Shown here: in pieces, positions 1-64,000 of the stretch
Layout of the letters: the number at the start of each line of letters is the position of its first letter
How positions within the stretch are numbered: position 1 is the first letter of the stretch
Origin: an uncultured bacterium
Lineage (GTDB): Bacteria; Patescibacteriota; Doudnabacteria; UBA920
Length of the DNA: 64,000 bases
NCBI GenBank assembly: GCA_963749445.1
Contig: CAVVMJ010000010.1
Location: 254,021-318,020, forward strand
Reading direction: 5' to 3'
Notes under the pieces: generated by a model
What the model saw: only the letters and a program-made list of their open reading frames with translations
The model's database searches: none
What the model was told of the DNA's origin: nothing
Program-made: the position numbers and the translations under genes

Positions 1-157
1 ACGGCGGGCAAAGCCACTCACCTTAGTCGGCATCGCCCGACGAAGCTTCAGCGAAGTCGGGTCGGGGTGGAACACCCCGGAGCCCAAGCTCTCGAGAAAA
101 TATTCTTGATTATAAACCCATTAATTAAATCCAATTTAATCTTACCCAATCAATTTT

Positions 158-1849
158 ATGCCGCATAAAATCCTCGCCTATCTCAAACAGCATAAAGTCA
201 GAATGATAATTATTGCCGTTATCGTCATCGCCCTGGGCTATTACTGGTACCGGCAAACGCACACCGCCGCCAAGTCCGTGCAATACATTACCGCCCCAGC
301 GCAAACCGACACCGTCATCGCCTCGGTTACGGGCACCGGCCAGGTGGCGGCTTCCAACCAGCTGGACATCAAGCCGCAAACCGACGGCCAGTTTACCAGC
401 GTCCCCGTCAAGTTAAACCAACAGGTTAAAAAAGGCGATGTTTTGGGAATTATAGACCAGCAATCGGCAGCCAATACCGTGGCCCAGGCCCAGGCCAATT
501 TGCAGCAGGCCCAGGCCAACTACGACAAGCTGATGGCCGGCGCCACGCAAAACGCCATTGATACGCAAAAACTCGCAATCTTGTCGGCCCAACAGGCGCT
601 GGATCAGGATAAAACGAATTACAGCAATGTCGTGGCCCAGCAGCAATTAAGCGTAAGCAAGGCTTCTTCCACCCTGCTCAGCTCCAATTTGTTGGCGGCC
701 CCGAGCGACACGCAAAGCACCGGAACGATTACGGTGAGCGGCAGTTACAACGGCAATAATCAGGGGCAAATTACAATAACCGTATACAATTCCGGAGACG
801 GCCTGCATTACAGCGTTTCAGGTTTGGGCACCGCCGGAACCGGCCTAATCCAGACAGGGCTTGCCCAAAGCATCGGCGACGGTCTGTTCATTACTTTCGG
901 CACTACCGGCAGTTTCTCGGTTTCCACGACATGGACTATTAATATACCCAATACCAACTCGGCAAGCTACCTTAATAACCTCAACGCTTTTAACTCCGCG
1001 GTACAAGCACAAACGCAGGCGCTGGAAAACGCCCAAGCCAGCATTGTCTCCGACCAAAACGCCCTGGACAGGGCCAATCTTTCCCTGCAAAATATAATGC
1101 TGCCGCCGACCGGCGCGGACATTGCCTCGGCCAAAGCCCAAATCACTTCGGCCCAGGCCCAACTGGCTAACGCCCAGACCACTTACCAAAACACGGTGCT
1201 GCGCGCCCCGTTTGACGGCTCGGTCGCGACTCTGGCTTTCAACGTGGGCGACAAAATTACCGCGGGCACAACCTTTGCCACCATCATTACCAACCAGCAA
1301 ATGGCAAAGATTACCTTAAACGAAGTTGACGTGGCCAAAGTCCAGCTCGGCCAAAAAGCCACCATGACTTTTGACGCCATTGACGGTTTGCAAATGACCG
1401 GCCAAGTCGGGGAAGTTGACACTTTGGGCGCGGTGAGCCAGGGCGTGGTCACTTATGGGGTGCAAATCGTTATGGACACTACTGACCCCAGAATCAAGCC
1501 CGGCATGAGCGTCAGCGCTTCCATCATTACCAAAGTGGCGGCGGACGTTTTAACCGTTCCGAACGCCGCGGTCAAATCCAGTACGGCGGGCGGGAATTAC
1601 GTGCAGGTCTTGGTTAACGGCCAGCCGCAAAACAAAACCGTCACCATTGGCATTGCCGATGATACCAACACCCAAATCCTAAGCGGCATAAACGCCGGCG
1701 ACCAGGTGGTCACGCAAACCATAACCACGGGCGCGACCAGTTCCACTACGGGAACCGCCGCGCAGACCGGCACCAGTATTTTGGGCGGCCTTGGCGGCGG
1801 CGGCGCGGTTAGAGCCATCAGCGGCGGCGGCGGCGCGCCAGGACGATAG
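158..1849 (+). CDS. HlyD-family membrane fusion (periplasmic adaptor) protein of a MacAB-like efflux pump. It has an N-terminal TM, coiled coil, a beta-rich insertion and a Gly-rich C-terminal tail
   Basis: 563-aa ORF. N-terminal TM then coiled-coil repeats (AQAQANLQQAQANYDKL). The C-terminal beta-barrel/MPD region resembles MacA/HlyD. It sits directly upstream of an ABC ATPase and an FtsX-type permease. Paralogous to 13734..15269. Confidence 0.75.
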   Translation: MPHKILAYLKQHKVRMIIIAVIVIALGYYWYRQTHTAAKSVQYITAPAQTDTVIASVTGTGQVAASNQLDIKPQTDGQFTSVPVKLNQQVKKGDVLGIIDQQSAANTVAQAQANLQQAQANYDKLMAGATQNAIDTQKLAILSAQQALDQDKTNYSNVVAQQQLSVSKASSTLLSSNLLAAPSDTQSTGTITVSGSYNGNNQGQITITVYNSGDGLHYSVSGLGTAGTGLIQTGLAQSIGDGLFITFGTTGSFSVSTTWTINIPNTNSASYLNNLNAFNSAVQAQTQALENAQASIVSDQNALDRANLSLQNIMLPPTGADIASAKAQITSAQAQLANAQTTYQNTVLRAPFDGSVATLAFNVGDKITAGTTFATIITNQQMAKITLNEVDVAKVQLGQKATMTFDAIDGLQMTGQVGEVDTLGAVSQGVVTYGVQIVMDTTDPRIKPGMSVSASIITKVAADVLTVPNAAVKSSTAGGNYVQVLVNGQPQNKTVTIGIADDTNTQILSGINAGDQVVTQTITTGATSSTTGTAAQTGTSILGGLGGGGAVRAISGGGGAPGR

Positions 1850-1912
1850 CCGATCATCTAACAATTTAACAATAAAACAATATAACAATTGTTAGATTGC
1901 TAAATTGTTCAA

Positions 1913-2640
1913 TTGTTTAACATTACCATTATGATAGAGTGTAAAAATATCTCTAAATCCTACTTTAGCGGCGATTTGGAAACCCAAGTTTTGCGCGATG
2001 TATCCTTTTCCATCAACGACGGCGAATTCGTGGCCATTATGGGCCCGTCCGGCAGCGGCAAGTCCACGCTCATGCACATTTTGGGCGCGCTGGACACGCC
2101 GACTCCGGCAAATATTTTTTGGACGGGCAAGACGTGTCGCAAATGAGCGACGATGAGCTGGCCGCCATTCGCCGCAAAAAAATCGGTTTTGTGTTCCAAG
2201 CGTTTAATTTGCTGGCTCGCGCTACGGTAGTCCGCAACGCCGCCCTGCCTTTGGTTTACGCGGAAGTCCCGAAAAACGAACGCGAAGAGCTGGCCAAAAA
2301 AGCGCTGCGGCAAACCGGACTGGACGAATCGCGGTTTTATCACTTATCCAACCAGCTGTCCGGCGGGCAGATGCAGCGCGTGGCCATTGCCCGCTCTTTA
2401 GTCAACGACCCCGCTTTGTTGTTAGCGGATGAGCCCACCGGCAACCTGGACACCCACACCGGCGAAATCGTACTGTCCACTTTCCAGTCGCTCAACAGGC
2501 AAGGCCGGACAATTATTTTAATTACCCACGAACACGACGTAGCCATGCACGCGCAGCGCATTATCCACATCCGCGACGGCCAAATTTTAAGCGACGAAAT
2601 TAATCGGCAACAAGTTTTGGCAAAAATTTCAAAAGAATAA
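1913..2640 (+). pseudogene. ABC transporter ATP-binding protein (MacB/LolD-like), interrupted by a -1 frameshift near 2100-2125
   Basis: ORF 1913..2146 carries Walker A (GPSGSGKST). ORF 2119..2640 in another frame carries the Q-loop, the LSGGQ signature, Walker B (LLLADEPTGNLD) and the H-loop. Restoring one T in the run at about 2103-2120 gives a continuous MacB-like ...[23 protein letters not shown]... Confidence 0.8.
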
Positions 2641-2763
2641 TAATTAAAAACTAAACTCTAAACACTAAATTCTAAACAAACTTTCAAAATATAAAATATA
2701 AACCGTTTAAAATTTTAGGGTTTGGATATTTAGGTTTTAGGGTTTAGTTTTTAGATTTTCTAT

Positions 2764-4002
2764 ATGAAAACATCGGATATATTCGAAGAGTCCTACAGCG
2801 CCCTAACCGTAAACAAAGTCCGGACGTCTTTGACCATGCTCGGCATTATTATCGGCATCGGCAGCGTCATTGCCATGGTGGCCGTGGGCCAGGGCGCGCA
2901 GGCTACGATTGCGGCCAACATTGCCTCCATCGGGTCCAATTTGATTATTGTTTCCCCGGGCGCCCAGCGCGGCCCGGGCGTTACCGTCAGCGCGGGCTTG
3001 GGCAGTTCCCAAAGCCTGACCATGGCCGACGAGCAGGCCGTGGCCCAGCAGGTTACCCTGGCCCAGGCTGTAGATCCGGAACTTTCCAAGCGTTACCAGG
3101 TTACGGCCAAAGGCACCAACACCAACACTACTGTCTTAGGCACGGACCAAAACTATCCCACGGTCAGGAATTTGACCATTGACACCGGCTCGTTCATCAC
3201 CGCCCAGGAAGTCACCGATTTGGCCAAAGTCGCAGTGCTCGGGCCGACCACGCGGGATGACCTGTTCGGCGTCGGAGCCAGCGCCATTGGCCAAACTATA
3301 AAAATTAACTCCATTGAATTCAAAGTCATCGGCATAACCACGGCCAAAGGCGGCAGCGGATTTACCAACCAGGATGACAGGATTTACATTCCCATTTCCG
3401 TATCCCAGCACTATTTAACCGGCCCCAACGCCGATGGGCAGCCGTATGTGAGCAACATCGCTGTTTCCGCCCAAAGCGCCAACGATATGTCTACCGTGCA
3501 ACAGGAAGTTACGGATGTCCTGCTGCAGCGCCACAAAATTTCTGATCCTACGCAGGCGGACTTTACCGTCCAAAACCAAGCGGACATTGTCTCGGCCGCT
3601 TCCTCGGTCACCGGCACGTTCACGTTATTGTTGGCCTCGATCGCGGGCATTTCCCTGGTGGTCGGCGGCATCGGCATTATGAACATGATGTTAACTACGG
3701 TAACGGAACGCACGCGCGAAATCGGTTTGCGCAAAGCCATTGGCGCCACGCGCAGCGACATTAATTTACAATTTTTGACCGAAGCGATTTTGCTCACCTT
3801 CATTGGCGGGACCATCGGCATCCTGTTCGGCTGGCTATTGGCTTTTTTGCTGTCGCACTTCGCGGGCACGACCACTTCGGTTTCCACCTCATCAATACTG
3901 TTGGCCTTTGGCGTTTCCGCGGGCATCGGTTTGGTATTCGGTTATTATCCGGCCCGCCGCGCTTCCAAATTAAATCCGATAGAGGCTTTAAGATTTGAGT
4001 AA
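2764..4002 (+). CDS. ABC transporter permease, MacB/FtsX family
   Basis: 412 aa. N-terminal TM, a large periplasmic domain, then three C-terminal TM helices with the FtsX-like motif (GIMNMMLTTVTERTREIGLRKAIGA). Operonic with the ATPase and MFP. Confidence 0.85.
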   Translation: MKTSDIFEESYSALTVNKVRTSLTMLGIIIGIGSVIAMVAVGQGAQATIAANIASIGSNLIIVSPGAQRGPGVTVSAGLGSSQSLTMADEQAVAQQVTLAQAVDPELSKRYQVTAKGTNTNTTVLGTDQNYPTVRNLTIDTGSFITAQEVTDLAKVAVLGPTTRDDLFGVGASAIGQTIKINSIEFKVIGITTAKGGSGFTNQDDRIYIPISVSQHYLTGPNADGQPYVSNIAVSAQSANDMSTVQQEVTDVLLQRHKISDPTQADFTVQNQADIVSAASSVTGTFTLLLASIAGISLVVGGIGIMNMMLTTVTERTREIGLRKAIGATRSDINLQFLTEAILLTFIGGTIGILFGWLLAFLLSHFAGTTTSVSTSSILLAFGVSAGIGLVFGYYPARRASKLNPIEALRFE

Positions 4003-4005
4003 AAA

Positions 4006-4106
4006 ATTGATGGGCATCTTCGTGAATCCACAAAGTTCGCGCGATAATTATCAGTTGTTAAAAAAATATAATTTGCCTTCAAATAACCACTAAGATGCCC
4101 ATCGAG
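4006..4106. repeat. TIR-element copy D1: about 100-bp intergenic element with imperfect 19-bp terminal inverted repeats (TTGATGGGCATCTTCGTG ... CTAAGATGCCCATCGA)
   Basis: The termini are mutually reverse-complementary, and the same termini recur at 8321, 15276, 31106 and 34990. Confidence 0.7.
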
Positions 4107-4218
4107 TCCGGAAGTCCTAAATTGGGGGATAAAGTTTAGGCTGAGGGCGGGATTATCCGACTTAAGCGGAGAAAGAGCGTCCTGGCCTAGCCCTTGTCCC
4201 CCAAAGCGCCATAAATGT

Positions 4219-4256
4219 GATCGCTTTTTTGACGGCCGTCAAAAAAGCGATCACTC
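4219..4256. promoter_or_regulatory. 38-bp perfect palindrome GTGATCGCTTTTTTGACGGCCGTCAAAAAAGCGATCAC. It may be an operator, or a bidirectional terminator
   Basis: The perfect dyad can be read directly. It shares the core TGACGGCCGTCA with the palindrome at 29023..29058. Confidence 0.5.
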
Positions 4257-4304
4257 AATAAATTATCAATCTATATTAACATTAAAGTAAGAAAGGATAA
4301 TAAG

Positions 4305-4772
4305 ATGAACAAGCAAACCATAATCATGGTTGTAGTAGCAGTAGTGTTCGCAGCCGCCGGATTTTTTGGCGGCTACAAGTACAGCCAGGGTAAAGCGCCC
4401 AAAGCCGGGGCCGCGCGTTCAGGCGCTTTTGCGGGCGGAGCAGGCGGCGCGGCAGGCGCCCGCAGGTTCGGCACGGGAAACGATTTTGTAAACGGCACGA
4501 TTTTGTCCAATGACAACGGCCAGCTAACCGTGCAGATGCGCGCCCTGCCCGGCTCTGCCACTTCCACCAGCAGCGGCTCCAAAATTGTTATCTTAAGCGC
4601 CAACACCCAAATTTTCAAAGCCGTAGCGGGCACGCCGGCCGATTTGAGCGTGGGCCAAAGCGTCACGGCCACGGGCGTGGACAATTCCTCCGGCGCCATG
4701 ACCGCGCAAACCATCCAAATCAGCCAAACTCCCCCCGCCGGCCAAGGCACTCCACCCCCGCCGGGACAATAA
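4305..4772 (+). CDS. hypothetical small secreted or membrane-anchored protein (Gly-rich linker, beta-rich C-terminal domain)
   Basis: 155-aa ORF with an N-terminal TM helix, a GGAGGAAG low-complexity segment and a Pro-rich C-terminus. Confidence 0.5.
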   Translation: MNKQTIIMVVVAVVFAAAGFFGGYKYSQGKAPKAGAARSGAFAGGAGGAAGARRFGTGNDFVNGTILSNDNGQLTVQMRALPGSATSTSSGSKIVILSANTQIFKAVAGTPADLSVGQSVTATGVDNSSGAMTAQTIQISQTPPAGQGTPPPPGQ

Positions 4773-4963
4773 ATCACTTTAATGTATTTCCATTTCGACC
4801 TTAAGCTTACCGAGAAGGAGAAATCTATTTATTAACAGATCTCTCCTCGGCTGCACTCGTCGAGATGGACACAATTTCAAAGGCTCGCCATCCATCGGAC
4901 GGTGAGCCTTTAAACTGTCCGCTTCCAAAGTATATACTTGGGTATATACTTTGATATATATTT

Positions 4964-5440
4964 TTATTTTTTTACAATTTGATAATACACCTCCTGGCCG
5001 CGCTCCCCCACCCGGGACAGCTTTCCCAAATTTACCAGATACTCCAAATACCTAGCGGCCGCGGCGTCAGAAATTTTAAGCGCCCGTTGCACATCACCGG
5101 CGGCCAGACGATTATTGCCTTGCGCCAGCGCCAATATCCTGTCCAAATTTTCCCTGCGCTTTGCTATCTGCTCCGGACTTAATAAATTCCCCGATGTGTC
5201 ATCCCCTCGCCCGCGGGAATTTTTTATTATCTGATAAATCCCAAACACGGCCAAAACCACCGCAGCCAAAATCGCCGCTGTTTTTGCGTTCCACATCGCG
5301 CCGAACAAAAGTATCAACGCGATAGCTATGGCAATCATTCCCAAAGTTTTACTACCCATAAAATTTAACCCAATGTCTTTATATTTTACACCTTTTGACA
5401 AAAACAGTGCAATAAAAAATAGCTTAAAGGTTGCGCCCAA
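4964..5440 (-). CDS. membrane-anchored protein with a C-terminal winged-helix-like domain, possibly a regulator paired with the divergent ECF sigma factor
   Basis: 158 aa. Two N-terminal TM helices, then a helical C-terminus (DVQRALKISDAAAARYLEYLVNLGKL). Divergently placed from the sigma-70/ECF gene. Same architecture as 32917..33300. Confidence 0.45.
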   Translation of the reverse strand: MGATFKLFFIALFLSKGVKYKDIGLNFMGSKTLGMIAIAIALILLFGAMWNAKTAAILAAVVLAVFGIYQIIKNSRGRGDDTSGNLLSPEQIAKRRENLDRILALAQGNNRLAAGDVQRALKISDAAAARYLEYLVNLGKLSRVGERGQEVYYQIVKK

Positions 5441-5487
5441 GCTGAAAAAGGCGTAAGATTTATATTGTAAATTAACTATTTCACTCT

Positions 5488-6141
5488 ATGAAAACAGAAA
5501 GCTCGCAAACTCCAGAAACGGCTTTTAACGAGGGCAACGGGAGCGGCTCGACAGAACAAGAGGCGCCGCCTTTGGCCAATAAAGAGTGCAGCGAACAGGA
5601 AATAATCCAGGCCTTAGCCGGCGTGGAAGCTAAAACCAGAAGACTACTGATAAAAATGCTAAAGAAACCCGATGAGGTTGACGATGCTTGGCAAGAAATA
5701 TCAGAACGAATATGGCAAGCTTTATCCGAAGCCAAGTTCAGGGGAGAGTCAACTTTTGACAGCTGGGTTTACCGTATTGCAACAAATGAGGCGAACAGCC
5801 GCCTGAAAAACAAAAAGAATAACCCTCTGCATTATGCCAGTGGGGAAGGTACGATCGATGAACCTCGGGATCACGGCCCAAACCCGGAAGAATTACTACG
5901 GCAAAAACAATTAACCGAACAAATAGCCCGTGTTATGCGAGTTTTGTCGGAAAGAGACCAAAATATTTTATTGCTGAGGGACAGAGACAATCTGCCTGTA
6001 CAAAAAATCGCTGACATTTACGGTTACGGGTTATCAAACACAAAAACATTAATACATAGGGCAAGGAAAAGATTCAGAAAAGAATTTACGCGGCAACAAC
6101 TAATTGACAATCGCGGTCACCCCGGGAAAAATCCTGAATAA
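5488..6141 (+). CDS. RNA polymerase sigma factor, sigma-70 ECF subfamily, with an acidic N-terminal extension
   Basis: Region 2 (WVYRIATNEANSRL) and region 4 HTH (LRDRDNLPVQKIADIYGYGLSNTKTLIHRARKRF) are recognisable. Confidence 0.8.
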   Translation: MKTESSQTPETAFNEGNGSGSTEQEAPPLANKECSEQEIIQALAGVEAKTRRLLIKMLKKPDEVDDAWQEISERIWQALSEAKFRGESTFDSWVYRIATNEANSRLKNKKNNPLHYASGEGTIDEPRDHGPNPEELLRQKQLTEQIARVMRVLSERDQNILLLRDRDNLPVQKIADIYGYGLSNTKTLIHRARKRFRKEFTRQQLIDNRGHPGKNPE

Positions 6142-6200
6142 AAATCATGGTCGGCAAATAACCGTTCGCCCACCGGAAATTTTTATGGTATAATCACAAC

Positions 6201-6785
6201 ATGTCGTGGTACCAACAACTGCTGGGTTTCGTGAGTTTTTCCCGCTACGCGATTGTGTTTGTCGGCTGCATCGTGGAAGGGCCGATTGTCATGATCACCA
6301 GCGGCTTTTTATTGCGCGCCGCCCAGTTCCAAATTTTACCGCTTTACCTTTCGCTGATGGCCGGGGATTTTACGGCCGACCTGGGCTGGTATGCGGTCGG
6401 CCGCTTCGGCGCCCGCACTTTGATCGACCGTTTTGGGCATTACTTTAACCTCACGCCGCTGATCATTACCAAAGTTGAACATCGTTTTAAAAGATACCAG
6501 GACAAAATATTGTTCATTTCCAAAATCACCATGGGCTTTGGCTTTGCCCTGGCCACGCTCATAGTTGCCGGCATGCTGCACGTGCCATTTAAGCGCTACG
6601 CGGCGCTGAACTTTTTGGGCGGCTTTATTTGGACGGCATTTTTAATGCTGTTGGGCTTCTTTTTCGGCAATGTCTATTACATGCTAGCAGGCCCGCTACG
6701 CGCGATTTTTGTGGCGCTGTTAATAATTGTGGTAATTTATGGTTTATGGGCGATTAATCGATATTTAATAAAACAAGAACTATGA
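6201..6785 (+). CDS. DedA/SNARE-associated (TVP38/TMEM64) family membrane protein
   Basis: 194-aa polytopic membrane protein with the DedA-like core (GCIVEGPIVMITSGFLL ... KITMGFGFA). Confidence 0.7.
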   Translation: MSWYQQLLGFVSFSRYAIVFVGCIVEGPIVMITSGFLLRAAQFQILPLYLSLMAGDFTADLGWYAVGRFGARTLIDRFGHYFNLTPLIITKVEHRFKRYQDKILFISKITMGFGFALATLIVAGMLHVPFKRYAALNFLGGFIWTAFLMLLGFFFGNVYYMLAGPLRAIFVALLIIVVIYGLWAINRYLIKQEL

Positions 6786-6792
6786 CGATTTT

Positions 6793-7518
6793 ATGATATC
6801 CTTCATCATTCCAACGCTCAACGAAGAGAAAGTTATAGAAAAGCTGCTGCGCAACCTACGGGAAATTACCACTCTCGATTATGAAATTATTGTCAGCGAC
6901 GGTAAAAGCACCGACAAGACAGTGGAAATAGCCAAAAAACTGGCCGATAAAGTTGTGGAAAACACTTCCGGCCAACGCCAGACCATTGGCCAAGGTCGAA
7001 ATGAGGGGGCCAAGGTTGCCTCCGGTGATCTGCTGATTTTTTTGGATGCCGATGTCCAGGTTCCCGAACCCAATGCGTTTTTTAGCCGCGCACTGGAACA
7101 TTTTAAAAAGGATCCGCAATTATTTGGCCTAAGCGGATGGGTCAGGGTGTTTCCCGAAATCGAAACCTGGGCCGATATTTTTGGCTACGTTATTGTATCG
7201 GACTGCATGTTTTATTTGCTGAACAATATTTTCCACCACGGCTCAACCTGCGGCGAACTTCAAATCATAAAAACCGAAGTGTTTAAAAAGGTTAACGGCT
7301 TCCGGGAAGAATTAGTCGCCGGCGAAGATAAAGATTTGTTCTACCGCATATCCAGACTCGGGCACACCCGGACCGACCCTAAACTTTTAATCTACCATAC
7401 CGGACGGCGGCCCCGGGCAATCGGCTGGCCAAGACTGCTTTGGCAATGGAGCCGCGATACCTTTCACGTGGCAGTCCTGAACAAATCGCACAGCAAGGAA
7501 TGGACGGTAATCCGTTAA
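6793..7518 (+). CDS. glycosyltransferase family 2
   Basis: N-terminal GT-A fold (IIPTLNEEKVIEKLL, DGKSTDKT, the LIFLDADV DxD motif). Confidence 0.8.
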   Translation: MISFIIPTLNEEKVIEKLLRNLREITTLDYEIIVSDGKSTDKTVEIAKKLADKVVENTSGQRQTIGQGRNEGAKVASGDLLIFLDADVQVPEPNAFFSRALEHFKKDPQLFGLSGWVRVFPEIETWADIFGYVIVSDCMFYLLNNIFHHGSTCGELQIIKTEVFKKVNGFREELVAGEDKDLFYRISRLGHTRTDPKLLIYHTGRRPRAIGWPRLLWQWSRDTFHVAVLNKSHSKEWTVIR

Positions 7519-7545
7519 AAAATATTTAAATACGCACGGATGTTT

Positions 7546-7600
7546 AGTGTCAAGGGTCACCCTTGACACAAAGGGTCACCCTTGACACAACTTGACACAA
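7546..7600. promoter_or_regulatory. operator-like repeat cluster: a 21-bp dyad TGTCAAGGG-TCA-CCCTTGACA plus three direct TTGACACAA repeats, immediately upstream of the M23 peptidase gene
   Basis: Read directly: gtgtcaagggtcacccttgacacaaagggtcacccttgacacaacttgacacaa. Confidence 0.5.
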
Positions 7601-8263
7601 TTCCAAATTATGCCAAAAAAATATTTGTTGCTGGCGATATTGCTCGCCGCGGCGGGGTGCGGCAAAACGATTTTGCCGATGAACAATCCGCCGGCCTCTC
7701 CATCGTCTACGCCGCAAACAGTGCAGCAGGCGACGACTACTGATAAGTCTCCGATGCCCCAGCCGACAATCACAGAGCCGATAAGCGGCGGTGTTTCGCG
7801 CGTGACCAAAAAACCGTTTGGCATTTACGTTACGCCGCAAAATTCGCCGGTAAGTCCGGAAAAATTTACCGGCTTTCACACAGGCATTGATTTTGAAACC
7901 ACGCCCACAGAGCAAAATATTGACGTAGCCGTTTACGCGATTTGCGACGGAAAACTGCTGATGAAAAAGTACGCAACAGGCTACGGCGGCGTGGCTGTGG
8001 AAAGTTGCACGATTGATAAAAATCCGGTAACAGTAATTTACGGCCATCTGCGCGAGTCAAGCATTAGCCCAAACATCGGACAAACGCTGACCGCCGGACA
8101 GCAAATCGCCGTGCTCGGCACCGGCTACAGCAGCGAGACCGACGGCGAGCGCAAACATTTGCATTTAGGCATCCATAAAGGCACAGACATTAACATTTTG
8201 GGTTACGTGCAAAAACAATCAGACCTGGCCGCTTGGATAGACCCGTTATTAGTGCTAAAATGA
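7592..8263 (+). CDS. M23-family metallopeptidase (lipoprotein signal, LytM-like)
   Basis: Lipobox-like N-terminus (LLAAAGCGK). M23 motifs HTGIDF and HLHLGIHKGTD. Confidence 0.75.
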   Translation: MTQFQIMPKKYLLLAILLAAAGCGKTILPMNNPPASPSSTPQTVQQATTTDKSPMPQPTITEPISGGVSRVTKKPFGIYVTPQNSPVSPEKFTGFHTGIDFETTPTEQNIDVAVYAICDGKLLMKKYATGYGGVAVESCTIDKNPVTVIYGHLRESSISPNIGQTLTAGQQIAVLGTGYSSETDGERKHLHLGIHKGTDINILGYVQKQSDLAAWIDPLLVLK

Positions 8264-8320
8264 TTTATGGATGGGTGCGCCAAATTGGACGCGCGAGTCG
8301 TACTAAACATAGACGCTTAA

Positions 8321-8422
8321 GTTGATGGGAATCTTCGTGAATGTTTTACCGCCGGCCGATTTTTGTCGGCAGCGGGATAATTACCATCAGCGGTAATACC
8401 AGCAAGAAGATTCCCATCAAAC
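8321..8422. repeat. TIR-element copy D2 (GTTGATGGGAATCTTCGTG ... AAGAAGATTCCCATCAAAC)
   Basis: Terminal inverted repeats with a compensatory change (GGGAATCTT / AAGATTCCC) relative to the other copies. Confidence 0.7.
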
Positions 8423-8475
8423 TGCCAGGAAACCAACCGCTTAAATCAAAAATCAATTAAAATTAACCAAAATTT

Positions 8476-9768
8476 ATGAACAACAATATGTCCCGCAAAG
8501 CGGGATCCGGCTCCGCCGGAAAAAAATACCTCCTTAGCTCCGCGGCGATAATATTCGCCATTTTTGGATTAACCCTAACCGCTTATGCCGCGCCTTTGGC
8601 CAACAGCGCCAAAGTCACGGGCCCAAACACCATTGTGATCACTTATTCCGTGCCGGTTAACACCAGTTTCGGCGACTACAGCAACTTAACCGGCCAGCTG
8701 GCCGGGCGGTCTTTGACCAACTTAAGCGGCAACGGCACCAACACAATTACCCTGACCTTTAGCGGCTCGGCGTTTGCGGCCGATGCCCACGGCGCCATGT
8801 CCGTGGCCAGCACCACCGTGGCCACCGCGGACAATTCCCCTTATACCAACGGCGACATTACCGTAACCGACGGGCAGAACCCGCAGTTCAGCACTTTTGG
8901 CGTTAACGTTTCTTCCAACAGCTCCGGCGCCAACTTGCCCAAAGTCGGCGACACCGTAACTTTAACCTTTACCACCAACGAATCCATTGCCCAGCCTTTA
9001 ATTACTTTGGATGGGCACGCTCTATATCCCAGCGGCACCGGCACCGGCCCGTTTACCCTGACTTATACTTTAGTCAGCGGCGATCCTTTGGGCGCAGTGC
9101 CCTTTAGTTTTAATTTGACCGATTTAACCGGCAATGCCGTACCCATCCAAGGCACGCTGAATTTGACCGGAACTTCCGCGACGGCCGCGCCAACCACAAC
9201 CGCCCCGTCCACTACCGCGACCGCTTCAACCACCGGCCCGGTAATTACCCAAACTACGCCCGTGCCAGACCTTTCCGCCACGGCCACGCCGGTTTACGTT
9301 TTTACCTCCACCGAAGCCGGCACCCTAAACCTTAGCGGCGATTGCAAAAGCTCGCAAACCACGGCGACTGCCGGCATCAACAGCGTTACCTTTACCGCCC
9401 TGGCGGACGGCGCGCACAATAACTGCGTCATCACCCTGACCGATGCGTCCGGCCTAACGAGCAACACAATTTTTATTCCGGCTTTCACGGTCAACACCTC
9501 CGGCGCCGCCGCAACTCCGACCGCAGCCGCACCGGCAACTTTGCAAAGCGACGGTTTTAAATTCACCAAATTCCTTCAGGAAGGAATGACCTCAAACGAC
9601 GTGCTGGAACTGCAACAACGCTTGGCTGCGGAAGGATTTTCACCGGCCCGGTCACCGGTAAATTCGGCGCCATCACTTTAGGCGCGGTCAAAGCCTACCA
9701 AAAAGCCCACGGCATTGACCAAAAAGGCTGGGTCGGCCCCGCCACCCGCGCCGCGCTGAATAAATAGC
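8476..9768 (+). pseudogene. secreted cell-surface protein with Thr-rich repeats and a C-terminal peptidoglycan-binding (PG_binding_1) domain. A -1 frameshift near 9640 truncates the PGB domain
   Basis: Signal peptide plus a long Thr/Ala-rich region. After the ORF stop at 9681, the PGB consensus (GKFGAITLGAVKAYQKAHGIDQKGWVGPATRAALNK) continues in another frame up to 9768. The T4 run in ggattttcacc is one T short of giving EGFFTGPVTGKFG. Confidence 0.6.
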
Positions 9769-9783
9769 AATTGATGAGTATTA

Positions 9784-9822
9784 AAAACCTCTTTCCGGTG
9801 ACTGGCGGGGAGAGGTTTTTTG
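9784..9822. terminator. bidirectional rho-independent terminator between convergent genes
   Basis: aaaacctctttccggtgactggcggggagaggtttttt: a GC stem flanked by A and T runs. Confidence 0.6.
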
Positions 9823-9826
9823 ATGT

Positions 9827-10621
9827 TTACCTTTTTTTCAAAAGGCTCAACCCAAATAAAATCAAGGCAAAAACAACAATCGCCGCGCCGCTCGGCAAAT
9901 TAAGATAAAAAGAAGTGAATAAACCCGCGATTACGGAAATCAAAGAAATTATAACGGCTAATAAAAGCGTTCTAGAAAAACTTTTGCCGAGTTGTATGGC
10001 GGCAAGCACCGGAATGACCATCAAAGCGCCGATGAGCAGGACGCCAACCACCCGCATGCTCAAGGCCACGGAAATGGCCGCCAAAACCATCAGGCCGACA
10101 TTCAAGCTGCTCACCGGCAAGCCATTGGCTTTGGCCAGCTCTTCGTCAAAAGAAACCAAAAAAAACTTTTTAAACAAAACAAAGGTCGCGAGTATAACCA
10201 CCGCTCCAAACCCGCCGATAATAAAAAGGTCGCTTGCGGAAACCGTGGTAATGCTGCCGAACAAATAAGAAAAGATGTTGACGTTCAGACCGTGAGACAA
10301 ACCGAGCAAAATGAGCGCGATGGCCAGACTGCCGCTCAAAAACAAGGCCAGCACCGATTCGCCGAAAAGTTTTCTTTTTTCTCGCAATTTTTCCATGCCA
10401 AAAGCCGCCAAGGTGGAAGCGGCTAACGCTCCAAAAATCGGATTAAAATTAAACAGCACTCCGGCGGCGACGCCGACCAAAGAAACGTGGGACAAAGTAT
10501 CGGCCAAAAGCGAATAACGCTTGACCACCAAAAAAATCCCCACAACCGGGGCCAGCAGCCCAATAACCAAACCTGCAATAAAGGCCCGGATCATGAAATC
10601 GTATTGGAATATTTCCAGCAT
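9827..10621 (-). CDS. znuB: metal (Zn/Mn) ABC transporter permease, ZnuB/MntB family
   Basis: 264-aa polytopic permease. Operonic with the ATPase and the TroA-like SBP. A Zur-type regulator is adjacent. Confidence 0.75.
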   Translation of the reverse strand: MLEIFQYDFMIRAFIAGLVIGLLAPVVGIFLVVKRYSLLADTLSHVSLVGVAAGVLFNFNPIFGALAASTLAAFGMEKLREKRKLFGESVLALFLSGSLAIALILLGLSHGLNVNIFSYLFGSITTVSASDLFIIGGFGAVVILATFVLFKKFFLVSFDEELAKANGLPVSSLNVGLMVLAAISVALSMRVVGVLLIGALMVIPVLAAIQLGKSFSRTLLLAVIISLISVIAGLFTSFYLNLPSGAAIVVFALILFGLSLLKKR

Positions 10622-10625
10622 AATG

Positions 10626-11381
10626 TCAGTGGGTATGATGAATGTGGGTAATTTTCTTGCCGTAAAGGTTTTCTATGATGTTACCCTCGTGCAAAAGCTC
10701 GGGCCTGTCCAGAAAAAACAGCCCCCGGTTCAGGCACAAAATGGATTTTACCTCTTCGGTAATCATGTCTATATCATGCGAAACAAAAACAATGGTCAAG
10801 TTTTGTTCTTGGTTTAATTGTTTTAAAAAGGCGTAAAAATCTTTTTGCGCGGCCACGTCTATACCCACAAACGGCTCGTCTAAGATTAAAATCTTTGGTT
10901 CAGTAGCCAATGCCCTGGCGACGTAAACCCTTTGCCGCTGGCCGCCGGAAAGGTTGCCGATAAGCTTATCCTTTAGTTCCTCAATGCGCGCTATGGCCAA
11001 GGCTTTATCAATCGCTTGCCTGTCTTGATTGGTCGTCCGCCCAAACCATCTGGCCTTTGGGGTCAACCCGCTTTCCACAACTTCATAAACCGTTGCGGGA
11101 AAAGCTATATTTTCCTGTCCCGACCTCTGCGGGACATAACCGATTTGGAATTTATTTTGGAATTGGCCGATGGGAGTGCCGGAAATCTTTACGCTACCGC
11201 TTTGCGCCTCTAAAAGGCCGACTAAAATTTTAAGCAGTGTGGTTTTCCCTCCGCCGTTTGGCCCGACAATGCCAACATAATCACCTTGCTCAATATTAAA
11301 GCTGACGCGCTCTAAAACGGTATTCCCGTTATAAGCAAAACTGACGTCTTTGGCTTCAATTATCGGCTCATTTATTGGCAT
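10626..11381 (-). CDS. znuC: metal ABC transporter ATP-binding protein
   Basis: Walker A GPNGGGKTT, signature LSGGQRQR, Walker B ILILDEP. Confidence 0.8.
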   Translation of the reverse strand: MPINEPIIEAKDVSFAYNGNTVLERVSFNIEQGDYVGIVGPNGGGKTTLLKILVGLLEAQSGSVKISGTPIGQFQNKFQIGYVPQRSGQENIAFPATVYEVVESGLTPKARWFGRTTNQDRQAIDKALAIARIEELKDKLIGNLSGGQRQRVYVARALATEPKILILDEPFVGIDVAAQKDFYAFLKQLNQEQNLTIVFVSHDIDMITEEVKSILCLNRGLFFLDRPELLHEGNIIENLYGKKITHIHHTH

Positions 11382-12322
11382 TGCAAAGCAATCCTTAAGT
11401 TGGCCAAATTGGCCTGCATCTGGCTGATGTAATTCTTGCCCTGGGCGATCTCCTGGTCGGTAAAACCCTCAATCGGGTTTAACTCTAAAGTTTTGGCGCC
11501 AATCTCGCTAGCCACCGTCTGGGACAATTTTGGACTGACTAGGCTTTCAAAAAAAATATATTTGATATTTTTCTGCCTGGCAACGGTGGCGACATCGGCA
11601 ATGGTTTTGGGCGAAGGCTCTTCGTCAGGCGACAATCCCAAAATATACAGGGTGGTTAATCCGTATTGGTTGGCCATATAGTTAAAGGCATTATGGGAAG
11701 TAACAATGAGGTGCTGTTGACATTGGACTAAACCGGTTTTGTATTCTTGATCTAATTCCGCCAGCTGTTGTTTGTAAGCGTCCCTATTTTGATTATATGC
11801 CGTTTCGTGCGCGGGATCAATTTTCACCAGGGCATCGGCTATTAAATCCACTTCCTTTTCGGCGTTAATCGGGTTTAACCAAAAATGCGGATCAAAAGCC
11901 AGATTGGGCTCATCCGGGGAATTATTTTTTAAGGAATCAAGGTGGTCGGAAATTTTTACCACCACCACACCTTTGCTTTCCAAGTCGCTCTGGATTTTTT
12001 CGCCCCAGGCGTCAACGCCGTTGCCGTTCATAATAAATAATTTGGCGTCATAAACTTTGGCGATATCCCTAGGTGTGGGCTCGTAATCATGGGGCTCGGC
12101 TCCGGCTGGCGTGATACTGGTAACTTGCGCGAAGTCGCCGCCGACATTTTTGGCAAAATCATACAGCGGAAAAAAACTGGCGACAACATTTATTTTTTGG
12201 CCTTGTTCCGTACCGGCAGTCTTTGCCGTTTGGCTGGTTAAATTTTTTTTGATTTTTGCGGCAGCAAACGCGCCGACTGCCAACACCGCCACTATAACTG
12301 CGGTCCAATATATTTTTTTCAT
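11372..12322 (-). CDS. znuA: metal ABC transporter substrate-binding protein (TroA/ZnuA-like)
   Basis: Signal/anchor N-terminus and cluster-9 SBP features (His-rich metal site DPHFW, SHNAFNY). Confidence 0.75.
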   Translation of the reverse strand: MKKIYWTAVIVAVLAVGAFAAAKIKKNLTSQTAKTAGTEQGQKINVVASFFPLYDFAKNVGGDFAQVTSITPAGAEPHDYEPTPRDIAKVYDAKLFIMNGNGVDAWGEKIQSDLESKGVVVVKISDHLDSLKNNSPDEPNLAFDPHFWLNPINAEKEVDLIADALVKIDPAHETAYNQNRDAYKQQLAELDQEYKTGLVQCQQHLIVTSHNAFNYMANQYGLTTLYILGLSPDEEPSPKTIADVATVARQKNIKYIFFESLVSPKLSQTVASEIGAKTLELNPIEGFTDQEIAQGKNYISQMQANLANLRIALQCQ

Positions 12323-12406
12323 ATTTAATGTTTATTAATTATCTTGTGGCGTTTGGCCGAAAGCTCTCGGCAAAACGCACGGGAAAAAATTATCTGCTTA
12401 TATCTT

Positions 12407-12425
12407 AATGCAAATCATTTGCATT
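12407..12425. promoter_or_regulatory. Zur/Fur box: perfect 19-bp palindrome AATGCAAATCATTTGCATT overlapping a TTGTCA-N17-TAATAT promoter in the znuA/zur divergent spacer
   Basis: Read directly. It lies between the divergent znuACB and fur-family genes. Confidence 0.65.
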
Positions 12426-12459
12426 TGTCAAGAGCCCGATTTTGTGCTAATATCAGAAT

Positions 12460-12888
12460 ATGGAATGCAAACAGCACAGCAAAGAATCCACAGGCCAGCT
12501 CAAACGCAGCGGCCTAAAAATCACTCCGGCCCGCGTAAAAATGCTGGACATTTTTAAGCACGCTCGAACGCCCTTAAACGCCAAGCAAATCGCCCGCCGA
12601 TTAAAATTCGCGGATGTTGATTTGGCCACAATTTACCGCAACCTGGAAACCCTGCAAAAGCAAAAAATTATCGCCGAAGTCAACTTAAAAAAAGAACAAG
12701 CTTACTATGAACTCTCCGGCACGCACCATCACCACATTATTTGCGAATCCTGCGGCAAAATTTCCGACGTCGGCAACTGCGGCATCCACAAACTGCAATA
12801 CCAAATTATGAAAAAGCACGGCTTTAAAAAAATCAGCCGCCACGAGCTGGAGTTCTTCGGCCTGTGCAAAGCCTGCGCAAAAGTTTGA
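12460..12888 (+). CDS. zur: Fur-family transcriptional regulator, probably Zur
   Basis: 142 aa. Fur DNA-binding N-domain, and the metal sites HHHHIICESCG and CKAC. Divergent from the zinc ABC operon. Confidence 0.75.
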   Translation: MECKQHSKESTGQLKRSGLKITPARVKMLDIFKHARTPLNAKQIARRLKFADVDLATIYRNLETLQKQKIIAEVNLKKEQAYYELSGTHHHHIICESCGKISDVGNCGIHKLQYQIMKKHGFKKISRHELEFFGLCKACAKV

Positions 12889-12932
12889 GCCCAATCTCAA
12901 TCTTGCAGATAAAACTCGTCAGCAAATCGCCA

Positions 12933-12957
12933 TAAAGGCGGTTTTTTTGATTGTAAT
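12933..12957. terminator. rho-independent terminator after zur
   Basis: cgccataaaggcggttttttt. Confidence 0.55.
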
Positions 12958-13039
12958 ATTTGTTGCATTTACGCGCACGTACGCATAAATGCAACAAATA
13001 TTTTTCAATAACCTATTGCCGACTTATCCTCTCAGGGAC

Positions 13040-13100
13040 TTGACAAATCCCAAAAATCGATTATAATTAGACAAACTAACAATTAGACAATCTAATTAAA
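13040..13100. promoter_or_regulatory. consensus sigma-70 promoter (TTGACA-N16-TATAAT) followed by the 17-bp palindrome AATTAGACAATCTAATT (and a second TAGACAA half-site). Probably the marR autoregulatory operator
   Basis: Read directly, upstream of the MarR-family gene. Confidence 0.55.
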
Positions 13101-13103
13101 TAT

Positions 13104-13523
13104 ATGGCTAAAAATTCCGCCACGCAAATTGTGGAATTGTTCTGGAGCATGTCCAAAATGTTCAAACAGCAACTGGACCATAGCAGCCCGGCATTTTACC
13201 TGACCATCGCCCAACTGGAAGCCTTACGATACGTTTCCGAGCAAAAAACGTTAACTATGAAGGAGCTGGCCGATTGCCTGGGCGTGGCTCCCCCTTCGGC
13301 CACGGCCATGGTGGACCATTTGGTCAAACTACATCTGTTAAACCGTCGCCACAGCCCCAAAGACCGGCGCGGCATTAATCTAAGATTGACCGATAAAGGC
13401 CGGTCAATTTACAAAAAAGCCATGGCCGAAAGATGCCGGTGGTTTACCAATTTGATCAAAAACCTCAGCGCCAAAGAGCGCGCCGAACTGGTGGAAATTT
13501 TAAAAAAGATGTCGCAGGCTTAA
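13104..13523 (+). CDS. MarR-family transcriptional regulator
   Basis: 139 aa. Winged-HTH MarR core (LTMKELADCLGVAPPSATAMVDHLVKLHLLNRRHSPKDRRGINLRLTDKG). Confidence 0.8.
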   Translation: MAKNSATQIVELFWSMSKMFKQQLDHSSPAFYLTIAQLEALRYVSEQKTLTMKELADCLGVAPPSATAMVDHLVKLHLLNRRHSPKDRRGINLRLTDKGRSIYKKAMAERCRWFTNLIKNLSAKERAELVEILKKMSQA

Positions 13524-13544
13524 AAATTATATACCTTATCTGTT

Positions 13545-13715
13545 CCATTCCGAGCGAGTCCGAATGCAGCTGAGGGCGAGTCGAGGAATCTGTTCTTCAT
13601 TTTACAGACCCCTCCGCTCCTACTCGCCCTTTCGACTTCGCTCAGGGCGACCCTGAGACTTGCCGAATGGGTCGGATGCACTCGTAGTCGGTCGGGGTGG
13701 CGAACAATTTATTTC
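13545..13715. repeat. GC-rich palindromic repeat, family A (copy A2, about 170 bp, internally dyad-symmetric)
   Basis: About 85% identical over about 78 nt to 42466..42548. Partial copies at 1..100 and inside holA at 44385..44448. Core ...GGCGACCCTGAG...GCCGAATGGGTCGGATGCACTCGT.GTCGGTCGGG.TGG. Confidence 0.7.
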
Positions 13716-13733
13716 TAATCTTTAACCTTATTT

Positions 13734-15269
13734 ATGAACCTCAAATCCTTGGAAAAACACCATATTTTCAGCGGCGCGGCCATTTTGGTAATTGTCGTAA
13801 TCGCGATTATCATCAGTTCTAAACTCAAGCAGCAGCCGAGCTACAATTTTGTCAGCGTAAAAAGGCAAACTATTACCCAGGGCGCCACGGAAACCGGCAC
13901 GGTGAAAGCGGCGCAGGATTTGTCTTTGTCATTCCAAAAAAGCGGCAATATTGTCGCGGTGAATGTCAAAGCCGGCGACCGGGTTAAAAAAGGCCAGTTG
14001 CTGGCCGCCCTGGACAGCAAAGACGCCTCCGCCGCCGTAAGCCAGGCCACAGCCGCCCTGGAAGCGGCCCAGGCCAATTACCAGAAAATTTTAAACGGCG
14101 CCACGAGCGCGGACGTTAACGTCGCCCAGACCGCCTTGGATAACGCCAAAAAGAATTCGGACGAGACAACTAAACAGCAAAATCTGATGGTGGCCAACGC
14201 TCTATCCGCCTACTTAAACACCGTTAATCCGACCGGCATGAGCAACGGTTTGTCAGCGGTTCCTAAAACCGGCAATCTCGGCACAGCCGTAATCACCTTA
14301 AGCGGCAGCTACGCCGACACCGCGCCGGGGCAGTATGTTTTGACCGCTTACAGCACCGGCTCGGGTATGAAATTTACCGTCAACGGTTTGGAAACTGCGA
14401 GTGTGGACGTCAAAACCGCACCCGTGGCTCTGGGCACCAAAGGTTTGTTCATCCAGGTCAGCGGCACGCCCGCGGCCAACGACAGCTGGACGGTAAGCAT
14501 CCCCAACACGCAATCCCCTTCCTATATTCCCGATTACAACGCCTACAATGCCGCCCAAGAAGCACGCAGCCAGGCAATACTCAACGCGCAAAATGCCGTG
14601 GACGCGGCCCAGGCCGCCCTGGATTTAAAACAAACCGCGGCCCGGCCCGAAGACATCGCCTCGGCCAAAGCCCAAATGGACGCGGCCGCGGCCCAGCTGC
14701 AGCTGGCGCAAAATTCCTACAGCGACAATTCCATTGTCTCCCCGATTGACGGCATCGTGACCTCTGTGGACGCCAAAGTCGGCGAACTGGCCAGCCCGGG
14801 CAAACCCATACTATCGCTAATCTCCAGCCAAAAATTTCAAATCGAAACCTACGTTTCGCAGAACGATTTGGGAAAAATTAAAATCGGCGACAAAGCCGCG
14901 GTCACGCTTGACGCCTACGGCAGTGGCGTAAATTTTGACGCCTCGGTAATCAGCATTGATCCGGCCGCCACCGTGCAGAACAACATTGCCGGCTACAAAG
15001 TCACTTTGCAGTTCAACCAAAACGACGATCGGGTAAAAGAAGGACTAAACGCCAACATTGCCATTTTTGACGATAGCCGTGACAATGTCCCGGCAATTCC
15101 GGCCGGCGACATTATTACCAAAAATAACCAAAAATTCGTTATTAAAGATGTCGGCAACGGCAAAACCGCGCAGGTGCAGGTGCAAACCGGTTTGATTGGC
15201 ATGGACAATATGGCGGAAATTACCAACGGCCTGAATGACGGCGACCGCATCGTGAATTTGGGAAATTAA
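13734..15269 (+). CDS. HlyD-family membrane fusion protein (paralog of 158..1849)
   Basis: 511 aa. Same architecture and the same beta-rich insertion (ITLSGSYADTAPGQYVLTAYSTGSGMKFTVNG...) as the first MFP. Confidence 0.75.
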   Translation: MNLKSLEKHHIFSGAAILVIVVIAIIISSKLKQQPSYNFVSVKRQTITQGATETGTVKAAQDLSLSFQKSGNIVAVNVKAGDRVKKGQLLAALDSKDASAAVSQATAALEAAQANYQKILNGATSADVNVAQTALDNAKKNSDETTKQQNLMVANALSAYLNTVNPTGMSNGLSAVPKTGNLGTAVITLSGSYADTAPGQYVLTAYSTGSGMKFTVNGLETASVDVKTAPVALGTKGLFIQVSGTPAANDSWTVSIPNTQSPSYIPDYNAYNAAQEARSQAILNAQNAVDAAQAALDLKQTAARPEDIASAKAQMDAAAAQLQLAQNSYSDNSIVSPIDGIVTSVDAKVGELASPGKPILSLISSQKFQIETYVSQNDLGKIKIGDKAAVTLDAYGSGVNFDASVISIDPAATVQNNIAGYKVTLQFNQNDDRVKEGLNANIAIFDDSRDNVPAIPAGDIITKNNQKFVIKDVGNGKTAQVQVQTGLIGMDNMAEITNGLNDGDRIVNLGN

Positions 15270-15275
15270 TTACAA

Positions 15276-15378
15276 GTTGATGGGCATCTTCTTGCGCCCA
15301 TATCGGTCAACGGATATTGGCTGGCTGATGCATCCATTATCATCAACTGTAATTTAACCACGAAGATGCCCATCAAAC
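15276..15378. repeat. TIR-element copy D3 (GTTGATGGGCATCTTCTTG ... CACGAAGATGCCCATCAAAC)
   Basis: 19-20-bp terminal inverted repeats around a unique interior. Intergenic, downstream of the MFP gene. Confidence 0.7.
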
Positions 15379-15423
15379 ACTAGTAATAATAATCCAACAA
15401 TAATTATCCTTCACCAAACACTT

Positions 15424-16119
15424 ATGGACGAACCAATCAACAATCAAGAACAAAAACCCGAAGCCGCGGCCAACGAAGCAACCAGCGCGCCCAAAGAGAA
15501 AAAGAGTTTGCTAAAAAACAAATGGGTCCGAAGCGGCGGTTTAGTGGCGCTTGTGCTGATAATTGCCGGCGGATTTTTGTACTGGCAAACGGCCAGCACG
15601 CGCGTCGGGATTGACAACTCGCTAATCTCCGCCCCAACCATTGCCCTGGCGCCCACCGCCGGAGGCACGCTTAACCAAATTTATGTTAACGTCGGCGACC
15701 AGGTGCCGGCCAACACGGCCGTGGCCGAAGTCGGCAACGAAATCATTAAAACCAAAGTGGCGGGGATTATTGTGAGCGAGCAAAACGACACCGGCAAAAT
15801 TTTCAGCCCGGGCCAGGCCGTGGTCAATATGATAGACCCAACCGAGCTGCGCGTGGTCGGCACCATCGCGGAAAACAAGGGCTTAAGCCAAATCCAGGTC
15901 GGCCAAAAGGCGGGCTTTACCGTGGACGCTTTTGGCTCCAAAAAATACACGGGCATAGTGGACGAAGTCAGTCCAACGGCCAACCAAGCCAGCGTAGTCT
16001 TTAACATTTCCGACCAACGGGTCACCCAGGACTTTGACGTCAAGGTCCGTTTTGATCCCGCCCAGTATCCGGAATTAAAAAACGGCATGTCGGCAAAACT
16101 CACTATTTTTACAAAGTAG
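15424..16119 (+). CDS. EmrA-like HlyD-family secretion/efflux adaptor protein (short form)
   Basis: 231 aa. N-terminal TM, then a biotinyl-lipoyl-like and beta-barrel region. Upstream of a DHA2 MFS pump. Confidence 0.65.
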   Translation: MDEPINNQEQKPEAAANEATSAPKEKKSLLKNKWVRSGGLVALVLIIAGGFLYWQTASTRVGIDNSLISAPTIALAPTAGGTLNQIYVNVGDQVPANTAVAEVGNEIIKTKVAGIIVSEQNDTGKIFSPGQAVVNMIDPTELRVVGTIAENKGLSQIQVGQKAGFTVDAFGSKKYTGIVDEVSPTANQASVVFNISDQRVTQDFDVKVRFDPAQYPELKNGMSAKLTIFTK

Positions 16120-16213
16120 CTAAAACTTTCCAGAAAATCGGAAGTCGGAGAAATCGGAATTCCGATTTTCTAATTTATCCGATTTTCCGATTATAACCTG
16201 GACTATCTGGATA

Positions 16214-17737
16214 ATGGATACTTTACCCTCGACGACAAATCAACCCACCACCGAATCCCCCGCCGAAAAATCCTCCCTCAAATGGTGGGTTCTGTTAACC
16301 GTAATCATCGGCACTTTTTTGGGACGCCTTGACCAGACCATTGTGAATTTGGCGCTGCCCAAAATCATCAGCGACTTCAGCATTTCGGTTTCCGACGCCG
16401 GCTGGATTGCCACGGCCTACATTTTGGCCAACGCGATTTTCGTGCCCATTTGGGGAAAATTAGGCGACACCATCGGCCGCAAAAAAGTTTACATTTTGGG
16501 CTTTAGCATTTTTATTCTGGGCTCGGTGCTGGCCGGGCTGTCTTGGAATTTAAGTTCCATGCTGTCTTTCCGCGTTATCCAAGCCATGGCCGCCTCGGCC
16601 GACTACCCCACGGCCATGGCCATTTTGGCCGTAACTTTCCGCGGCCAAAAAGAACGCGCGCAGGCCTTGGGCATTTGGTCGTCCTCGTTTGCCGCGGCCG
16701 CGGTGTTCGGGCCGCTCGTCGGCGGGCCGCTAATTGACAACTTCGGCTGGCGCAGCGTGTTTTTAGTTAATTTGCCGGTGGGAATTCTGGGCCTGTTTAT
16801 GGCCATCACGTTCGTTAAAGAATCGGTGTCCGAACACAAGACCACGCACTTTGACTGGTGGGGAGCCCTGACTTTGGGCACTGCGCTGTCGGCTTTGGTT
16901 TTGGTTTTGGACCAGGGGCAATCCTGGGGATGGCTGTCTATTAATTCTCTATTGTCCTATTTGACTATGGTTGTGTTTACGGCCGTGTTCATCCGCATTG
17001 AACACCATTCTCCCGAACCGATTGTGGATTTAAAATTTTTCAAAATCCCCGCTTTCGTCAATACGCTCTGGAATAATTTTATTGTGTTTATGGGGATGAT
17101 GGGAGGCGTGTTTTTGATCCCGATTTTCGCCCAGACTTTTTTGGGCTATAGCGCCACGCAGAGTGGCTACTTGTTTATTCCCATGGCCGCGGCCATGATG
17201 CTGGCAGCTCCCTTAGGCGGCAGCCTGATAGGCAAAGTCAAACCCAACTACGTAATTATGGCCAGCACGTTTGTGGCCGGCCTGGGCATTTATTTATTCT
17301 CGTTTTTAGACCCGCGCTCCACGGCTTTGGCCATAATTTGGCCCCTGTCCATAATGGCCTTTGGCCTGGGTTTTGGCATGGCCCAGCGAACTAATATTAT
17401 CGCTGTGATCGTCCCGCATGACGAAATCGGCGTTGCCTCTTCCATTTTGGCTCTGGCGCGCAACATTGCCGGCGCGTTCGGCATCGCGCTGTTTGCCACG
17501 ATTTTAACCAACGTGACCAACAGCAATGTCATTAAATACGAGCAACACAGTATTCTGCAAAGCACCAATCCGGCCGATTACCAAAAATTCCTCGGCCTGA
17601 TAATCCTAAAATCCCAGGTCGCGGCCTACGCCACCGTATTCGTCATCGCGGCCGCGGTAATTCTTGTAGGCGCCATAACCGCCTACTGGATCAAAGTTGA
17701 CCGCTCCATGACCGGCGAAAAAATTCTGATAGAATAA
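16214..17737 (+). CDS. MFS transporter, DHA2 (EmrB/QacA) family, 14 TMS
   Basis: 507 aa with MFS motif A (GKLGDTIGRKK) and motif C. The operon runs marR-MFP-emrA-emrB. Confidence 0.8.
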   Translation: MDTLPSTTNQPTTESPAEKSSLKWWVLLTVIIGTFLGRLDQTIVNLALPKIISDFSISVSDAGWIATAYILANAIFVPIWGKLGDTIGRKKVYILGFSIFILGSVLAGLSWNLSSMLSFRVIQAMAASADYPTAMAILAVTFRGQKERAQALGIWSSSFAAAAVFGPLVGGPLIDNFGWRSVFLVNLPVGILGLFMAITFVKESVSEHKTTHFDWWGALTLGTALSALVLVLDQGQSWGWLSINSLLSYLTMVVFTAVFIRIEHHSPEPIVDLKFFKIPAFVNTLWNNFIVFMGMMGGVFLIPIFAQTFLGYSATQSGYLFIPMAAAMMLAAPLGGSLIGKVKPNYVIMASTFVAGLGIYLFSFLDPRSTALAIIWPLSIMAFGLGFGMAQRTNIIAVIVPHDEIGVASSILALARNIAGAFGIALFATILTNVTNSNVIKYEQHSILQSTNPADYQKFLGLIILKSQVAAYATVFVIAAAVILVGAITAYWIKVDRSMTGEKILIE

Positions 17738-17791
17738 ATCCCCCGCTCCGTGTCATTGCGAGCGGAGCAAAGCAATCTCTTTTAGCAACAC

Positions 17792-17817
17792 AAATCGCCA
17801 CAAAGGCGATTTTTTGT
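17792..17817. terminator. rho-independent terminator (AAATCGCC-N5-GGCGATTTTTT)
   Basis: Read directly. The same hairpin type recurs at 19288..19312 and 12933..12957. Confidence 0.55.
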
Positions 17818-18061
17818 TATACTGTATTTATGGCCAATTATAAAAACTTTAAAAAGAAACTCCTAAAAAATAAAGCTATCAAAAGGACCTATAAAAAACT
17901 CGGCCCAAAATTTGCTTTGATCGAGCTGCCCATTTCAAAATCATAGATTATGTCCTGCGAAAAAATTCTAATTGGGTAAAAATCTCCCATTTCAAGATAA
18001 ACAAAAAAGCACTCCCTTGCGGTTGTGCTTTTTTAATCAATCCAACATTCCCAAAGCGAAA

Positions 18062-19243
18062 CTAAAATTCTTTGTCGGAGATTTTGGGTTGCAGAAAAAT
18101 AAAGGCGAGCATAGCGGCAAAAGTCACTATTGCCGCAAAGCCGAAAGCGTAGGTCGGGTGAAGCACCCATAACGCGCCGGCGATCGCGGAAGCCGGAAGA
18201 TAGACAAGTCCGGTGGTAAAATTATACATCCCGATAGCCGTGGCGCGGCGCTCCGGCTCAATATCCGCGATGAACGCCTTGCTTTGGGCTTCGTCAATGC
18301 TGTAAAAAATGCCGAACAATATAAATAATACCACGACTTCCCATTTTTGCGCGGCAAAAACAAAGCCGAGCGACATTATAATGTAGACCAGGTATTCCAA
18401 AATAATAACGGATTTCCTGCCGATAAAATCCCCGAGTTTGCCCACGGGCGCGGCGACAACGACGAACGAAATATTGAACAGCGCGTAAAGCAAGACAACG
18501 TCTTTTACGGAAAAGCCGATTGTGTACGCGCGCAACAGCAAAAATCCAAAGCTAAAATACGCCAGGGAAAATATTCCCGCCGGAATCAGGAACAGCTTAA
18601 AACTATGGCTTAACGTACCCCAGGCTTTAAAGATATTTTCCCGTTTCTGCGGCTGGGTGGGGCGGTCTTTTATAAAGGCCAGGGCCACTACCGCCAGCGC
18701 AGCCGCTAAAACAGCCACAATAAACAGAATATGGAAAGCGCGCAAATTTTGGCCAAACTTATTTAAAATGGCGTATGCCAAAAGCGGACCCAAAATCGCG
18801 CCGGATTTGTCCAGGGCTTTGTGTACGCCAAAAGCGTAGCCCCGGGAGGATTTTTCCGCCACGGCCGAAAGCCAGGCGTCCCGGGGCGGCCCGCGGAAAC
18901 TTTTCCCCAGCCGCTCTATCACCCTAAACAAAGCCAGGGCCGTGACGGAACTGGCAACCAATAAGGTGATTTTTGCCAAAGTGGAAAAGAAATACCCAAG
19001 CATGGCCAGCGGTTTGTTTTTGCCGGATCGGTCCGCCAGCCAGCCGGACAAGTAGTCCAGAGAAGACGCGGAGAAATCCGCCAATCCTTCCACCAACCCC
19101 AAAAGCGCCGCAGAAGCGCCGGCTATAGTGGTAAAAAAAACGGAAAAAACGGAAAAAATCGCTTCGGAACTCACGTCGGTCAAAAAACTCACCAGGCCTA
19201 ATTTTACCACGTCGGGATGGACGTTAAACAGGTCTTTTTTCAT
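18062..19243 (-). CDS. MFS transporter
   Basis: 393-aa 12-TMS protein with MFS motifs (GWLADRSGKNKPL). Confidence 0.75.
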   Translation of the reverse strand: MKKDLFNVHPDVVKLGLVSFLTDVSSEAIFSVFSVFFTTIAGASAALLGLVEGLADFSASSLDYLSGWLADRSGKNKPLAMLGYFFSTLAKITLLVASSVTALALFRVIERLGKSFRGPPRDAWLSAVAEKSSRGYAFGVHKALDKSGAILGPLLAYAILNKFGQNLRAFHILFIVAVLAAALAVVALAFIKDRPTQPQKRENIFKAWGTLSHSFKLFLIPAGIFSLAYFSFGFLLLRAYTIGFSVKDVVLLYALFNISFVVVAAPVGKLGDFIGRKSVIILEYLVYIIMSLGFVFAAQKWEVVVLFILFGIFYSIDEAQSKAFIADIEPERRATAIGMYNFTTGLVYLPASAIAGALWVLHPTYAFGFAAIVTFAAMLAFIFLQPKISDKEF

Positions 19244-19423
19244 ATTGTGATGGGTTAGATGTTGTTTTAAAGAATTTTAATCATTATAGCAAAAAATCGC
19301 CGCATTTGGCGATTTCATATCTTCATTCTGGGGTGCTATAATGAGCGGCGCAGGCCGGGCTTGCCAACCGGCAGTTTCCGATATATTATAAAGGGAACTT
19401 GCCAGAAGCATTAAAATTTTCAG

Positions 19424-19828
19424 ATGATAAAAAAATATATATTTTTCGGGTTAGCGGGTTTTGCGTTAATAGCGGCAGGCTGTCTGCTTTGGCAAAGCAG
19501 GCCGCAAAGCGCCGCCACGGGAGCCGTCAAAGGCGCCAGCATCAAATCGGAAATTTTTATGGACGTCCGGACCGACCAGGAATGGGCCGCCGGGCACTTA
19601 GATGGGGCCGTCCATTTTGAATTGGCGAAAATGCAACAGGGACAGCTGCCAGGTTTGCCCAAAGACACGCCCATCGCCCTTTATTGCCGCACCGGCATCC
19701 GCGCCGGGCAGGCTTTGGCCATCCTGAAACAAAACGGCTTTACCTATGCCCGCAATGCCGGAGGATACGCCGATTTGCTGGCGCAGGGGGAAAAATCCTG
19801 TACCGGCATGGAATCGTCCTGCGATTAA
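19424..19828 (+). CDS. rhodanese-domain protein (sulfurtransferase), secreted or lipoprotein
   Basis: Signal peptide. Rhodanese motifs DVRTDQEWAAGHLDGAVH and the active-site loop CRTGIRAG. Confidence 0.75.
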   Translation: MIKKYIFFGLAGFALIAAGCLLWQSRPQSAATGAVKGASIKSEIFMDVRTDQEWAAGHLDGAVHFELAKMQQGQLPGLPKDTPIALYCRTGIRAGQALAILKQNGFTYARNAGGYADLLAQGEKSCTGMESSCD

Positions 19829-19837
19829 TCTCCAAAT

Positions 19838-20077
19838 ATGAAAATCCAAGTCTTAGGCTCGGGCTGTCCGACCTGCAAAAAATTATTTGAAATCACAAAA
19901 AAAGCGGCTGCCGAACTGCGACTCCCCGACGAAGTGGAATACATTACCGATATACAGCAAATAGTAAATATGGGACTGATGTCCAGCCCGGTTTTGGCCG
20001 TGGACGGCAAACCCGCGCTGGTCGGCTTTGTGCCGGACGTGGAAAAAATAAAAGCGGCGATTAAAAAACATCAATGA
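19838..20077 (+). CDS. thioredoxin-fold small redox protein (redox-active disulfide protein 2-like)
   Basis: 79 aa with a CPTC motif. Typically paired with a DUF318 permease. Confidence 0.7.
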   Translation: MKIQVLGSGCPTCKKLFEITKKAAAELRLPDEVEYITDIQQIVNMGLMSSPVLAVDGKPALVGFVPDVEKIKAAIKKHQ

Positions 20078-21039
20078 GCGTATTCTCCCCCATTCAATGG
20101 CTTGCCGATTGGTTAACCCTTTCGGCATTTAATTTGGCCCCCGGAACTGCGCTGGCCGGGGCGGTGAATTTTTTTATTTTTGATACGGCCAAGATATTCA
20201 TTTTGCTGGCTGTGATAATTTTTGCGGTATCCGTCATCCGCTCTTTTTTGCCCCCGGAAAAAATCAGGCAAATCTTATCCCATAAAAATAAATACGCGGG
20301 AAACATTATCGCTTCGGTGCTGGGCATCGCCACCCCTTTCTGTTCCTGCTCGGCCATTCCCCTATTCCTCGGTTTTGTGCAGGCAGGCGTGCCGCTCGGC
20401 ACGACCTTTTCTTTCCTGGTGGCGTCGCCGATGATAAACGAAGTGGCTTTGGTTTTACTGCTCGGATTATTCGGCTGGAAAATCGCCTTACTTTACATTA
20501 TCAGCGGGCTGGTTATAGCCATTCTTTCCGGGATCATCATCGGAAAAATGAAAATAGAAAGTCTGGTAGAGCCGTTCGTGTTCCAAAATTCCATAAATAC
20601 CGATGTTGGCTTACCGAAAATGGAATGGAAAGACAGGCTGACCTATGCCAAAGGCTACACGCTGGACATTTTAAAAAAGGTTTGGCCTTACATTATTATC
20701 GGCATAGGCGTTGGAGCCTTTATCCACGGTTATGTTCCCACTGACTTTTTGGCCAAATACGCCGGCCGTGATAAATGGTACGCCGTACCTTTGGCCGTGC
20801 TTGTTGGCATCCCGCTTTATTCCAACGCCGCGGGAGTAATACCGTTAGTCAGCGCTTTAACCGAAAAAGGCGTCAGTATGGGAACAACGCTGGCTTTTAT
20901 GATGTCCGTCACCGCCCTGTCTTTACCGGAATTTATGATTTTAAAAAAGGTAATGAAATTAAAACTTATCTTAATTTTTGCGGGGATAGTGGCAATTGGG
21001 ATTATGCTGACAGGATTTTTATTTAATATAATTTTATAG
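20074..21039 (+). CDS. permease, DUF318/ArsP-like (UPF0718) family
   Basis: 321-aa polytopic protein with the conserved CSCSAIP motif. Confidence 0.7.
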   Translation: MSVFSPIQWLADWLTLSAFNLAPGTALAGAVNFFIFDTAKIFILLAVIIFAVSVIRSFLPPEKIRQILSHKNKYAGNIIASVLGIATPFCSCSAIPLFLGFVQAGVPLGTTFSFLVASPMINEVALVLLLGLFGWKIALLYIISGLVIAILSGIIIGKMKIESLVEPFVFQNSINTDVGLPKMEWKDRLTYAKGYTLDILKKVWPYIIIGIGVGAFIHGYVPTDFLAKYAGRDKWYAVPLAVLVGIPLYSNAAGVIPLVSALTEKGVSMGTTLAFMMSVTALSLPEFMILKKVMKLKLILIFAGIVAIGIMLTGFLFNIIL

Positions 21040-21183
21040 CTTAACTATTATCATTACAAATATGAAACCTGCCTACAATAAAAAAAAGGGTAAAAAAAAG
21101 GGGACATGACCCATATATAAAAATATACCTATATCAATAGGTATATTTTTGCTTGGGGAGGAGAGCTGTAACGTCGAAATGCT

Positions 21184-21537
21184 ATGAATGACGGCGGGAG
21201 GGTAAAGGTATATAATATAGATAATCTTATGAGCAATAAAAAAATTCCCTCGGGAACAGTGCATAAATTACCGCCCGATTTAAGAAAGACTCTTGTTTCC
21301 GACAAAGAGGCTTTGGCCGTGTGGCAGGGTTTGACGCCTTTGGCGCGCAATGAGTGGATATGCTGGGTTACGTTTGTCAAAAAGGAGGAAACGAGGAAGC
21401 AACATGTAGAGAGAGTGCGGATCGAGCTTAAAGAAGGCATGCGGAGGCCGTGTTGCTGGCTGGGTTGCATTCATCGTACGGATAAGAAAGTCAGCCCTTC
21501 GGTGCAGGGAATACTCAACAGACGGTCTAAAAAATAA
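21184..21537 (+). CDS. YdeI/OmpD-associated family protein
   Basis: 117 aa. Matches the YdeI-like C-terminal pattern (LARNEWICWVTFVKKEETRKQHVERVRIELKEGMRRPCCW). Confidence 0.6.
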   Translation: MNDGGRVKVYNIDNLMSNKKIPSGTVHKLPPDLRKTLVSDKEALAVWQGLTPLARNEWICWVTFVKKEETRKQHVERVRIELKEGMRRPCCWLGCIHRTDKKVSPSVQGILNRRSKK

Positions 21538-21541
21538 TCTT

Positions 21542-21892
21542 ATGAAACGCGCAAAGGACGTAAACCGATATATAGAGCAAGCGCCTAAAGAAATGCAAAG
21601 CGGCTTAAAAAAGCTTCGCGCTTTAATTAAGAAAACCGCGCCTAAGGCTTTAGAGAGCATTAGTTACGGCATACCATTTTACGGCTACAAAGGGCGGCTG
21701 GTCTATTTTGCGGCCATGAAAGGCTATCTCGGGCTTTACATTCCTCCCCCGATAATTGCCAATCATTCCAAGGAACTGAAAATTTACGCCACAACCAAGT
21801 CGGCCATCCATCTGCCGATCAAAAAACTGCCGGCCGCGCTTATAAAAAAATTGGTTAAAGCGCGGATAAAGCATAATAATACAATTCGTTAA
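21542..21892 (+). CDS. DUF1801 (YdhG-like) domain protein
   Basis: 116 aa. The DUF1801 pattern (ISYGIPFYGYKGRLVYFAAMKGYLGLY) is recognisable. Confidence 0.6.
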   Translation: MKRAKDVNRYIEQAPKEMQSGLKKLRALIKKTAPKALESISYGIPFYGYKGRLVYFAAMKGYLGLYIPPPIIANHSKELKIYATTKSAIHLPIKKLPAALIKKLVKARIKHNNTIR

Positions 21893-21956
21893 AGGTCGCG
21901 GTATTTCCCGCCAGAGGCGGGTCCGCCTTTGGCGGAAATTAACCAAATTTTATAAT

Positions 21957-22121
21957 ATGGTAAAAGGAAATTTTATCGGCGCGGCGATTGTCGCGATAAT
22001 CTACACAGTTTATATTGCATGGCATCCCCTTCCCTCGCGCACGCAAACAGCATTAGTATTGGTGGTTCTTAATGCATTAACCATCGTGCTGATGGCTTTT
22101 GCGTTCAAAGGTTTAAAATAG
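21957..22121 (+). CDS. possible small membrane protein (54 aa)
   Basis: ATG ORF below the track cutoff, with two hydrophobic helices and no SD. Weak support. Confidence 0.25.
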   Translation: MVKGNFIGAAIVAIIYTVYIAWHPLPSRTQTALVLVVLNALTIVLMAFAFKGLK

Positions 22122-22189
22122 GAGTTAATATGTGGCAATTGTATGTATTTGGTTTTTTAAGTGACTTTGCGTCTTAACCCCAAACGGTT

Positions 22190-22768
22190 TTGTACAATAA
22201 TCCTATGTCCGACTATGGCTATGTCATCGTCGCAAGTTGGTTGGTACTTATAACGGTATGGGTGATAGGTGCCTTTACCGCCAAACGCGACGCTTCAAAC
22301 AGATCAAGTATCGTTCTTTCGCTGTTACGGCTCCTTTTATTGGGGCTCTTGATTTTTGTTCTGCGAAATCCGCATGACGATGTGGCCGTCCTTGAGCGAA
22401 CATTCTTTAATTTCGGCCCCGCGGTAAACTGGGTTGGCGCGTTTTTGACCGTTATTGGGATCGCGTTTGCAATCTGGGCGCGATACCGCTTGGGACGCAA
22501 CTGGGGCTCACGTCAGAAAGAAGACCCTGTGCTGATAACCAGCGGTCCTTACGCATTTGTCCGCCATCCGATTTATACCGGCGCTACTTTTGCACTCCTC
22601 GGTAGTGCATTGACCGGAAGCATTGTTGCCGTTGTGTTGTTTATTATAAGCATCGTCTTTTGTCTACGCCGCATCGATAAAGAAGAGCGCATGATGCTCA
22701 GCCTTTTCCCCGGGCAATATCCGGCCTATCAAGCGCGTACTAAGCAGTTCATACCGTTCGTGTGGTAA
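22190..22768 (+). CDS. isoprenylcysteine carboxyl methyltransferase (ICMT)/phospholipid methyltransferase family membrane protein
   Basis: 192 aa. Matches the C-terminal ICMT motif (FVRHPIYTGATFALLGSAL ... EERMM). Confidence 0.65.
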   Translation: MYNNPMSDYGYVIVASWLVLITVWVIGAFTAKRDASNRSSIVLSLLRLLLLGLLIFVLRNPHDDVAVLERTFFNFGPAVNWVGAFLTVIGIAFAIWARYRLGRNWGSRQKEDPVLITSGPYAFVRHPIYTGATFALLGSALTGSIVAVVLFIISIVFCLRRIDKEERMMLSLFPGQYPAYQARTKQFIPFVW

Positions 22769-22818
22769 ACGAAGCATATATTGCGGCTTGGCACGACGGG
22801 CGCTCCCCCCTTAGATGA

Positions 22819-22847
22819 TTGACCAAAATCATATAAAATGATATACT
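22819..22847 (+). promoter_or_regulatory. strong sigma-70 promoter (TTGACC-N17-TATACT), about 150 nt upstream of tRNA-His
   Basis: Read directly. It would produce a leader or a small RNA before the tRNA. Confidence 0.45.
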
Positions 22848-23004
22848 ATTTTTACCTGGCACTTCTCGGCTTCGCTCGAAGCCTCCGGCAGCCACGGTAA
22901 GATGTTTGGCACAGCAAACATCAAACGCAACTCTTCACGATTCTGTGCGAGAGTTTTTCTTTTGTCCGACGTAGCTTTAGCGAAGTTGGATTGTTTGAAA
23001 ATAT

Positions 23005-23080
23005 GGCGACTATAGTTCAATGGTAGAACGCCGCTCTGTGGCAGCGGATACGAGGGTTCGATTTCCCTCTAGTCGCCCCA
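23005..23080 (+). tRNA. tRNA-His (anticodon GTG), with genomically encoded G-1 and 3' CCA
   Basis: Manual cloverleaf: acceptor GCGACTA/TAGTCGC, anticodon stem CCGCT/AGCGG, loop CTGTGGC, T-arm GAGGG-TTCGATT-CCCTC. G-1 pairs with discriminator C. A terminator hairpin and T-run follow (23083..23115). Confidence 0.9.
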
Positions 23081-23221
23081 AAAAAATATCCCGATTGGTC
23101 GGGATATTTTTTTATTTGATTTTTTCCGATGGATATGCTATAATTAATACATAAAGGTTAATTTCAGCAAGAAATAAAAACAAAATTTAACCAATGCGTT
23201 GGAATCGAGCCAAAAATAGGC

Positions 23222-25168
23222 TTGGTTTTAAGCATTAAACAAATGACTAAACCTGCCAAAAAGGCGAGGCCGCTGAAGAGACGGTCCAAAAAAATCGTTC
23301 GCAAGGCTATCCGCAAAGCCGGCAAAACACACGGCGCCTGGCATAATTTTTTTGAAATTCAAGTTAGCAGCGCCATAGCGCTAGTTTTGTGTCTTTCGAT
23401 CGCCGGCACGGCGGCCACCGCTGTCCTGCCCGCTTATAACGAGTTGGCCGATACGGGCCTTGTTTTAGCTTACGCCGCCTTGCCCCATCACCACACACAA
23501 GCTAGCCCGCAAGTGCTCGGCACAAGCACGACAACGACTGCGGCGCCGGCCCAAAAGCCAACGATGATGCAAGCCGCCGACGTTGAAGTGTCCCCTGCCC
23601 AGGACTTGCCCGCTGACGTAGGCGTGTACTTTTGGGACGGCCAGCTGGACAACGTCCCGGCCGGACAAATGCTAGCCAAAGGACAAGAACTGGCAGACAG
23701 TTTGGGAGTTAAAACTCTCCGCATTTTCATGTCGCCGAAATCGGACATAGATTATTCCATATCGAATAAATGCATCAGTAATTTTACCCTGGCCAAACTG
23801 GCGGCGCGCAGCGATTTTAAGGCCATTTTGAGAGACCCGCAATTTCAAACCATCATCATCACCGCCTACGACGGAACGACTTTTGGCAATTGCGTGAAAA
23901 AAAATTACATGATTCCGACATTTTTAACCCCAACCAAGCTGGCCAGCGTCCAAACCGAATACCGCGGCCTGGCAACCTATTTAAAACAGTTCAATAAAAC
24001 TTTCATTATAGACGCTTGGGAGGGCGACAACGATTTATACTGCGGCGACGCTTTTGACGCCACGCCCGGCAGCTGCCCGGGCATAAACGACAGAATCACC
24101 GGTTATACCAAATGGATGCAGGCGCGGGCGGCGGGAATTAAATCGGCCAAAACCGCAAACGTATTTAGCGCCATGGAATTCAACAACGTCCATTCGCTGC
24201 CGGACCAGGGAATGCCGAACATTCTTTATAATGTCCTGCCTAACGTGGATGTGGATTATTATTCCTATTCTTCCTACGAGTCCATTAACGTGTCAGCCGC
24301 ACAGCTGGCCACGGACATTGACGGCATAAGGGCATCGCTGTCCGGCTACGGCAAAGACCCGAGTCATTTGTTCATTGGGGAATTCGGTTTTGACTCCGAA
24401 ATCTTTGGCAAGGACGTGGCGGCGCAAAAAGTCGCGGAAACTATTGCCGTAGCCAGGCAAAAAAACATTCCTTACTCCATTCTTTGGAACCTAATAGACA
24501 ACCCGACCTTGGGCGCGTTTGATACCGGTGGAAATTTGACGGCTTACGGAAAAGCTTTAAGCGCCAGCCTTCCCGATCCCCCAACCCTGGACGCGGCACA
24601 GGGCTATAATACCCAAACCGGCCAGTATACCGATGGCTTTGGTTACGACAATGAATATCTGATTGCTTACGGCAATTTTTCCCAGACCGGCAATACCGTA
24701 TACGTCGGCGGCGTGGCCTTTACTCCCGACTATGAAGGCGCCAACCAAATCAACGTCAAACTGGACAATACCCGCCTAAACGCCGGCGACAGCAGCAACC
24801 AAGTCCAGGTTTATGTCTCCGACGCGGATGGACAAACCAGTTCACCTGCAACTTTCATCCTGGCTCCCGAAAACGCCATCGTTTACGCCGAAGGCTACGA
24901 CGCCCAAAGCGGCCAGTCTTCAGCCGGTTCGGCCGACGTTAGCGAATACCTCCTGTTGTTCGGAAACTTCGTTCCCAGCGGCAATTCCGTTTATATCAAC
25001 GGCACTGAATTCACCCCAATGTTTCAGAGCGGCATGGAACTTGTGGTGCCTTTGCAAAACAGCGGCAAAATCCAAGCCAGCCTAAGCGGTACGCCGGCGT
25101 CCGTGTACGTTATAAACAGCCTCGGCCGCACGCCAGAGGTTACGGTAAAATTTTATTTGGCCAAATAG
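23222..25168 (+). CDS. large secreted hypothetical protein, possibly a TIM-barrel glycoside-hydrolase-like domain (weak), with two tandem C-terminal beta-domain repeats
   Basis: 648 aa. N-terminal basic segment and a TM/signal anchor. Internal tandem repeat (YTDGFGYDNEYLIAYGNFSQTGNTVYVGGVAFTP / SADVSEYLLLFGNFVPSGNSVYINGTEFTP). The true start may be the internal M. Confidence 0.4.
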   Translation: MVLSIKQMTKPAKKARPLKRRSKKIVRKAIRKAGKTHGAWHNFFEIQVSSAIALVLCLSIAGTAATAVLPAYNELADTGLVLAYAALPHHHTQASPQVLGTSTTTTAAPAQKPTMMQAADVEVSPAQDLPADVGVYFWDGQLDNVPAGQMLAKGQELADSLGVKTLRIFMSPKSDIDYSISNKCISNFTLAKLAARSDFKAILRDPQFQTIIITAYDGTTFGNCVKKNYMIPTFLTPTKLASVQTEYRGLATYLKQFNKTFIIDAWEGDNDLYCGDAFDATPGSCPGINDRITGYTKWMQARAAGIKSAKTANVFSAMEFNNVHSLPDQGMPNILYNVLPNVDVDYYSYSSYESINVSAAQLATDIDGIRASLSGYGKDPSHLFIGEFGFDSEIFGKDVAAQKVAETIAVARQKNIPYSILWNLIDNPTLGAFDTGGNLTAYGKALSASLPDPPTLDAAQGYNTQTGQYTDGFGYDNEYLIAYGNFSQTGNTVYVGGVAFTPDYEGANQINVKLDNTRLNAGDSSNQVQVYVSDADGQTSSPATFILAPENAIVYAEGYDAQSGQSSAGSADVSEYLLLFGNFVPSGNSVYINGTEFTPMFQSGMELVVPLQNSGKIQASLSGTPASVYVINSLGRTPEVTVKFYLAK

Positions 25169-25176
25169 CGACATTT

Positions 25177-25206
25177 AAAAACGGCCTCAAAAGAGGCCGT
25201 TTTTTT
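25177..25206. terminator. rho-independent terminator
   Basis: aaaaacggcctcaaaagaggccgttttttt. Confidence 0.7.
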
Positions 25207-25309
25207 ACTGGATGTTTCCGCCAGAGGCGGATCTCAGCCGAAGGCTGACCAGCCTCTGGCTGGCGCAACCAACTTTGGCGGAAAAATATCATTATGATAA
25301 AATGCCTAT

Positions 25310-26227
25310 ATGGCTTCGGAACCCACAATCTGTTTCGGCCAACAACCTGCCGGGTTTTTCCCCAAGCGGTTTTTGGCGGCCAAAATCAATACCGCAAAAA
25401 AATTGCGCGATGAAATCGGCGGCAAGGTCGTCTTTTTTTATCACGACAGCGATGCCGACTATCGAGAAACGATTACGATTATGCGCGACCGAACGACCGG
25501 CGCGGAAGTCCGCTTAAATTTTACCCAGGAAAACAAACTGCAAAAAAAATTCTCCCCGCTTTACTTAAAAAGAATCCCTGCGGGCTGGAAAGGAGAAATA
25601 TTAAAACAGCTTCCGCGCTTTGCCGACAAGCCGCTGATAGATATTTTTACATCCACCGATGAAAAAACCGCAGCCGATTTTTGCCTGGAAATGTACCGCA
25701 AAATGAGATTACTTGAAAGAATTGGAATTTTAAGATCATCTGACAAAAATTTTAGGCAGAAAGCCCAAGACCTTGCCATAGACTACTTTGCCGATATAGA
25801 ATACCAGGGCGAAGTTGTGCGGGCCAAGGTTGAATCATTGCAAACTCCAACCACCTCCCCCCGCTTCGCGGGGTACTCCTCCTTAAAAAAGGAGGAGAGG
25901 CTCCGCACTTCATCGGATATTTCGGATGACCGCGGAGCTTCCCCTCCTACCAAGGAGGGGTGGACGCCGGAGGCGGACGGGGTGGTTGGAGTTCTCCACG
26001 AAGGCGGCAATAAATTTATCCGCTTTCCGATAAACCAGCCCATCCAAAAATCGCAAAAATCCCCCAACCGAGACCAAAGGTTTGCCTGGATGCAGTCAGT
26101 GATAAATTGCACCCACTACATTTACGGCGAAGGCGAAAAGGAATACCTGGATATTTCTAAATTTCCCGATATCAAATTCATTGACCGCGAAAAAATCGAC
26201 GACCCAAGTTATGCATGGTTAGGTTAA
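25310..26227 (+). CDS. BshC-like protein (short form) carrying an in-frame GC-rich repeat insertion
   Basis: 305 aa. The N-terminal segment ICFGQQPAGFF ... VVFFYHDSDADYRE resembles the BshC motifs ITGQQAGL and VFWVAGEDHDFAE. The family-B repeat at 25850..25998 is embedded in-frame. It sits directly upstream of bshB- and bshA-like genes. Confidence 0.4.
   Translation: MASEPTICFGQQPAGFFPKRFLAAKINTAKKLRDEIGGKVVFFYHDSDADYRETITIMRDRTTGAEVRLNFTQENKLQKKFSPLYLKRIPAGWKGEILKQLPRFADKPLIDIFTSTDEKTAADFCLEMYRKMRLLERIGILRSSDKNFRQKAQDLAIDYFADIEYQGEVVRAKVESLQTPTTSPRFAGYSSLKKEERLRTSSDISDDRGASPPTKEGWTPEADGVVGVLHEGGNKFIRFPINQPIQKSQKSPNRDQRFAWMQSVINCTHYIYGEGEKEYLDISKFPDIKFIDREKIDDPSYAWLG
25850..25998. repeat. 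GC-rich palindromic repeat, family B (copy B1), inserted in-frame in a CDS
   Basis: Shares CAAGGAGGGGTGGACGCCG.AGGCGGACGG ... GGGGTGGTTGGA with 28455..28550, and AAGCCTTGGCGA.GG.GGGGGTG with 37985..38075. Has internal dyads (ctcctccttaaaaaaggaggag). Confidence 0.7.
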
Positions 26228-26310
26228 GGATTACGGATTAATACGGATATACAGATAACTGCAGTATCCGTAATCCGTATATCCGTATTAAATCAGTAAT
26301 CTATAACCCT

Positions 26311-27003
26311 ATGAAAATCCTCGCAATCGGCGCGCACCCCGACGACGTGGAGTTCGGCGCCGCTCCGCTTTTAATCAAGGAAATCCAAAAAGGCAACCAG
26401 GCCAAAATCGCGGTGTGTTCTTTGGGCGAGGCCGGCACCAGCGGCACGCCCCAAGGCCGCAAAAAAGAAGCAACCGATGCGGCTAACGCCATCGGCGCGG
26501 AAATTGAATTCCTAAATTTAGGCGGCGACTGCCACATAGAATGCAATCCGCGAAACGGTTTTAAAATTGCCGCGATTTTAAGAAAATTTAAACCTAACAT
26601 TGTGCTTGCGCCGTCGCTGATGGAAAACCAGCATCCCGACCATTTGAATTTGGCAAAACTCACCCGCGATGCCTGCAGATTCGCGCGCTACGGCGGATTA
26701 AAAGAACTTAAAAGCTTACCGACGCACAAGGTCGGTATGTTGTATTATTACGGTTCCAGCGCAGAATGGGACAAAAAACCGGACCTTTTGGTTGATGTCA
26801 CGGACGTGGAAAGGCAGTGGCAAAAGGCCATGGCCTGCCACAAGAGCCAAATGAAAACCAAACAATACATAGATTTAATTTTTAGCAAATCGCGGGCACT
26901 CGGCGCTTCCTGCGGCGTCAAATACGCGGTGGGGCTTTATTCCAACGATCCGATAAGGCTTGATAGGCTTTCCGATATTACTCTGTCTTCAAGAAATTAT
27001 TAA
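26311..27003 (+). CDS. bshB: LmbE/PIG-L family N-acetylglucosaminyl deacetylase, BshB1-like
   Basis: HPDDVEFG metal-site motif and HPDH. Collinear similarity to B. subtilis BshB1 (YpjG). Confidence 0.7.
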   Translation: MKILAIGAHPDDVEFGAAPLLIKEIQKGNQAKIAVCSLGEAGTSGTPQGRKKEATDAANAIGAEIEFLNLGGDCHIECNPRNGFKIAAILRKFKPNIVLAPSLMENQHPDHLNLAKLTRDACRFARYGGLKELKSLPTHKVGMLYYYGSSAEWDKKPDLLVDVTDVERQWQKAMACHKSQMKTKQYIDLIFSKSRALGASCGVKYAVGLYSNDPIRLDRLSDITLSSRNY

Positions 27004-27096
27004 TATGAGATACCAATATACTAATACATGCGAATAATACTAATCAGTTTGCATTCGTATTATTAGTATCATTAGTACCATTGGTATATTAGTATC

Positions 27097-28230
27097 ATGA
27101 CTATGAAAATCGGCATTGTCTGCTGGCCTTCCATCGGCGGCAGCGGCGTGGTGGCCACCAATTTGGGCAATGAATTGGCCCGGTTAGGGCACCGGGTGCA
27201 TTTTATTTCCTACGAAAGGCCGTTTTTGCTCAACTTGCGGGCCAAAAACGTGTTTTTCCACCAGGTCAAAATAAACGAGTATTCGCTTTTTAAATATCCC
27301 GACTACACCCTGCCTTTGGCGGAAACCATTGTCAACGTCCAAGAAAAATATGGCTTGGATGTTTTGCACGTGCACTACGCGGTGCCGCACGCCACAGCCG
27401 CGCTTTTGGCGCGCCGCATTATGAGGCAAACCAACATTCCCCTGCCTAAGATAGTCACCACCCTGCACGGCACGGATATTACCCTGTTCGCCAGCGACAA
27501 AAGCATGTTTTCCACCATCAAATATTCCATTGAGCGCTCGCACTGCGTGACCGCGGTTTCGCAAAATTTAAAAAACCAGACCGTCAAAATTTTCAGGATC
27601 CAAAAGCCAATCCATGTAATTTATAATTTTTATAATCCGGTTTTAGTTAAAATTTCGCGCGAAAAAGTTAGACGACGGCTAAAAATCAAACCCGACGATT
27701 TCCTCGCCATCCATTTATCCAACCTCCGCCCGGTCAAGCGCATTCCGGACTTGCTTAAAATTGCCGCGCTGCTGAAAAAACAACGTAAATTTAAATTGCT
27801 AATTCTGGCCGGCGAGCCGTTTGCCAAGTACCGGCCTCTGGTAAAAAAATTGCGGCTGAATAATGTTTTGGTCAGAGAAAACGTCAAAGATATTCAAAAT
27901 TATTTAAACGCGTCCGATGCCGGCATTTACACTTCGCAGGACGAAAGCTTCGGCATGGGCATTTTGGAAACTATGTCTTACGGCAAACCGGTGCTGGCCA
28001 CGCGCGCCGGCGGCATCCCGGAAGTTATGCGCGACAAAATTGACGGATTTTTGCTCAAAATCGGCGACACCAAAAGTTTTGCGCAAAAATTGGAATTGCT
28101 AATGAATAACCCCGGGCTCACAAAAAAACTCGGCCAAAATGCCGGGTTGCGGGCCAAAGAAAAATTTTCCGCCGGCGTAATAGTAAAAGATTACGTCAAA
28201 CTCTATACCCGTACCTGCGGCAAATTTTAA
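27097..28230 (+). CDS. bshA: GT4 glycosyltransferase, BshA-like
   Basis: N-terminal MKIGIVCWPSIGGSGVVATNLGNELARLGHRVHFIS closely matches the BshA N-terminus. C-terminal GT4 EX7E region (ESFGMGILETMSYGKPVLA). Confidence 0.7.
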   Translation: MTMKIGIVCWPSIGGSGVVATNLGNELARLGHRVHFISYERPFLLNLRAKNVFFHQVKINEYSLFKYPDYTLPLAETIVNVQEKYGLDVLHVHYAVPHATAALLARRIMRQTNIPLPKIVTTLHGTDITLFASDKSMFSTIKYSIERSHCVTAVSQNLKNQTVKIFRIQKPIHVIYNFYNPVLVKISREKVRRRLKIKPDDFLAIHLSNLRPVKRIPDLLKIAALLKKQRKFKLLILAGEPFAKYRPLVKKLRLNNVLVRENVKDIQNYLNASDAGIYTSQDESFGMGILETMSYGKPVLATRAGGIPEVMRDKIDGFLLKIGDTKSFAQKLELLMNNPGLTKKLGQNAGLRAKEKFSAGVIVKDYVKLYTRTCGKF

Positions 28231-28295
28231 TAAAAAATTTTCTTCCGCTAAAATTTTATTACGACTTTTGCCGCAATTGCGGCAAAAGTCGTAAT

Positions 28296-29048
28296 TTATT
28301 TCGTATTCCATTCAATCAACTTGCCTGCCTGAATTTCAACCGGATCCGCTTTGCGTAAATTTTTTAGCTGCTGGCTGTTTAAAATTTTATAGTGTTTCGC
28401 TTTATCCAAATAATCCGGCAGATCCGCCAAATCCTTTTCCGTGGTGCGCCAATCAGCGCTTCCGCTCCCCTTCTTTTCAAGGAGGGGTGGACGCCGCAGG
28501 CGGACGGCTTGTCCTCCGAAGCCTTGGCGAAGGTGGGGGTGGTTGGAACTAAACGGGTGTTTATCGAAAAATCTCAGATCAAACGGCGCGGAGTATTCCC
28601 GCAGCGTCTTTCTGCCGCTGTCCAAAAAATATTCGTGGAAATACGACAACGACAATTCACGGATAGTTTTATATATCGGTTCGCGATAACGCAGCACCGC
28701 GTGGTTGGTTTTGCTAATCGCGCCCCAGCAGCCGAACTGCTTAAACAAGGCCACTACGTGATCTAAATCGTCATCTGTCGAACGTAAATCCAGTAAAAAC
28801 GGCTTATACCCATGAAATTCCAAAATTGCCGCGGCCAAAAGCGCGCCTTCCATACAGTGGGCTTTACCGATTTTTAAAACCTCCCGCGGGCTGCGGCACT
28901 CCACGCCGTCCTTGGCCGGATTATGCCTAATTTTAAACGCCAAAAAATCCTGAATTTTTTTGGGCGAATCCAGACTTTTGAATACTTTTATTTCCCGAGG
29001 TGTATAAAGAAGCATTTTGTGCCTGATTCTGTTTGTGACGGCCGTCAC
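28296..29048 (-). CDS. hypothetical protein with a possible papain/transglutaminase-like Cys-His core; contains an in-frame family-B repeat
   Basis: 250 aa with a GKAHCMEGALLAAAIL motif. The repeat at 28455..28550 is embedded in opposite orientation to copy B1. The N-terminus overlaps a perfect palindrome, so the true start is probably the internal MLLYTP. Confidence 0.4.
   Translation of the reverse strand: MTAVTNRIRHKMLLYTPREIKVFKSLDSPKKIQDFLAFKIRHNPAKDGVECRSPREVLKIGKAHCMEGALLAAAILEFHGYKPFLLDLRSTDDDLDHVVALFKQFGCWGAISKTNHAVLRYREPIYKTIRELSLSYFHEYFLDSGRKTLREYSAPFDLRFFDKHPFSSNHPHLRQGFGGQAVRLRRPPLLEKKGSGSADWRTTEKDLADLPDYLDKAKHYKILNSQQLKNLRKADPVEIQAGKLIEWNTK
28455..28550. repeat. GC-rich palindromic repeat, family B (copy B2), in-frame within a CDS
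   Basis: See 25850..25998. Confidence 0.7.
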
Positions 29049-29058
29049 AAACAGAATC
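29023..29058. promoter_or_regulatory. perfect 34-36-bp palindrome GATTCTGTTTGTGACGGCCGTCACAAACAGAATC at the junction of two tandem genes
   Basis: Read directly. Shares the core TGACGGCCGTCA with 4219..4256. Confidence 0.5.
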
Positions 29059-29060
29059 AG

Positions 29061-29969
29061 CTACTTTCTTGATTGAACTCCGTGGCCTCCAAATTGTTTC
29101 CTCAATAGTGCCACAATTTTATTGGAAAATTTTTCCTGATTTTTTTTGTCTGAGGATTCTTGACGCACTTTTAATGAATCTTCAATGACGCGCGCGTCCA
29201 CACCCAATTCTTTAGCCGCGCTCACGGTCCATTCCCCCTCGCCGGTAGCCTCGATGAATCCCGATGTTGATTCAATGTCTTCGTTTTCAAAAATATCGCG
29301 CACCAAGTCAATCAGCCAGCTTTTGATTACCGACCCTTCCTGGTAAATTTTGGTAACCTGGTTTAAATCCAATTTAAATTCACTCGCATGCAGCACGCCG
29401 TAGCCCTCAGCGATTGATTCCATCATCCCGTACTCAATGCCGTTATGCACCATTTTAACAAAATGCCCAGCGCCGTTTTTGCCGACCAGCCCATAGTTCT
29501 CTCCGGATGATAAAGCCTTCATCAGCGGCTCAATTTTTGGCCACTGCTCCTTTGGCCCGCCGACCATAAGCGCGAAACCGTTTTTTTCGCCCCACACTCC
29601 CCCGCTAGTACCACAATCATAAAACACTATCCCCTTAGCCCTTAGCCCTTCTGCCCTCCTGATGGAATCTTTATAGAAAGAGTTACCGCCGTCTATTACA
29701 ATATCGCCGGGCTTTAAATGCGGGCCGAGCTGGTTTTGCAAAAATTCGTCCACAATTTTGTGCGGCAGCATCAGCCAGAAAACTCGCGACTGATCAGTCA
29801 TATTTTTCAACAGCCGCCCAACATCAGCGAACGCCTTTACTCCGGCCTTGGCGACTTCTTCGCGCGGACCGGCCGACCGGTTCCACGCCAAAATCTCAAA
29901 CCCGCAGCTTTGCAGCCGCCGCGCAATCTGCCCGCCCATTTTGCCTAACCCAAATATCGCTACTTTCAT
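29061..29969 (-). CDS. gnd: 6-phosphogluconate dehydrogenase, decarboxylating, short (about 300 aa) NAD(P)-binding form
   Basis: Rossmann N-terminus MKVAIFGLGKMGGQIARRL plus the 6PGDH C-domain. Adjacent to zwf. Confidence 0.8.
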   Translation of the reverse strand: MKVAIFGLGKMGGQIARRLQSCGFEILAWNRSAGPREEVAKAGVKAFADVGRLLKNMTDQSRVFWLMLPHKIVDEFLQNQLGPHLKPGDIVIDGGNSFYKDSIRRAEGLRAKGIVFYDCGTSGGVWGEKNGFALMVGGPKEQWPKIEPLMKALSSGENYGLVGKNGAGHFVKMVHNGIEYGMMESIAEGYGVLHASEFKLDLNQVTKIYQEGSVIKSWLIDLVRDIFENEDIESTSGFIEATGEGEWTVSAAKELGVDARVIEDSLKVRQESSDKKNQEKFSNKIVALLRKQFGGHGVQSRK

Positions 29970-30406
29970 AACTTTATGAAATATTGGGTAATAATAAAAG
30001 TTAACGCCACGCCTTCAACCACGGCAAAAACAACGTCAAAAAAGCTGTGGCCGCTGAAGTCCAGTAAAATTTTGTCCTTGATGATTGTCCGCAAAGCAAG
30101 GTCTTGGCTTTTGGCAAAATAGCTTTCAAAAATCAGCTCCCGCTTGTGATCTTCCAACAGGCCGTAAATGATTATCAGCGCCAAAAACAGGCAAAAACCG
30201 AACAGTGCGCCAAGTCCCTGGCTCAAACCGACTAAATACAGCGCCGAGGTCAGCACCGCCGTATGCGCGCTGGGAAAGCTGCCGACCCACAAGACCGACC
30301 AGGAAAAACGATTGTCGAGAATGTTCCGCCGGCGCTTAAGCAGCACAAAAAATTTAATCAGCTGGTTAACAATATAGACTATCAGCGGCACCAAAATGAA
30401 TTTCAT
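29966..30406 (-). CDS. divergent PAP2 (DUF212, YuiD-like) family membrane protein
   Basis: 146 aa with a GSFPSAHTA motif and 3-4 TMS. Confidence 0.5.
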   Translation of the reverse strand: MKFILVPLIVYIVNQLIKFFVLLKRRRNILDNRFSWSVLWVGSFPSAHTAVLTSALYLVGLSQGLGALFGFCLFLALIIIYGLLEDHKRELIFESYFAKSQDLALRTIIKDKILLDFSGHSFFDVVFAVVEGVALTFIITQYFIKL

Positions 30407-30447
30407 ACTGTCTTAATTATAGCAAAAAATTGCCTTCTTGCCGATTT

Positions 30448-31056
30448 TTAATCTTTGATCCGCAAACTCGCCCAAAGATGACGGCTGGCAACGGTTTTAT
30501 ACGGGTGCCAGGCATCCAACAATTTTTCCAGTTTTCGATGGTGACGTTTTGCGTCTATCTTATATAGTTTTTTCAAACCATTGCGCAAACCCAAATCGCC
30601 GGCAGAAAAAACGTTCGGCCGCGCCAGGGAAAACATCAAAAACATTTCCGCGGTCCAGCGCCCGATGCCCTTTATGGTTATCAGTTGGCTGATAATTTCC
30701 TCATCCTCCATTTGCGAAAACTTTTTAAACTCCACATTCCCCTTTTCCACAGAACGGGCGAGATTCTTGATGTAGGATATTTTTTGGAACGACAGCCCGG
30801 CTGTGCGCAATTTTTTATCAGAAACTTTTAAAACCTCAGTTGGTTTGGGAAACCGCCCCATAAATAAATCGCGAAATCTTTTTTCTATCGTGGCCGCGGC
30901 CTTGCCCGAAAGTTGCTGGTTGATAATAGAAACCACCAAAGATTCAAAATGATTGCGGCGGGTCCTCAGCGGCATCACTTTGGCGCGCTTAATTACCGCG
31001 GCCATTATCGGGTCTGCCTTAGAAAGATGCAATAATGCCTGTTTATGATGATCCAT
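30448..31056 (-). CDS. DNA-3-methyladenine glycosylase II / HhH-GPD family base-excision glycosylase
   Basis: HhH-GPD motif (IKGIGRWTAEMFLMFSLARPNVFSAGDLGLRNG). Confidence 0.75.
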   Translation of the reverse strand: MDHHKQALLHLSKADPIMAAVIKRAKVMPLRTRRNHFESLVVSIINQQLSGKAAATIEKRFRDLFMGRFPKPTEVLKVSDKKLRTAGLSFQKISYIKNLARSVEKGNVEFKKFSQMEDEEIISQLITIKGIGRWTAEMFLMFSLARPNVFSAGDLGLRNGLKKLYKIDAKRHHRKLEKLLDAWHPYKTVASRHLWASLRIKD

Positions 31057-31105
31057 AAAGGTACTATATCAGTATTTCGCTACTTTTTAAAAACGTGGGC
31101 TTAAA

Positions 31106-31207
31106 GTTGGTGGGCATCTTCACGCGGTAACAAAGGCTAATCGATATTTATAAGCAGGCGCATCAGCCATTGTCAACAATAAACAACCTTAAAGATTCCC
31201 ATCAAAC
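31106..31207. repeat. TIR-element copy D4 (GTTGGTGGGCATCTTCACG ... TTAAAGATTCCCATCAAAC), partly degenerate
   Basis: Terminal motifs match family D, with imperfect pairing. Confidence 0.6.
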
Positions 31208-31450
31208 ATATTGGCAATCAGGGAGGTAACTTAAACAATTATTGCCTAAGATAAGACCAAAATCAATAAAATCATTGACAAAATTATTTAGATGTGACAT
31301 AATGTATAAACTAATCAATCTATTAGACTCGTACTCATACTTATCTGAAATACTGAAATATTTCCGACCTTTGAGAAAACGGGTCGGAAATATTATTTAT
31401 GACACCACCCTTCGGCTCCGCTCAGGGTTTCGGTGTCTAAATTGTAAAAC

Positions 31451-32852
31451 TATGATACCTCAACAACCTACGTTTGACGGCCTGGGCATTGCGCCAAAAC
31501 TTTTAGAGATACTTGACAGGCTCCAATTTAAAACGCCCACGCCAATCCAGCTCCAGTCCATTCCGACCGCCCTGCAAGGCAAGGACATTATGGGCATTGC
31601 CCAAACCGGCACGGGCAAAACCCTGGCTTTCGGCATACCCATGATCCAACGCCTGGCAAAGGACAAAGGCCGTGGCCTGATTATTCTGCCCACGCGCGAA
31701 CTCGCCGTGCAGGTGGATGAAGCCTTAAACAAACTCGGCCGGCCCATTGGGCTGAAGACCGCGGTGTTAATCGGCGGGGAAAACATCGGCAAGCAAATCC
31801 GCCAGCTAAGAAACAACCCGCACATTATTATTGCCACGCCGGGAAGGCTGATTGACCATTTGGAACAAAAAACCGTCCGACTCAACGACGTCGTAATTTT
31901 GATTTTGGATGAGGCCGACCGCATGCTGGATATGGGTTTTGCGCCGCAGATAAAAAAAATCCTGGTCACCGTACCGGCCAAAAGGCAGACCATGCTGTTT
32001 TCCGCAACCATGCCCCAGGAAATTGTGCAAATTGCCAACTCTTATATGCAGCTGCCCGTACGCGTGGAAGTTGCCCCGTCCGGCACCGCGGCGCAACTGG
32101 TAACCCACGAGCTGTTTTTTGTCCATAAGCAGGACAAAATGGCGCTGCTGGAAAACCTGCTTAAAGAATACAAAGGCAGCGTGCTGATTTTTTCCCGCAC
32201 CAAATTCGGCGCCAAAAAAATCGCGGCCAGCCTGAACCGCTTGGGTCACACGGCCGCGGAAATCCACAGTAACCGTTCACTAAACCAACGCCTGGAGGCC
32301 CTAAACGGCTTTAAGGTCGGCAAATACAGGGTTTTGGTAGCCACGGACATTGCCGCGCGCGGCATAGATGTTACCGGCATTGAACTGGTCATAAATTTTG
32401 ATTTACCGGAACAGGCCGAAGATTACGTGCACCGGATTGGCCGGACCGGCCGCGCCGAACACAGCGGCCACGCCATCTCCTTTGCCACGCCCGAGCAAAA
32501 ATTTGATGTCCGCGCCATTGAACGGCTCATTAAAAAACAATTACCCGTCTCTCCCCTGCCGGCGCTCCCCGAAAGAAAAATTACGGACGATTATTCTCCC
32601 GTGCGCCAACACCGCAGCACAGGTTTTGGCGGTTTCCGCAGGCCTGACCGGCATTCGCGCGACAGCTTTGGCAGCCACGGCCAATCCCGGCCGTCACAAA
32701 CCCCCGAGCCTTTGCGCAGCCGTTTTGCCCGCCACAGTCGCTCGAGCAGCGACGTGGCCCGCAGGACCGGGCCGCCATCAAGCGGCCAAAAATTCCGCCC
32801 CCGCCGGCAATTCAAAACCTTCCGCCGCATGCCCCAGGACAGATCGTTCTAA
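31451..32852 (+). CDS. DEAD-box ATP-dependent RNA helicase with an Arg/Ser/Pro-rich C-terminal tail
   Basis: Q-motif, Walker A AQTGTGKT, PTRELA, DEAD, SAT, HRIGRTGR. The track ORF begins at 31242, but the likely start is the M at 31451. The leader contains a 12-bp perfect-stem hairpin (atatttccgacc...ggtcggaaatat). Confidence 0.85.
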
Positions 32853-32857
32853 TCGAT

Positions 32858-32900
32858 ATAAAACCGCCTTTCGAGCGTAATCGAGAAGCGGTTTTTTAAA
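32858..32900. terminator. bidirectional terminator between convergent genes
   Basis: aaaaccgcctttcgagcgtaatcgagaagcggtttttt. Confidence 0.5.
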
Positions 32901-32916
32901 TTTCCAATCAACCAAT

Positions 32917-33300
32917 CTAAAACAAATTAAATTCCGAATCCTTATTCAAGGCAAAACTGTTGTCGCCGTTTTCATCCCTGAATTGGCGCACGATGCCCCG
33001 GGCTTCCAGTTGGCCCAAATACTGCACGGCCTGCGACTCTTCTACCAAAAGCGCTTGGATTACTTCCTGCATGGTAGCTCCCTCGCTATGCCCCAACAAA
33101 AAATTATAGAGTTTCTCCAGATTTTCCGCGTTCTCCTGGGCTTGTTTTGTCAGCCGGATCTGTTCCCGGCCGCCGGCCACGCTTTGCCGGCGCCAAATAA
33201 ACAAAACCAAGCCGATGCCCAACAGGACCCAGCACCGACTAGAACTACTTTGATTATCTCTGCATCCGACATTAAGCAATAAATTAATTCTTCTAGCCAA
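32917..33300 (-). CDS. membrane-anchored protein with a C-terminal winged-helix-like domain (paralog-like to 4964..5440)
   Basis: 127 aa. N-terminal TM, then ENLEKLYNFLLGHSEGATMQEVIQALLVEESQAVQYLGQLEARGIV. Confidence 0.4.
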   Translation of the reverse strand: MARRINLLLNVGCRDNQSSSSRCWVLLGIGLVLFIWRRQSVAGGREQIRLTKQAQENAENLEKLYNFLLGHSEGATMQEVIQALLVEESQAVQYLGQLEARGIVRQFRDENGDNSFALNKDSEFNLF

Positions 33301-33445
33301 ATTATAGCTTATTTTAACTGGAATGCAAACTCCGCCTTAGTTTTGCTAAATCGATGGCCAAAAAATCACGTGGGATATTTGTCTGATATCGGAAATTCAA
33401 CAAATCCTGTCTTGATTCATTCTTCATTATTCATTATTCTGAATA

Positions 33446-34930
33446 CTACCTCGTCTGCCACTTCCGGTCGTCTTTGGCCATAAGCTCGTCCGACTGCTTG
33501 GGGCCGTTACGCCCAGGTTTGTACTTATAAAGCGGCAGGCTCCTAAACACCGGGCTGTCGGTAATGCTGTCCACGAATTTCCAGGCGGCCTCTATTTCGT
33601 CGCTACGGATAAATAAGCGCTGGTCGCCCTCCATAAAATCGAGCAGCAGCCGTTCGTAAGCCGACGGGATTTCGCTCTGGAAATTTTTTTGGTAGCCAAA
33701 CTCGTAATCGCCCTGGTGGAGCTGGATGCCAAAGCCGGGCACTTTGTTGTTGAGCCGCAAATGCACGGACTCGTCCGGCTGGATACGGAAAGTCAAAACA
33801 TTGGCCGCGCAGCCTTCAAACAGGCAGCGCGCCTGTTCGCGGAAATGGATGGAAATTTCCGTGAGTTTTTTGCTCAGGCGTTTGCCGGTGCGCAAATAAA
33901 ACGGCACGCCGGCCCAGCGCGGCAAATTTATGTAAGTTTTTAGGGCAAAAAAAGTTTCCGTGGCGCTTGTCCCGCCCTTGGGGCTTAGGCTTTTGATGTC
34001 TTTGGCATAACCTTAGTACTGGCCCAAAACCAGCCGCGCCGGCAACTTGTCCGGCCCCAGAATCTGGAGCGCGTTAAGAACGCGCAGTTTTTCGTTGCGG
34101 ATCATGTCCGCAGTCAGCTGGTACGGCTCTTCCATGGCAATCAACGCCAACATTTGCAAAATATGATTTTGTAAAAAATCTTTAATCGCCCCGGTCCGGT
34201 CGTAATACGCGGCGCGGCCGCCCACGCTGTCTTTTTCCAAAACCGAAATTTCCACGTGCTCAATGAAGCGATTATTCCACAGCGGCTCAAACAAAGAATT
34301 GGCAAAACGCACCACCATCAAATTCTGCACCGTTTCCTTGCCCGCGTAATGGTCAATGCGGTAAATTTGGTCTTCGGCAAAATACTTGAGCAACAGGGCG
34401 TTTAAATCCCGCGCGGATTTTAAATTAAAGCCAAAAGGTTTCTCCGCCAAAATCCGGACTTTGCGCCCGTGTGCCGCGCAAGCGGAAAGCAGGCCGGTCT
34501 GCTTTAAAATTCGGGCGATGGAAGCGAAAAACTGCGGGCTGGTTGCAAAATAATATAACCGGTTAAAACACTTATGCCGAGGCTGTTCTTTGGTTTCCAA
34601 AAGTTTAGTTAGCGGGCCAAAAGACGATACATCCGTAAAATCGCCCTGAAAATAAGTCAAATTGCGCAAAAAATGCTGGCGCTGTTTTTGGGTGATTTTT
34701 TTAATGACCGAAGATTTTTTAACAATGAAGTCAAGATATTTTTCGCTGGTCAGAGGCCTCCTGCCCACGCAAACCAGCTGGAAATCTGCCGGCAGCATGC
34801 CTTCCTGGTCCATATGAAGTAGCGCCGGCAGCAGGTAGTCGGAGGACAAATCGCCGGTGGCGCCAAAGATGGTCAAAACCGTGGGCGGCAACTTTTGAAT
34901 TAAATAATGGAACCCAAAGCCATGTTTCAT
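33446..34930 (-). pseudogene. zwf: glucose-6-phosphate dehydrogenase (zwf) interrupted by a single in-frame TAA at 34013..34015
   Basis: N-terminal ORF has GATGDL, EKPFG, RIDHYAGKE and ends ...LVLGQY*. The same frame continues as GYAKDIKSLSPKGGTSATETFFALKTYINLPRWAGVPFYLRTGKRL..., which is the G6PD C-domain. The two halves are in one frame. Confidence 0.8.
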
Positions 34931-34989
34931 AAAAACCCCGATTTAACTATACATCAAGAAACCTAGTAAGACAATCCCCTGTTAATGCC

Positions 34990-35090
34990 TTGATGGGCAC
35001 CTTCGAGGTTGTAGTTTAGTTGACGGTCATAGACGCGCTGATTAATGAAAATCGACAAACCTATTTTGTCGCACGAAGGTGCCCATCAAG
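34990..35090. repeat. TIR-element copy D5 (TTGATGGGCACCTTCGAGG ... CACGAAGGTGCCCATCAAG)
   Basis: Terminal inverted repeats with compensatory substitutions (GGGCACCTTCG / CGAAGGTGCCC). Confidence 0.7.
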
Positions 35091-35161
35091 CGCATCAAAA
35101 AAATTTATGCCAACTCCGGCATAATAGTGTATAATACCAATAACCATTAACAATTTTTTCT

Positions 35162-35392
35162 ATGAGCTATTACGAACACCACAAGCGTTCCCTGGCAAAA
35201 ACCATTGGTTTCCACACCTTAATAATTTTGGCGGATTTAGTCGTGGTTTTTGTCATTACCCACCAATACCAAATCACCATCAGTATAATCTTGTTTACCA
35301 ATTTGATGAGCGGCTTGATTTACTTTTTGCACGAACGCGCCTGGAACCGCATCCACTGGGGGAAAAGCAGTTTGGAAATAGAGTTAAAATAA
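35162..35392 (+). CDS. DUF2061-family small membrane protein
   Basis: 76 aa with two TM helices. Matches the DUF2061 pattern (HKRSLAKTIGFHTL ... FLHERAWNRIHWGK). Confidence 0.5.
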   Translation: MSYYEHHKRSLAKTIGFHTLIILADLVVVFVITHQYQITISIILFTNLMSGLIYFLHERAWNRIHWGKSSLEIELK

Positions 35393-35394
35393 CA

Positions 35395-35455
35395 ACAACG
35401 ATAACTATAACCATAACCATAACCATAACAAAACCAGCCGTTATGGTTATTTTTT
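35395..35455. terminator. bidirectional terminator preceded by an (ATAACC)x4 microsatellite
   Basis: ataaccataaccataaccataacaaaaccagccgttatggttattttttatt. Confidence 0.5.
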
Positions 35456-35459
35456 ATTG

Positions 35460-36482
35460 TTATTGTTCTTTACCTTTTATATCGGTTCTGTAGATACCCA
35501 CCAGGGCCACAAAAATTGCCATCAAAATCGGGCCGAGCAAAACGCCCAAGACACCGAAGCTGACTACCCCGCCCAAAATGGCGAAGATAGTCAACAGCGG
35601 GTGCAGGCGGACCCGGGCCGAGACCAGCTTGGCCGCCAAAACGTTGTCAATGAGCGCCACTGAGGCCGCGGCCCAAATGGCCATGCCCACTGCCGCGCCA
35701 AAATGGCCGGTGACATACAAAAAACCGATGGCCGGCAGCCAGACCAAAGACGTGCCAAAGGTCGGCACGAACGCGGCCACGAACATTGCGCAACCCCACA
35801 ACAGGCTGTTGGGCAGCCCAAAAATCGAAAAACCGATAAACGCGGCGGTGGAAATGGACAGCACCACCAAAAACTGACCCTTGATTACGCCGCTCACCGC
35901 CTGGGTGAGTTTGTTGAACAAGATATTTTCGTTGGCCGCGGACAAAGGCAAAATATCTTTCAATAATTTTTTTATGGCGTCACCGTCGCGCAGCAAAAAG
36001 AAAGTGGAAAACGCCACCACAACCAAAGAGCCAAACAGCCAGCCCAAAGATGATAGCAGGCCGGAAAGCGAGGCGAACGCCTGGCTCGTAAGCTGGGCCA
36101 CCCATGCGTGAATGTCAACATTAAAGCTAATGGCTAATTGCTGCAAAGGCTGGGGCAAGCTGTGCACAAAAGCGCTGGACTGCCCGGGCAAATTACCCAG
36201 GTTCAGGGACCTATAAAAATTCGCCAACTCAAAAAATACCTGCTGGCCAATCAGCAGCACCGGCCCGGCAATGATGATGGCGATCAGCAACACCACAAAG
36301 CCCGCGTTTAAATTGGGCGCTTTGAGATGCCGCTCCAGGCGTTCGTAAAGCGGATGGAACAACACGGCCAAAATCAAGGCAAAAGCCAGCAGCTCCCAAA
36401 ACGGCCAAAAAATCTTTAATACGATTAGCGCCGCCGCCGCCAGCAGCACAAAGAACCCGATGGTTTGTGTTTTTTGTTTCAT
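35460..36482 (-). CDS. AI-2E family transporter (PerM/YhhT, UPF0118)
   Basis: 340 aa, 7-8 TMS, with AI-2E-like topology and motifs. Confidence 0.7.
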   Translation of the reverse strand: MKQKTQTIGFFVLLAAAALIVLKIFWPFWELLAFALILAVLFHPLYERLERHLKAPNLNAGFVVLLIAIIIAGPVLLIGQQVFFELANFYRSLNLGNLPGQSSAFVHSLPQPLQQLAISFNVDIHAWVAQLTSQAFASLSGLLSSLGWLFGSLVVVAFSTFFLLRDGDAIKKLLKDILPLSAANENILFNKLTQAVSGVIKGQFLVVLSISTAAFIGFSIFGLPNSLLWGCAMFVAAFVPTFGTSLVWLPAIGFLYVTGHFGAAVGMAIWAAASVALIDNVLAAKLVSARVRLHPLLTIFAILGGVVSFGVLGVLLGPILMAIFVALVGIYRTDIKGKEQ

Positions 36483-36753
36483 TTTAGATGATACTGATAT
36501 ACGGATTAATACGGATGATACCGATAATACTAATACGGTTAAATATCCGTATTATCGGTATTATCAGTATGCATCAGTATATCGGTATCTCATGTATATT
36601 ATAGCAAATTATTGACATTATTGTAAATTAATGCTATATTTTAAGCTACTTCCCGAAAAGTAGCGCGGGATTTTTTAGTGAACTAATTAAAAACAATTTC
36701 GAATTGCGTATTACGAATTCTTAATCCGTAATGCGTAATCCGTAATACTCAAA

Positions 36754-38706
36754 ATGAAAAGGGATAACATACGAAACATCGCCATTATCGCCCACGTGGA
36801 CCACGGCAAGACTACGCTGGTGGATGCCATGCTAAAGCAAACCCACAGCATCAAAGACGACGCCGCGGATTTGGTAATGGACAGTATGGATTTGGAGCGC
36901 GAGCGCGGCATTACTATCAAAGCAAAAAATGCATCTCTGATATATAATGGGGTAAAAATAAATATTGTAGATACGCCAGGCCACGCGGATTTTGGCGGCG
37001 AAGTGGAGAGAACTTTAAAAATGGCCGACGGCGTCCTGCTTTTGGTGGACGCCAAAGAAGGCCCAATGCCCCAAACCAAATTCGTGCTCAAAAAAGCTTT
37101 GGAGCTCGGACTTAAAGCCATTGTCGTCATCAATAAAGTGGACAAGCCCGACGCCCAGGTTGACCACAGTGTCAATCATACTTTTGATTTGTTCGTCAAA
37201 CTAAACGCCACCCACAACCAATTGGATTTTCCGATTATTTATGCTTCGGGGGTAAGGGGTCTGGCGGATTTGAATTTGGAAAATCTTTTGGAAAAAATCT
37301 CCGCCCAAGGCGGATCCGCCTCCGGCGGAAAATACTCTGGCGAACCCGACGTCTCTCCCCTGTTTGACGCCATCATCAAATACATCCCCGCCCCGGAAGT
37401 GGAAATGGAAGATGCCTTTGCCGTGCAAATTTTGGCTTTGGCTTACGACAACTACTTGGGCCGCCTGGGCATCGGCAAAGTGTTTTCGGGGAGCTGTAAA
37501 AAAAACCAGAACGCCATGCTGATTAAACAGAGCGGCGAGCGGATGACCTCTAAAATTACTTCCCTGCAAATGTACGAAGGCTTAAAACAAATTGACGTGG
37601 AAGAAGCCGTGGCCGGCGACATTGTGGCTTTTGGCGGCTTTGACGACATCCACATTGGCGACGTTTTAACCGATCCCCTAAATCCCAAAACCCTGCCGCC
37701 CGTGGAAATTGAGCCGCCCACAATAAAGATGACCTTTGGCGTCAACACTTCCCCGTTTGCCGGCCGCGAAGGCAAGTATGTGACCTCGCGCCAGTTGCGC
37801 GAACGCTTAATTAAGGAACTGGAAACCAATGTGGCGCTAAAGGTCCAGGGCTTGGAACAGGGTTCGGATTCGTTTTTGGTGTCCGGCCGCGGCGAACTGC
37901 ATTTGGCGGTTTTAGTGGAAACCATGCGGCGCGAAGGTTTTGAACTGCAGGTTTCCCAACCCGAAGTTATCTACCATTATCAAAGGCCGGACGGTTCTTC
38001 GTCCCCTCTCCCTTTGGGAGAGGGCCAGCCTGCCCGCCAAAGCCTTGGCGACGGCGGGGGTGAGGGTTCGGAGAAAATGACAAAACTCGAGCCATACGAA
38101 ATTCTAACGATTGATGTCCCTTCCGAACACCAGGGCGTCGTAATTGAAGAACTCGGCAAGCGCGGCGGACAAATGCAAATCCTGGAAACCGGCCACGGCG
38201 GCGACGTGCACGCCGAATATTTAATCCCTACGCGTGGCTTGATTGGCTTAAAAAACCTGCTGATGACGCGCACCCGCGGCACCGTGGTCATAAATAATCT
38301 TTTTGACAGTTATAGGCCCGTGCACGACATAGACACCCGCAGCAACGAACACGGCAGCTTGATTGCCTCAGAGTCCGGCCAAAGCAACTCTTACGGCTTA
38401 AACAACGCCCAGCAGCGCGGCATGTTGTTTATCGGCCCGGCCGTTGACGTTTACGAGGGCATGGTGGTGGGCAAAAATTCCGTGGACAGCGATTTGGAAT
38501 TAAACGTCTGCCGCACCAAAAAACTCACCAACATCCGCTCCTCCAGCTCCGATGAAGCCATTATTTTAACTCCTCCGCGTCCGGTGGAACTGGACTTCGC
38601 TCTGGAATACATCGGCGCCGACGAGCTGGTAGAAGTTACGCCGCAGTCCATCAGGATAAGAAAGCGGATATTAAACGCCACCGAACGCAAACGCGCCGCG
38701 AAATAA
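36754..38706 (+). CDS. typA: translational GTPase TypA/BipA, with two in-frame insertions derived from repeat elements
   Basis: G1 AHVDHGKTT, G3 DTPGH, G4 NKVD. Collinear with E. coli BipA throughout. It is 650 aa rather than the usual about 605, because of inserts at about 37300..37340 (GGCGGATCCGCC palindrome, peptide AQGGSASGGKYSGEP) and about 37985..38075 (family-B repeat, peptide RPDGSSSPLPLGEGQPARQSLGDGGGEGSE). Confidence 0.9.
   Translation: MKRDNIRNIAIIAHVDHGKTTLVDAMLKQTHSIKDDAADLVMDSMDLERERGITIKAKNASLIYNGVKINIVDTPGHADFGGEVERTLKMADGVLLLVDAKEGPMPQTKFVLKKALELGLKAIVVINKVDKPDAQVDHSVNHTFDLFVKLNATHNQLDFPIIYASGVRGLADLNLENLLEKISAQGGSASGGKYSGEPDVSPLFDAIIKYIPAPEVEMEDAFAVQILALAYDNYLGRLGIGKVFSGSCKKNQNAMLIKQSGERMTSKITSLQMYEGLKQIDVEEAVAGDIVAFGGFDDIHIGDVLTDPLNPKTLPPVEIEPPTIKMTFGVNTSPFAGREGKYVTSRQLRERLIKELETNVALKVQGLEQGSDSFLVSGRGELHLAVLVETMRREGFELQVSQPEVIYHYQRPDGSSSPLPLGEGQPARQSLGDGGGEGSEKMTKLEPYEILTIDVPSEHQGVVIEELGKRGGQMQILETGHGGDVHAEYLIPTRGLIGLKNLLMTRTRGTVVINNLFDSYRPVHDIDTRSNEHGSLIASESGQSNSYGLNNAQQRGMLFIGPAVDVYEGMVVGKNSVDSDLELNVCRTKKLTNIRSSSSDEAIILTPPRPVELDFALEYIGADELVEVTPQSIRIRKRILNATERKRAAK
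37985..38075. repeat. GC-rich palindromic repeat, family B (copy B3), in-frame inside typA
   Basis: cccctctccctttgggagaggg dyad plus aagccttggcgacggcgggggtgagggttcgg, similar to copy B2. Confidence 0.6.
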
Positions 38707-38751
38707 TTTCAATGTGTCATTCCGGCCTCCGAGCCGGAATCTATCTTTAAG

Positions 38752-38790
38752 CAAAACCCCGCTCCGGGCAAAGCCGAGGGGCGGAGTTTT
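38752..38790. terminator. rho-independent terminator after typA
   Basis: aaaaccccgctccgggcaaagccgaggggcggagttttt. Confidence 0.55.
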
Positions 38791-38795
38791 TAAAT

Positions 38796-39314
38796 TTACC
38801 ACTCCTTGTCGTCCGCGCTCGGGCCGTAAATTTTCGGCACCGCGATGTTGTTTAAGCGCATATAAACCGTAAGCTGGCCGCGGTGGTGGACCAAATGGTT
38901 AATAGTATCGCAGACAGTGTTCTTTTTGCTGTCTGTAGCCAAAACCTGATCTTTCATTTTTAAGGAAAAAGGCTTTTCCAAATCCGCGTCCGAAACTTTT
39001 TCCACGGCCCTCTTAGCTGCCGCGAGATTATTGTCAAAAAACTTGAGCATTTCTAAGGTCTTAGTTGGCCGCCCCATTTTAAACGTGGCAAAGTCAATAT
39101 CCCCTTTTTCAATAACGTGCGCGATCCACGCCGGAATACCGGCCACAGTTAAAACCAAATGGCCCATCTTCATGGACTTTTCGTGCGGCTTGTATTCATA
39201 CAAACTTTCCGGCACGCGCTCCAGACATTTCCTGCTGGCAGGCGCCTCGGCCTCCAGTTCCTTTAAATATAACCGTCCTAATGTATCGCTCATAATAGTC
39301 TCCTTTTCCGCCAA
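38796..39314 (-). CDS. DinB/YfiT-like (DinB_2) damage-inducible family protein
   Basis: 172 aa with the HLVHHRGQLTVYMRL motif. The true start may be the internal MSDTL. Confidence 0.6.
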   Translation of the reverse strand: MAEKETIMSDTLGRLYLKELEAEAPASRKCLERVPESLYEYKPHEKSMKMGHLVLTVAGIPAWIAHVIEKGDIDFATFKMGRPTKTLEMLKFFDNNLAAAKRAVEKVSDADLEKPFSLKMKDQVLATDSKKNTVCDTINHLVHHRGQLTVYMRLNNIAVPKIYGPSADDKEW

Positions 39315-39521
39315 AGACGGATCCGCCTTTGGCAGACTTTAATTTTTGATAATATTCTTCCAACGCTGTTCCAATAAATGGTTTGCCATATAAACGGCCC
39401 TAAAAATGTAAACGGATTCCGCGCGCCAACGTTACACATAAAGGAAGCTTTAACAAATTCAACAAAATCGCGTATCTGTAATATATGAAAGGTCGAAATT
39501 AATGTAGAAAGACATAAACTT

Positions 39522-39710
39522 ATGAAAACGCTATCATGCAAGGCCATGGGAGACCCCACCTGCAGCTTTGTCGCCAAAGGCGAAACCGACGAGGAGGTTA
39601 TGGATATGATGATGGAACACATTCAGGAAAAGCACCCGCGGGTTATGGATAACATGGATATGGCAGCCATGAAATCCAAAATGATGTCCAAAATCCAGGA
39701 AGTGATGTAA
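39522..39710 (+). CDS. DUF1059-family small protein
   Basis: 62 aa. MKTLSCKAMGDPTCSFVAKGETDEEVMDMMMEHIQEKH matches the DUF1059 pattern. Followed by a terminator at 39748..39786. Confidence 0.55.
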   Translation: MKTLSCKAMGDPTCSFVAKGETDEEVMDMMMEHIQEKHPRVMDNMDMAAMKSKMMSKIQEVM

Positions 39711-39880
39711 ATGCCCGCCTCCCCTGTCCGCGCCACCTAAAAAATCACCCCGAGCTTTTTCGAAGGGTGATTTTTTTGTTTGGCAAAACTCCGCACACAA
39801 TAAAGCTTCGGTTATATTTTACCTACCTATCCTTGATGGGTCGGGTGGGGGCGAACCCACAATAGGCATATATTTTTGAA

Positions 39881-40009
39881 TTATTTCTCAATAAAAAACA
39901 AACCCGTCGCAACGACTAAAAAAATAATGCCAGCCCTCAGCCAAACCTCGCTTTGCGCCGGGTTAGTTTTGTGTAAGCTCAAAGTGAAGAAATTATACCA
40001 AAATGTCAT
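39881..40009 (-). CDS. small hydrophobic peptide (42 aa) with an LSLHKTNPAQS motif, paralogous to 41251..41361
   Basis: ATG-to-TAA ORF below the track cutoff. Shares an about 50-nt conserved segment (ctttgcRccgggttRgttttgYgYaagctcaaRRtgaRg) with the second copy. Coding status uncertain. Confidence 0.35.
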   Translation of the reverse strand: MTFWYNFFTLSLHKTNPAQSEVWLRAGIIFLVVATGLFFIEK

Positions 40010-40117
40010 TTTAAAGTATATTTGGAGGTGTCTATGCCTTGGATTTCCATGTACTTGATTAAATTCGGTTTGGCAATATTGTTTAGAAATTCTATTGCTT
40101 TCAGCAAATCCGGCATT

Positions 40118-40366
40118 TTAGCTTTTTTTACCGGCTGACCAAAGACCTTTCTTTAGAAGCTGGTCATTTTTTAAAACGCCAATTTGTTTGTCCAGCTGTT
40201 TCTTTTCTTCCCCGGTTTTCTTATGCACGCCTCCGCCGTCCTTCATTTTGGCCAGCATGATAATTAAATTTTCGCGGTATTTTTTAAGCTCGTAATAATC
40301 GTCTACCCTCTCCTGTTCTTTTCTCTTTTCGTTCAAAGTTGGCCTGCCTGTTCTTTTGTTTGGCAT
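40118..40366 (-). CDS. hypothetical small basic protein (82 aa)
   Basis: ORF in an AT-rich islet. Lys/Glu-rich and helical. Confidence 0.4.
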   Translation of the reverse strand: MPNKRTGRPTLNEKRKEQERVDDYYELKKYRENLIIMLAKMKDGGGVHKKTGEEKKQLDKQIGVLKNDQLLKKGLWSAGKKS

Positions 40367-40379
40367 ATATTTTATAATG

Positions 40380-40562
40380 TTAATACTTATACGGCGTGCC
40401 TTTAAAGCCTAATTTTAGCATTTCTTCCGGCGAACGCAAAAAGGGATTTTCGCGATCCAAATTTTTAATAAATTCTTGGATCAAATGTTCCGTTTCCCCC
40501 GGCTCAAAATTAAATTCAGGTTCAAATACTTCTCTGGGTACAAACAGGCCCGGGCGATTCAT
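40380..40562 (-). CDS. hypothetical small acidic protein (60 aa)
   Basis: ORF in an AT-rich islet. Confidence 0.35.
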   Translation of the reverse strand: MNRPGLFVPREVFEPEFNFEPGETEHLIQEFIKNLDRENPFLRSPEEMLKLGFKGTPYKY

Positions 40563-40604
40563 CTCTAAAACTATTTCCTCCTCGTCGGGGTTATGCAGAG
40601 TTTA

Positions 40605-41228
40605 TCAACGAGTTGTCAATTTGAAAGTTTCAGTAATAGTTTTCCAGAATTTGATTGCGGAAAAACCATAATAATCATTTATTGCCGGGGATTCAATTTT
40701 AACAAAAGAGTTATCTAAATAAAATTCAACAAAATTTCTACCCCGGAGGTCTAATTCAGGGTCGTCTTTAAGAAGTTCAGGATCGCTATTAAGAAATCTA
40801 TATTTAATTCCTTGGGGGTTGGTAAACACGGCAGCTGATTCCCATTCCTGCTCTGGAGTGGAAGATTTTTTTACCTCAACATAGAAAGGAGCCGGTTTAA
40901 CTGGCTCTTTCATCTCTGGCGGTGCACCAGGAGGGATTTCCGCAAAACCAGACCATCCGATTTCTATTGAGCAAAAATTTTCATTGATTTTCTTTACTTT
41001 TATATCATCCCAATTTTTAAATACCGGAATCTTAAAAGTAACGCCGGAAATACCATCACAATAAAAATCTTGATTTTCAATTACCCCACTAGTATTCGGT
41101 GATGTAGAAACAGTATTATCCATAGTTTTGTGAAAAGGGTTAAATATTGCAACAGCCAAAATTAATATCAATAAAAGTAGTAGTAGTAATAGTATTAGTA
41201 TAGCAAATATTGAAAGTTTTTTTAACAT
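40605..41228 (-). CDS. hypothetical secreted or membrane-anchored protein with a poly-Leu N-terminal helix
   Basis: 207 aa. N-terminal LLLLLLLLLILILAVAIF anchor, then a hydrophilic domain. No recognisable family. Confidence 0.45.
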   Translation of the reverse strand: MLKKLSIFAILILLLLLLLLILILAVAIFNPFHKTMDNTVSTSPNTSGVIENQDFYCDGISGVTFKIPVFKNWDDIKVKKINENFCSIEIGWSGFAEIPPGAPPEMKEPVKPAPFYVEVKKSSTPEQEWESAAVFTNPQGIKYRFLNSDPELLKDDPELDLRGRNFVEFYLDNSFVKIESPAINDYYGFSAIKFWKTITETFKLTTR

Positions 41229-41250
41229 TATTGGGTGCCAGCTTGGCCAT

Positions 41251-41361
41251 CTAGTGGGGATGCTTGCCGGAACTTTGCACCGGGTTGGTTTTGCGCAAGC
41301 TCAAGATGAGGAAAATTATTCCGAGGGCGGCGAAGATTGTGGAGATGATGTTTGGGATCAT
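41251..41361 (-). CDS. small hydrophobic peptide (36 aa, MIPNIISTIFAALGIIFLILSLRKTNPVQSSGKHPH)
   Basis: ATG-to-TAG ORF. Paralogous segment to 39881..40009. Confidence 0.35.
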   Translation of the reverse strand: MIPNIISTIFAALGIIFLILSLRKTNPVQSSGKHPH

Positions 41362-41399
41362 ATTTAATATCTATACGGCGTGATTTTATTTAAACCATA

Positions 41400-41654
41400 C
41401 TATTTCACCAACCCCATATCTTTTGCCCAGGCTGCCAGTTGCCGGTCTCTCTTCATGTCTTTCTTAAGGATGGTTACAGCCTCGTCCAATGCTTTTTGCA
41501 ATTCAGTCCTGATTTCCTGTTCCTTATTTGGAATTTTTTCCAGTAAATCCTGGAATTCTAAAATAGGATCCTTAAAATTATCAAACTGATCGTTTTTGTA
41601 CATGCGCAGCACCGTTTCGGCACGTGTTATAAGTTCTTGATCATTGTTTGTCAT
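41400..41654 (-). CDS. hypothetical small helical protein (84 aa)
   Basis: ORF in an AT-rich islet. Charged and helical. No family recognised. Confidence 0.4.
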   Translation of the reverse strand: MTNNDQELITRAETVLRMYKNDQFDNFKDPILEFQDLLEKIPNKEQEIRTELQKALDEAVTILKKDMKRDRQLAAWAKDMGLVK

Positions 41655-42249
41655 ATATTTGTAGGGTTATTTATAAATTTAATTGAAAGAAGGAGTAATG
41701 GATATTATATATTTTAATAATGTTTTTTACAGTTCTCGACTTGGAACTTTTTAAAGTTGGGGTTGTTTTGTTTTTGCTTGTGTTGCATATTATCCATAGT
41801 CGCATAAAACTTATCAAACCTGTTCGCCTTTTGCAATCTTGTTTTTCCAGTAATCTATCGCTTTAATGCTGTGCTCAAAATATTGATCGAAATTGTAGTC
41901 CCTGAGCAAACTCAAGCACAATCCTCTAAGCATTTTGTCGGTTTCTATTAAACTTTTCATACGTTTATTTACTCATACTATACAATAAAAAGTAAATTTT
42001 AAAAGTTTTATTACATTTTAATATTATCCATATTTTTCCCCATTAGCTTATATAACTAATTTTACATTTTTCGAAATAATTGAAAGCTTTTTCTCTATTT
42101 TATTTAAGCATATACCCAAAGCCTGGTTATTGTAAATATCCCTTATTTTAGGCAATATTAAAAGGCCAGCCCTTCGGAAGGCTGAGGGCTGCGCCGGGCT
42201 GACACTTTAAAACATCCTTACAAACTTGAGAATGTAAGGATGATATTAT

Positions 42250-42459
42250 TCATCCGATAATATTCTGCACGCGGCCGACTTGGCCGCTTTGTAGGCGGAC
42301 TTTGATGCCGTGGGGGTGGAATTGGGAGTTGGTTAAAATGTCCGCCACCAAGCCGCGTGTGAGTTTGCCGGTTCTTTGATCTTCCTTAAGCACAATGTCC
42401 ACTTCCAGTCCGGGTGATATGTTTTCGCGATTTTGTCCGTCCATAATATATCCCTCCAC
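42250..42459 (-). CDS. YwbE-family (DUF2196) small protein
   Basis: GQNRENISPGLEVDIVLKEDQRTGKLTRGLVADILTNSQFHPHGIKVRLQSGQVGRVQNI matches the YwbE consensus along its full length. Confidence 0.8.
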   Translation of the reverse strand: MEGYIMDGQNRENISPGLEVDIVLKEDQRTGKLTRGLVADILTNSQFHPHGIKVRLQSGQVGRVQNIIG

Positions 42460-42461
42460 TC

Positions 42462-42548
42462 CTCCTCGCCCCTCGATTTCACTCGGGGCGACCCTGAGCG
42501 TAAGCCGAATGGGTCGGATGCACTCGTCGTCGGTCGGGATGGAATACC
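42462..42548. repeat. GC-rich palindromic repeat, family A (copy A3)
   Basis: About 85% identical to the right half of 13545..13715. Confidence 0.7.
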
Positions 42549-43778
42549 CTAAGCGGCGGTTTCTTTATCCCGCCGCAAAAGCCAGTAGCCCAAACCCGCG
42601 GCAATTAGAGCGGCAAAGCCGCCGACGGCTAGCCCCCAGCGCGGACCAACATACTGTCCTATAAACCCGATTATCGGCCCGCCAATGGGCGTGGAGCCAA
42701 GGAAAGCCATGGCCCAAAACGACATCACCCTGCCGCGCATTTGCGGGTCGCTTTCCAGCTGCAGCGTGGTATTGCCCAGGGCCAAAAAATTTATGGAATA
42801 AAACCCAACGGCCACCATGGCTATGAGCACCAAAGTAAACTTAGGCAAAACCGCAGCCAGCAGGACGGTAACGCCAAAAAACAGCGCGGCTTTTACCAGC
42901 GCGCCCGCGGTAGTGGTTTTGCGACTGGCCGTGTATAGCCCGCCGGCTATGGAACCAACCCCCATGGCCACGGTAAGCGCGGCGTAAGTGCCGGCATTGC
43001 CGTGAAATGTAAACTGCGCCACCAGCGGCAGAATTACGGAGAACTCGTAAGTGAGCGTGCCGATTATGGCCATCATAAGCAGCGTGTCGCGCAAAATTTT
43101 GTTGGACTTGATGTATCGCCAGCCTTCGCCCAACTGGCCTTTGGCGCGTTCGGCCGCAGGAGCGGAGCTTAATTCCTTTGAACGCATCATAAACAAAGCC
43201 CCCAGCACGGCAATAAAAGAAATCGCATTAATTAAAAAACACGGCGCCAAACCCAAAGAGGCAATCACGGCGCCGGCAATGGCCGGGCCAATCACGCGCG
43301 CCAAATTCACCATAGTGGAATTCAACGAAATGGCATTGGCCACGCTGTCTTTGCCCACCATCTCAAAAATAAAAGTCTGGCGGGTGGGATTGTCTATAAC
43401 ATTGACCAATCCCAAACCCAGCGCCAAAACGTAAACCATCCACAACTGCACGCTGCCGGTTACCATGAGCAGCCACAAAATCAAAGCCAGCAGTCCGGCC
43501 GAAGTTTGGGTAAAATATAAAACTTTGCGCTTACTGAAACGGTCGGCCACGATGCCGCCCAGCGGGGCTAAAAACAGCATGGGCAAAAATTGCACCGCGG
43601 CTATAAGTCCGAGCTGAGCGCCGGAATTGGTCAGCTTAAGCACCAGCCAGGCCTGGCCAATGGTTTGCATCCAGGTGCCGCATAAAGAAACGGCCTGGCC
43701 GATAAAGTACAGGCGGTAATTACGGAGTTTAAGTGAGGCAAAAGTCTGGTTGCTGAAGTTTAAAAAATTTTTTCGCAT
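42549..43778 (-). CDS. MFS transporter
   Basis: 409 aa, 12 TMS, with MFS motif A (GGIVADRFSKRKVL). Confidence 0.75.
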   Translation of the reverse strand: MRKNFLNFSNQTFASLKLRNYRLYFIGQAVSLCGTWMQTIGQAWLVLKLTNSGAQLGLIAAVQFLPMLFLAPLGGIVADRFSKRKVLYFTQTSAGLLALILWLLMVTGSVQLWMVYVLALGLGLVNVIDNPTRQTFIFEMVGKDSVANAISLNSTMVNLARVIGPAIAGAVIASLGLAPCFLINAISFIAVLGALFMMRSKELSSAPAAERAKGQLGEGWRYIKSNKILRDTLLMMAIIGTLTYEFSVILPLVAQFTFHGNAGTYAALTVAMGVGSIAGGLYTASRKTTTAGALVKAALFFGVTVLLAAVLPKFTLVLIAMVAVGFYSINFLALGNTTLQLESDPQMRGRVMSFWAMAFLGSTPIGGPIIGFIGQYVGPRWGLAVGGFAALIAAGLGYWLLRRDKETAA

Positions 43779-43799
43779 GATGGAAATTTGATAAAAAAG

Positions 43800-43875
43800 T
43801 TTCTGTCATCCCGGAATTTTTCACGCAGGCGATTATCATCAGTCGTGAAAAATATCCGGAATGACACTGAAATGC
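43800..43875. repeat. GTCATCCCGGAAT...ATTCCGGAATGAC hairpin element (family C)
   Basis: gtcatcccggaatttttcacg ... cgtgaaaaatatccggaatgac inverted repeat. Related copies at 54655..54720 and 38712..38740. A variant (gtcattgcgagcgg) at 17755..17785. Confidence 0.55.
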
Positions 43876-43876
43876 T

Positions 43877-44941
43877 TTAAATAAACAGCTGCGCCAAAAT
43901 CAAGTCCAACAAAACCCGCGGCGGGGTGGAGGTGGTTTTAAGCTCCTTGTCCAGCGCCGCCAATTTATTGAGCGTCTGCTTGACTATATCCGGCTTAAAC
44001 CGGCCAGCGATTTTTTTGAGCACATAAAGCCGGCCGCTTTTCCAAGCCGTAAGGCTTAAAATTTTGTCATCCGAGATTTTGCGGGCCAGCAAATCCGAAA
44101 GCGCGTAAATATTGCGGAACTGTTCGCTGAGCAGAGCGTTTAGCTGGATAATTTGCGCCTTAGTGTCGCCCTCGCTTAAAAACTTACCGATAAGCTCCAA
44201 AGCCGCCTGTTTGTTATGGTCGCCTATGGCATTGATAATTTTAAACACATCCACTTCCCCGTTTTCGGAAACCAGATTGTTAACGTCCGCTTCTTTGATT
44301 TCCTGACCGTTTGCGTATGCGATTAATTTGCGGATTTCGGAATCCGCCTGCCACAGACTGTAAATTTCTTCGCCCGCGATAAGTTTGCCGCCCCCTCGAC
44401 TTTGCTCGGGGCGGCCCTGAGCCTTGCCGAATGGGCCGCCCGCCCGGATTTCTTTGGCGTCATCCCGCCCCAATTTTTTGGCCAAAAACGCTGCCGCGCC
44501 CTTGCTTATTGTGCTGTTTAACTCTTTGGCGCGGCTGGTAATCCATTTATCCAAATCCGCGCCGTGCGGCAAATCAAATTGTTTAACTTCCGCGCCCTTG
44601 TGCGCCAGCCACTGCTTATTATTGGACAGGCGCTTGTCTACTTTATCCTCCTCAAACACAATAACATTTTTGCCGACCACTAGCTTATCGGCAATTTCCT
44701 GATTATAATCATATCCGGCCAAAAGATTTTGTAGAACCACGACTTTGGTTTTGGAAAACAAATCCTGGCCAAAAAGCCCTGACAGTTGCGGCCGCTCCTC
44801 TGCCGAAACAAAAAATTCCGCCTCGGCTTTATGCTTTTTGGCCAAAGAGGAAATCTGGCTGTCTTTAGAAAAATTGTCCGGTCCGAGAAAGAAAAACAAC
44901 ATAAATTTTGGTGGGTTGGGTGGGGATCGGACCCACGACAC
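43877..44941 (-). CDS. holA: DNA polymerase III subunit delta (HolA), carrying an in-frame family-A repeat insertion
   Basis: The N-domain (LFFFLGPDNF...KVVVLQN) and C-domain (VFKIINAIGDHNKQAALELIGKFLSEGDTKAQIIQLNALLSEQFRNI) match HolA. A segment of about 25 aa (DAKEIRAGGPFGKAQGRPEQSRGGG) is encoded by the repeat at 44385..44448. The likely start is the internal MLFFFLG. Confidence 0.65.
   Translation of the reverse strand: MSWVRSPPNPPKFMLFFFLGPDNFSKDSQISSLAKKHKAEAEFFVSAEERPQLSGLFGQDLFSKTKVVVLQNLLAGYDYNQEIADKLVVGKNVIVFEEDKVDKRLSNNKQWLAHKGAEVKQFDLPHGADLDKWITSRAKELNSTISKGAAAFLAKKLGRDDAKEIRAGGPFGKAQGRPEQSRGGGKLIAGEEIYSLWQADSEIRKLIAYANGQEIKEADVNNLVSENGEVDVFKIINAIGDHNKQAALELIGKFLSEGDTKAQIIQLNALLSEQFRNIYALSDLLARKISDDKILSLTAWKSGRLYVLKKIAGRFKPDIVKQTLNKLAALDKELKTTSTPPRVLLDLILAQLFI
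44385..44448. repeat. GC-rich palindromic repeat, family A (partial copy A4), in-frame within holA
   Basis: ctcgactttgctcggggcggccctgagccttgccgaatgggcc is about 80% identical to the core of A2/A3. Confidence 0.6.
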
Positions 44942-45005
44942 GCGGCTTAAGAGGCCGCTGCTCTACCAACTGAGCTACCAACCCATGTGCAAACAATTGA
45001 CAATT
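44929..45005 (-). tRNA. tRNA-Lys (anticodon CTT), with encoded CCA
   Basis: Manual fold of the reverse complement: acceptor GGGTTGG/CCAACCC, anticodon stem GCGGC/GCCGC, loop CTCTTAA, T-arm GTGGG-TCCGATC-CCCAC. Confidence 0.85.
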
Positions 45006-45092
45006 GACAATTAACTGTCCAAAAAATTAATCGTTAATGACTAATGGTTTTCCGTATCCTTGATATTTTAGCTTATATCACGGAAAATTTCA

Positions 45093-45169
45093 ATGGTGCA
45101 CCCGGTAGGATTTGAACCTACTGCCTCGTGGTCCGAAGCCACGCGCTCTATCCAAATGAGCTACGGGTG
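45093..45169 (-). tRNA. tRNA-Arg (anticodon TCG), with encoded CCA
   Basis: Manual fold: acceptor GCACCCG/CGGGTGC, anticodon stem CGTGG/CCACG, loop CTTCGGA, T-arm GTAGG-TTCAAAT-CCTAC. TTGACA repeats lie between the two tRNAs. Confidence 0.8.
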
Positions 45170-45261
45170 CAGTCCTTATATTATATAAAAAAATCCCATT
45201 TAAAGCCAGATGGGATTTACAGCCAAAAAGCCGGATACCGCGGCGCTAAAATCCGTGCCGC

Positions 45262-45588
45262 CTATTGGGGTGTGGCGCCCGCCGGAGCCGGCGCGGCCGC
45301 GGGGTTAAAAGGATCTCTGGTCAGGCCGCCGCTGGGCTGGAAATTTTGCCCGCTTTGGATGCGCTGGACGTCATAATCATAATCCGAAAAATTTATCCTC
45401 GCCCCGGGTCCGGCGGCGGAAACCGGGGCAATCTGGTTTTCCAGCTTAATGACCATGTCAATGGCGTCCTTGGCGACCAAACCGTCCATAACCAATACCA
45501 CCAGCAAAATCGCCAAAAACAAATAACGGACGTCAAATTTGAAGTGGCGGAGGTCTTTTAAATTAAGATTGGCGGAGAGGTTCTTCAT
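45262..45588 (-). CDS. PilP-like type IV pilus assembly protein
   Basis: 108 aa. N-terminal TM and an RDPF motif near the C-terminus. Last gene of the pilMNO(P) operon. Confidence 0.45.
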   Translation of the reverse strand: MKNLSANLNLKDLRHFKFDVRYLFLAILLVVLVMDGLVAKDAIDMVIKLENQIAPVSAAGPGARINFSDYDYDVQRIQSGQNFQPSGGLTRDPFNPAAAPAPAGATPQ

Positions 45589-45702
45589 AAATTTAAGCTA
45601 GCGCGCCATTAATTTAAGATTGATGGCCGCAAACATTGTAAAGACATTCTGCCGATGGAATTTTTGGTGGTATCGAATAAACATAATTAAATTAAAAGCG
45701 CG

Positions 45703-46245
45703 CTAATGGCTGCGGATATAGAGGGTGGCGCTAATGGCGGCATTGACCGTGCCGCCGGCGCCGGTTAGATTTAAAGAGTTCAGGCTGACGGCAAAATCCA
45801 GATTTTCCAAATTCTCAACGGTGTCCACCACCTTGCTGAAAGAGCCGTTAATTGAAATGCTCACCGGGATCAAATAAAGCGGGCTTTTGGTCGGGGCTTT
45901 GGGTACGCTCCCGATGGTGCCGCTAATTCCTCCCAAAGTTAAGCTCACGCCCCGGACATTGCCCAAATTCTCAAAAACCTCAATTTCTTTAACCAAGGTA
46001 ATGTCTTGGCTAAAAAAATCTATCGGCTGAAGGGATTTGGCTTTCATGTCGTTCAAATCCTGCAGGGCCAACTGATAATTTTTGTCTTCCGCCTGTAAAG
46101 CCAACAACTGGTTCTTTTGTTTGGAAATTTGCGCCAAAGCGGCGCGGTTAGACTGGTCCAGAATTTTAAAACCGTACAAAAACATCGCCCCGCAAAGGCC
46201 CAGCCACAACACGGCAGCAAGATAAATTTTAGTCCTAATACTCAT
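45703..46245 (-). CDS. pilO: type IV pilus assembly protein PilO
   Basis: 180 aa. N-terminal TM plus coiled coil, then a periplasmic domain. Operon position after pilN. Confidence 0.6.
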   Translation of the reverse strand: MSIRTKIYLAAVLWLGLCGAMFLYGFKILDQSNRAALAQISKQKNQLLALQAEDKNYQLALQDLNDMKAKSLQPIDFFSQDITLVKEIEVFENLGNVRGVSLTLGGISGTIGSVPKAPTKSPLYLIPVSISINGSFSKVVDTVENLENLDFAVSLNSLNLTGAGGTVNAAISATLYIRSH

Positions 46246-46282
46246 AAGTCAATCGGGCAAAATTTCTTGAAATCTTATTTAA

Positions 46283-46837
46283 TCACTTCAGCAGGCTGTC
46301 AACCACTTGAAAAGTGAAGTGGAAAGAATCATTTTTCGGCGCGGCCACGTTCTCCAAAGGGTAATCTATACCATAAAACTCCTTGCTGTCGGCCAAGATA
46401 TTATTATAGAGCTGGATGACGACGTCCCGGGTTGAGGCGGTACCGGTTATGATGATTTTTTTGCTTTGAAAGTCCGGGGCAAAAGAGCTTATGACCACGC
46501 CCGGGGGCGGCAAAACCGCAAACGCCTTTAAGACCTTGGACCATTTGGGAATACCCGAAGACAGGTCCTTATAGTCAGTAATGTAATTATTGATATCCGC
46601 AATATCTTTTTTCGTGCTGGCATTTTCCTGCCTTTTGACCTGGCTTTGCAGCTGGGCGATGCTGGCCCCGATGGAAGTCGCCTGGTTTTGCAGATACAGT
46701 TTGACGCCAAACTGCGCGCCAACCACCAAACCAAAACCCAGCACGCTGTAGCCCATCAGCGCGAGCAGCGCCCGAAACACGGCTTCCTGCTCGAGGAGCT
46801 TTTGACGGGCCGGCGGCAACAAATTGATAATTTTCAT
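46283..46837 (-). CDS. pilN: type IV pilus assembly protein PilN
   Basis: 184 aa. N-terminal LLPP/arginine segment (MKIINLLPPARQKLLEQE) and TM, typical of PilN. Confidence 0.65.
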   Translation of the reverse strand: MKIINLLPPARQKLLEQEAVFRALLALMGYSVLGFGLVVGAQFGVKLYLQNQATSIGASIAQLQSQVKRQENASTKKDIADINNYITDYKDLSSGIPKWSKVLKAFAVLPPPGVVISSFAPDFQSKKIIITGTASTRDVVIQLYNNILADSKEFYGIDYPLENVAAPKNDSFHFTFQVVDSLLK

Positions 46838-46857
46838 AAATCGTTAGGCATTTAAAA

Positions 46858-46916
46858 AATTCTCTAATTCTCTAATTCTCTAATTCTCTAATTCTCTAAT
46901 TCTCTAATTCTCTAAT
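46858..46916. repeat. tandem octanucleotide repeat (TCTCTAAT) x about 6.5 in the pilM-pilN spacer
   Basis: Read directly: ttctctaattctctaattctctaattctctaattctctaattctctaattc. Confidence 0.9.
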
Positions 46917-47967
46917 TCAACCCGCGCATGGCCAATCCCACGGCAGTGGCAAATCCCAAGGATTCGCCCGGATCTAAAGGCTGCGACTTTAACCCCAAAA
47001 TCCCCTGCCAGGGATTGCCCAGCTCCACGGGCGGGCTGCCGAACTCGCTGAACTGCGGGCTTAAAAACTCGGGCAAATTTTTTAGCCGGGCGGCGCCGCC
47101 CGCCAATAAAATTTTCTTAACCTGCTTGCCGGAATGCTCGCCGTGGAACCTTAAAATGCTTTTGATCTCCGCGCTGAGATTGTTCAGCACCGGCAGTAGC
47201 GCGATTTTGATATTCGGGTAGTCGGCGGTGTTGGCAATACCCACTTTCTTTTTGATTTCCTCGGCCTTGACGTTGGATACACCCAAAATTTTGGCAATAT
47301 TCTCGGTAAAATTATTACCGGCAATGGGCACAGTGGAAGTGAACTGTAAATTTCCATCCTCCACCATGACCAGGCTGCTGCGAAACGCGTCCAAATCCAC
47401 AATCAATACCGTGTCCCGGCCGCCGGGCGGCAATAATGCCCGCAGGCAGCTTTGCGACTCCACCTCCAAGGCCGCAGCCTTGACGCCGGCACTGTCCAAC
47501 AGCGACAAATATTGGTCCACAAAATCCTTTGGGGAAGCCACAATTAAAATATTAAGCTTGCCCTCGCTGCTGCCGATTTTTTGCCAGTCCAAATCGACCT
47601 GGTCCACGGGCAAAGGGATAAAACTTTCGGCTTCCACCGGCACCGCGGACTGCGCCTCACTGTCGCTCATTTGGGGAATCTGAATAACCCGGACAAAGGA
47701 CTTGGATTCCGGAAGGCTGACGACGGCGTAATCAGTGTGCAGCTGCCCGTGCTGGCACTTCTGCAAACTGGCTTTCAACATTTGGCTAAAGGCTTTGCCG
47801 TCGGCAAAAGCTTCGTTGACTATCATGCCCTTAGGCAGCGGCACGTCGCTAAAGGCGCGCAGTTTGACTTCCTTGCCGCTCTTGCCCAGCTCCAAAATCT
47901 TCAAGGCGCTGCCGCTGACGTCCAAACCAAAGGCTTTTTTTTGATTGCTAAACAGTTGCCAGGACAT
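46912..47967 (-). CDS. pilM: type IV pilus assembly protein PilM (actin-like ATPase fold)
   Basis: 351 aa, with PilM/FtsA-like motifs throughout. Confidence 0.8.
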   Translation of the reverse strand: MSWQLFSNQKKAFGLDVSGSALKILELGKSGKEVKLRAFSDVPLPKGMIVNEAFADGKAFSQMLKASLQKCQHGQLHTDYAVVSLPESKSFVRVIQIPQMSDSEAQSAVPVEAESFIPLPVDQVDLDWQKIGSSEGKLNILIVASPKDFVDQYLSLLDSAGVKAAALEVESQSCLRALLPPGGRDTVLIVDLDAFRSSLVMVEDGNLQFTSTVPIAGNNFTENIAKILGVSNVKAEEIKKKVGIANTADYPNIKIALLPVLNNLSAEIKSILRFHGEHSGKQVKKILLAGGAARLKNLPEFLSPQFSEFGSPPVELGNPWQGILGLKSQPLDPGESLGFATAVGLAMRGLN

Positions 47968-48185
47968 ATTTACCCGCCTAAATTTGCAATTAGCTATAAA
48001 TAATTTTTAAATTTGATAAATCCAATCCAATTAGACTCTATTTCCTAAACCCAGAGCAAATTTCGGCGGGTTAACTCCGCCTAAATTTTGCCTTAGTTTG
48101 TAAAGTTTATTTTTAATTCCACCCACTAAACTATTATTTTTGCAAAGATGATAAAAATTTCGCAAAATTTTGGCGGGTAAATTAA
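47968..48185. promoter_or_regulatory. conserved leader element of about 210 bp (copy E1), upstream of pilM
   Basis: Block-wise conserved with 51635..51860 (upstream of pilB). Shared blocks: TTTACCCGCCTAAATTTGC, AAATCCAATCCAATTA, GGCGGGTTAACTCCGCCTAAATTTTGCC, TTTTGCAAAG, TTTTCGCAAAATTTTGGCGGGTRAATT. Internal GGCGG/CCGCC dyads. Confidence 0.7.
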
Positions 48186-49393
48186 TTAATATTCTGCGCT
48201 ATCTGGTAAATCGGCGCAATCAGCGCCATGGCCAGCACGCCCACCACGCCGCCGATCACCAACAGCAAAAGCGGTTCAATAATGGACGACAGGTTCTTGA
48301 GGGTGTCATCGACTTGGCCTTCATAATGCTCAGCCAACTGGCCTAACATATCTTCCACCGTGCCGCTCTCCTCCCCCACCTCCAGCATCTGCACCACAAT
48401 GACCGGAAACAAATTGGGATCTTTGCCCAGCGACTCGGTTAAGGGCTTGCCTAACTTGACGTCAACCGCGGCTGCTGCGACCAAGTCTTGATACCAGACA
48501 TTGCCCATGGAATCAGCCGAAACTTCCAAACCCTGGACAATGGGAATGCCGCTTTTCAGCAGGGAGCTCAAAATGCGCGCAAACCGCGCCAGATTAATTT
48601 TTTTGATAATGCCGTTAACGACCAAAAAATGCAGCAGCAGCCAGTCAAGGACCCGTCCTCCGAAAGAAGTTCTGATAAAAGCTATTACTCCCGCCACCAA
48701 ACCGAACATCAGCCCGATGACCAGCGCCGCGTGATGGCTCATAAAGTCAGAAAAAGCGATGACGACTTTGGTGGTAAGCGGTAAATCGCCGGTGCCGAAG
48801 TCCGAAAGCGTGGAGGTTAAGCTGGGCAGGACGAAAATTGACAAAAACACGCCGATGATAATCATAGCCGAAACAATTACCGAAGGATAAATCATGGCGC
48901 CCCGAACCTTGGAACGCAGGTCGGCGTCTCGCTGCAGCTGGATGGTCAAATATTCCAAACTCTTTTCCAAATTTCCGGAAATCTCGCCGACTTTGATCAT
49001 GCTCACAAAAATGTTAGAAAAATTATGCGGATATTTACTAAGAGCCTCGCCCAGGCTTTTGCCCGATTCCACCTGCCCGGCAATATCGCTTAATATGTTC
49101 TTAAACCTGGGGTTTTTGGTCTGCTTGACCTGAATGCTCAAGGCTCGGCTGACCGCAATTCCGGCTTTGAGCATAATGCCCAAATTTTCCGCAAAGCCTA
49201 TCTTTTCCGCAAAGCTGACCGTGCCGAGTTTCTGCAATTGGTCCAAAAACGAAAGCCCCTTGTGTTCCTCCAGCAAAGTCGGCAGAAGGCCCCGCTCTTT
49301 CAGCAAATGGCCGGCGGCGGCCAAATTGCCGGCGGCAATCATGCCGCTTTCGCGGTGCCCGTCTTTAGTTATGGCGTTATATGTAAAATCCAT
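48182..49393 (-). CDS. pilC: type IV pilus assembly / type II secretion platform protein PilC (GspF family)
   Basis: 403 aa with two T2SSF repeats and three TMS. Confidence 0.85.
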   Translation of the reverse strand: MDFTYNAITKDGHRESGMIAAGNLAAAGHLLKERGLLPTLLEEHKGLSFLDQLQKLGTVSFAEKIGFAENLGIMLKAGIAVSRALSIQVKQTKNPRFKNILSDIAGQVESGKSLGEALSKYPHNFSNIFVSMIKVGEISGNLEKSLEYLTIQLQRDADLRSKVRGAMIYPSVIVSAMIIIGVFLSIFVLPSLTSTLSDFGTGDLPLTTKVVIAFSDFMSHHAALVIGLMFGLVAGVIAFIRTSFGGRVLDWLLLHFLVVNGIIKKINLARFARILSSLLKSGIPIVQGLEVSADSMGNVWYQDLVAAAAVDVKLGKPLTESLGKDPNLFPVIVVQMLEVGEESGTVEDMLGQLAEHYEGQVDDTLKNLSSIIEPLLLLVIGGVVGVLAMALIAPIYQIAQNIN

Positions 49394-49438
49394 TGTGGGA
49401 TTGACAAGAATTAAAAGATTTAAATGATTGACAAGAAT

Positions 49439-49828
49439 TTAAGACAATTTGCCCGGGTGATTTTTTATTGAAGTATTTCTGGAAGACGTCATAATGGCAG
49501 TTAATTCATCAGCTTCCTTAAGCAAATCTTGAACTAAAGAAAGCGGAACTACGCCTGACGCGACCAAAAGTTCCAGCCAGCCCAAAGTCTCGTCAGCCTC
49601 TTCAACCACGGTACCCATTTTTGAAATAAAATCCTTGGCTGACTTACATCTGCATACCGCTCGATAATTACCGAAAACACCCGTACCAGAACGTAAAACC
49701 TGGTCGCCCAGCTTCCTTCCGACATTGCCGCAATTCTTTTCCAAATACTGGGCAAGTTTTATAATCTTAATTGCGAATTGTTTTGTTTTTTCCTTTAATT
49801 CTTTTGGATCCATAATTTTTAAAATCAT
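49439..49828 (-). CDS. four-helix-bundle protein (formerly 23S rRNA intervening-sequence protein family, PF05635)
   Basis: 129 aa. LAQYLEKNCGNVGRKLGDQVLRSGTGVFGNYRAVCRCKSAKDFISKMGTVVEEADETLGWLELL is the family pattern. Inserted between pilB and pilC. Confidence 0.8.
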   Translation of the reverse strand: MILKIMDPKELKEKTKQFAIKIIKLAQYLEKNCGNVGRKLGDQVLRSGTGVFGNYRAVCRCKSAKDFISKMGTVVEEADETLGWLELLVASGVVPLSLVQDLLKEADELTAIMTSSRNTSIKNHPGKLS

Positions 49829-49882
49829 GTCGCCGCTTCAATCATGTCAATCTTTTAAATCATGTCAATCTTGTCAATCACA

Positions 49883-51634
49883 CTACTCTTTGCTCACCCG
49901 CACAATTTCTTCCACCGTCGTTATCCCCTTGGCCGCTTTTATAAAACCGTCCTCCCACATCAAAACCATGCCCTCCTTTTCCCCCTGCTCCTGGATTTCC
50001 GGCGCGCTATTGTGGGCCATGATCATCTGCGAAATGGCCGGGCTGACTTCCAGAATTTCGTGGATGCCGACGCGGCCGCGGTAGCCGGTATGGCTACACT
50101 TGTCGCAGCCTTCGCCTTTGAAAAATTGGATGTCCGCCAATGATTTGGCTTTTTCGGGCGCCGCACCGCGCCGCGCCAAAACCGGCAGGAGTTTTTCCAA
50201 ATGGAATTGCTTGGCCAGGCTGCCGAGCACAACCTCGTCCAGCTTAATGGCCGCTTTGCAGTCCTTGCAGATCACGCGGACCAGGCGCTGCGCCAGCACC
50301 GCGTTGATGGTGGAAGAGATCAAGTAAGGCTCCACGCCGATGTCCAAAAGCCGGGGCAAAGCCGAGGCCGCGTCGTTGGTGTGGAGAGTGGAAAACACAA
50401 TGTGGCCGGTCATGGCCGCGTGTACCGCTTCTTCGGCCGTTTCCTTGTCGCGGATTTCGCCGATCATAATGATATTCGGGTCCTGCCGCAGAAGCGCCCT
50501 TAGGCCGATGTCAAAAGTCAGGCCGATTTTGGGGTTGATTTGCATCTGGTTGGCGCCGACCAGCCGGTATTCCACCGGGTCTTCAATGGTGGAAATGTTC
50601 ACGCTCTTGGTATTCAGCATGCTCAAGACCGTATACAGCGTGGTGGATTTGCCGCTGCCCGTGGGGCCGGTCACCAGCATCATGCCGTGCGGCTTTTTGA
50701 TGTTGCGCGTAATCAGGTCAATGCCTTCCGGCTCAAAACCTAAATCTTCCAAAGACGCGGCCTTGGCTGACTCGTCCAGCAGGCGGATGACGACTTTTTC
50801 CCCGTCGAAAATCGGGATCGCGGACACGCGCATGGAAAATTTATAGCCTTCCTTTTCAATCTTAAACCGGCCGTCCTGGGGCAGGCGATGCTCGTCAATT
50901 TTTAAATTGGTCAAAACCTTGATGCGCGCCACAATCGCCGCCTGGATGACTTTGGGCAAAGTCATAACGTCATGGAGCACGCCGTCAATGCGGTAACGGA
51001 CAATCACCGCATTCTCCTGCGGCTCAATGTGGATGTCGGAAGCTTTTTCAAAAATCGCATACTCAATTAACGTGTCCACCACGCGGATGACGGGGATTTC
51101 CTCGGCCATTTTTTTCAGGCCGTCCTCGGCGCTCTCCCCTTCCGGACTGGCTTTCAACGGCTTGTCGGAACCTGTGAACAGGTGTTTGATTTCCTTTTCC
51201 AGGCTGGAGTGGTATTTGGACAGGCCGAACTCCAAACTGCTTTTGCCAATGAGAAAAATTTTAATCTTCAGGCCGGTCTTTTTTTGGATGAATTCCTTGG
51301 TCTGCAGGTCCGACGGGTCGGTCATAGCCAATGACAGGTCTTCCTTGGTTTTGGCGAAACTGATGACCTGATGACGATGGGCAATCGGCTCGGGCACCAG
51401 ATTGAGCACGTCCTGGGCAATGGTTTCGTTGCGCAAATCCACCACCGGCGCGCCCGTGGCTTCGCTTTTTATGGCCAAAAGCTGGTCTTCGGTCACGATT
51501 TTTTTCTCAACCAAAAAATCTTCCCACGACGTAGGCGCCTTTTGGGAATTTAAATCCTTTTCCAGCTGGGCGATGCTGGCATCGGTCAAAAGCTTTTTGC
51601 TTTTTAACACTAAATTGAGTTCCTTTTTATCCAT
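49883..51634 (-). CDS. pilB: type IV pilus assembly ATPase PilB (GspE family) with N-terminal GSPII_E_N domains
   Basis: 583 aa. Walker A GPTGSGKST, Asp and His boxes, and a tetracysteine motif (CKDC...CDKC). Confidence 0.9.
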   Translation of the reverse strand: MDKKELNLVLKSKKLLTDASIAQLEKDLNSQKAPTSWEDFLVEKKIVTEDQLLAIKSEATGAPVVDLRNETIAQDVLNLVPEPIAHRHQVISFAKTKEDLSLAMTDPSDLQTKEFIQKKTGLKIKIFLIGKSSLEFGLSKYHSSLEKEIKHLFTGSDKPLKASPEGESAEDGLKKMAEEIPVIRVVDTLIEYAIFEKASDIHIEPQENAVIVRYRIDGVLHDVMTLPKVIQAAIVARIKVLTNLKIDEHRLPQDGRFKIEKEGYKFSMRVSAIPIFDGEKVVIRLLDESAKAASLEDLGFEPEGIDLITRNIKKPHGMMLVTGPTGSGKSTTLYTVLSMLNTKSVNISTIEDPVEYRLVGANQMQINPKIGLTFDIGLRALLRQDPNIIMIGEIRDKETAEEAVHAAMTGHIVFSTLHTNDAASALPRLLDIGVEPYLISSTINAVLAQRLVRVICKDCKAAIKLDEVVLGSLAKQFHLEKLLPVLARRGAAPEKAKSLADIQFFKGEGCDKCSHTGYRGRVGIHEILEVSPAISQMIMAHNSAPEIQEQGEKEGMVLMWEDGFIKAAKGITTVEEIVRVSKE

Positions 51635-51860
51635 TTACCCGCCTAAATTTGCGGTTACCCACAAATAATTTTTAAATTTATTCAAAATCCAATCCAATTA
51701 ATTCAAACTCTGTTTGTTATCAGGGCAAATTTTGACGGGTTAACTCCGCCTAAATTTTGCCCAAATTGGCAAATTTATATTCTCAACCGCCAAAATTGTC
51801 ATTTTGCAAAGCTTATCGAGAGTTTTCGCAAAATTTTGGCGGGTGAATTTTTTGTTTCAA
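51635..51860. promoter_or_regulatory. conserved leader element of about 210 bp (copy E2), upstream of pilB
   Basis: See 47968..48185. Confidence 0.7.
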
Positions 51861-51957
51861 TGTTGCTGATTTGCCTATTCATTATACCACAAACCTTGCC
51901 AAACGCGCAAAAATAGCACCACTGATAAAAAATATGCGCTCCGCGGCGGCAAAATTA

Positions 51958-52359
51958 TCAGTGGATGAATAAAGCGATAAACATGGCCGTAAAGTTGGCG
52001 GCCGAAATCACGCACCAGGTGCAGAAAGCGCGCAACACAAAGGCTTGGATAAAAGTAAAGTATACGGAGAACAAAAAGCCAAACACAACCACGGCCTTCA
52101 CCAGCCACGGCGCGGCCAGGCCGATGGCGGCAAAATAAGTCAACCCAATAATGGCCAAATACATCAGCAAACCCAAAAACGGATTCGGCACGCCGAACGT
52201 CTTGCTGAATTTGCTGTACTGCACTTTTTTGCACCACTCGGCCGGAAACCACCAGCACGCTACGTCCGTGCGCTTTATGGCATGATAGGATAAATAAACA
52301 GTATCCACCAAACCAACGACGGAAAAAAGATAAAACTCCATCGCCGTTCCCTGGTTCAT
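51958..52359 (-). CDS. vitamin K epoxide reductase (VKOR) family protein
   Basis: 133 aa, 4 TMS. A loop Cys pair (CWWFPAEWC) and the TM4 CTWC redox motif. Confidence 0.7.
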   Translation of the reverse strand: MNQGTAMEFYLFSVVGLVDTVYLSYHAIKRTDVACWWFPAEWCKKVQYSKFSKTFGVPNPFLGLLMYLAIIGLTYFAAIGLAAPWLVKAVVVFGFLFSVYFTFIQAFVLRAFCTWCVISAANFTAMFIALFIH

Positions 52360-52493
52360 ATATTTTATTTTTTGTTTTAATGATAAATCTATAACCTTTC
52401 AGAACTTGCCCTGCGGGCCAAATGGTGGAAATGACCCGCAGCGATTGCGGGTCATTATCGTCCCTGCCTTTCGGCTACGCTCAAAACTGCGGC

Positions 52494-53807
52494 CTAGCGG
52501 CCTTGCCAGGTAAAAATATAATACAAGGTCTTTAGGATAATCTCCAAGTCAAACAGTACGCTGCGGTGCTTAATGTAATACAAATCGTACTGCAGCTTGA
52601 GCCTGGTTTCCTCCAGACTGGCGGCGTAGACGTTGTTGATTTGCGCCCAGCCGGTCAGTCCCGGCTTGACCAAATGGCGCTCGTCGTAAAACGGGATATG
52701 CTGTTTCAGTTCTTCAACGATGTGCGGCTGTTCCGGCCTCGGTCCGACCAAACTCATATTGCCAAGCAGCAAATTAATAAACTGCGGCCACTCGTCAACG
52801 CGCGACATGCGCAAAAAGCGCCCAACTTTGGTAATGCGCGGGTCATTAGCGCTTGTCCAGGTATTGGTCGCTCCCCACGACTGCATAGTGCGGTATTTAT
52901 AAACCTTGAAGACTTTGTTGTTTTTGCCTACGCGCTCTTGGACAAAAAAAATCGCGCCGCGCGAAGTGAACTTAATCAGCAAAGCAATCACGGGAAAAGT
53001 CACGGCAAAAACTACGCCGGCAGTCAAGCCGACAACCAAATCGATTATTCTTTTTAATAAATTGTAAAACCGTTTCTCTCGGTAATCGATGTTTTCCAAA
53101 AACCACAGCTCGCTGATCTGGGACAAATAGACGCGGCGCAGCAAGCTTTCGTAAAAATCCTTGTAATTGTAAAAATCCACTCCCGACCGCCTGAGCTCGT
53201 AAAATTTCTTCAGCACCTCCGGCCGCTCGCCTAAATTGTCGGGCAAGACAATGGCCGCGCCTTTGGAAAGCGCCGCCTCGGGCAGGCTCTGGCCGCTGAT
53301 GTGCCCGAGCACCCTAAAACCCAAATAGTTGTGGTGCGCGATTTCCTGCTCCAGCTCGCGCAGTTCGTTGTTAAAAGAAAACAAATACACGCCTTGGGAA
53401 ATCCGGTTCTTGATTAAATACTTAATGAGCAGGTGCCAGCCCAAAATCAACACGAAAGAGACGGCCGCGTCAATCAACAAAAACCTTCTGGGCGTGAAAA
53501 TCAGCAACGGCTGGAAGTAGAAAAAAATGATGGCCGCCAAAACGTTAAACATCATGGCGGAAACCAGGCTGAACACCAGACTGGTGTAACGACGCAGGGA
53601 AGAAAAATCAAACAAGCCGTGGATAAAAAAAATCACGGCCCAGACCAAATAAATCAAGGAAAACAGCCGCAGATGGTTTAGCCAGACCAAAGGCGAAAGG
53701 CCGCCGCCGTAGCGGATTTGAACCGTCAACCACAAACTTAAATAGAGCAGCAGGACGTCGGGCAGCAGGATGATGAGAAAATTTTTGGGCTTATTTACGC
53801 TGGCCAT
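52494..53807 (-). CDS. polyprenyl glycosylphosphotransferase (bacterial sugar transferase, WbaP/CpsE-like), initiating enzyme of exopolysaccharide synthesis
   Basis: 437 aa. N-terminal TMS, and a C-terminal Bac_transf domain (VGKNNKVFKVYKYRTM ... DEWPQFINLLLGNMSLVGPRPE). Confidence 0.85.
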   Translation of the reverse strand: MASVNKPKNFLIILLPDVLLLYLSLWLTVQIRYGGGLSPLVWLNHLRLFSLIYLVWAVIFFIHGLFDFSSLRRYTSLVFSLVSAMMFNVLAAIIFFYFQPLLIFTPRRFLLIDAAVSFVLILGWHLLIKYLIKNRISQGVYLFSFNNELRELEQEIAHHNYLGFRVLGHISGQSLPEAALSKGAAIVLPDNLGERPEVLKKFYELRRSGVDFYNYKDFYESLLRRVYLSQISELWFLENIDYREKRFYNLLKRIIDLVVGLTAGVVFAVTFPVIALLIKFTSRGAIFFVQERVGKNNKVFKVYKYRTMQSWGATNTWTSANDPRITKVGRFLRMSRVDEWPQFINLLLGNMSLVGPRPEQPHIVEELKQHIPFYDERHLVKPGLTGWAQINNVYAASLEETRLKLQYDLYYIKHRSVLFDLEIILKTLYYIFTWQGR

Positions 53808-53826
53808 AAGCTGATTATAGCAAAAA

Positions 53827-54609
53827 TCAGCGGTTTTTGAAACGCCGCCAAATTGGCCCGGCGCCCCACAATTGCAGGCGCCATTTTAGCCTTGCCCAAA
53901 AATAGTTCGGATAAAAATCGCGGTATTGTTTAATCAGCCGTAAAATAGCGCGGATTTGGAACCGGTTTTGGCGTCGCGTAATCCCTTGTTCATTTAAACG
54001 GTGTCCGACCATTACATCGGGCAGATTAGCCAACCGGCCCTTTTGGCCCAAGCGCAACCACAAGGCGTAATCTTCCACGTGAAGATCTTCGGCGCGATAA
54101 CCGCCTGCCTGCAACAAGGCCGATTTTCTGATAACGACGGAGCTGTGCACAAAACAATTATGGAGCAAAATTTCCTTGCGGATTTGGCTATCGTTGGCGG
54201 GCGGGCGGAAGTCGTAAAGTTTTTTGCCCGATGCGGCGGTTACCACAGCGCCGGTGCCGACTAAATTACAATCAGGATGCTCCCGCAAAAATAAGATTTG
54301 CTTAGCCAGCTTTTCGCGGCCTGGCCAAACGTCGTCCGCATCCAGCCGCGCCAGTAATTCACCGCGGGCAGCACCCACGGCATCATTAAGCGACTTTACC
54401 AATCCCAAATTTTGCGCGTGACTGATAAGTACCACGCGGCTGTCACGGTTTTGGAATCGCGCAACAATGTCCGGCGTGTTATCGGCGGAACCGTCATTGA
54501 CAATAACCAGTTCCCAATCGGCGAATGACTGATTAAACACACTTTGCACAGCCGTCTCTAAATCGCGGTCGCCGTTATACACCGGCAAAATTATGGAAAC
54601 TTGGGGCAT
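53827..54609 (-). CDS. glycosyltransferase family 2
   Basis: IILPVYNGDRDLETAVQSV ... NDGSADNT ... LDADD motif set. Confidence 0.8.
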   Translation of the reverse strand: MPQVSIILPVYNGDRDLETAVQSVFNQSFADWELVIVNDGSADNTPDIVARFQNRDSRVVLISHAQNLGLVKSLNDAVGAARGELLARLDADDVWPGREKLAKQILFLREHPDCNLVGTGAVVTAASGKKLYDFRPPANDSQIRKEILLHNCFVHSSVVIRKSALLQAGGYRAEDLHVEDYALWLRLGQKGRLANLPDVMVGHRLNEQGITRRQNRFQIRAILRLIKQYRDFYPNYFWARLKWRLQLWGAGPIWRRFKNR

Positions 54610-54654
54610 AGATTAATTCACCAATGCTTTTTAATAAACCATTCTAAACTCTTA

Positions 54655-54720
54655 CTGTCATTCCGGATATTTTTGCCTGCTTCCGGGACATCATCGGCAG
54701 GCAAAAATATCCGGAATCTA
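54655..54720. repeat. GTCATTCCGGATATTTTTGCCTGC...GCAGGCAAAAATATCCGGAAT hairpin element (family C)
   Basis: Perfect long inverted repeat, visible directly. Confidence 0.6.
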
Positions 54721-54816
54721 GGATTGTACTATTCCTTGTTTCTGGATCCCGCATATTTTTTGGACTGATGAATACCCTTTAGCCAAAAAATTGTGGGATG
54801 ACACTAAGTGGATTGA

Positions 54817-55446
54817 CTAAAGGAAATTCTGGGATCTCGGATCTTTTGCCCAAGCCTGAACGGTTAAGCCGCCGCGGTCTTTATCGGAAATCAGCAAGCC
54901 AGGACTTTTTAAAACCTGTACAAACTTTTTGTGCAAACCCGACTCGCACAAAGACCAGTCAATGTCCTTAGACAACGGCGAAATCCCCTCTTCGCAATCG
55001 GGATTATATTCTCCGGAACAAAAATACTCAATCGCCGTTTCCTCCAAGTAAAAATTCCCGTGGGCGAACCCCGGCGGCAGCCAAATCCATTCCGAAAAAT
55101 CGTTTCTGGGATCCTGCGGCATATTGTACATAATGGCTTTGCCGTAAGCCAGCGAATTTTTGCGGATATCCATCGCAACGTCAATCATGTGGCCAAAAAC
55201 CGTGCGCACCAGTTTGCCGACATAAGGGTTCCACTGGAAATGCAGCCCGCGCGCCGTGCCTTTGCGGGAATAGCTTTCGTTGCTTTGGACAAAATTAACA
55301 TTGCGGATAAAATCCAGCTCCGGCTTGCCGCGAAAATCGCTCTCCCGCCACGGCTCGCTGAAATATCCGCGGCGGTCCAAAAACCTGCCAAACCGGATAA
55401 CCTTGACCTCCGGAAAAACCAAACTTTTTACTTCCAAAATTTTCAT
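54817..55446 (-). CDS. dTDP-4-dehydrorhamnose 3,5-epimerase family protein (RmlC-like cupin)
   Basis: RmlC motifs: FxDxRGxFxE-like (FLDRRGYFSEPW), RGLHFQ, and LPPGFAHG. Confidence 0.75.
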   Translation of the reverse strand: MKILEVKSLVFPEVKVIRFGRFLDRRGYFSEPWRESDFRGKPELDFIRNVNFVQSNESYSRKGTARGLHFQWNPYVGKLVRTVFGHMIDVAMDIRKNSLAYGKAIMYNMPQDPRNDFSEWIWLPPGFAHGNFYLEETAIEYFCSGEYNPDCEEGISPLSKDIDWSLCESGLHKKFVQVLKSPGLLISDKDRGGLTVQAWAKDPRSQNFL

Positions 55447-55570
55447 ATCGTTTTAATCATACCATTTTTTTGCCAACAAAAAAAGCCTTTACATTTAAGG
55501 ATTTTTAGGGTATAATGCTTGGTCACGGCACGAGCCGCGAGACAGTCCACAACCTGGACTGGAGGAAAAA

Positions 55571-56500
55571 TTGCGCAGGCATATTTTTGACACCATTATG
55601 GCCGCCATGAAAGCGGCTATGATGGCAGTCTACGACTACCAGATTGGCAACAGGCGGCTCGTTGCGCCCGCGGAAATTAAGGCGCACGATGCCACGCTGC
55701 TGACGCAGTGCGACAAGGACAGCGATGTTGCTGCCAAAGCGCACCTGCTCACGCTACCGACGGAATACGACATCCAGCCCGAAGACGGCGACGGACGCAC
55801 CACGCCCGGAGCCGAGTATTTAGTCTGGCTGGATAACCTGGACGGCACCCGGCCGTTCACCAACGGCCTGATAACCTCAACTGTTATTTTGGCCGTTTAT
55901 GACTACGCCGTCAGACAACTGGTCTGGTGCGCGATCGGCGAGCCCATTAGCGGGCGCATTTGGATCTCGTCCCTACCCGGACAGGAAACCAAGGGAGCTT
56001 GGTTGGTGGGGATGTCGCACCAAAACCAAACGCTTTCGGTACCACGACCGATCCAAGTTAATGCCGACCCCCTCGACGGCCAAGCCACGGTACTTATGGA
56101 TTTAGCCAAAGGATTCCCGCGCAAGGGCAAAGACAACTCTGTGCGACAAATCCTCACCAACAATCAGGTACACAACCTGATCAACGCCGTCACTGCCCAA
56201 GGCCCATACGTACTGGTCTACCAATCTAACGGTTGCCAGCAGGCTGCCGTGGCCAATGGCGGCGAGAAAATGGTAGCCTCCATTACGACCGCCATGGGCG
56301 GCGAGTGGGACGCGGCGGGCGTGTTGCTGGTTCTGGAAGCCGGCGGCGCGGCGCGGGCGTTTCGGAGGAATGACGACCATACGCTGACCGAAGCCGATCC
56401 GCTCGATCCGTTCAGCTACGACCTGCTGGTCTGCGCCAACAGCAAAACAGCGGCCGACCAACTGGCCGCCACGCTGATCGAGGTATGCAAAATCGTCTAA
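55571..56500 (+). CDS. inositol monophosphatase (IMPase/FIG) family protein
   Basis: Motifs WLDNLDGT and WDAAGVLLVLEAGG. Alternative TTG start. Confidence 0.6.
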   Translation: MRRHIFDTIMAAMKAAMMAVYDYQIGNRRLVAPAEIKAHDATLLTQCDKDSDVAAKAHLLTLPTEYDIQPEDGDGRTTPGAEYLVWLDNLDGTRPFTNGLITSTVILAVYDYAVRQLVWCAIGEPISGRIWISSLPGQETKGAWLVGMSHQNQTLSVPRPIQVNADPLDGQATVLMDLAKGFPRKGKDNSVRQILTNNQVHNLINAVTAQGPYVLVYQSNGCQQAAVANGGEKMVASITTAMGGEWDAAGVLLVLEAGGAARAFRRNDDHTLTEADPLDPFSYDLLVCANSKTAADQLAATLIEVCKIV

Positions 56501-56564
56501 CAATCAAGAGAGCAGGAACGCCGCGTTCGCGCGACGGGCCTGCTCTTCTTCATTTACAAAAAAA

Positions 56565-57776
56565 TTATTTATCTTTCTTGCCCCACTTTTTTATGGCCGC
56601 GTCGTATTCTTTGCCGTAGTTGCCGTCTATGGCCTGCCTCATGGCGCGGACGCCGGCTAAGGTGCCCATGGGGTGGGAGGTTAGGGCGCCGCCGACGTTG
56701 GCCATCCAGTTGGCATGGCCGACTTCGGCTTTAATATACTCCACGAGCCCAGGCTGCATACCGCAGCTAAGTGCCGGCACACAGTTAATATCGTTAAGAT
56801 CCTGGATAATGCGCTTGGTGCGCTCGGTTTCGTCGTTAAGATAGCCGCCGATCATGCCCACATGCAAAGTACTGCAGCCGCTTAAACCGGCCAGGTTAAA
56901 AATTACCCGCTCGTTAATGTTATAGGGACCGGTATTTAAAACTTTGTCCCCGCTTTTTTGGAAATGCATAAGCAAAGGCAAATCCAGTTCGCGCAGGGAT
57001 TTATAAACCCCTAAACCGCAATGGAAATTTATATGGATGCCGTTACCGCCCAAATCCGCCACCAATTTGGCCCGCTTTAAAATATGCGCGGGGTCGGAAC
57101 TCATGGACACGCAATAAAAAACTTTGGCGCCGCTGTCCCTTAAATATTCCATAACCAGCGGCACGCGTTTTTCTATGGGGCAATGCGCCGGATCGGACAA
57201 AATTTCGTCTTCCTTGATAAAATTACAGCCCCCGTCTATAAGCTGTTTGACCAAATCCAAGTGCCGCTCCGGCGACAGCCCGACTTTGGGCTTGACTATG
57301 CCGCCGAACAAAATTTTATTTTCCGGGACGCCGCAATATTCCTTCATCTCCCGCAGGCCTACTTTAGGTCCCAAAAGGCACTTGCGCATATTCGGGGTCA
57401 ACCGGACATCCAGCAGCTCGCAGCCCTCAATGATGTCTATGTCCATTTGTCCCCCCATGGTTTGCACCAGGAGCTGAGAGACGCCGTCAGTCTGGAAATT
57501 AATATTGGCTTCCGGAAAGGCAATCTGCACCGTCCCCTGCTTTAAGCGCTCCAGACTTTTTTCATCGCTGAGCACCAGGCAGGAATGGTGCTCAAACAGC
57601 TCATCGGTTTCAAATTCCGAACGGTTTTTGGGATTGCCCACCGACTGGCCGATGGCCAAATCCCACGCCGCGTCCCTTAAGTTGGTCTGGCTTTTTAAGC
57701 GGTAAGTCGCGATGTAATATTTATTAAAAAATTCTTCCGAAAGCTCGGAGCTCGATCCCCGAAAAATATCAATCAT
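56565..57776 (-). CDS. RuBisCO large-subunit family protein, probably a RuBisCO-like protein (type IV RLP)
   Basis: Strong match to the RuBisCO core LFGGIVKPKVGLSPERHLDLVKQLIDGGCNFIKEDE (KPK, carbamylation Lys and acidic metal ligands present). The HIHRA-equivalent segment reads IHINFH, so the catalytic His/Arg look substituted. About 403 aa, shorter than bona fide RuBisCO. Confidence 0.65.
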   Translation of the reverse strand: MIDIFRGSSSELSEEFFNKYYIATYRLKSQTNLRDAAWDLAIGQSVGNPKNRSEFETDELFEHHSCLVLSDEKSLERLKQGTVQIAFPEANINFQTDGVSQLLVQTMGGQMDIDIIEGCELLDVRLTPNMRKCLLGPKVGLREMKEYCGVPENKILFGGIVKPKVGLSPERHLDLVKQLIDGGCNFIKEDEILSDPAHCPIEKRVPLVMEYLRDSGAKVFYCVSMSSDPAHILKRAKLVADLGGNGIHINFHCGLGVYKSLRELDLPLLMHFQKSGDKVLNTGPYNINERVIFNLAGLSGCSTLHVGMIGGYLNDETERTKRIIQDLNDINCVPALSCGMQPGLVEYIKAEVGHANWMANVGGALTSHPMGTLAGVRAMRQAIDGNYGKEYDAAIKKWGKKDK

Positions 57777-58096
57777 ATGATTTCAAATTTATCGTTTTTT
57801 ACTGACGGAATTTTGACCACGATGAGTTCGCATTCCGTAAAAAATACCGGGTCGGCGACTTCACCGGGTTTAATGATAAAGACGTCGCCTTTAGTGAATG
57901 TCCTGTTCATCAGCTTCATTTTGCCCCGAATCAGATAATTGATTTCCGTGGCCACTTTGTGGTAATGCTTGGCCCAGCGCTCGCCTTTGGGGTGGAGCTT
58001 AAAACAAACTTCAAAGTCTTGGGTTTTATGGGCGGCCGGGCGGAAATTGCCAATGAACCAACCGCCTTTCCATTTTTTGGATTTATGGACTTCCAT
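57773..58096 (-). CDS. cupin-domain protein
   Basis: 107 aa with a two-His cupin motif (KHYHKVATEINYLIRGKMKL). Confidence 0.6.
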   Translation of the reverse strand: MEVHKSKKWKGGWFIGNFRPAAHKTQDFEVCFKLHPKGERWAKHYHKVATEINYLIRGKMKLMNRTFTKGDVFIIKPGEVADPVFFTECELIVVKIPSVKNDKFEII

Positions 58097-58100
58097 AAGG

Positions 58101-58820
58101 CTATAAATTTCTCCATTTCTTGTAATTTTCGTAGTCTTCCGGTATGCCGATGGGAAAATGCATATTAAAATGGTAAGGGAGAATCTTCATGCCTTTTTTC
58201 AGCATATAGTTGTAGGAAGGTGCGACATAATATTCGCCGTTTAAAGCATCTTTATTCTGCTCCATTTCCTCAACCGATTCCACAAAATATTTCCCTTTTT
58301 TCCAGTAATGCAGCCCGTTGGTGGCCAAATTGCTAATGACGACCTTTTCCTTGGTTTCAGTCACCAGGTTACTTTCATTGATTTTAACATAGCTGTTTTT
58401 GGGGCTGCTGGAAAAGAACGTGCCCAAAACCCCGTCGGGATTGTGGAAATCGCAAAAATTCTTGAATTGTTCGTAACTGAAATCCTCTATAATTTGGTCG
58501 CAGTTGACCACGATAAGCGGCGTATCGTTATTGATATGCCGCTTGGCCTGCATGCAGGACATGGCCGAACCCTGGGGCACGTAATCTATTTCCACCAGCT
58601 TATAATCGGAAATCAGCCCGTCCAGTTTTGCCTTAAGCGCGGCCGGGTCCAGGCTTTTTTTGTTCACCACAAAAATAAATTTTAAATCCGGATGCGCCAA
58701 GTTTTTGACCACGCGCTCTATCATAGTGGATTTGCCCATAGGCAAAAAAGGCTTGGGCACCTTGTAACCCATATCGCTGAACCTTTGGCCAAGTCCGGCC
58801 ATGGGAATCAATATATTCAT
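58101..58820 (-). CDS. sugar-phosphate nucleotidyltransferase (GT-A-like NTP_transferase fold)
   Basis: N-terminal ILIPMAGLGQRF...KPF motif, characteristic of nucleotidyltransferases. Confidence 0.6.
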   Translation of the reverse strand: MNILIPMAGLGQRFSDMGYKVPKPFLPMGKSTMIERVVKNLAHPDLKFIFVVNKKSLDPAALKAKLDGLISDYKLVEIDYVPQGSAMSCMQAKRHINNDTPLIVVNCDQIIEDFSYEQFKNFCDFHNPDGVLGTFFSSSPKNSYVKINESNLVTETKEKVVISNLATNGLHYWKKGKYFVESVEEMEQNKDALNGEYYVAPSYNYMLKKGMKILPYHFNMHFPIGIPEDYENYKKWRNL

Positions 58821-58833
58821 AAAGTTTGATTAA

Positions 58834-59289
58834 TTATAGATATTTGGTTATGAAATCGCTGCAAATTCCGGCGCAAGCCTTTAGCCCACGGTTGTCTTTG
58901 CGCGCTTCCGGCAAAACACAAATGCTGTTTTTCAATAACCGCCCTTTGAAGCAATGGACCCAAATGTAGCCTTTGGAAGTCAAAGCGTAGTCGTCTTCCT
59001 GGTGCCAAAAATAGTGCAGTCCGGGACGCTGTTTTAAATAGACAAGCGCCGCGGCGTTTTTAGCGTGATACCAGGCGCGCGCCGGATCAAGCTCCGTAAA
59101 AAGAGTTTCGTCAACTTTATATTGCGGCCCATCGTGCCCCAAAAACAGGCCGCCTTGGGTATGCCATAAATCAAGCTCAATGTCAAAACCTAAAGATTGA
59201 GCGAACTTTAGGTACGAAGGCTGGTTTTCTTTTTCAGGCCTCGCCCCCTCTGTATTGCCGCGATGGGATATTAATATCATTTTAAACAC
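58834..59289 (-). CDS. glycerophosphodiester phosphodiesterase (GDPD)-like family protein, short
   Basis: N-terminal ISHRG motif and an E-x-D motif (FDIELDLW). Confidence 0.45.
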   Translation of the reverse strand: MFKMILISHRGNTEGARPEKENQPSYLKFAQSLGFDIELDLWHTQGGLFLGHDGPQYKVDETLFTELDPARAWYHAKNAAALVYLKQRPGLHYFWHQEDDYALTSKGYIWVHCFKGRLLKNSICVLPEARKDNRGLKACAGICSDFITKYL

Positions 59290-60373
59290 CTGTCTTAATG
59301 TTCATGCTTTGCATGCGCCTATGGTGTTTTTGCGCGATTGATTGAACGACAAAGGCATGGAATTTTGGAAATTGTTTCTTGATGAAAAACCGGAAATTAT
59401 AAACCACCGCGTAAGCCAGCTCCTCAAAAATATTCGGGACAATGACTAAGTGGTTGTTGGCGTATTTATTAAGCAGTTTTTTGTATTCGGTAAAAGTGTA
59501 CGGGCCGCCGTTGTTCAAGAAAGGGGCTTTCGCAAAGGCCACGCCGGGAAATTTTAACCAATTTATCCCGGCCCGCCGGCTGCTTAACAGGATGCAATTG
59601 CTGGCAAAATATTTTTCCGAGAGGGCGATATTGTCATGGGAAATATCCTCAATGTGCTCAAAATGCATTGGCTTGTATTTTGACAAAAACTGGGACCAAA
59701 TGTACTGTTCCGCCGAATATGGGTTAATAGCGACGCGCTCATCGCCGTTTTGGTCTTTCCTGGTCGTTTGCTTATTTATTAACGGGATGTCGAAAATATT
59801 TTTAACGTCTTCGGTTAACCCGAAAAAAAACCAGTCGCAGCAGTTAAACGGCCATTTTTGCCTCCGGTTGGGGTTGCAGGTGGTTAAGGTAACGACTCTT
59901 TGCTTTAAAATTTTATAATTTTGGTCAAACGGCAGCTGGCTGTATTTAATGAAATAATCTATAAATTTTTTCCCCTTAAGCTCCAAATCGCTTCTCATTT
60001 TGATGGCGTATTTGGTCCGGCAGGCTTTCAGGCCGTTGCCGGAAGAAACTATCTGGCGGAAACAATTGGTAGGATTATCCCCCATCTGATTGGGACCCGG
60101 GTCTTTGCTTAAAATTAAGACATCGTAATCCAAATTTTCCGTATCCGCGCCTTCCCAGGTGGATAAAATTATCTGGGCGCCGGGCAAATATTTGCGGACG
60201 CTCTTTAAACAAATATGCGTCAGCCTGTGCTTGGGATTGTTATTTTTCGAACCGGATACAGCCCCCTGGACCACGACCGATATTTCGCTGTTTTTAATAT
60301 TTTCCGTTGTCATATGTATTTGAATGTTTGATAAGCTTGGCTGCGCCCCGGAAGCAAACGCAAAATCGCCCAA
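59282..60373 (-). CDS. polysaccharide/LPS biosynthesis protein, WavE-like (tentative)
   Basis: 363 aa. ISVVVQGAV...STWEG N-terminal pattern. Sits in a glycan cluster. Family assignment from memory only. Confidence 0.3.
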   Translation of the reverse strand: MGDFAFASGAQPSLSNIQIHMTTENIKNSEISVVVQGAVSGSKNNNPKHRLTHICLKSVRKYLPGAQIILSTWEGADTENLDYDVLILSKDPGPNQMGDNPTNCFRQIVSSGNGLKACRTKYAIKMRSDLELKGKKFIDYFIKYSQLPFDQNYKILKQRVVTLTTCNPNRRQKWPFNCCDWFFFGLTEDVKNIFDIPLINKQTTRKDQNGDERVAINPYSAEQYIWSQFLSKYKPMHFEHIEDISHDNIALSEKYFASNCILLSSRRAGINWLKFPGVAFAKAPFLNNGGPYTFTEYKKLLNKYANNHLVIVPNIFEELAYAVVYNFRFFIKKQFPKFHAFVVQSIAQKHHRRMQSMNIKTGV

Positions 60374-60472
60374 ATTGCACCATAATTACAAACAAAATTC
60401 AACGCGATCCCACAATTATCACCCACTTGTAATTATAGCTCATCCAGCGGCTTTTTGCATCCCGAAACCAGG

Positions 60473-61518
60473 CTACAAGGTGAATAATTTTTTTAGGTTT
60501 GCCTCAACCGCGGCCTCGCTGCAATCCCTTAAAATATCCTGCCGGCACCTTTCGTTTTGTCCTTCGGCAATCCCGGGGTGTTGTAAATAATATAAAAGGT
60601 TTTCCGCCAATTTGGCGGAATCGGTCGGCTCATGAAACAAGGCCTTACCGCTAAACACTCCTATAAAGGACATTATTTTCGGCAGGCACAAAGCGCAGCC
60701 GCACAGAGCCGCGTCGTAGACGGCCACGCACTGGCCTTCGTCAAAAGACGAATTCACGCAAACCGCAAACGAATTTAAAACGGCCGCCAAATCGGCCTGG
60801 GCAAAAAACCATAAGTCTTAACATTATCTTTTAAGCCCCGTTTCTCCGCCTCCGGCCAAAAACTTCCGTCGTTAAGCGCGCCAATTACATGCAACTCTAT
60901 TTCCGGCATGCTCTTTTTTAGAATCTTTAACGCGGCAAGGATGGTCGGCAAATTTTTTTTAGGCGCGACATTGCCCAAATAAACCACATTCTTACGCGGC
61001 AAATTGCCGAACTTGTAAAAATATTTCGCTGAAACTGCCAAAGGCGCCACAAATAGTTTGCCCGGCGCGCACCCCCGGGCGACCAGAAATTCCTTTTCCC
61101 GCTCATTGTTTAAACGCACACGGACAAAAAATCTAAACACAAAATCCTGGATCTTTTGCTTAAGCTTGGTCTGCCTGACCACGTGAGTATGGCCCATAAA
61201 AATAGATTTGCCGGCGACAAACGGCACTAAAAAAGACTGCCACTCATAACTGTTCACATAAAACAACGCCCGGCGGTATTTAAACAATTGCCAAAAAAAA
61301 TTCCAGAAATTTTTATAATCAACCACTTTGATGTCCGGATCAAAACGGGGGTCGTTTTGCATATTGCCCGGGCCTTGCCTAATGAGAGCGATCGGCTGGT
61401 AACCCAAAGACTTAGCGACTTTCAGCGCCTGCAGGTGGTAATTTTCTTCCGGCGCAAAATCATACATTTGCCGCGAATAGCCCCAAATTACCGAAACAAA
61501 ATACTTTGGCTGGCTCAT
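60473..61518 (-). pseudogene. glycosyltransferase family 4 (GT1 fold), split by a -1 frameshift near 60775..60795
   Basis: The N-terminal ORF (60775..61518) and C-terminal ORF (60473..60790) overlap. The C-terminal ORF carries the GT4 EX7E-region pattern. The junction lies in a T6/C3 homopolymer context. Confidence 0.7.
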
Positions 61519-61543
61519 GGAAGTTTGATTAATAAAACTTTAC

Positions 61544-62611
61544 TTAAATGTCAAAAATTATGTTAAAAATCTCCCGGAACCGGATTTCAAAAGTGTGTTC
61601 GCGCAAGGTGCGCTCGTATCCGCATCTGGCTATGGCCTCGCGCTCCCGGGGATTTTCCAGATAATATTTAATCTTGCGCGCCAGCTCCGCGTTATCCTTA
61701 AATACGATGATCTCGCGGCCATCCTCGTAATATTCCCCCAGGTTATCGGCATAACCTGTGAGCAAAAAACCGCCGCAGCCCGGCACTTCAAAAGTCCGGC
61801 CTTTGATTTGGTCTCTCTGGTGGCCCAAAAACGAGCGGCAGTTTTCCGCCCAGCGCCAGGGGTTGTGCGGCCTGACGCGGCCGTGCTGTTTGTACAAAAA
61901 AACTCGCGCCACTGACCGCAGCGAATTATAACCGGAACCTTTGGTCAGGTTCAAATTTATCCGCGATTTATAAAACGCCTCAATCATTCCGGTCTGGTCA
62001 ATCCTGCCGTTGGGCCAGCCGGCGCCAAAGCAGGAAACGTCAATTCCCTGCTCGGCTAACTCCGCCATAATCTTTGCCCTGTCCCCATGCACCTGGCCGA
62101 TAAAACTGGCCCCGTAGGTATAGTCTTTTGGCGGCACCGGCCCCGCAGGTTTGTACAAAAAATGGTTGCAGGCCCACTGGGTTTTTATGGCATTATTGTA
62201 ACCAATGCGGCGGTATTTTTCCGGCGCCTCGGAATCCGTGGTGGAGACAAAACTAAAGTTCGGCGCGTAGTACTTGGAAAAATTGTCAAACCGCCAGTGG
62301 TCGTCGGCAAACCAGTTAAAAGTTTTAATGCCCATATTAGTAATTTGTTTGACGGTTTGAGGCAAAATTTCATTGCGGAACAAATAAAAAAAACACAAAT
62401 CCGGTTTTTCGGAGGAAACGGTCTCCAAAAGCTTTTGGTTCATGGCCTTATGGCCGCTTTCGCGCATAATTTCGTCAAACGCAAAATACAATACCTTATG
62501 CCGGCCGTTGTCCATCTTCGCAAGCGTATCGTAAAAATTGTAATATTCCACCGACAAGCCCCTTTCGGGTTTGCCGGTATCGTGCTTTAAGGCTACAAAT
62601 AAAATTTTCAT
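61544..62611 (-). CDS. CgeB-family / DUF3880-type glycosyltransferase-like protein
   Basis: 355 aa. C-terminal Glyco_trans_1_2-like segment (GCGGFLLTGYADNLGEYYEDGREIIVFKDNAEL). Confidence 0.5.
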   Translation of the reverse strand: MKILFVALKHDTGKPERGLSVEYYNFYDTLAKMDNGRHKVLYFAFDEIMRESGHKAMNQKLLETVSSEKPDLCFFYLFRNEILPQTVKQITNMGIKTFNWFADDHWRFDNFSKYYAPNFSFVSTTDSEAPEKYRRIGYNNAIKTQWACNHFLYKPAGPVPPKDYTYGASFIGQVHGDRAKIMAELAEQGIDVSCFGAGWPNGRIDQTGMIEAFYKSRINLNLTKGSGYNSLRSVARVFLYKQHGRVRPHNPWRWAENCRSFLGHQRDQIKGRTFEVPGCGGFLLTGYADNLGEYYEDGREIIVFKDNAELARKIKYYLENPREREAIARCGYERTLREHTFEIRFREIFNIIFDI

Positions 62612-63453
62612 ATTTTTTTATTCCCAAAAAAAAACTTTTTTAAAACCGGCCGCACGGGCATACCTCCGATTAACCTTCTGATAATTAAGCGCGTGTAAGC
62701 AAAAAACAAAGCGGAAGTAAAACGGGGATAGGTTTTCCCATACTGCTTGATCAAACTGACATTTTTGATTTGTTGTTTCAATAAATTTTTTCCCCCGTCC
62801 GAACTCGGACGGAGCCGGCATCTCACGCCATAAAAAGGCAAGTTGGCCATTTTTCCCACAGTCCCCAAATTCAGCCACAGCTCATAATCTTCCACGTGCC
62901 TCATAACTTCCCCGGCTTTATAGCCACCCACGGCCTTAAAAGCGGCTTTGCGGAATACCACGCTGGAATTAATGAAGCAGCTGCCGAACAAAATGTTTCT
63001 GCGGATTTTTTCATCGGTTTGGGGCGGGATGTAATCGTAAGCTTTGCGGCCCTTCTCATCCACGCCGCGCATCCCGGTGCCCGCCAAAACGCAGTCCGGA
63101 TGGTGTTCAAAAAAATCCAGCTGCTTTTTTAATTTACCGGGGTCAATCCATTCATCGTCGTCGTCAAGCAGCGCAACAAATTCTCCCCGCGCGTCGGCGA
63201 TGCCGAAATTTCTGGCCGCGGCCTGTCCGGCGTTGTCTTGCCGCAGATAACGCACGCGGCCATCCTGCTTGATCAGTTCCCCGACGATTTCCGCCGCGTT
63301 ACCCACGGTGGAGCCGTCATCGATGACAATTATTTCCAGATTTTGATAACTTTGCGATAAAACCGAAACCACCGCCTGCCTAATGAATTCGGAGGAGTTG
63401 TAAGTAGGCATTATGACTGAAACCAAATTTTCCATAAAATTTCTAAACTTCAA
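62608..63453 (-). CDS. glycosyltransferase family 2
   Basis: VIMPTYNSSEFIRQAV ... DDGSTVGN ... LDDDD motif set. Confidence 0.8.
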   Translation of the reverse strand: MKFRNFMENLVSVIMPTYNSSEFIRQAVVSVLSQSYQNLEIIVIDDGSTVGNAAEIVGELIKQDGRVRYLRQDNAGQAAARNFGIADARGEFVALLDDDDEWIDPGKLKKQLDFFEHHPDCVLAGTGMRGVDEKGRKAYDYIPPQTDEKIRRNILFGSCFINSSVVFRKAAFKAVGGYKAGEVMRHVEDYELWLNLGTVGKMANLPFYGVRCRLRPSSDGGKNLLKQQIKNVSLIKQYGKTYPRFTSALFFAYTRLIIRRLIGGMPVRPVLKKFFFGNKKI

Positions 63454-64000
63454 ACGCCTTAAAAATGTTTTTTAAACCCTGCTCATAAGTATAGTGCTTG
63501 ACCGCCTCCTGCTGCTGGCGGACAAAATCCTTATACTCCCTCTCGGACAGGCTTAAAGCCTTATCCACCATCTCGCTAATGCTGCCTTTTAAAGTGACAA
63601 ATAAGTCGTCAAATTTTTTGATGTTGGAAAAGGCCAGCTGGCCGTAAGAAATATTTTTGAACATCCGGCAGGGCAAATAATTATGCGCGGCCTGAAAACC
63701 TCCGCCGATGGCCGGAGCCAGCCTTGAACGCCTGATTAAAAACCGGTGCAGGCCGTCGGGCACAAACCTTACGGGATAAAACGCCAGGCCGCGATTTTTT
63801 AATACCTCTTTTAATTCAGCAATTTCGCGCAGGTTCCCCTGGTTATGCTCGTCATTCCAAACGCTGCCGACCCAAAATACGCGCCGGTGGCGGTTGAACG
63901 TCGGCGGCTTAAATTCGCCCGGCAACAAATCTGTGCCCCAGGGCTGGTATAAAATCCGGAAACGCGGGTTAAAAAAAACGACTTTATCCCATTGCTGGTT
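63443..64000 (-). CDS. hypothetical glycan-cluster protein (CgeB-like C-terminal region?), 5' end probably beyond the window edge
   Basis: The frame stays open upstream of the annotated TTG start up to position 64000. Confidence 0.4.
   Translation of the reverse strand, partial: NQQWDKVVFFNPRFRILYQPWGTDLLPGEFKPPTFNRHRRVFWVGSVWNDEHNQGNLREIAELKEVLKNRGLAFYPVRFVPDGLHRFLIRRSRLAPAIGGGFQAAHNYLPCRMFKNISYGQLAFSNIKKFDDLFVTLKGSISEMVDKALSLSEREYKDFVRQQQEAVKHYTYEQGLKNIFKAFEV

What the first reader, a model, noticed from the sequence alone, without database searches (positions are those of the whole stretch)
25850..44448. GC-rich palindromic repeats inserted in-frame inside protein-coding genes (typA, holA, a bshC-like ORF, a hypothetical ORF)
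Family B (CAAGGAGGGGTGGACGCCG.AGGCGGACGG...GGGGTGGTTGGA, and AAGCCTTGGCGA.GG.GGGGGTG) occurs inside the bshC-like ORF (25850-25998), inside ORF 28296..29048 in the opposite orientation (28455-28550), and inside typA (37985-38075). In typA it adds about 30 aa (RPDGSSSPLPLGEGQPARQSLGDGGGEGSE) at a position where E. coli BipA is continuous. Family A, otherwise intergenic at 13545-13715 and 42462-42548, is inserted in holA (44385-44448) and adds about 25 aa. In every case the host reading frame is preserved and the flanking protein sequence stays collinear with orthologs. This is the behaviour described for Rickettsia palindromic elements (RPEs). Here it appears in what looks like a different lineage.
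Basis: partly seen in the sequence, partly recalled or inferred. Interest (0 to 1): 0.85.

Follow-up and report, generated by a model that had tools for sequence, protein, structure and literature searches.

The report
In-frame hairpin repeats inside CPR genes
A tiny-genome Patescibacteria (Doudnabacteria-like) bacterium carries short GC-rich hairpin repeats that have landed in frame inside essential genes such as typA and holA, much as Rickettsia palindromic elements do, and their core motifs recur across many bacterial phyla.

Summary
The window comes from a Doudnabacteria-like CPR genome. Five intragenic inserts (150, 102, 30, 90 and 48 nt) are all multiples of three. Each is absent from, or replaced by a different insert in, syntenic orthologues of four related genomes. 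Each also shares nucleotide similarity with other copies, intergenic or in unrelated genes.

- A48, a two-hairpin unit.
- B150, a near-perfect 150-nt palindrome.
- E, the hairpin CCCTCTCCC...GGGAGAGGG.

Units nest inside one another. Close B150 copies sit in frame in nfo and argS on related metagenome contigs. The A and B cores (CCCTGAGCGAAGTCGAAGGG; GGTGGACGCCGNAGGCGGAC) occur across many phyla and in metagenomes, and the A stem covaries perfectly.

The most likely explanation is non-autonomous mobile hairpin units. Only in-frame, stop-free copies in permissive loops survive, and these are translated. No transposase was found, and translation is inferred rather than shown.

The behaviour matches RPEs and intragenic REPs, but the elements are not members of those families. 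I found no description of this in CPR. Corrections: the holA insert is 16 aa, not about 25, and the "bshC-like" label is unverified.

The parts
25844..25993 (+). B150: a 150-nt near-perfect palindromic element (termini ACTCCAACCACC / GGTGGTTGGAGT) inserted in frame (50 codons) in the conserved 'bshC-like' ORF 25310-26227.
   Evidence: Inverted repeat I3. Fold -100.8 kcal/mol, z=-8.9. Absent in the L003, L124 and L125 orthologues. Only 2 of its 6 frames are open, and the host uses an open one. Homologous copies lie in nfo (L139) and argS (L220).
28449..28550 (-). A 102-nt mosaic made of a B terminus, a B2 unit and a B1 core. It is inserted in frame (34 aa) in the transglutaminase-like ORF 28296-29048, in the opposite orientation to the bshC copy relative to its host.
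   Evidence: Blastn to 25937-25980 (86%) and to typA 38023-38062 (80%). The site is empty in L001 and L125 and holds different inserts in L003 and L124.
37300..37329 (+). C30: the double hairpin TCCGCCCAAGGCGGA TCCGCCTCCGGCGGA, inserted in frame (10 aa, SAQGGSASGG) in the G domain of typA.
   Evidence: Family D2. Absent in L001, L003, L124 and L125 and unique among the 120 closest TypA homologues. Fold z=-4.2. pLDDT below 50 at residues 187-193.
37978..38085 (+). The typA loop after H408: 36 aa where the closest orthologues have 6, a net gain of 30 aa. It contains the family E hairpin 38002-38024 (TCCCCTCTCCCTTTGGGAGAGGG) and the GGTGAGGGT tail at 38059-38067.
   Evidence: Alignments. E. coli BipA is continuous here. 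The E hairpin is shared with the typA genes of L124 and L125 (87-91% identity).
38029..38058 (+). B2: a 30-nt unit (CCTGCCCGCCAAAGCCTTGGCGACGGCGGG) nested inside the typA E element.
   Evidence: Present in the window and absent from the otherwise homologous L124 and L125 inserts. 80% identical to 28502-28541.
44387..44434 (-). A48: a two-hairpin 48-nt unit inserted in frame (16 aa) in holA. It is bounded by the 7-nt direct repeat GCCGCCC (44387-44393 and 44435-44441), so its placement is ambiguous by up to 7 nt.
   Evidence: Absent in the holA genes of L001, L002, L003 and L124. 86% identical to the intergenic copy at 13625-13674. The same 48-nt unit is nested in the L220 B element.
13545..13715 (+). 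An intergenic composite element between the marR-like gene and the HlyD-like gene. It contains an A48 unit (about 13622-13670) plus flanking modules.
42452..42548 (+). An intergenic composite copy (A48 plus the GGATGCACTCG..GTCGGTCGGG module). It lies in the spacer between the MFS gene stop codon (42549) and the ywbE-like start codon (42444), on the transcribed strand of a co-directional gene pair.
40..90 (+). A partial copy of the right-hand module of the composite A element (GCGAAGTCGGGTCGGGGTGG) at the window edge. It is intergenic.
   Evidence: read directly from the sequence.
21907..21936 (.). An intergenic C30 copy with compensatory stem changes (CCCGCC/GGCGGG).
39307..39336 (-). A C30 copy just upstream of the DinB-family gene. 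Its stems pair fully only with G-U pairs on the minus (transcribed) strand.
8491..8520 (+). A C30 copy with doubly compensated stems (TCCCGC/GCGGGA and TCCGGC/GCCGGA). It sits at or just before the N-terminus of ORF 8476-9681, and whether it is coding is uncertain.

Best explanation
These are short, non-autonomous, GC-rich hairpin repeat units of 30, 48 and about 150 nt that combine into mosaics. They have spread within this Patescibacteria lineage into intergenic spacers and also into protein-coding genes. Only intragenic copies that meet three conditions survive selection: a length that is a multiple of three, no stop codon in the host frame, and a location in a structurally permissive loop. 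Surviving copies are therefore transcribed and translated as extra, probably disordered, surface loops. New units tend to land in or next to existing hairpins, which produces nested elements and recurrent 'hot' sites.

Shown: repeat identity, insert versus empty sites, frame preservation, nesting, hairpin covariation, and wide distribution of the core motifs. Inferred: mobility in trans by an unidentified enzyme (plausibly one that recognises hairpins or single-stranded DNA), translation of the inserts, and their neutrality.
For: - Nucleotide similarity between copies is far beyond chance.
- Orthologous sites are empty in close relatives for all five inserts.
- In nine syntenic gene families across five related genomes, nearly every indel of 6 aa or more is a GC-rich hairpin unit. 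Different genomes carry different units at the same site.
- The same B element occurs in frame in four unrelated genes: the bshC-like ORF, the transglutaminase-like ORF, nfo and argS.
- In L124, the E family occupies typA, the bshC-like ORF and ORF28.
- Nesting: B2 sits inside E in typA, and A48 sits inside B in L220.
- A48 is the same discrete 48-nt unit in holA and in L220.
- B150 has only 2 open frames of 6, and all three intragenic copies use an open one.
- Hairpin stems are kept by compensatory changes in the C30 copies and in the A core, where positions 4/17 are T-A in 97 cases, C-G in 28, T-G in 2 and unpaired in none.
- The core motifs are mostly extragenic elsewhere: 22% vs 61% and 33% vs 55% of positions lie in long open frames, motif versus random. 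This fits a selection filter on coding insertions.
- The inserts map to low-confidence coil between secondary-structure elements of TypA and to a junction that is continuous in E. coli BipA.
Against: - No transposase, RAYT or IS-like gene was found among 39 ORFs scanned in the window.
- No gene family recurs next to the motifs in 240 loci.
- Target-site duplications are not clear. There is only a 7-nt direct repeat at holA, within GC-rich sequence.
- Copy numbers inside the 64-kb window are small, 3-4 per family.
- The typA site after residue 408 also holds inserts in relatives that do not look repeat-derived.
- The E insert is shared with more distant relatives (L124, L125) but is missing from the closest ones. 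This needs either precise loss or repeated gain.
- Translation of the inserts is not demonstrated, and the AlphaFold model is poor (mean pLDDT 59.6).
Confidence: 0.8

Rival explanations
1. The segments are ordinary lineage-specific loops or low-complexity expansions that arose in place, for example by slippage or point mutation. They are not repeat insertions.
For: The typA 408 site carries very diverse inserts in 22 of 120 homologues, and some look like normal loop extensions. Another typA indel (LDGTPLTAEA, 16 of 120) is clade-specific and not hairpin-like.
Against: The window inserts share 80-86% nucleotide identity with copies in other genes and in intergenic DNA. They also share it with copies in nfo and argS on other contigs. 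The closest orthologues have clean empty sites. The units have discrete, repeated boundaries.
Confidence: 0.04
2. The units spread by recombination rather than by a transposase. Candidate routes are gene conversion, template switching or repair synthesis primed at GC-rich hairpins, and uptake of foreign DNA carrying the same widespread motifs. Copies would then be pasted at sites that can form or already hold a hairpin.
For: No transposase was found. There is no consistent TSD. Units nest precisely in hairpin loops. Sites are used repeatedly. The core motifs are shared across phyla and also occur on 56 viral or proviral contigs.
Against: Discrete units of fixed length (30, 48 and 144-150 nt) with defined termini appear in unrelated sequence contexts. 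That pattern is more typical of an element-specific excision and insertion activity. No donor-recipient homology is visible in the flanks.
Confidence: 0.2
3. The inserts are not translated. They would be removed from the mRNA or bypassed by the ribosome, as with T4 gene 60 or the mitochondrial GC-rich 'byp' elements, so the proteins would be of normal length.
For: The units are compact, stable hairpins in a moderate-GC (about 48%) genome. One C30 copy keeps its pairing only through G-U pairs on the transcribed strand, which hints at RNA-level structure.
Against: All five window inserts, and the nfo and argS copies, are multiples of three and free of stops in the host frame. B150 is always read in one of its only two open frames. 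Excision or bypass would not require this. No take-off/landing codon pairs or intron features were seen, and Rfam finds nothing.
Confidence: 0.04
4. The inserts were retained because they are useful. They could add flexible surface loops for CPR-specific interactions, or act as mRNA structures that tune translation or stability.
For: The E-type insert in typA is conserved across three genomes, with mostly synonymous or loop-position changes. Hairpin stems are maintained by compensatory changes. The intergenic copies sit in co-transcribed spacers.
Against: The same units occur in either orientation and in different frames, giving unrelated peptides. Presence or absence varies among very close relatives. 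The sites hold unrelated units in different genomes. This is the pattern expected for tolerated selfish DNA.
Confidence: 0.1
5. The inserts are assembly or binning artefacts, with repeats collapsed or chimerically joined into genes.
For: The window comes from a metagenome-assembled contig, and repeats can mislead assemblers.
Against: Both flanks of every insert continue the same gene in frame. Independent assemblies from other samples carry homologous inserts at the same typA site (L124, L125) and homologous elements in other genes (L139, L220).
Confidence: 0.02

Closest known systems
Rickettsia palindromic elements (RPE-1 to RPE-10; Ogata et al., as summarised in PMC10969869 and PMC3733652)
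   Same: Both are dispersed palindromic repeats of up to about 150 bp. Both are found in intergenic DNA and in frame inside housekeeping genes of a small-genome bacterium. In both, flanks stay collinear and the host ORF stays intact. No cognate transposase is known.
   Different: The phylum is unrelated (Patescibacteria) and the composition is GC-rich (60-77% GC in a genome of about 48%). The elements are modular, with units of 30 and 48 nt as well as about 150 nt that nest in one another. The same unit is used in both orientations and in different frames, so there is no conserved peptide. The core motifs are shared across many phyla. Homology to RPEs was not tested and is not expected.
Intragenic GTAG-/CGTC-tagged REPs (Di Nocera et al. 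2013, PMC3733652)
   Same: Both involve short palindromic units, often as dimers encoding 20-30 aa, inserted in frame in genes. In that study the hosts were often replication or repair genes, in Opitutus terrae, Thauera, Thioalkalivibrio and R. conorii. Both are mostly extragenic, and G-T pairing suggests transcription.
   Different: The units here lack a conserved terminal GTAG or CGTC tetranucleotide. No RAYT or 'REPtron' was seen in the window. The lineage (CPR) is not covered by that survey.
MITEs that make in-frame fusions (Coxiella QMITEs, PMC5896051; enterobacterial RU/ERIC units, PMC2759123)
   Same: B150 has terminal inverted repeats and is of MITE size. In both cases an intragenic copy extends the host protein.
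   Different: There is no clear target-site duplication and no parent IS with matching ends. The smaller units (C30, A48) are far below MITE size and have no TIRs.

Membership tests
Rickettsia palindromic elements (RPE) | A dispersed repeat family of about 100-150 bp able to form a long hairpin. | tested here: met
   B150 (25844-25993) folds as a 150-nt palindrome with z=-8.9. Homologous copies occur in L139 and L220 and a partial copy at 28449-28550.
Rickettsia palindromic elements (RPE) | In-frame insertion inside ORFs whose flanks stay collinear with orthologues. | tested here: met
   There are five inserts in four window genes, plus the nfo and argS copies. All are multiples of 3 and stop-free, and orthologues show empty sites.
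Rickettsia palindromic elements (RPE) | Belongs to Rickettsia/Rickettsiales genomes and is sequence-related to the RPE consensus families. | tested here: not met
   The host is Doudnabacteria-like Patescibacteria. Sequence comparison with RPE consensuses could not be run because no Rickettsia data are in the tools. The GC-rich composition makes homology unlikely. This is therefore an analogue, not a member.
Rickettsia palindromic elements (RPE) | The insert lies in a surface loop compatible with the host fold. | tested here: inconclusive
   The typA inserts fall between secondary-structure elements and have pLDDT below 50. The larger one (after H408) also lies at a junction that is continuous in E. 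coli BipA. However, the model is poor (mean pLDDT 59.6) and no exposure was computed.
REP / BIME (RAYT-mobilised) | A 20-40-nt imperfect palindrome with a conserved terminal GTAG or CGTC tetranucleotide. | tested here: not met
   C30 (TCCGCC..GGCGGA x2) and A48 have no such terminal tag, read directly. A GTAG/CGTC occurs only inside the extra module of the two intergenic A composites.
REP / BIME (RAYT-mobilised) | A cognate RAYT (Y1 transposase) gene flanked by the repeats. | tested here: inconclusive
   No such domain was found in 39 window ORFs, and no recurrent neighbour gene was found in 240 loci. The rest of the 372-kb contig and genome could not be read.
MITE | Terminal inverted repeats. 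| tested here: met
   B150 has termini ACTCCAACCACC / GGTGGTTGGAGT. This is not met for C30 and A48.
MITE | Target-site duplication and a parent IS with the same ends. | tested here: inconclusive
   There is a 7-nt direct repeat at holA only and none evident at B150. No IS was seen.

The most novel reading that the evidence does not exclude
The A, B, C and E units may be local members of an undescribed, pan-bacterial class of ultra-short hairpin mobile elements. Their defining cores are CCCTGAGCGAAGTCGAAGGG and GGAGGGGTGGACGCCGNAGGCGGACGGGGTGG. On this reading they move between phyla, possibly on phages, without a recognisable transposase. In streamlined CPR genomes they would be a major source of protein indels in essential genes.
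Probability: 0.3. Interest if true: 0.8.

Novelty: new variant of a known kind. Interest (0 to 1): 0.62.

Why it matters
CPR/Patescibacteria genomes are about 1 Mb and highly streamlined. Yet here essential translation and replication genes (typA, holA, and argS and nfo in relatives) tolerate repeated invasion by selfish hairpin DNA.

This has three consequences.
- It gives a concrete mechanism for the many lineage-specific insertions seen in CPR proteins.
- It warns that such loops are not functional domains.
- It explains many spurious 'hypothetical proteins' made of peptides such as LSEVEG, PFDFAQG and NHPVRLRRPPL.

The same 20-nt cores, with covarying stems, occur from Acidobacteriota to cyanobacteria and on viral contigs. 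I found no literature trace of them. That points to a widespread, unexplained mobile or structural DNA/RNA motif, and its mobilising enzyme could now be sought.

Tried and rejected
- A plain GC-content scan for further inserts was not specific, giving 189 GC-rich segments.
- The C30 copy at 39.3 kb first looked intragenic in a small ORF, but that ORF is not orthologous to its positional counterpart in L001. I treat the copy as intergenic.
- Peptide-level global searches for hosts of the B element failed. One found no shared words. The other gave 3 uninformative hits, which were spurious repeat ORFs.
- The AlphaFold2 model of TypA was too weak (pLDDT 59.6) to justify a fold search.
- Rfam found nothing on the window, on 18 loci, or on the elements themselves at a lax threshold.
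- Guilt-by-association clustering of ORFs near the motifs found only ubiquitous families, plus a DUF559-like ORF (assigned by eye from its sequence, not scanned) next to B1 cores in a few loci.
- Exact-sequence and peptide literature searches returned nothing.
- Among the listed papers that mention CPR, none also contains the MITE or REP terms.
- A look-up of the window's own TypA contig failed, so the rest of the genome could not be censused.
Full report
**Identity of the window.** TypA (36754-38706) is 100% identical to a protein from a 372-kb NCBI/ENA contig. Its best named relatives are 'Candidatus Doudnabacteria' and 'Patescibacteria group' MAGs. Gene content fits CPR. It includes a type IV pilus/T2SS operon, a PIG-L plus GT4 pair, 6PGD and G6PD, and several glycosyltransferase genes. 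I also read a RuBisCO-like ORF by eye from the translation but did not scan it. Mean GC is about 48%.

**The observation.** Self-blastn of the reported segments against the window confirms the repeats.
- Family A: 13610-13700 vs 42452-42542, 86% over 92 nt, E=4e-21.
- Family A in holA: 44389-44438 vs 13625-13674, 86% over 50 nt, E=6e-10.
- Family B: 25937-25980 vs 28464-28507, 86% over 44 nt, E=2e-8.
- Family B in typA: 28502-28541 vs 38023-38062, 80% over 40 nt, E=4e-5.

The repeat finder shows that 25843-25993 is itself an inverted repeat. This is the double hairpin TCCGCCnnnGGCGGA-TCCGCCnnnGGCGGA, found at about 8491, 21907, 37300 and 39307. The 37300 copy lies inside typA.

**Insert versus empty site.** Looking up TypA homologues gave syntenic DNA from four related genomes: L001/L002, L003, L124 and L125. 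Protein and codon alignments show the following.
- holA carries 48 extra nt (16 aa, GGPFGKAQGRPEQSRG) that are absent from all the orthologues. The insert is bounded by a 7-nt direct repeat.
- The 13-aa N-terminal extension of the listed holA ORF overlaps a tRNA, so the true start is the internal Met.
- ORF 28296-29048 (weak transglutaminase-like hit) carries 102 extra nt. The site is empty in L001 and L125. L003 and L124 hold different hairpin inserts at the same place.
- The 'bshC-like' ORF carries the 150-nt palindrome 25844-25993, which is absent in L003, L124 and L125. Those three genomes each carry a different insert at another site of the same gene, where the window is empty.
- typA carries two inserts. 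One is C30 (10 aa) in the G domain. It is absent from all four relatives and unique among the 120 closest homologues.
- The other typA insert is a net +30 aa after H408.

Across nine syntenic gene families, nearly every indel of 6 aa or more is one of these GC-rich hairpin units. The exceptions seen were a clade-specific 10-aa typA loop and L003's own typA insert.

**Anatomy.**
- A48 is a discrete 48-nt two-hairpin unit. The same unit, with the same boundaries, is the holA insert, the core of both intergenic composites, and a nested insert inside a B element on contig L220.
- B150 has termini ACTCCAACCACC / GGTGGTTGGAGT and several internal hairpins. The 28.4-kb copy is a 102-nt derivative joined to a B2 unit.
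- The typA loop is a family E hairpin (TCCCCTCTCCCTTTGGGAGAGGG ... GGTGAGGGT). It is shared with the typA genes of L124 and L125 at 87-91% identity.
- A 30-nt B2 unit (38029-38058) has inserted into that E hairpin in the window only.
- In L124, the E family also sits in the bshC-like gene and in ORF28.

Folding shows that B150 (z=-8.9) and C30 (z=-4.2) are strong palindromes. The other copies contain only short hairpins (z -0.1 to -2.0), so 'palindromic' is only partly apt for them.

**Stem covariation.** Stems are maintained by compensatory changes. C30 copies read TCCCGC/GCGGGA, TCCGGC/GCCGGA and CCCGCC/GGCGGG against the consensus TCCGCC/GGCGGA. The 39.3-kb copy pairs fully only with G-U pairs on the transcribed strand.

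**Copies in other genes elsewhere.** Two hits are close homologues of B150.
- L139 is a 144-nt copy in frame inside deoxyribonuclease IV. The nfo profile is interrupted between positions about 59 and 66.
- L220 is a 190-nt copy, made of B plus a nested A48, in frame inside arginine-tRNA ligase.

B150 has only two open frames of six, and all three intragenic copies use one of them. The B element is therefore found in frame in four unrelated genes.

**Pan-bacterial cores.** Hits came from Acidobacteriota, Chloroflexota, Patescibacteria, Bacteroidota, Alphaproteobacteria, cyanobacteria and other groups.
- 113 of the 127 matches carry the loop GAGCGAAGTCGA, although the pattern allowed 64 variants.
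- The fourth and seventeenth positions covary without exception: T-A 97, C-G 28, T-G 2, unpaired 0.
- The B1 core sits in a conserved context in many metagenomes: ATTCCCCTCCnnnGGAGGGGTGGACGCCGnAGGCGGACGGGGTGGT.
- C30-like hairpins lie next to A cores in a Patescibacteria contig and in a Kiritimatiellae contig.
- The A core is on 56 IMG/VR viral contigs and the B1 core on 3.
- In these loci both cores are depleted from long open frames relative to random positions: 22% vs 61% for A and 33% vs 55% for B1.

So the motifs are mostly extragenic, with a minority inside genes.

**What was not found.**
- Rfam has no family for any of the elements.
- No paper in the searchable library contains the core sequences or their typical peptides.
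- Among the listed papers that mention CPR, none also contains the MITE or REP terms.

**Mechanism.** The best-supported reading has three parts.
- These are non-autonomous hairpin units that spread within the lineage.
- Coding insertions are filtered by selection for frame, absence of stops and a permissive location.
- The survivors are translated as extra loops.

The selection filter is supported by the length and frame data. It is also supported by the depletion of the cores from ORFs elsewhere. In addition, the typA inserts fall in predicted coil with pLDDT below 50 (a weak model).

Recurrent use of the same sites, together with nesting, suggests either structural permissiveness or targeting of existing hairpins. 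I cannot separate the two.

The mobilising activity is unknown. No transposase domain was found in 39 window ORFs, and no gene recurs beside the motifs. The only lead is an ORF I take by eye to be a DUF559-like endonuclease; it was not scanned against Pfam. It lies directly downstream of the B1 core in a few loci. A recombination or template-switch route is therefore a live sub-rival. Excision or ribosomal bypass is unlikely given the strict 3n, stop-free pattern, but it has not been excluded experimentally.

**History of the typA site.** After residue 408, 22 of the 120 closest homologues carry an insert. These are very diverse, and some are not repeat-like. The E-type insert is shared by the window, L124 and L125 (76-80% TypA identity) but is missing from the closest relatives (83-89% identity). 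This requires either precise loss or repeated gain.

**Comparison with known systems.** The behaviour is that of RPEs. It also matches the intragenic REPs that Di Nocera et al. described in Opitutus, Thauera, Thioalkalivibrio and Rickettsia (PMC3733652; review PMC10969869), and MITE-derived in-frame fusions (PMC5896051, PMC2759123).

Membership fails or is untested in each case. The lineage is wrong for RPEs and homology was not tested. There is no GTAG/CGTC tag and no RAYT was seen, which argues against REPs. TIRs are present only in B150, with no clear TSD or parent IS, which argues against MITEs.

**Verdict.** I classify this as a new variant of a known kind. The elements are modular, GC-rich hairpin units of 3n length. 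They nest in one another, occupy both orientations and different frames, belong to motif families shared across phyla, and occur in CPR, where I found no prior description.

Noticed in passing
window 33446-34930 (-), stop codon at 34013-34015: The G6PD gene is interrupted by a single in-frame TAA where orthologues have R, Q or E (GQY*GY...). The same frame then continues collinear with the orthologues to the normal end. This could be a nonsense mutation or pseudogene, a sequencing error, or read-through.
   Followed up: partly
window 49395-49883: A four-helix-bundle protein gene (TIGR02436, the family of 23S-rRNA intervening-sequence proteins; 49439-49828, minus strand) is flanked by 42-nt inverted repeats at 49395-49436 and 49842-49883. 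It sits between the T2SSF and T2SSE genes, exactly where relative L124 has a PDDEXK_3 nuclease gene instead. It looks like a small mobile cassette.
   Followed up: partly
window 3987-4108, 8302-8423, 15257-15379, 31087-31208, about 34990-35092: A fifth repeat family ('D') consists of intergenic elements of about 120 nt. They have conserved 18-nt inverted termini (TTGATGGGCATCTTCGTG ... CACGAAGATGCCCATCAA), a variable interior, and compensatory changes in the terminal stem. Rfam gives only chance-level matches.
   Followed up: partly
window 46850-46926: A perfect tandem array of the octamer AATTCTCT (about 9 copies) lies in the spacer between the pilN-like ORF and pilM in the pilus operon. It is a possible slippage or phase-variation tract.
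   Followed up: no
window 40000-42200: An AT-rich island (GC 0.34-0.38, against about 0.48 elsewhere) holds three ORFs without any Pfam hit. It lies between the DinB-family gene region and ywbE and may be foreign DNA.
   Followed up: no
window 36490-36589: A 100-nt AT-rich palindrome with 46-nt arms (83% complementary) lies in the divergent spacer between the AI-2E transporter gene and typA.
   Followed up: no
window 47968-48107 and 51633-51776: Two repeat segments of 47 and 56 nt within a span of about 140 nt recur at two places, at 84-89% identity. One copy follows pilM and the other follows the T2SSE ATPase gene. They contain the motif TTAACTCCGCCTAAATTTTGCC.
   Followed up: no
loci L133, L167, L171, L198, L212: An ORF that looks like a DUF559 endonuclease (judged by eye from its sequence, not scanned against Pfam) starts directly downstream of the pan-bacterial B1 core in several unrelated metagenome contigs. 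It is a possible associated nuclease.
   Followed up: partly
L058 5478-5497, L070 289-308: In two CPR genomes the A-core hairpin abuts the 5' end of a tRNA gene. In the window, a tRNA gene (44912-44984) lies immediately upstream of holA, about 470 nt from its A48 insert.
   Followed up: no
L124 5403-6929 (G6PD) and L124 1929-3113 (GT4): Relative L124 carries further private GC-rich inserts: RVAGGKAGKPNPSRAARAEA in G6PD and RGAGSG in the GT4 glycosyltransferase. The phenomenon therefore affects other genes in sister genomes.
   Followed up: partly
loci L128, L147, L191, L242: In some metagenome contigs the B1 core is part of tandem arrays with periods of about 45-90 nt or 197-235 nt. This organisation differs from the dispersed single copies seen here.
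   Followed up: no

What the first reader, a model, noticed from the sequence alone, without database searches (positions are those of the whole stretch)
25310..28230. Contiguous bshC-like / bshB / bshA cluster, with a short BshC homolog carrying a repeat insertion
A GT4 with a BshA-type N-terminus, an LmbE deacetylase collinear with BshB1, and an upstream ORF with BshC-like motifs (GQQ.G.F and V.FF.HD.DADY) form one three-gene unit. In Bacillus, bshC is unlinked. The BshC-like gene is only 305 aa, against about 540 for BshC, and about 45 aa of that come from the family-B repeat. Either this is a minimal low-molecular-weight-thiol pathway with a truncated or remodelled cysteine ligase, or the first gene is unrelated and the pair bshB/bshA serves a different GlcNAc-malate-type or glycoconjugate function.
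Basis: partly seen in the sequence, partly recalled or inferred. Interest (0 to 1): 0.5.

Follow-up and report, generated by a model that had tools for sequence, protein, structure and literature searches.

The report
Compact BshC-like enzyme beside bshB and bshA
A three-gene unit in this probable Candidatus Doudnabacteria genome encodes the first two bacillithiol-synthesis enzymes plus an unannotated, half-size relative of the third (BshC), and the same unit recurs in several phyla with no predicted protective thiol.

Summary
Three same-strand ORFs lie between a promoter-like site and a strong terminator: X (25310-26227), a BshB1-like deacetylase (26311-27003) and a BshA that passes NCBI's equivalog cutoff (27097-28230).

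That test was too strict:
- A statistically weak profile-profile alignment is collinear and matches BshC's invariant motifs.
- PF10079 is the only recurring weak Pfam hit.

X is not a truncation. It belongs to a conserved ~255-aa family in at least 583 species genomes: Patescibacteria, Verrucomicrobiota, Melainabacteria and single MAGs labelled Baltobacteraceae and Acidiferrales. Of 80 loci, 75 have bshB and/or bshA directly downstream. The family lacks BshC's N-terminal ~80 residues and its coiled-coil domain, and RefSeq calls it hypothetical.

The extra ~48 residues in this copy come from a 151-nt palindromic element in a disordered surface loop.

Best reading: a minimal cysteine-adding enzyme completing a bacillithiol-type pathway. 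The chemistry is inferred, not shown.

The parts
25275..25303 (+). Sigma-70-like promoter match (TTGGCG, 17 nt, TAAAAT, with TG) just upstream of the X start codon
   Evidence: Consensus scan only. The number of such sites in the region is not above the shuffled expectation, so this is a weak indication.
25310..26227 (+). X: compact BshC-like protein, 305 aa. It has the Rossmann-like (HUP-class) core only, without BshC's N-terminal ~80 aa and without the C-terminal coiled-coil.
25843..25993 (.). 151-nt palindromic repeat element inserted in frame in X (codons ~178-228). It is translated as a disordered loop between two beta strands.
   Evidence: Inverted repeat I3. Hairpin MFE -101.6 kcal/mol and a partial second copy at 28464-28511, within the 28444-28547 region. 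Absent from most homologues. AF2 pLDDT below 50 for residues 181-222.
26228..26302 (+). AT-rich hairpin in the X-bshB spacer with no T tail. It belongs to an 'ACGGAT'-rich repeat also seen at 36490-36589.
   Evidence: RNA fold -30.7 kcal/mol, z -6.25. Inverted repeat I1. Relatives have only 27-35 nt in this spacer.
26311..27003 (+). BshB1-like Zn deacetylase (PIG-L/LmbE), predicted to convert GlcNAc-malate to GlcN-malate
   Evidence: PF02585 E 3.8e-21. TIGR04001 at 149 bits, the best hit but below the 182.5 cutoff. Top PDB hits are BshB1 structures 6p2t and 2ixd, with the AHPDD and HPDH motifs aligned.
27097..28230 (+). BshA, a GT4 N-acetyl-alpha-D-glucosaminyl L-malate synthase
   Evidence: TIGR03999 equivalog at 402 bits against a 273.7 cutoff. 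The top PDB hits are all BshA (2jjm, 3mbo, 5d00, 6n1x, 6d9t; E 1e-83 to 1e-74); the next GT4 is at 1e-13.
28258..28295 (+). Intrinsic-terminator-like hairpin (17-bp stem plus T-rich tail) closing the unit, shared with the convergent gene

Best explanation
The unit X, bshB, bshA most likely encodes a complete bacillithiol-type pathway.

1. BshA joins UDP-GlcNAc to L-malate.
2. The BshB1-like deacetylase frees the glucosamine amine.
3. X is a ~255-aa minimal homologue of BshC. It keeps the Rossmann-like, class-I-aaRS-like core and the BshC signature residues (GQQ, K, D-H/A-D, E, S-x-D-x-x-x-R, M-Q, G-x-G-E-x-x-Y). It has no N-terminal extension and no coiled-coil dimerisation domain. It adds cysteine to GlcN-malate.

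Fold homology and gene linkage are shown. The substrate, the product and the activation chemistry are inferred, and they are unknown even for canonical BshC.

The 151-nt palindromic element is a passenger. It sits in a surface hairpin loop and leaves the fold intact.
For: **Fold**
- Two template-free AF2 models were built: this ORF (pLDDT 85) and the insertion-free homologue P0012 (pLDDT 95.8).
- In Foldseek, 4wbd is the only hit with E <= 0.001 (5.9e-8, probability 1.0).

**Sequence**
- hhalign of 42 diverse X proteins against a BshC alignment is collinear over X 1-230 and BshC 83-358, and aligns the invariant motifs of both families.
- PF10079 is the only Pfam family that recurs among members: 5 of 42, best E 8.8e-4.

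**Context**
- Of 80 species-genome loci, 65 are X-bshB-bshA, 5 are X-bshA and 5 are X-bshB followed by the contig end. Genes often overlap. Metagenome contigs show the same pattern.
- BshA passes the equivalog cutoff both here and in Horticoccus sp..

**No canonical BshC nearby**
- Neither a canonical BshC nor a fragment of one is found in the window or within 5 kb of any locus.

**Conservation**
- X proteins from Patescibacteria are 53-58% identical to those from Verrucomicrobiota. The diverse 42-sequence alignment has 19 invariant and ~50 nearly invariant columns.

**Literature**
- Verrucomicrobia have no predicted LMW thiol pathway (PMC6282198).
Against: - No significant sequence-profile match of this ORF to BshC: Pfam and NCBIfam give no hit, and neither phmmer nor hmmsearch finds anything in the PDB. 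hhalign gives probability 1.5-2.5% and E 0.02-0.03.
- A Bacillaceae BshC core HMM does not detect X at E <= 10.
- Two of BshC's three structural parts are missing.
- The deacetylase scores below the BshB1 cutoff.
- I could not check whether these genomes also carry a canonical bshC elsewhere.
- Outside Patescibacteria, X is linked even more tightly to an SSS-family symporter than to bshB or bshA. Two loci have SSS-X without bshB or bshA nearby. This leaves room for a different substrate.
- No biochemical data exist for any member of the family.
Confidence: 0.65

Rival explanations
1. X is a BshC-fold ligase that attaches something other than cysteine, or acts on an aglycone other than malate. 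The unit would then make a different glucosamine conjugate: a new LMW thiol variant or a non-thiol metabolite.
For: - Identity to BshC is only 16-18%.
- The deacetylase is below the BshB1 cutoff.
- In every non-Patescibacteria locus, an SSS symporter gene of unknown substrate abuts X. This hints at an imported co-substrate.
- The reaction of BshC itself is not defined (PMC5790435).
Against: - BshA scores far above the equivalog cutoff (402 against 273.7), and its only close PDB relatives are BshA enzymes.
- The polar residues invariant in BshC are retained in X.
Confidence: 0.2
2. X is unrelated in function to thiol synthesis. It would be a generic HUP-class nucleotide-binding protein that happens to sit beside a bshB/bshA-like pair serving cell-envelope glycoconjugate synthesis.
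For: - There is no significant sequence-profile hit.
- Two loci have X without bshB or bshA nearby.
Against: - The aligned region covers 91% of the protein, not just the nucleotide-binding half.
- Linkage to bshB and/or bshA holds in 75 of 80 loci from several phyla.
Confidence: 0.1
3. The window's copy of X is inactivated by the repeat insertion: a decaying gene in a reduced genome.
For: A 151-nt palindrome interrupts the coding sequence.
Against: - The reading frame is intact over 305 codons.
- All 62 columns invariant across the 32 aligned homologues are retained.
- Relatives at 69-80% identity carry an insertion at the same site and are also intact.
- AF2 folds the rest confidently, with the insert as a disordered loop between two strands.
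Confidence: 0.05

Closest known systems
BshC (YllA) of Bacillus subtilis, the putative bacillithiol cysteine-adding enzyme (PDB 4WBD; PF10079 plus PF24850; TIGR03998)
   Same: - Shared signature residues: GQQ, K, D-H-D, E, S-D-R, M-Q, G-x-G-E-x-x-Y.
- Genomic association with bshA and bshB.
   Different: - About 255 aa instead of ~540.
- No N-terminal ~80-residue segment and no C-terminal coiled-coil dimerisation domain.
- 16-18% identity; not detected by PF10079 or NCBIfam at their thresholds.
- Fused into one operon with bshB and bshA, whereas bshC is unlinked in Bacillus.
MshC, the mycothiol cysteine ligase (a CysRS paralogue)
   Same: It performs the analogous step, cysteine onto a glucosamine amine, and has a class I aaRS-type HUP fold. 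This comparison rests on established knowledge, not on a test here.
Class I lysyl-tRNA synthetase catalytic domain (PDB 1IRX)
   Different: No anticodon-binding domain, no aaRS signature motifs, 9-12% identity.
Rickettsia palindromic elements (RPEs), the nearest analogue for the insertion only
   Same: A short palindromic repeat inserted in frame into protein-coding genes and tolerated as an extra surface peptide. Two neighbouring genes here carry related copies.
   Different: Different organism group and no sequence relationship tested. Only two copies of this element were seen in the 64-kb window.

Membership tests
BshC (PF10079 / TIGR03998) | Significant match to the curated family profiles | tested here: not met
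   No Pfam or NCBIfam hit for the ORF at E <= 0.1. Among 42 family members, 5 hit PF10079 weakly (best E 8.8e-4). hhalign E 0.02-0.03.
BshC (PF10079 / TIGR03998) | Rossmann-like core fold of 4WBD | tested here: met
   [not shown]
BshC (PF10079 / TIGR03998) | Conserved signature residues (GGQQ, EDHD, MQ, GPGE..YW) | tested here: met
   These residues align with nearly invariant X-family residues in a collinear hhalign alignment. The statistical support for the alignment itself is weak.
BshC (PF10079 / TIGR03998) | C-terminal alpha-helical coiled-coil dimerisation domain (PF24850) | tested here: not met
   X ends right after the core. No match to the C-terminal (or N-terminal) part of BshC anywhere in the window, with filters off and E <= 10.
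BshC (PF10079 / TIGR03998) | Co-occurrence or co-localisation with bshA and bshB | tested here: met
   65 of 80 loci are X-bshB-bshA, and 75 of 80 have at least one of the two directly downstream.
BshC (PF10079 / TIGR03998) | Loss abolishes bacillithiol and causes GlcN-malate to accumulate | not testable with these tools
   Needs genetics and thiol analysis.
BshA (TIGR03999) | Full-length match above the equivalog cutoff | tested here: met
   402.4 bits against 273.7, residues 3-373 on model positions 1-373 of 375. The closest PDB entries are all BshA.
BshB1 (TIGR04001) | Full-length match above the equivalog cutoff | tested here: not met
   149.4 bits against 182.5. It is the best-scoring family and is collinear over 2-216. 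The Horticoccus orthologue scores 120.9.
BshB1 (TIGR04001) | PIG-L/LmbE fold motifs for Zn binding (AHPDD ... HPDH) | tested here: met
   The motifs align with BshB1 structures 6p2t and 2ixd. PF02585 E 3.8e-21.
Class I aminoacyl-tRNA synthetases | HIGH and KMSKS signature motifs, and an anticodon-binding domain | tested here: not met
   The sequence has GQQPxG where HIGH would sit (after strand 1) and G-x-G-E after the last core strand. The protein is a single domain. No aaRS Pfam hit.

The most novel reading that the evidence does not exclude
The ~255-aa X family is the real cysteine-adding enzyme of a portable bacillithiol cassette. The cassette is X-bshB-bshA in Patescibacteria and SSS-X-bshB-bshA elsewhere.

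If so, three things follow:
1. CPR bacteria, Verrucomicrobiota and Melainabacteria make a bacillithiol-type thiol. These lineages have no predicted LMW thiol or none reported in the literature searched.
2. BshC's coiled-coil and N-terminal domains are dispensable for catalysis.
3. The minimal enzyme, together with its invariably linked symporter, may point to the still unidentified activated substrate of the BshC reaction.
Probability: 0.55. Interest if true: 0.75.

Novelty: new variant of a known kind. Interest (0 to 1): 0.62.

Why it matters
The BshC step is the one reaction of bacillithiol synthesis that has never been reconstituted, and its activated cysteine donor is unknown (PMC5790435). 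A naturally minimal homologue would help in two ways. It defines the catalytic core, and it offers a simpler protein for biochemistry.

The family is unannotated. RefSeq calls it 'hypothetical protein', and it has no Pfam or NCBIfam model. Surveys that require a full-length BshC (PMC6282198; bioRxiv 10.1101/2025.07.06.663066) would therefore probably score these genomes as lacking the pathway. Hiras et al. list Verrucomicrobia among lineages with no predicted LMW thiol.

Recognising X would extend predicted bacillithiol-type redox buffering to Verrucomicrobiota, Melainabacteria, Patescibacteria and others. Some members are cultured (Horticoccus sp.), so the prediction can be tested directly.

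Tried and rejected
**Sequence searches that found nothing**
- Pfam and NCBIfam on the ORF.
- phmmer of the ORF and hmmsearch of a family profile against all PDB sequences.
- A Bacillaceae BshC HMM against all window and locus ORFs, and split N-terminal, core and C-terminal BshC HMMs against all window ORFs of at least 25 aa with filters off. Nothing was found, so there are no stray BshC fragments.

**Searches that stayed weak or did not bridge the families**
- hhalign of three successively more diverse X alignments against a BshC alignment gave E 0.019-0.034. The BshC side was limited to Bacillaceae, because only the best 120 hits are listed.
- A profile search of 1.84 billion representatives returned 241 hits at E <= 0.001. 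The 150 listed were mostly short fragments. Four longer proteins (325-475 aa) that I read are frameshifted or chimeric gene calls; one runs on into a bshB-like sequence. No ~540-aa BshC-length protein appeared among the 150 listed.
- A search from the most divergent member, P0270, found only 8 relatives and no link to BshC.

**Resources that were unavailable**
- The afdb50 fold library was not available.
- The window's own contig could not be retrieved by protein look-up.
- The BshC structure paper (PMC4303302) is not held. The domain description of BshC therefore rests on the 2018 review and on my own recollection.

**Readings rejected**
- 'Truncated or pseudogenised bshC' is rejected because ~255 aa is the conserved length across at least 583 genomes.
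- 'Chance juxtaposition' is rejected because of the conserved gene order.
Full report
**1. What is in the sequence**

The region holds three + strand ORFs:
- X, 25310-26227 (305 aa)
- a 230-aa ORF at 26311-27003
- a 377-aa ORF at 27097-28230

A promoter-like site lies at 25275-25303. A 17-bp-stem terminator at 28258-28295 closes the unit against a convergent gene. An AT-rich hairpin fills the X-bshB spacer (26228-26302; -30.7 kcal/mol, z -6.25).

The closest homologues are named Candidatus Doudnabacteria or Patescibacteria. The window therefore probably comes from a Doudnabacteria genome.

**2. The two downstream genes**

The 377-aa protein matches TIGR03999 (BshA) end to end at 402.4 bits against a cutoff of 273.7. 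Its only close PDB relatives are the BshA enzymes of B. anthracis, B. subtilis and S. aureus (E 1e-83 to 1e-74); the next GT4 is at 1e-13.

The 230-aa protein is a PIG-L/LmbE deacetylase (PF02585, E 3.8e-21). Its best family is BshB1 (TIGR04001), collinear over the full length, but at 149.4 bits it falls below the 182.5 cutoff. Its best PDB matches are BshB1 structures 6p2t and 2ixd, with the AHPDD and HPDH motifs aligned.

So bshA is a member by the curated test. bshB is BshB1-like but divergent.

**3. The first gene at sequence level**

X has no Pfam or NCBIfam hit and no PDB sequence hit, either alone or as a family profile.

X is nevertheless not an orphan. About 3400 clustered proteins match it, typically 254-260 aa, none with a Pfam domain, and all named 'hypothetical' where named at all.

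The alignment shows 62 invariant columns. These include CFGQQ-G-FPK, F-HDSD-DYRET, RLNF-Q-NK-QK, LH-GG and WM…Y..G..E..Y.

Weak but consistent pointers to BshC exist:
- PF10079 is the only Pfam family that recurs among members: 2 of 32 and 5 of 42 with best E 8.8e-4.
- hhalign against a BshC alignment gives only E 0.019-0.034 and probability 1.5-2.5%.
- The alignment is nonetheless collinear over X 1-230 and BshC 83-358. It puts GQQ on GGQQ, K on K105, D-H/A-D..E on D134-H135-D136..E139, S-D-R on S232-D234-R238, M-Q on M337-Q338, and G-x-G-E-x-x-Y on G350-x-G352-E353-x-x-Y356. Nearly all of these are invariant or nearly invariant in the BshC alignment.

**4. Structure**

I built two template-free AlphaFold models: the window ORF (pLDDT 85, pTM 0.81) and the insertion-free homologue P0012 (pLDDT 95.8, pTM 0.91).

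| Search | Query model | Top hit | Score | Next hit |
|---|---|---|---|---|
| Foldseek, whole PDB | window ORF | 4wbd, B. subtilis BshC | E 5.9e-8, probability 1.0; the only hit with E <= 0.001 | class I aaRS, E ~0.1 |

The match covers 91% of the protein. X is therefore the BshC core. It lacks BshC's first ~80 residues and the C-terminal coiled-coil (PF24850), and no fragment of either is present in the window.

From the model's secondary structure, GQQPxG follows strand 1, which is the position of HIGH in class I aaRS. G-x-G-E follows the last core strand, which is the KMSKS position. This placement is an inference from topology, not a test.

**5. Context elsewhere**

A scan of one genome per species found at least 583 genomes encoding an X relative. 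The best 80 loci include:
- Doudnabacteria and other Patescibacteria
- Verrucomicrobiota: Opitutaceae, including cultured Horticoccus sp. and MAGs labelled Lacunisphaera and Opitutus, plus Limisphaerales and Chthoniobacterales
- Melainabacteria / Obscuribacterales
- one Baltobacteraceae MAG and one Acidiferrales MAG

My own ORF and phmmer analysis of those 80 loci gave the following:

| Arrangement downstream of X | Loci |
|---|---|
| X-bshB-bshA | 65 |
| X-bshA | 5 |
| X-bshB, then contig end | 5 |
| Contig ends at X | 2 |
| Other | 3 |

Genes often overlap. In Horticoccus, the symporter gene, X and bshB overlap successively. Metagenome contigs show the same arrangement.

No canonical BshC lies within 5 kb of any locus. 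Horticoccus BshA also passes the equivalog cutoff at 401.9 bits, and its X is RefSeq 'hypothetical protein' WP_414664224.1.

In every non-Patescibacteria locus, an SSS-family symporter gene abuts the start of X. This holds even in the two loci without bshB or bshA nearby.

**6. The insertion**

Positions 25843-25993 form a 151-nt near-perfect palindrome (-101.6 kcal/mol; inverted repeat I3). It covers codons ~178-228.

Most homologues lack it. Relatives at 69-80% identity share an insertion at the same site.

In the model it is a disordered loop (residues 181-222, pLDDT below 50) between strands 168-176 and 225-232. All family-invariant residues are retained.

A partial second copy lies in the 28444-28547 region, in frame in the convergent neighbour gene. 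That gene is 250 aa against 205-207 aa in its orthologues, and the extra 34 residues sit at that position.

**7. Interpretation**

Shown:
- X has the BshC core fold.
- X belongs to a large, well-conserved short family.
- X is embedded in a conserved operon with a bona fide bshA and a BshB1-like deacetylase.
- No canonical bshC is nearby.

Inferred:
- X catalyses the cysteine-adding step.
- The unit therefore makes bacillithiol or a close variant.

The reaction of BshC itself has never been reconstituted (PMC5790435). The chemistry therefore cannot be specified further than 'HUP-class, probably nucleotide-dependent carboxyl activation'.

Rivals are a different ligated group or aglycone (0.2), an unrelated function (0.1) and an inactivated copy (0.05).

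**8. Novelty**

I found no paper linking bacillithiol to Patescibacteria/CPR, Doudnabacteria, Saccharibacteria, Opitutus/Opitutaceae or Melainabacteria. I also found none describing a short BshC.

[quoted passage not shown] Their survey and a 2025 survey required BshC hits of similar length, and such a filter would probably miss X.

I classify this as a new variant of a known kind: a minimal, unannotated BshC-like family in a portable cassette.

The main gaps are three: no biochemical evidence, weak sequence-level statistics, and no genome-wide test of whether X and canonical bshC are mutually exclusive.

Noticed in passing
window 25843-25993 and 28444-28547 (ORF 28296-29048, - strand): A palindromic repeat family sits in frame inside two neighbouring protein-coding genes. 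X gains ~48 aa. The convergent 250-aa gene (weak transglutaminase-like DUF553 match) gains 34 aa relative to its 205-207-aa orthologues in L001 and L002. This resembles the behaviour of Rickettsia palindromic elements, here in a probable Doudnabacteria genome.
   Followed up: partly
alignment A1: Patescibacteria homologues of X such as P0003, P0005, P0036, P0093, P0104, P0110, P0120: X homologues in Patescibacteria carry different in-frame insertions at four or more other sites (for example 'ADLSAEALAKA', and 30-70-aa low-complexity blocks). Lengths range from 254 to 368 aa. The Verrucomicrobiota and Melainabacteria copies are uniformly ~250 aa. Within the shared insertion, close relatives differ in ways that look like compensated frameshifts. 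This suggests the DNA palindrome, not the peptide, is what is conserved.
   Followed up: no
L031-L087 (for example L071 3271-4992, L086 311-2011, L087 3262-5004): Outside Patescibacteria, an SSS-family sodium:solute symporter gene of unknown substrate always lies immediately upstream of X and often overlaps its start. This gives a four-gene unit, SSS-X-bshB-bshA. In L068 and L085, SSS-X occurs without bshB or bshA nearby. No such gene is present in the window.
   Followed up: partly
window 26228-26302 and 36490-36589: An 'ACGGAT'-rich AT-rich hairpin repeat family. One copy fills the X-bshB spacer (z -6.25), which is only 27-35 nt long in related genomes.
   Followed up: partly
window 25211-25270; also 21904-21942, 37297-37335, 39304-39342: Another short GC-rich repeat family ('TTTCCGCCAGAGGCGGATC...GGCGGAAA'; D1). 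By eye, a similar sequence lies between the upstream gene's terminator-like hairpin and the X promoter-like site.
   Followed up: no
L005 (protein P0270): A divergent X-like protein (31% identity) that lacks the GQQ and HDSD motifs. It sits between Dph6- and TruD-like genes (archaeal-looking context) with no bshB or bshA adjacent. Only 8 relatives were found.
   Followed up: partly
window 23222-25168 (+): A 648-aa ORF upstream of X with no confident Pfam domain (weak TIG match only). The equivalent upstream genes differ between related genomes (L001, L002), so it is not part of the unit.
   Followed up: no

What the first reader, a model, noticed from the sequence alone, without database searches (positions are those of the whole stretch)
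33926..34015. zwf interrupted by a single in-frame TAA, with both halves intact
The G6PD N-terminal and C-terminal ORFs are in the same frame, separated only by TAA at 34013-34015 (...LVLGQY*GYAKDIK...). Ortholog alignment shows no residues missing. The adjacent gnd-like 6PGDH is intact. Options: a very recent nonsense mutation (loss of the oxidative pentose-phosphate entry), a sequencing or substitution error, or stop-codon read-through. TAA is used as a genuine stop by neighbouring genes, so a genome-wide recoding is unlikely.
Basis: seen in the sequence. Interest (0 to 1): 0.5.

Follow-up and report, generated by a model that had tools for sequence, protein, structure and literature searches.

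The report
One-base premature stop in zwf
A normal glucose-6-phosphate dehydrogenase gene of a Doudnabacteria-like (Patescibacteria) genome carries one TAA stop where relatives have Gln, Glu or Lys; it is an ordinary single-base lesion at a site that seems to vary among the reads, not a recoding signal.

Summary
Both halves are collinear with intact G6PDs. In 120 homologues that column holds Q, E, K or L, each one base away from TAA.

Nothing points to recoding or read-through. TAA ends half of the confident ORFs, no homologue has a stop there, and no RNA structure follows it. The part after the stop shows no decay, so the lesion is either evolutionarily instantaneous or not in the DNA at all.

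Three new facts bear on the interpretation:
- The window holds two more single-base lesions in otherwise intact conserved genes: an ABC ATPase at about 2103 and a GT4 glycosyltransferase at about 60799.
- An independent Logan assembly of run ERR10755942, 99.93% identical, ends exactly on the base before the T of TAA. Its only two differences from the window lie 43 and 46 nt upstream. This points to strain heterogeneity at that base.
- A second species in the same run has a frameshift in the same variable loop of zwf.

Most likely the consensus took the T at a heterogeneous, strain-variable site, as a mosaic or an error. A real, segregating null allele is nearly as likely. Only the reads can separate the two. 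Interest is low.

The parts
33446..34930 (-). The whole zwf (glucose-6-phosphate dehydrogenase) reading frame, 494 codons plus its terminal TAG, interrupted once.
   Evidence: Translation. Pfam G6PD_N plus G6PD_C on both halves. TIGR00871 at 515.7 bits against a cut-off of 400.6 when read through. Collinear with PDB G6PDs. 120 homologues at 63-78% identity, those that carry a source name being called Doudnabacteria or Patescibacteria.
34013..34015 (-). In-frame TAA (codon 306). Homologues have Q (37), E (21), K (16), L (13), A (12) or R (6) in this column.
   Evidence: The closest relative, L002, has CAG (Gln) here. Logan contig L001 ends at 34016, the base before the T.
34016..34930 (-). N-terminal fragment of 305 aa, annotated as a separate protein (P0241) in the source record.
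   Evidence: Identical protein on Logan contig L001.
33446..34012 (-). C-terminal 188 codons after the stop. The source record calls only a 153-aa piece from a GTG (P0121).
   Evidence: No decay: the C/N conservation ratio is 1.063 against 1.043 +/- 0.032 in intact homologues, with 0 mismatches at columns conserved at 95% or more.
33950..34012 (-). Variable surface-loop segment (GYAKDIKSLSPKGGTSATETF). This is the most indel-rich part of the family alignment.
   Evidence: Alignment columns +7 to +14 are gaps in 115-117 of the 120 homologues. The frameshift in L005 falls in the same loop.
34058..34061 (-). Two synonymous strain differences (ATT CTG in the window, ATA CTC in Logan contig L001), 43 and 46 nt upstream of the T.
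   Evidence: These are the only differences in 2789 nt.

Best explanation
This is an ordinary zwf gene with a single-base change that makes a standard stop codon. CAA to TAA is the simplest path; GAA, AAA or TTA would also need one change. The genome uses the standard code, so any mRNA carrying this codon ends translation at residue 305. The product would then lack the last 188 residues of the beta+alpha domain and would be inactive. That last step is inferred from general knowledge of G6PD structure.

The lesion is not a fixed, aged property of the lineage. The sequence after the stop is as well conserved as in intact homologues. The base itself appears to be heterogeneous in the read population of the one run known to contain this organism.

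My preferred reading is that the deposited consensus took the T at a strain-variable site. This could be a mosaic of co-existing haplotypes at the edge of the variable loop, or a residual consensus error of the kind that also left two one-base frameshifts in this window. On this reading an intact zwf allele exists in the population.

Shown: the stop; the collinearity; the lack of decay; normal TAA usage; the two other lesions; the contig break and the clustered differences.
Inferred: that the break reflects two alleles at 34015, and that the other allele is a sense codon.
For: 1. Single lesion with no decay. The C-terminal half keeps all columns conserved at 95% or more, and its conservation ratio is typical of intact homologues. 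Both halves give strong Pfam and TIGR00871 matches.
2. The homologue column holds Q, E, K or L, all one base from TAA. CAA is used as often as CAG in this genome (226 against 244).
3. Two further single-base lesions sit in otherwise intact conserved genes within the same 64 kb. The MacB-type ABC ATPase has a frameshift at about 2103, and the GT4 glycosyltransferase has a frameshift in a CCC run at about 60799. Inserting one base restores full-length domain matches: ABC_tran positions 1-136 of 137 at 121.8 bits, against 68.5 bits before; Glycos_transf_1 positions 15-159 as a single stretch. Three single-hit lesions among about 65 genes fits consensus error or heterogeneity better than three independent, just-happened gene losses.
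4. Logan contig L001 (run ERR10755942) is 99.93% identical over 2789 nt and stops exactly at 34016, the base before the T. A look-up through the neighbouring DUF2061 gene finds the same contig, so this is not an effect of how the contig was found. No repeat or palindrome in the window explains that end, unlike the end of L004 at 29031.
5. The only two differences between L001 and the window lie 43 and 46 nt from that end and are synonymous. The chance that both fall in the last 46 nt is about 3e-4. The one difference in L004 is also synonymous. Real co-existing strains therefore diverge locally right here.
6. Another species in the same run (L005) has a one-base frameshift 6-7 codons further into the same variable loop. 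This is as expected if strain-variable loops are mis-threaded by assemblers.
Against: No reads could be inspected, so heterogeneity at 34015 is inferred only from a contig end. A contig can also end through a coverage drop.

Only about 3.7% of random substitutions in these genes create a stop. A random substitution error hitting a stop is therefore a priori uncommon.

C to T is also the commonest real mutation.

The sequencing technology of the source assembly and of ERR10755942 is unknown.

If ERR10755942 is short-read data, the L005 frameshift is probably real. That would favour true, parallel zwf inactivation.
Confidence: 0.5

Rival explanations
1. A genuine, very recent nonsense mutation (C to T, CAA to TAA) carried by the dominant strain. 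In that strain zwf is a brand-new pseudogene or a segregating null allele, and the oxidative entry to the pentose-phosphate pathway is lost.
For: The sequence as given has the stop. C to T is the commonest spontaneous change (general knowledge). The population is polymorphic at about 1 site in 1900, so new alleles do segregate. A second species in the same run also has a broken zwf, and an ENA contig (L006) has a multiply broken zwf plus gnd, so zwf may be dispensable for these organisms.
Against: There is no decay after the stop, and gnd is intact, so at most the event is extremely recent. An independent assembly branches or ends exactly at this base. Two other single-hit lesions in the window suggest a technical source. 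The lesion pattern in L006 looks like an indel-rich assembly.
Confidence: 0.42
2. Programmed stop-codon read-through, or local or genome-wide reassignment of TAA, so that full-length G6PD is made.
For: Both halves are intact and in frame. That is the only positive argument.
Against: TAA terminates 18 of 36 confident ORFs. No other conserved gene in the window has an in-frame stop. None of the 120 homologues has a stop in this column, and the column is not conserved. The 141 nt around and after the stop fold less well than shuffled sequence (z = +1.46). None of the 4 tRNAs called in the window is a suppressor.
Confidence: 0.03
3. A functional split enzyme: the 305-aa and the roughly 153-159-aa products are made separately and assemble.
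For: The source annotation lists both pieces.
Against: The first in-frame start codon (TTG at 33925) lies 30 codons after the stop. The conserved TETFFALK segment would therefore be lost. Upstream of the candidate restarts the sequence is G+C-rich, unlike the A+T-rich leaders of real genes here. No homologue among the 120 best full-length hits is organised this way.
Confidence: 0.02

Closest known systems
Bacterial glucose-6-phosphate dehydrogenase (Zwf; TIGR00871; Pfam G6PD_N PF00479 plus G6PD_C PF02781)
   Same: Same domain order and length. The motifs are present: IFGATGDLS, EKPFG, RIDHYAGKE, and LQNH in place of the usual xQNH catalytic-His motif. The protein is collinear with solved structures (9emm, 1dpg, 2bh9) and shows 63-78% identity to Doudnabacteria/Patescibacteria Zwf. 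Synteny with the closest genome (L002) is kept: AI-2E transporter, zwf, small ORF, HhH-GPD, gnd.
   Different: One in-frame TAA at codon 306, and a six-residue insertion (KSLSPK) in the variable loop just after it.
Single-lesion pseudogenes and consensus errors in metagenome-assembled genomes
   Same: One base change or one-base indel in an otherwise conserved gene. There are three such cases in 64 kb, and the source annotation splits zwf into two proteins.
   Different: Nothing distinctive. Whether the lesion is in the DNA or only in the consensus is undetermined.
Stop-codon reassignment in Patescibacteria (code 25, UGA = Gly in Gracilibacteria/Absconditabacteria) and recoded phages
   Same: The organism belongs to the same superphylum. 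An in-frame stop in a conserved gene is how such codes are first noticed.
   Different: The codon here is TAA, not TGA. TAA, TAG and TGA all terminate confident ORFs (18, 13 and 5). Only this one gene is affected.

Membership tests
G6PD / Zwf (TIGR00871) | G6PD_N (NAD(P)-binding) followed by a complete G6PD_C domain | tested here: met
   G6PD_N positions 2-183 of 183. G6PD_C positions 1-101 before the stop and 123-296 after it. The unmatched 102-122 stretch is the variable loop.
G6PD / Zwf (TIGR00871) | Whole-protein score above the curated equivalog cut-off | tested here: met
   515.7 bits against a cut-off of 400.6, with X placed at the stop.
G6PD / Zwf (TIGR00871) | Uninterrupted reading frame giving a product of about 490 aa | tested here: not met
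   TAA at codon 306. As written, the locus encodes a truncated 305-aa product.
Programmed read-through or stop-codon reassignment | The stop is conserved at the same position in relatives | tested here: not met
   0 of 120 homologues have a stop. The column is variable (Q, E, K, L, A, R). No relative closer than 78% identity was available.
Programmed read-through or stop-codon reassignment | The codon is not used as a terminator elsewhere, and other conserved genes carry it in frame | tested here: not met
   TAA ends 18 of 36 confident ORFs. No other conserved gene in the window has an in-frame stop. Same-frame neighbouring ORF pairs belong to different families.
Programmed read-through or stop-codon reassignment | A stimulatory RNA structure or context downstream of the stop | tested here: not met
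   MFE -41 kcal/mol against a shuffle mean of -46.3, z = +1.46.
Programmed read-through or stop-codon reassignment | A cognate suppressor tRNA in the genome | not testable with these tools
   Only 64 kb is available. Its tRNAs are His-GTG, Lys-CTT and Arg-TCG.
Aged (decaying) pseudogene | Several lesions and relaxed constraint downstream of the first one | tested here: not met
   A single lesion. The C-terminal half is as conserved as in intact homologues. Contrast L006, which has many frameshifts and stops.

The most novel reading that the evidence does not exclude
The stop is real, and so is the frameshift in the same loop of zwf in a second, co-occurring Doudnabacteria-like species from the same run. 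That would mean parallel, ongoing loss of the oxidative pentose-phosphate entry step in several episymbiotic Patescibacteria of one habitat, caught at the single-lesion stage while gnd is still intact.
Probability: 0.12. Interest if true: 0.35.

Novelty: already known. Interest (0 to 1): 0.1.

Why it matters
It matters mainly for annotation and quality control. Metabolic reconstructions of this genome would score the oxidative pentose-phosphate entry step as absent or split on the strength of one base that is probably not fixed in the population. The two additional one-base frameshifts show that the assembly carries single-base lesions at roughly one per 20 kb, so in-frame stops in it should not be read as recoding. 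If the lesion proved real and were paralleled in the co-occurring species, it would be a small example of gene loss in progress in Patescibacteria.

Tried and rejected
- **Sibling genomes.** None closer than 78% amino-acid identity turned up in the 5.8-billion-protein search or in the GTDB species representatives, which gave one locus, L002, at 79%. Two exact-pattern scans of JGI metagenomes found nothing.
- **The Logan contig on the other side of the break.** I tried exact-product look-ups for the 188-aa tail, the 159-aa TTG ORF in two forms, P0121, the downstream 127-aa ORF and two guessed partial helicase products. All returned "not on record". The look-up cap is now exhausted, so the two frameshift sites could not be checked against Logan either.
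- **The third homology search**, on the downstream small ORF, returned only the source's own protein.
- **Tracing run ERR10755942 in the literature.** No paper mentions it. I suspect a link to the Nanopore-only Microflora Danica MAG project (PRJEB58634, PMC12313526), but this could not be verified because no supplementary files are held. It is a lead, not evidence.
- **Shine-Dalgarno test for an independent C-terminal start.** It is uninformative, because this genome hardly uses SD motifs (2 of 36 ORFs).
- **Other same-frame ORF pairs separated by one stop.** The pairs gnd/next ORF, 23S-IVP/PilC-like and MarR/HlyD all belong to different families and are separate genes.
- **The ARAGORN tmRNA call.** Rejected; see the items noticed in passing.

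Full report
**What is there**

On the minus strand the frame that starts with ATG at 34930 reads ...LVLGQY, then TAA at 34015..34013, then GYAKDIKSLSPKGGTSATETFFALK..., down to a TAG at 33448..33446.

- The 305 residues before the stop match Pfam G6PD_N completely, plus G6PD_C profile positions 1-101. The 188 residues after it match G6PD_C positions 123-296.
- With an X at the stop, the protein scores 515.7 bits on the NCBIfam equivalog model TIGR00871 (cut-off 400.6).
- It aligns from residue 15 to 492 with solved G6PD structures.

**Who it belongs to, and what relatives have at that column**

A search of the 5.8-billion-protein collection returned thousands of G6PDs. The best 120 are 63-78% identical, and the few that carry a source name are called Candidatus Doudnabacteria or Patescibacteria. 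In a MAFFT alignment the stop occupies exactly one column, flanked by invariant Y (120 of 120) and by G and Y. In that column the homologues have Q 37, E 21, K 16, L 13, A 12 and R 6. CAA, GAA, AAA and TTA are each one substitution away from TAA.

The closest genome is L002, a 1.21-Mb contig at 79% identity. It has CAG there, and it shares the gene order AI-2E transporter, zwf, small ORF, HhH-GPD, gnd. No closer sibling exists in any collection I could reach.

**Is TAA recoded or read through?**

There is no support for either.

- Among 36 confident ATG-start ORFs, TAA is the terminator 18 times, TAG 13 times and TGA 5 times.
- I annotated essentially all long reading frames of the window with Pfam. 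No other conserved gene carries an in-frame stop.
- The other same-frame ORF pairs separated by one stop belong to different families.
- The 141 nt around and after the stop fold worse than shuffled controls (z = +1.46).
- The tRNAs in the window are His, Lys and Arg.
- A split enzyme is unlikely. The first in-frame start codon is 30 codons downstream, which would delete the conserved TETFFALK segment.

**How old is the lesion?**

The half downstream of the stop is as well conserved as in intact homologues. Its ratio of C-terminal to N-terminal mean identity is 1.063, against 1.043 +/- 0.032 for the 120 intact proteins. The query matches every column conserved at 95% or more after the stop. 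The lesion is therefore either evolutionarily instantaneous or not in the DNA.

**Other lesions in the window**

Two conserved genes carry one-base frameshifts.

- **MacB-type ABC ATPase (1931..2640, plus strand).** It changes frame at about 2103, from ...GALDTPT to [11 protein letters not shown]....
- **GT4 glycosyltransferase (61518..60473, minus strand).** It changes frame at about 60799 in a CCC run, from ...VKTYGFLP to QADLAAVLNSF....

Inserting a single base restores a 236-aa ATPase with ABC_tran positions 1-136 of 137 (121.8 bits, against 68.5 bits before). It also restores a 348-aa transferase with one continuous Glycos_transf_1 match. So three of about 65 genes have exactly one lesion each and are otherwise intact.

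**Independent assembly evidence**

The 305-aa product is on record on one other contig, the Logan assembly of run ERR10755942 (L001, 2789 bp).

- L001 is 99.93% identical to window 36804..34016 and ends at 34016, the base before the T of TAA.
- A look-up through the neighbouring DUF2061 gene returns the same contig, so the coincidence is not produced by the way it was found.
- No repeat or palindrome in the window explains that end. By contrast, another Logan contig end at 29031 sits inside a 38-nt perfect palindrome.
- The only two differences between L001 and the window are synonymous (ATT CTG against ATA CTC) and lie 43 and 46 nt from that end. The chance of both falling in the last 46 of 2789 nt is about 3e-4.
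- The single difference in L004 is also a synonymous third-position change.

These are real co-existing strains, and their divergence is concentrated right at the edge of the variable loop. In a de Bruijn graph, a contig that stops one base before a site is what a two-allele site produces. That step is my inference. I could not retrieve the neighbouring contigs.

**Related loci**

In the same run a different species (L005, about 70% identity) has zwf split into 333 and 153 aa. The cause is a one-base deletion 6-7 codons further into the same loop. An ENA contig (L006) has zwf in three pieces and gnd in two, with many frameshifts. It looks like an indel-rich assembly or a truly decayed operon.

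**Interpretation**

The TAA is a non-programmed one-base lesion. I cannot decide between a consensus or mosaic artefact at a strain-variable site (preferred, about 0.5) and a real, very recent nonsense allele carried by one strain (about 0.42).

For the artefact:
- the two other single-hit lesions;
- the contig break;
- the local cluster of strain differences;
- the same-loop lesion in L005.

For a real allele:
- only 3.7% of random substitutions make a stop;
- C to T is the commonest true mutation;
- if the run is short-read data, the L005 frameshift is probably real.

Read-through or recoding (about 0.03) and a split enzyme (about 0.02) are disfavoured by direct tests.

**Correction to the finding**

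The gnd-like 6PGDH is intact but lies at 29969..29061, about 3.5 kb away from the end of zwf and separated from it by four genes. It is not adjacent.

**Verdict**

This is an ordinary, already-known kind of event, with low interest. Its practical value is as a warning about single-base lesions in this assembly.

Noticed in passing
window 1931-2640 (+), lesion at about 2103: The MacB-type ABC transporter ATPase, lying between a HlyD-like gene and a MacB permease, is broken by a one-base frameshift (...GALDTPT | SGKYFLDGQ...). Inserting one base restores a 236-aa protein with a full ABC_tran match.
   Followed up: yes
window 60473-61518 (-), lesion at about 60799: A GT4-family glycosyltransferase is broken by a one-base deletion in a CCC run (...VKTYGFLP | QADLAAVLNSF...). 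Inserting one base restores a 348-aa protein with one continuous Glycos_transf_1 match.
   Followed up: yes
L005 1725-3220 (Logan ERR10755942_12730), lesion at about 2662-2666: A second Doudnabacteria-like species in the same run has zwf split into 333 and 153 aa. The cause is a one-base deletion in the same variable loop, 6-7 codons after the column of the window's TAA.
   Followed up: partly
L006 1970-4422 (ENA ERZ25039482 contig_104910): zwf is in three pieces and gnd in two, with many frameshifts and stops. This is either an indel-rich (long-read?) assembly or a truly decayed oxidative pentose-phosphate operon.
   Followed up: partly
window 29023-29060: A 38-nt perfect palindrome (ATTCTGTTTGTGACGGCCGTCACAAACAGAAT core) sits exactly between the gnd stop codon and the GTG start of the next ORF. 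Logan contig L004 ends inside it.
   Followed up: partly
window 56613-56976 (+): ARAGORN calls a permuted tmRNA here. It lies inside a 403-aa RuBisCO-large-chain-like ORF on the other strand (56565-57776), and Rfam finds no tmRNA. It is probably a false positive.
   Followed up: yes
window, upstream of 36 ATG-start ORFs: Only 2 of 36 genes have any Shine-Dalgarno-like motif. Leaders are A+T-rich, and several have TATAAT-like hexamers within about 20 nt of the start. This suggests SD-independent or short-leader initiation.
   Followed up: no
window about 39600-42250: A low-G+C stretch (0.36 at 40-42 kb, against about 0.48 elsewhere) holds only short or family-less ORFs, including a 207-aa ORF with a poly-Leu N-terminus at 40605-41228. 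It may be foreign DNA.
   Followed up: no
window 31302-32852 (+): A DEAD-box helicase with an Arg/Ser/Pro-rich C-terminal tail lies between the small ORF after zwf and the HhH-GPD gene. It is absent from that position in the closest relative, L002.
   Followed up: no
window 36754-38706 (+): TypA/BipA is 650 aa long and has Gly/Ser-rich insertions (for example GGSASGGKYSGEP and SSPLPLGEGQPARQSLGDGGGEGSEKM). This is longer than the ~600-residue length I recall for BipA (own recollection, not tested here).
   Followed up: no
window 49442-49837 (-): A gene for a 23S-rRNA-intervening-sequence-type protein (PF05635) sits between the PilB-like T2SSE ATPase and the PilC-like T2SSF gene, in the same frame as the latter.
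   Followed up: no
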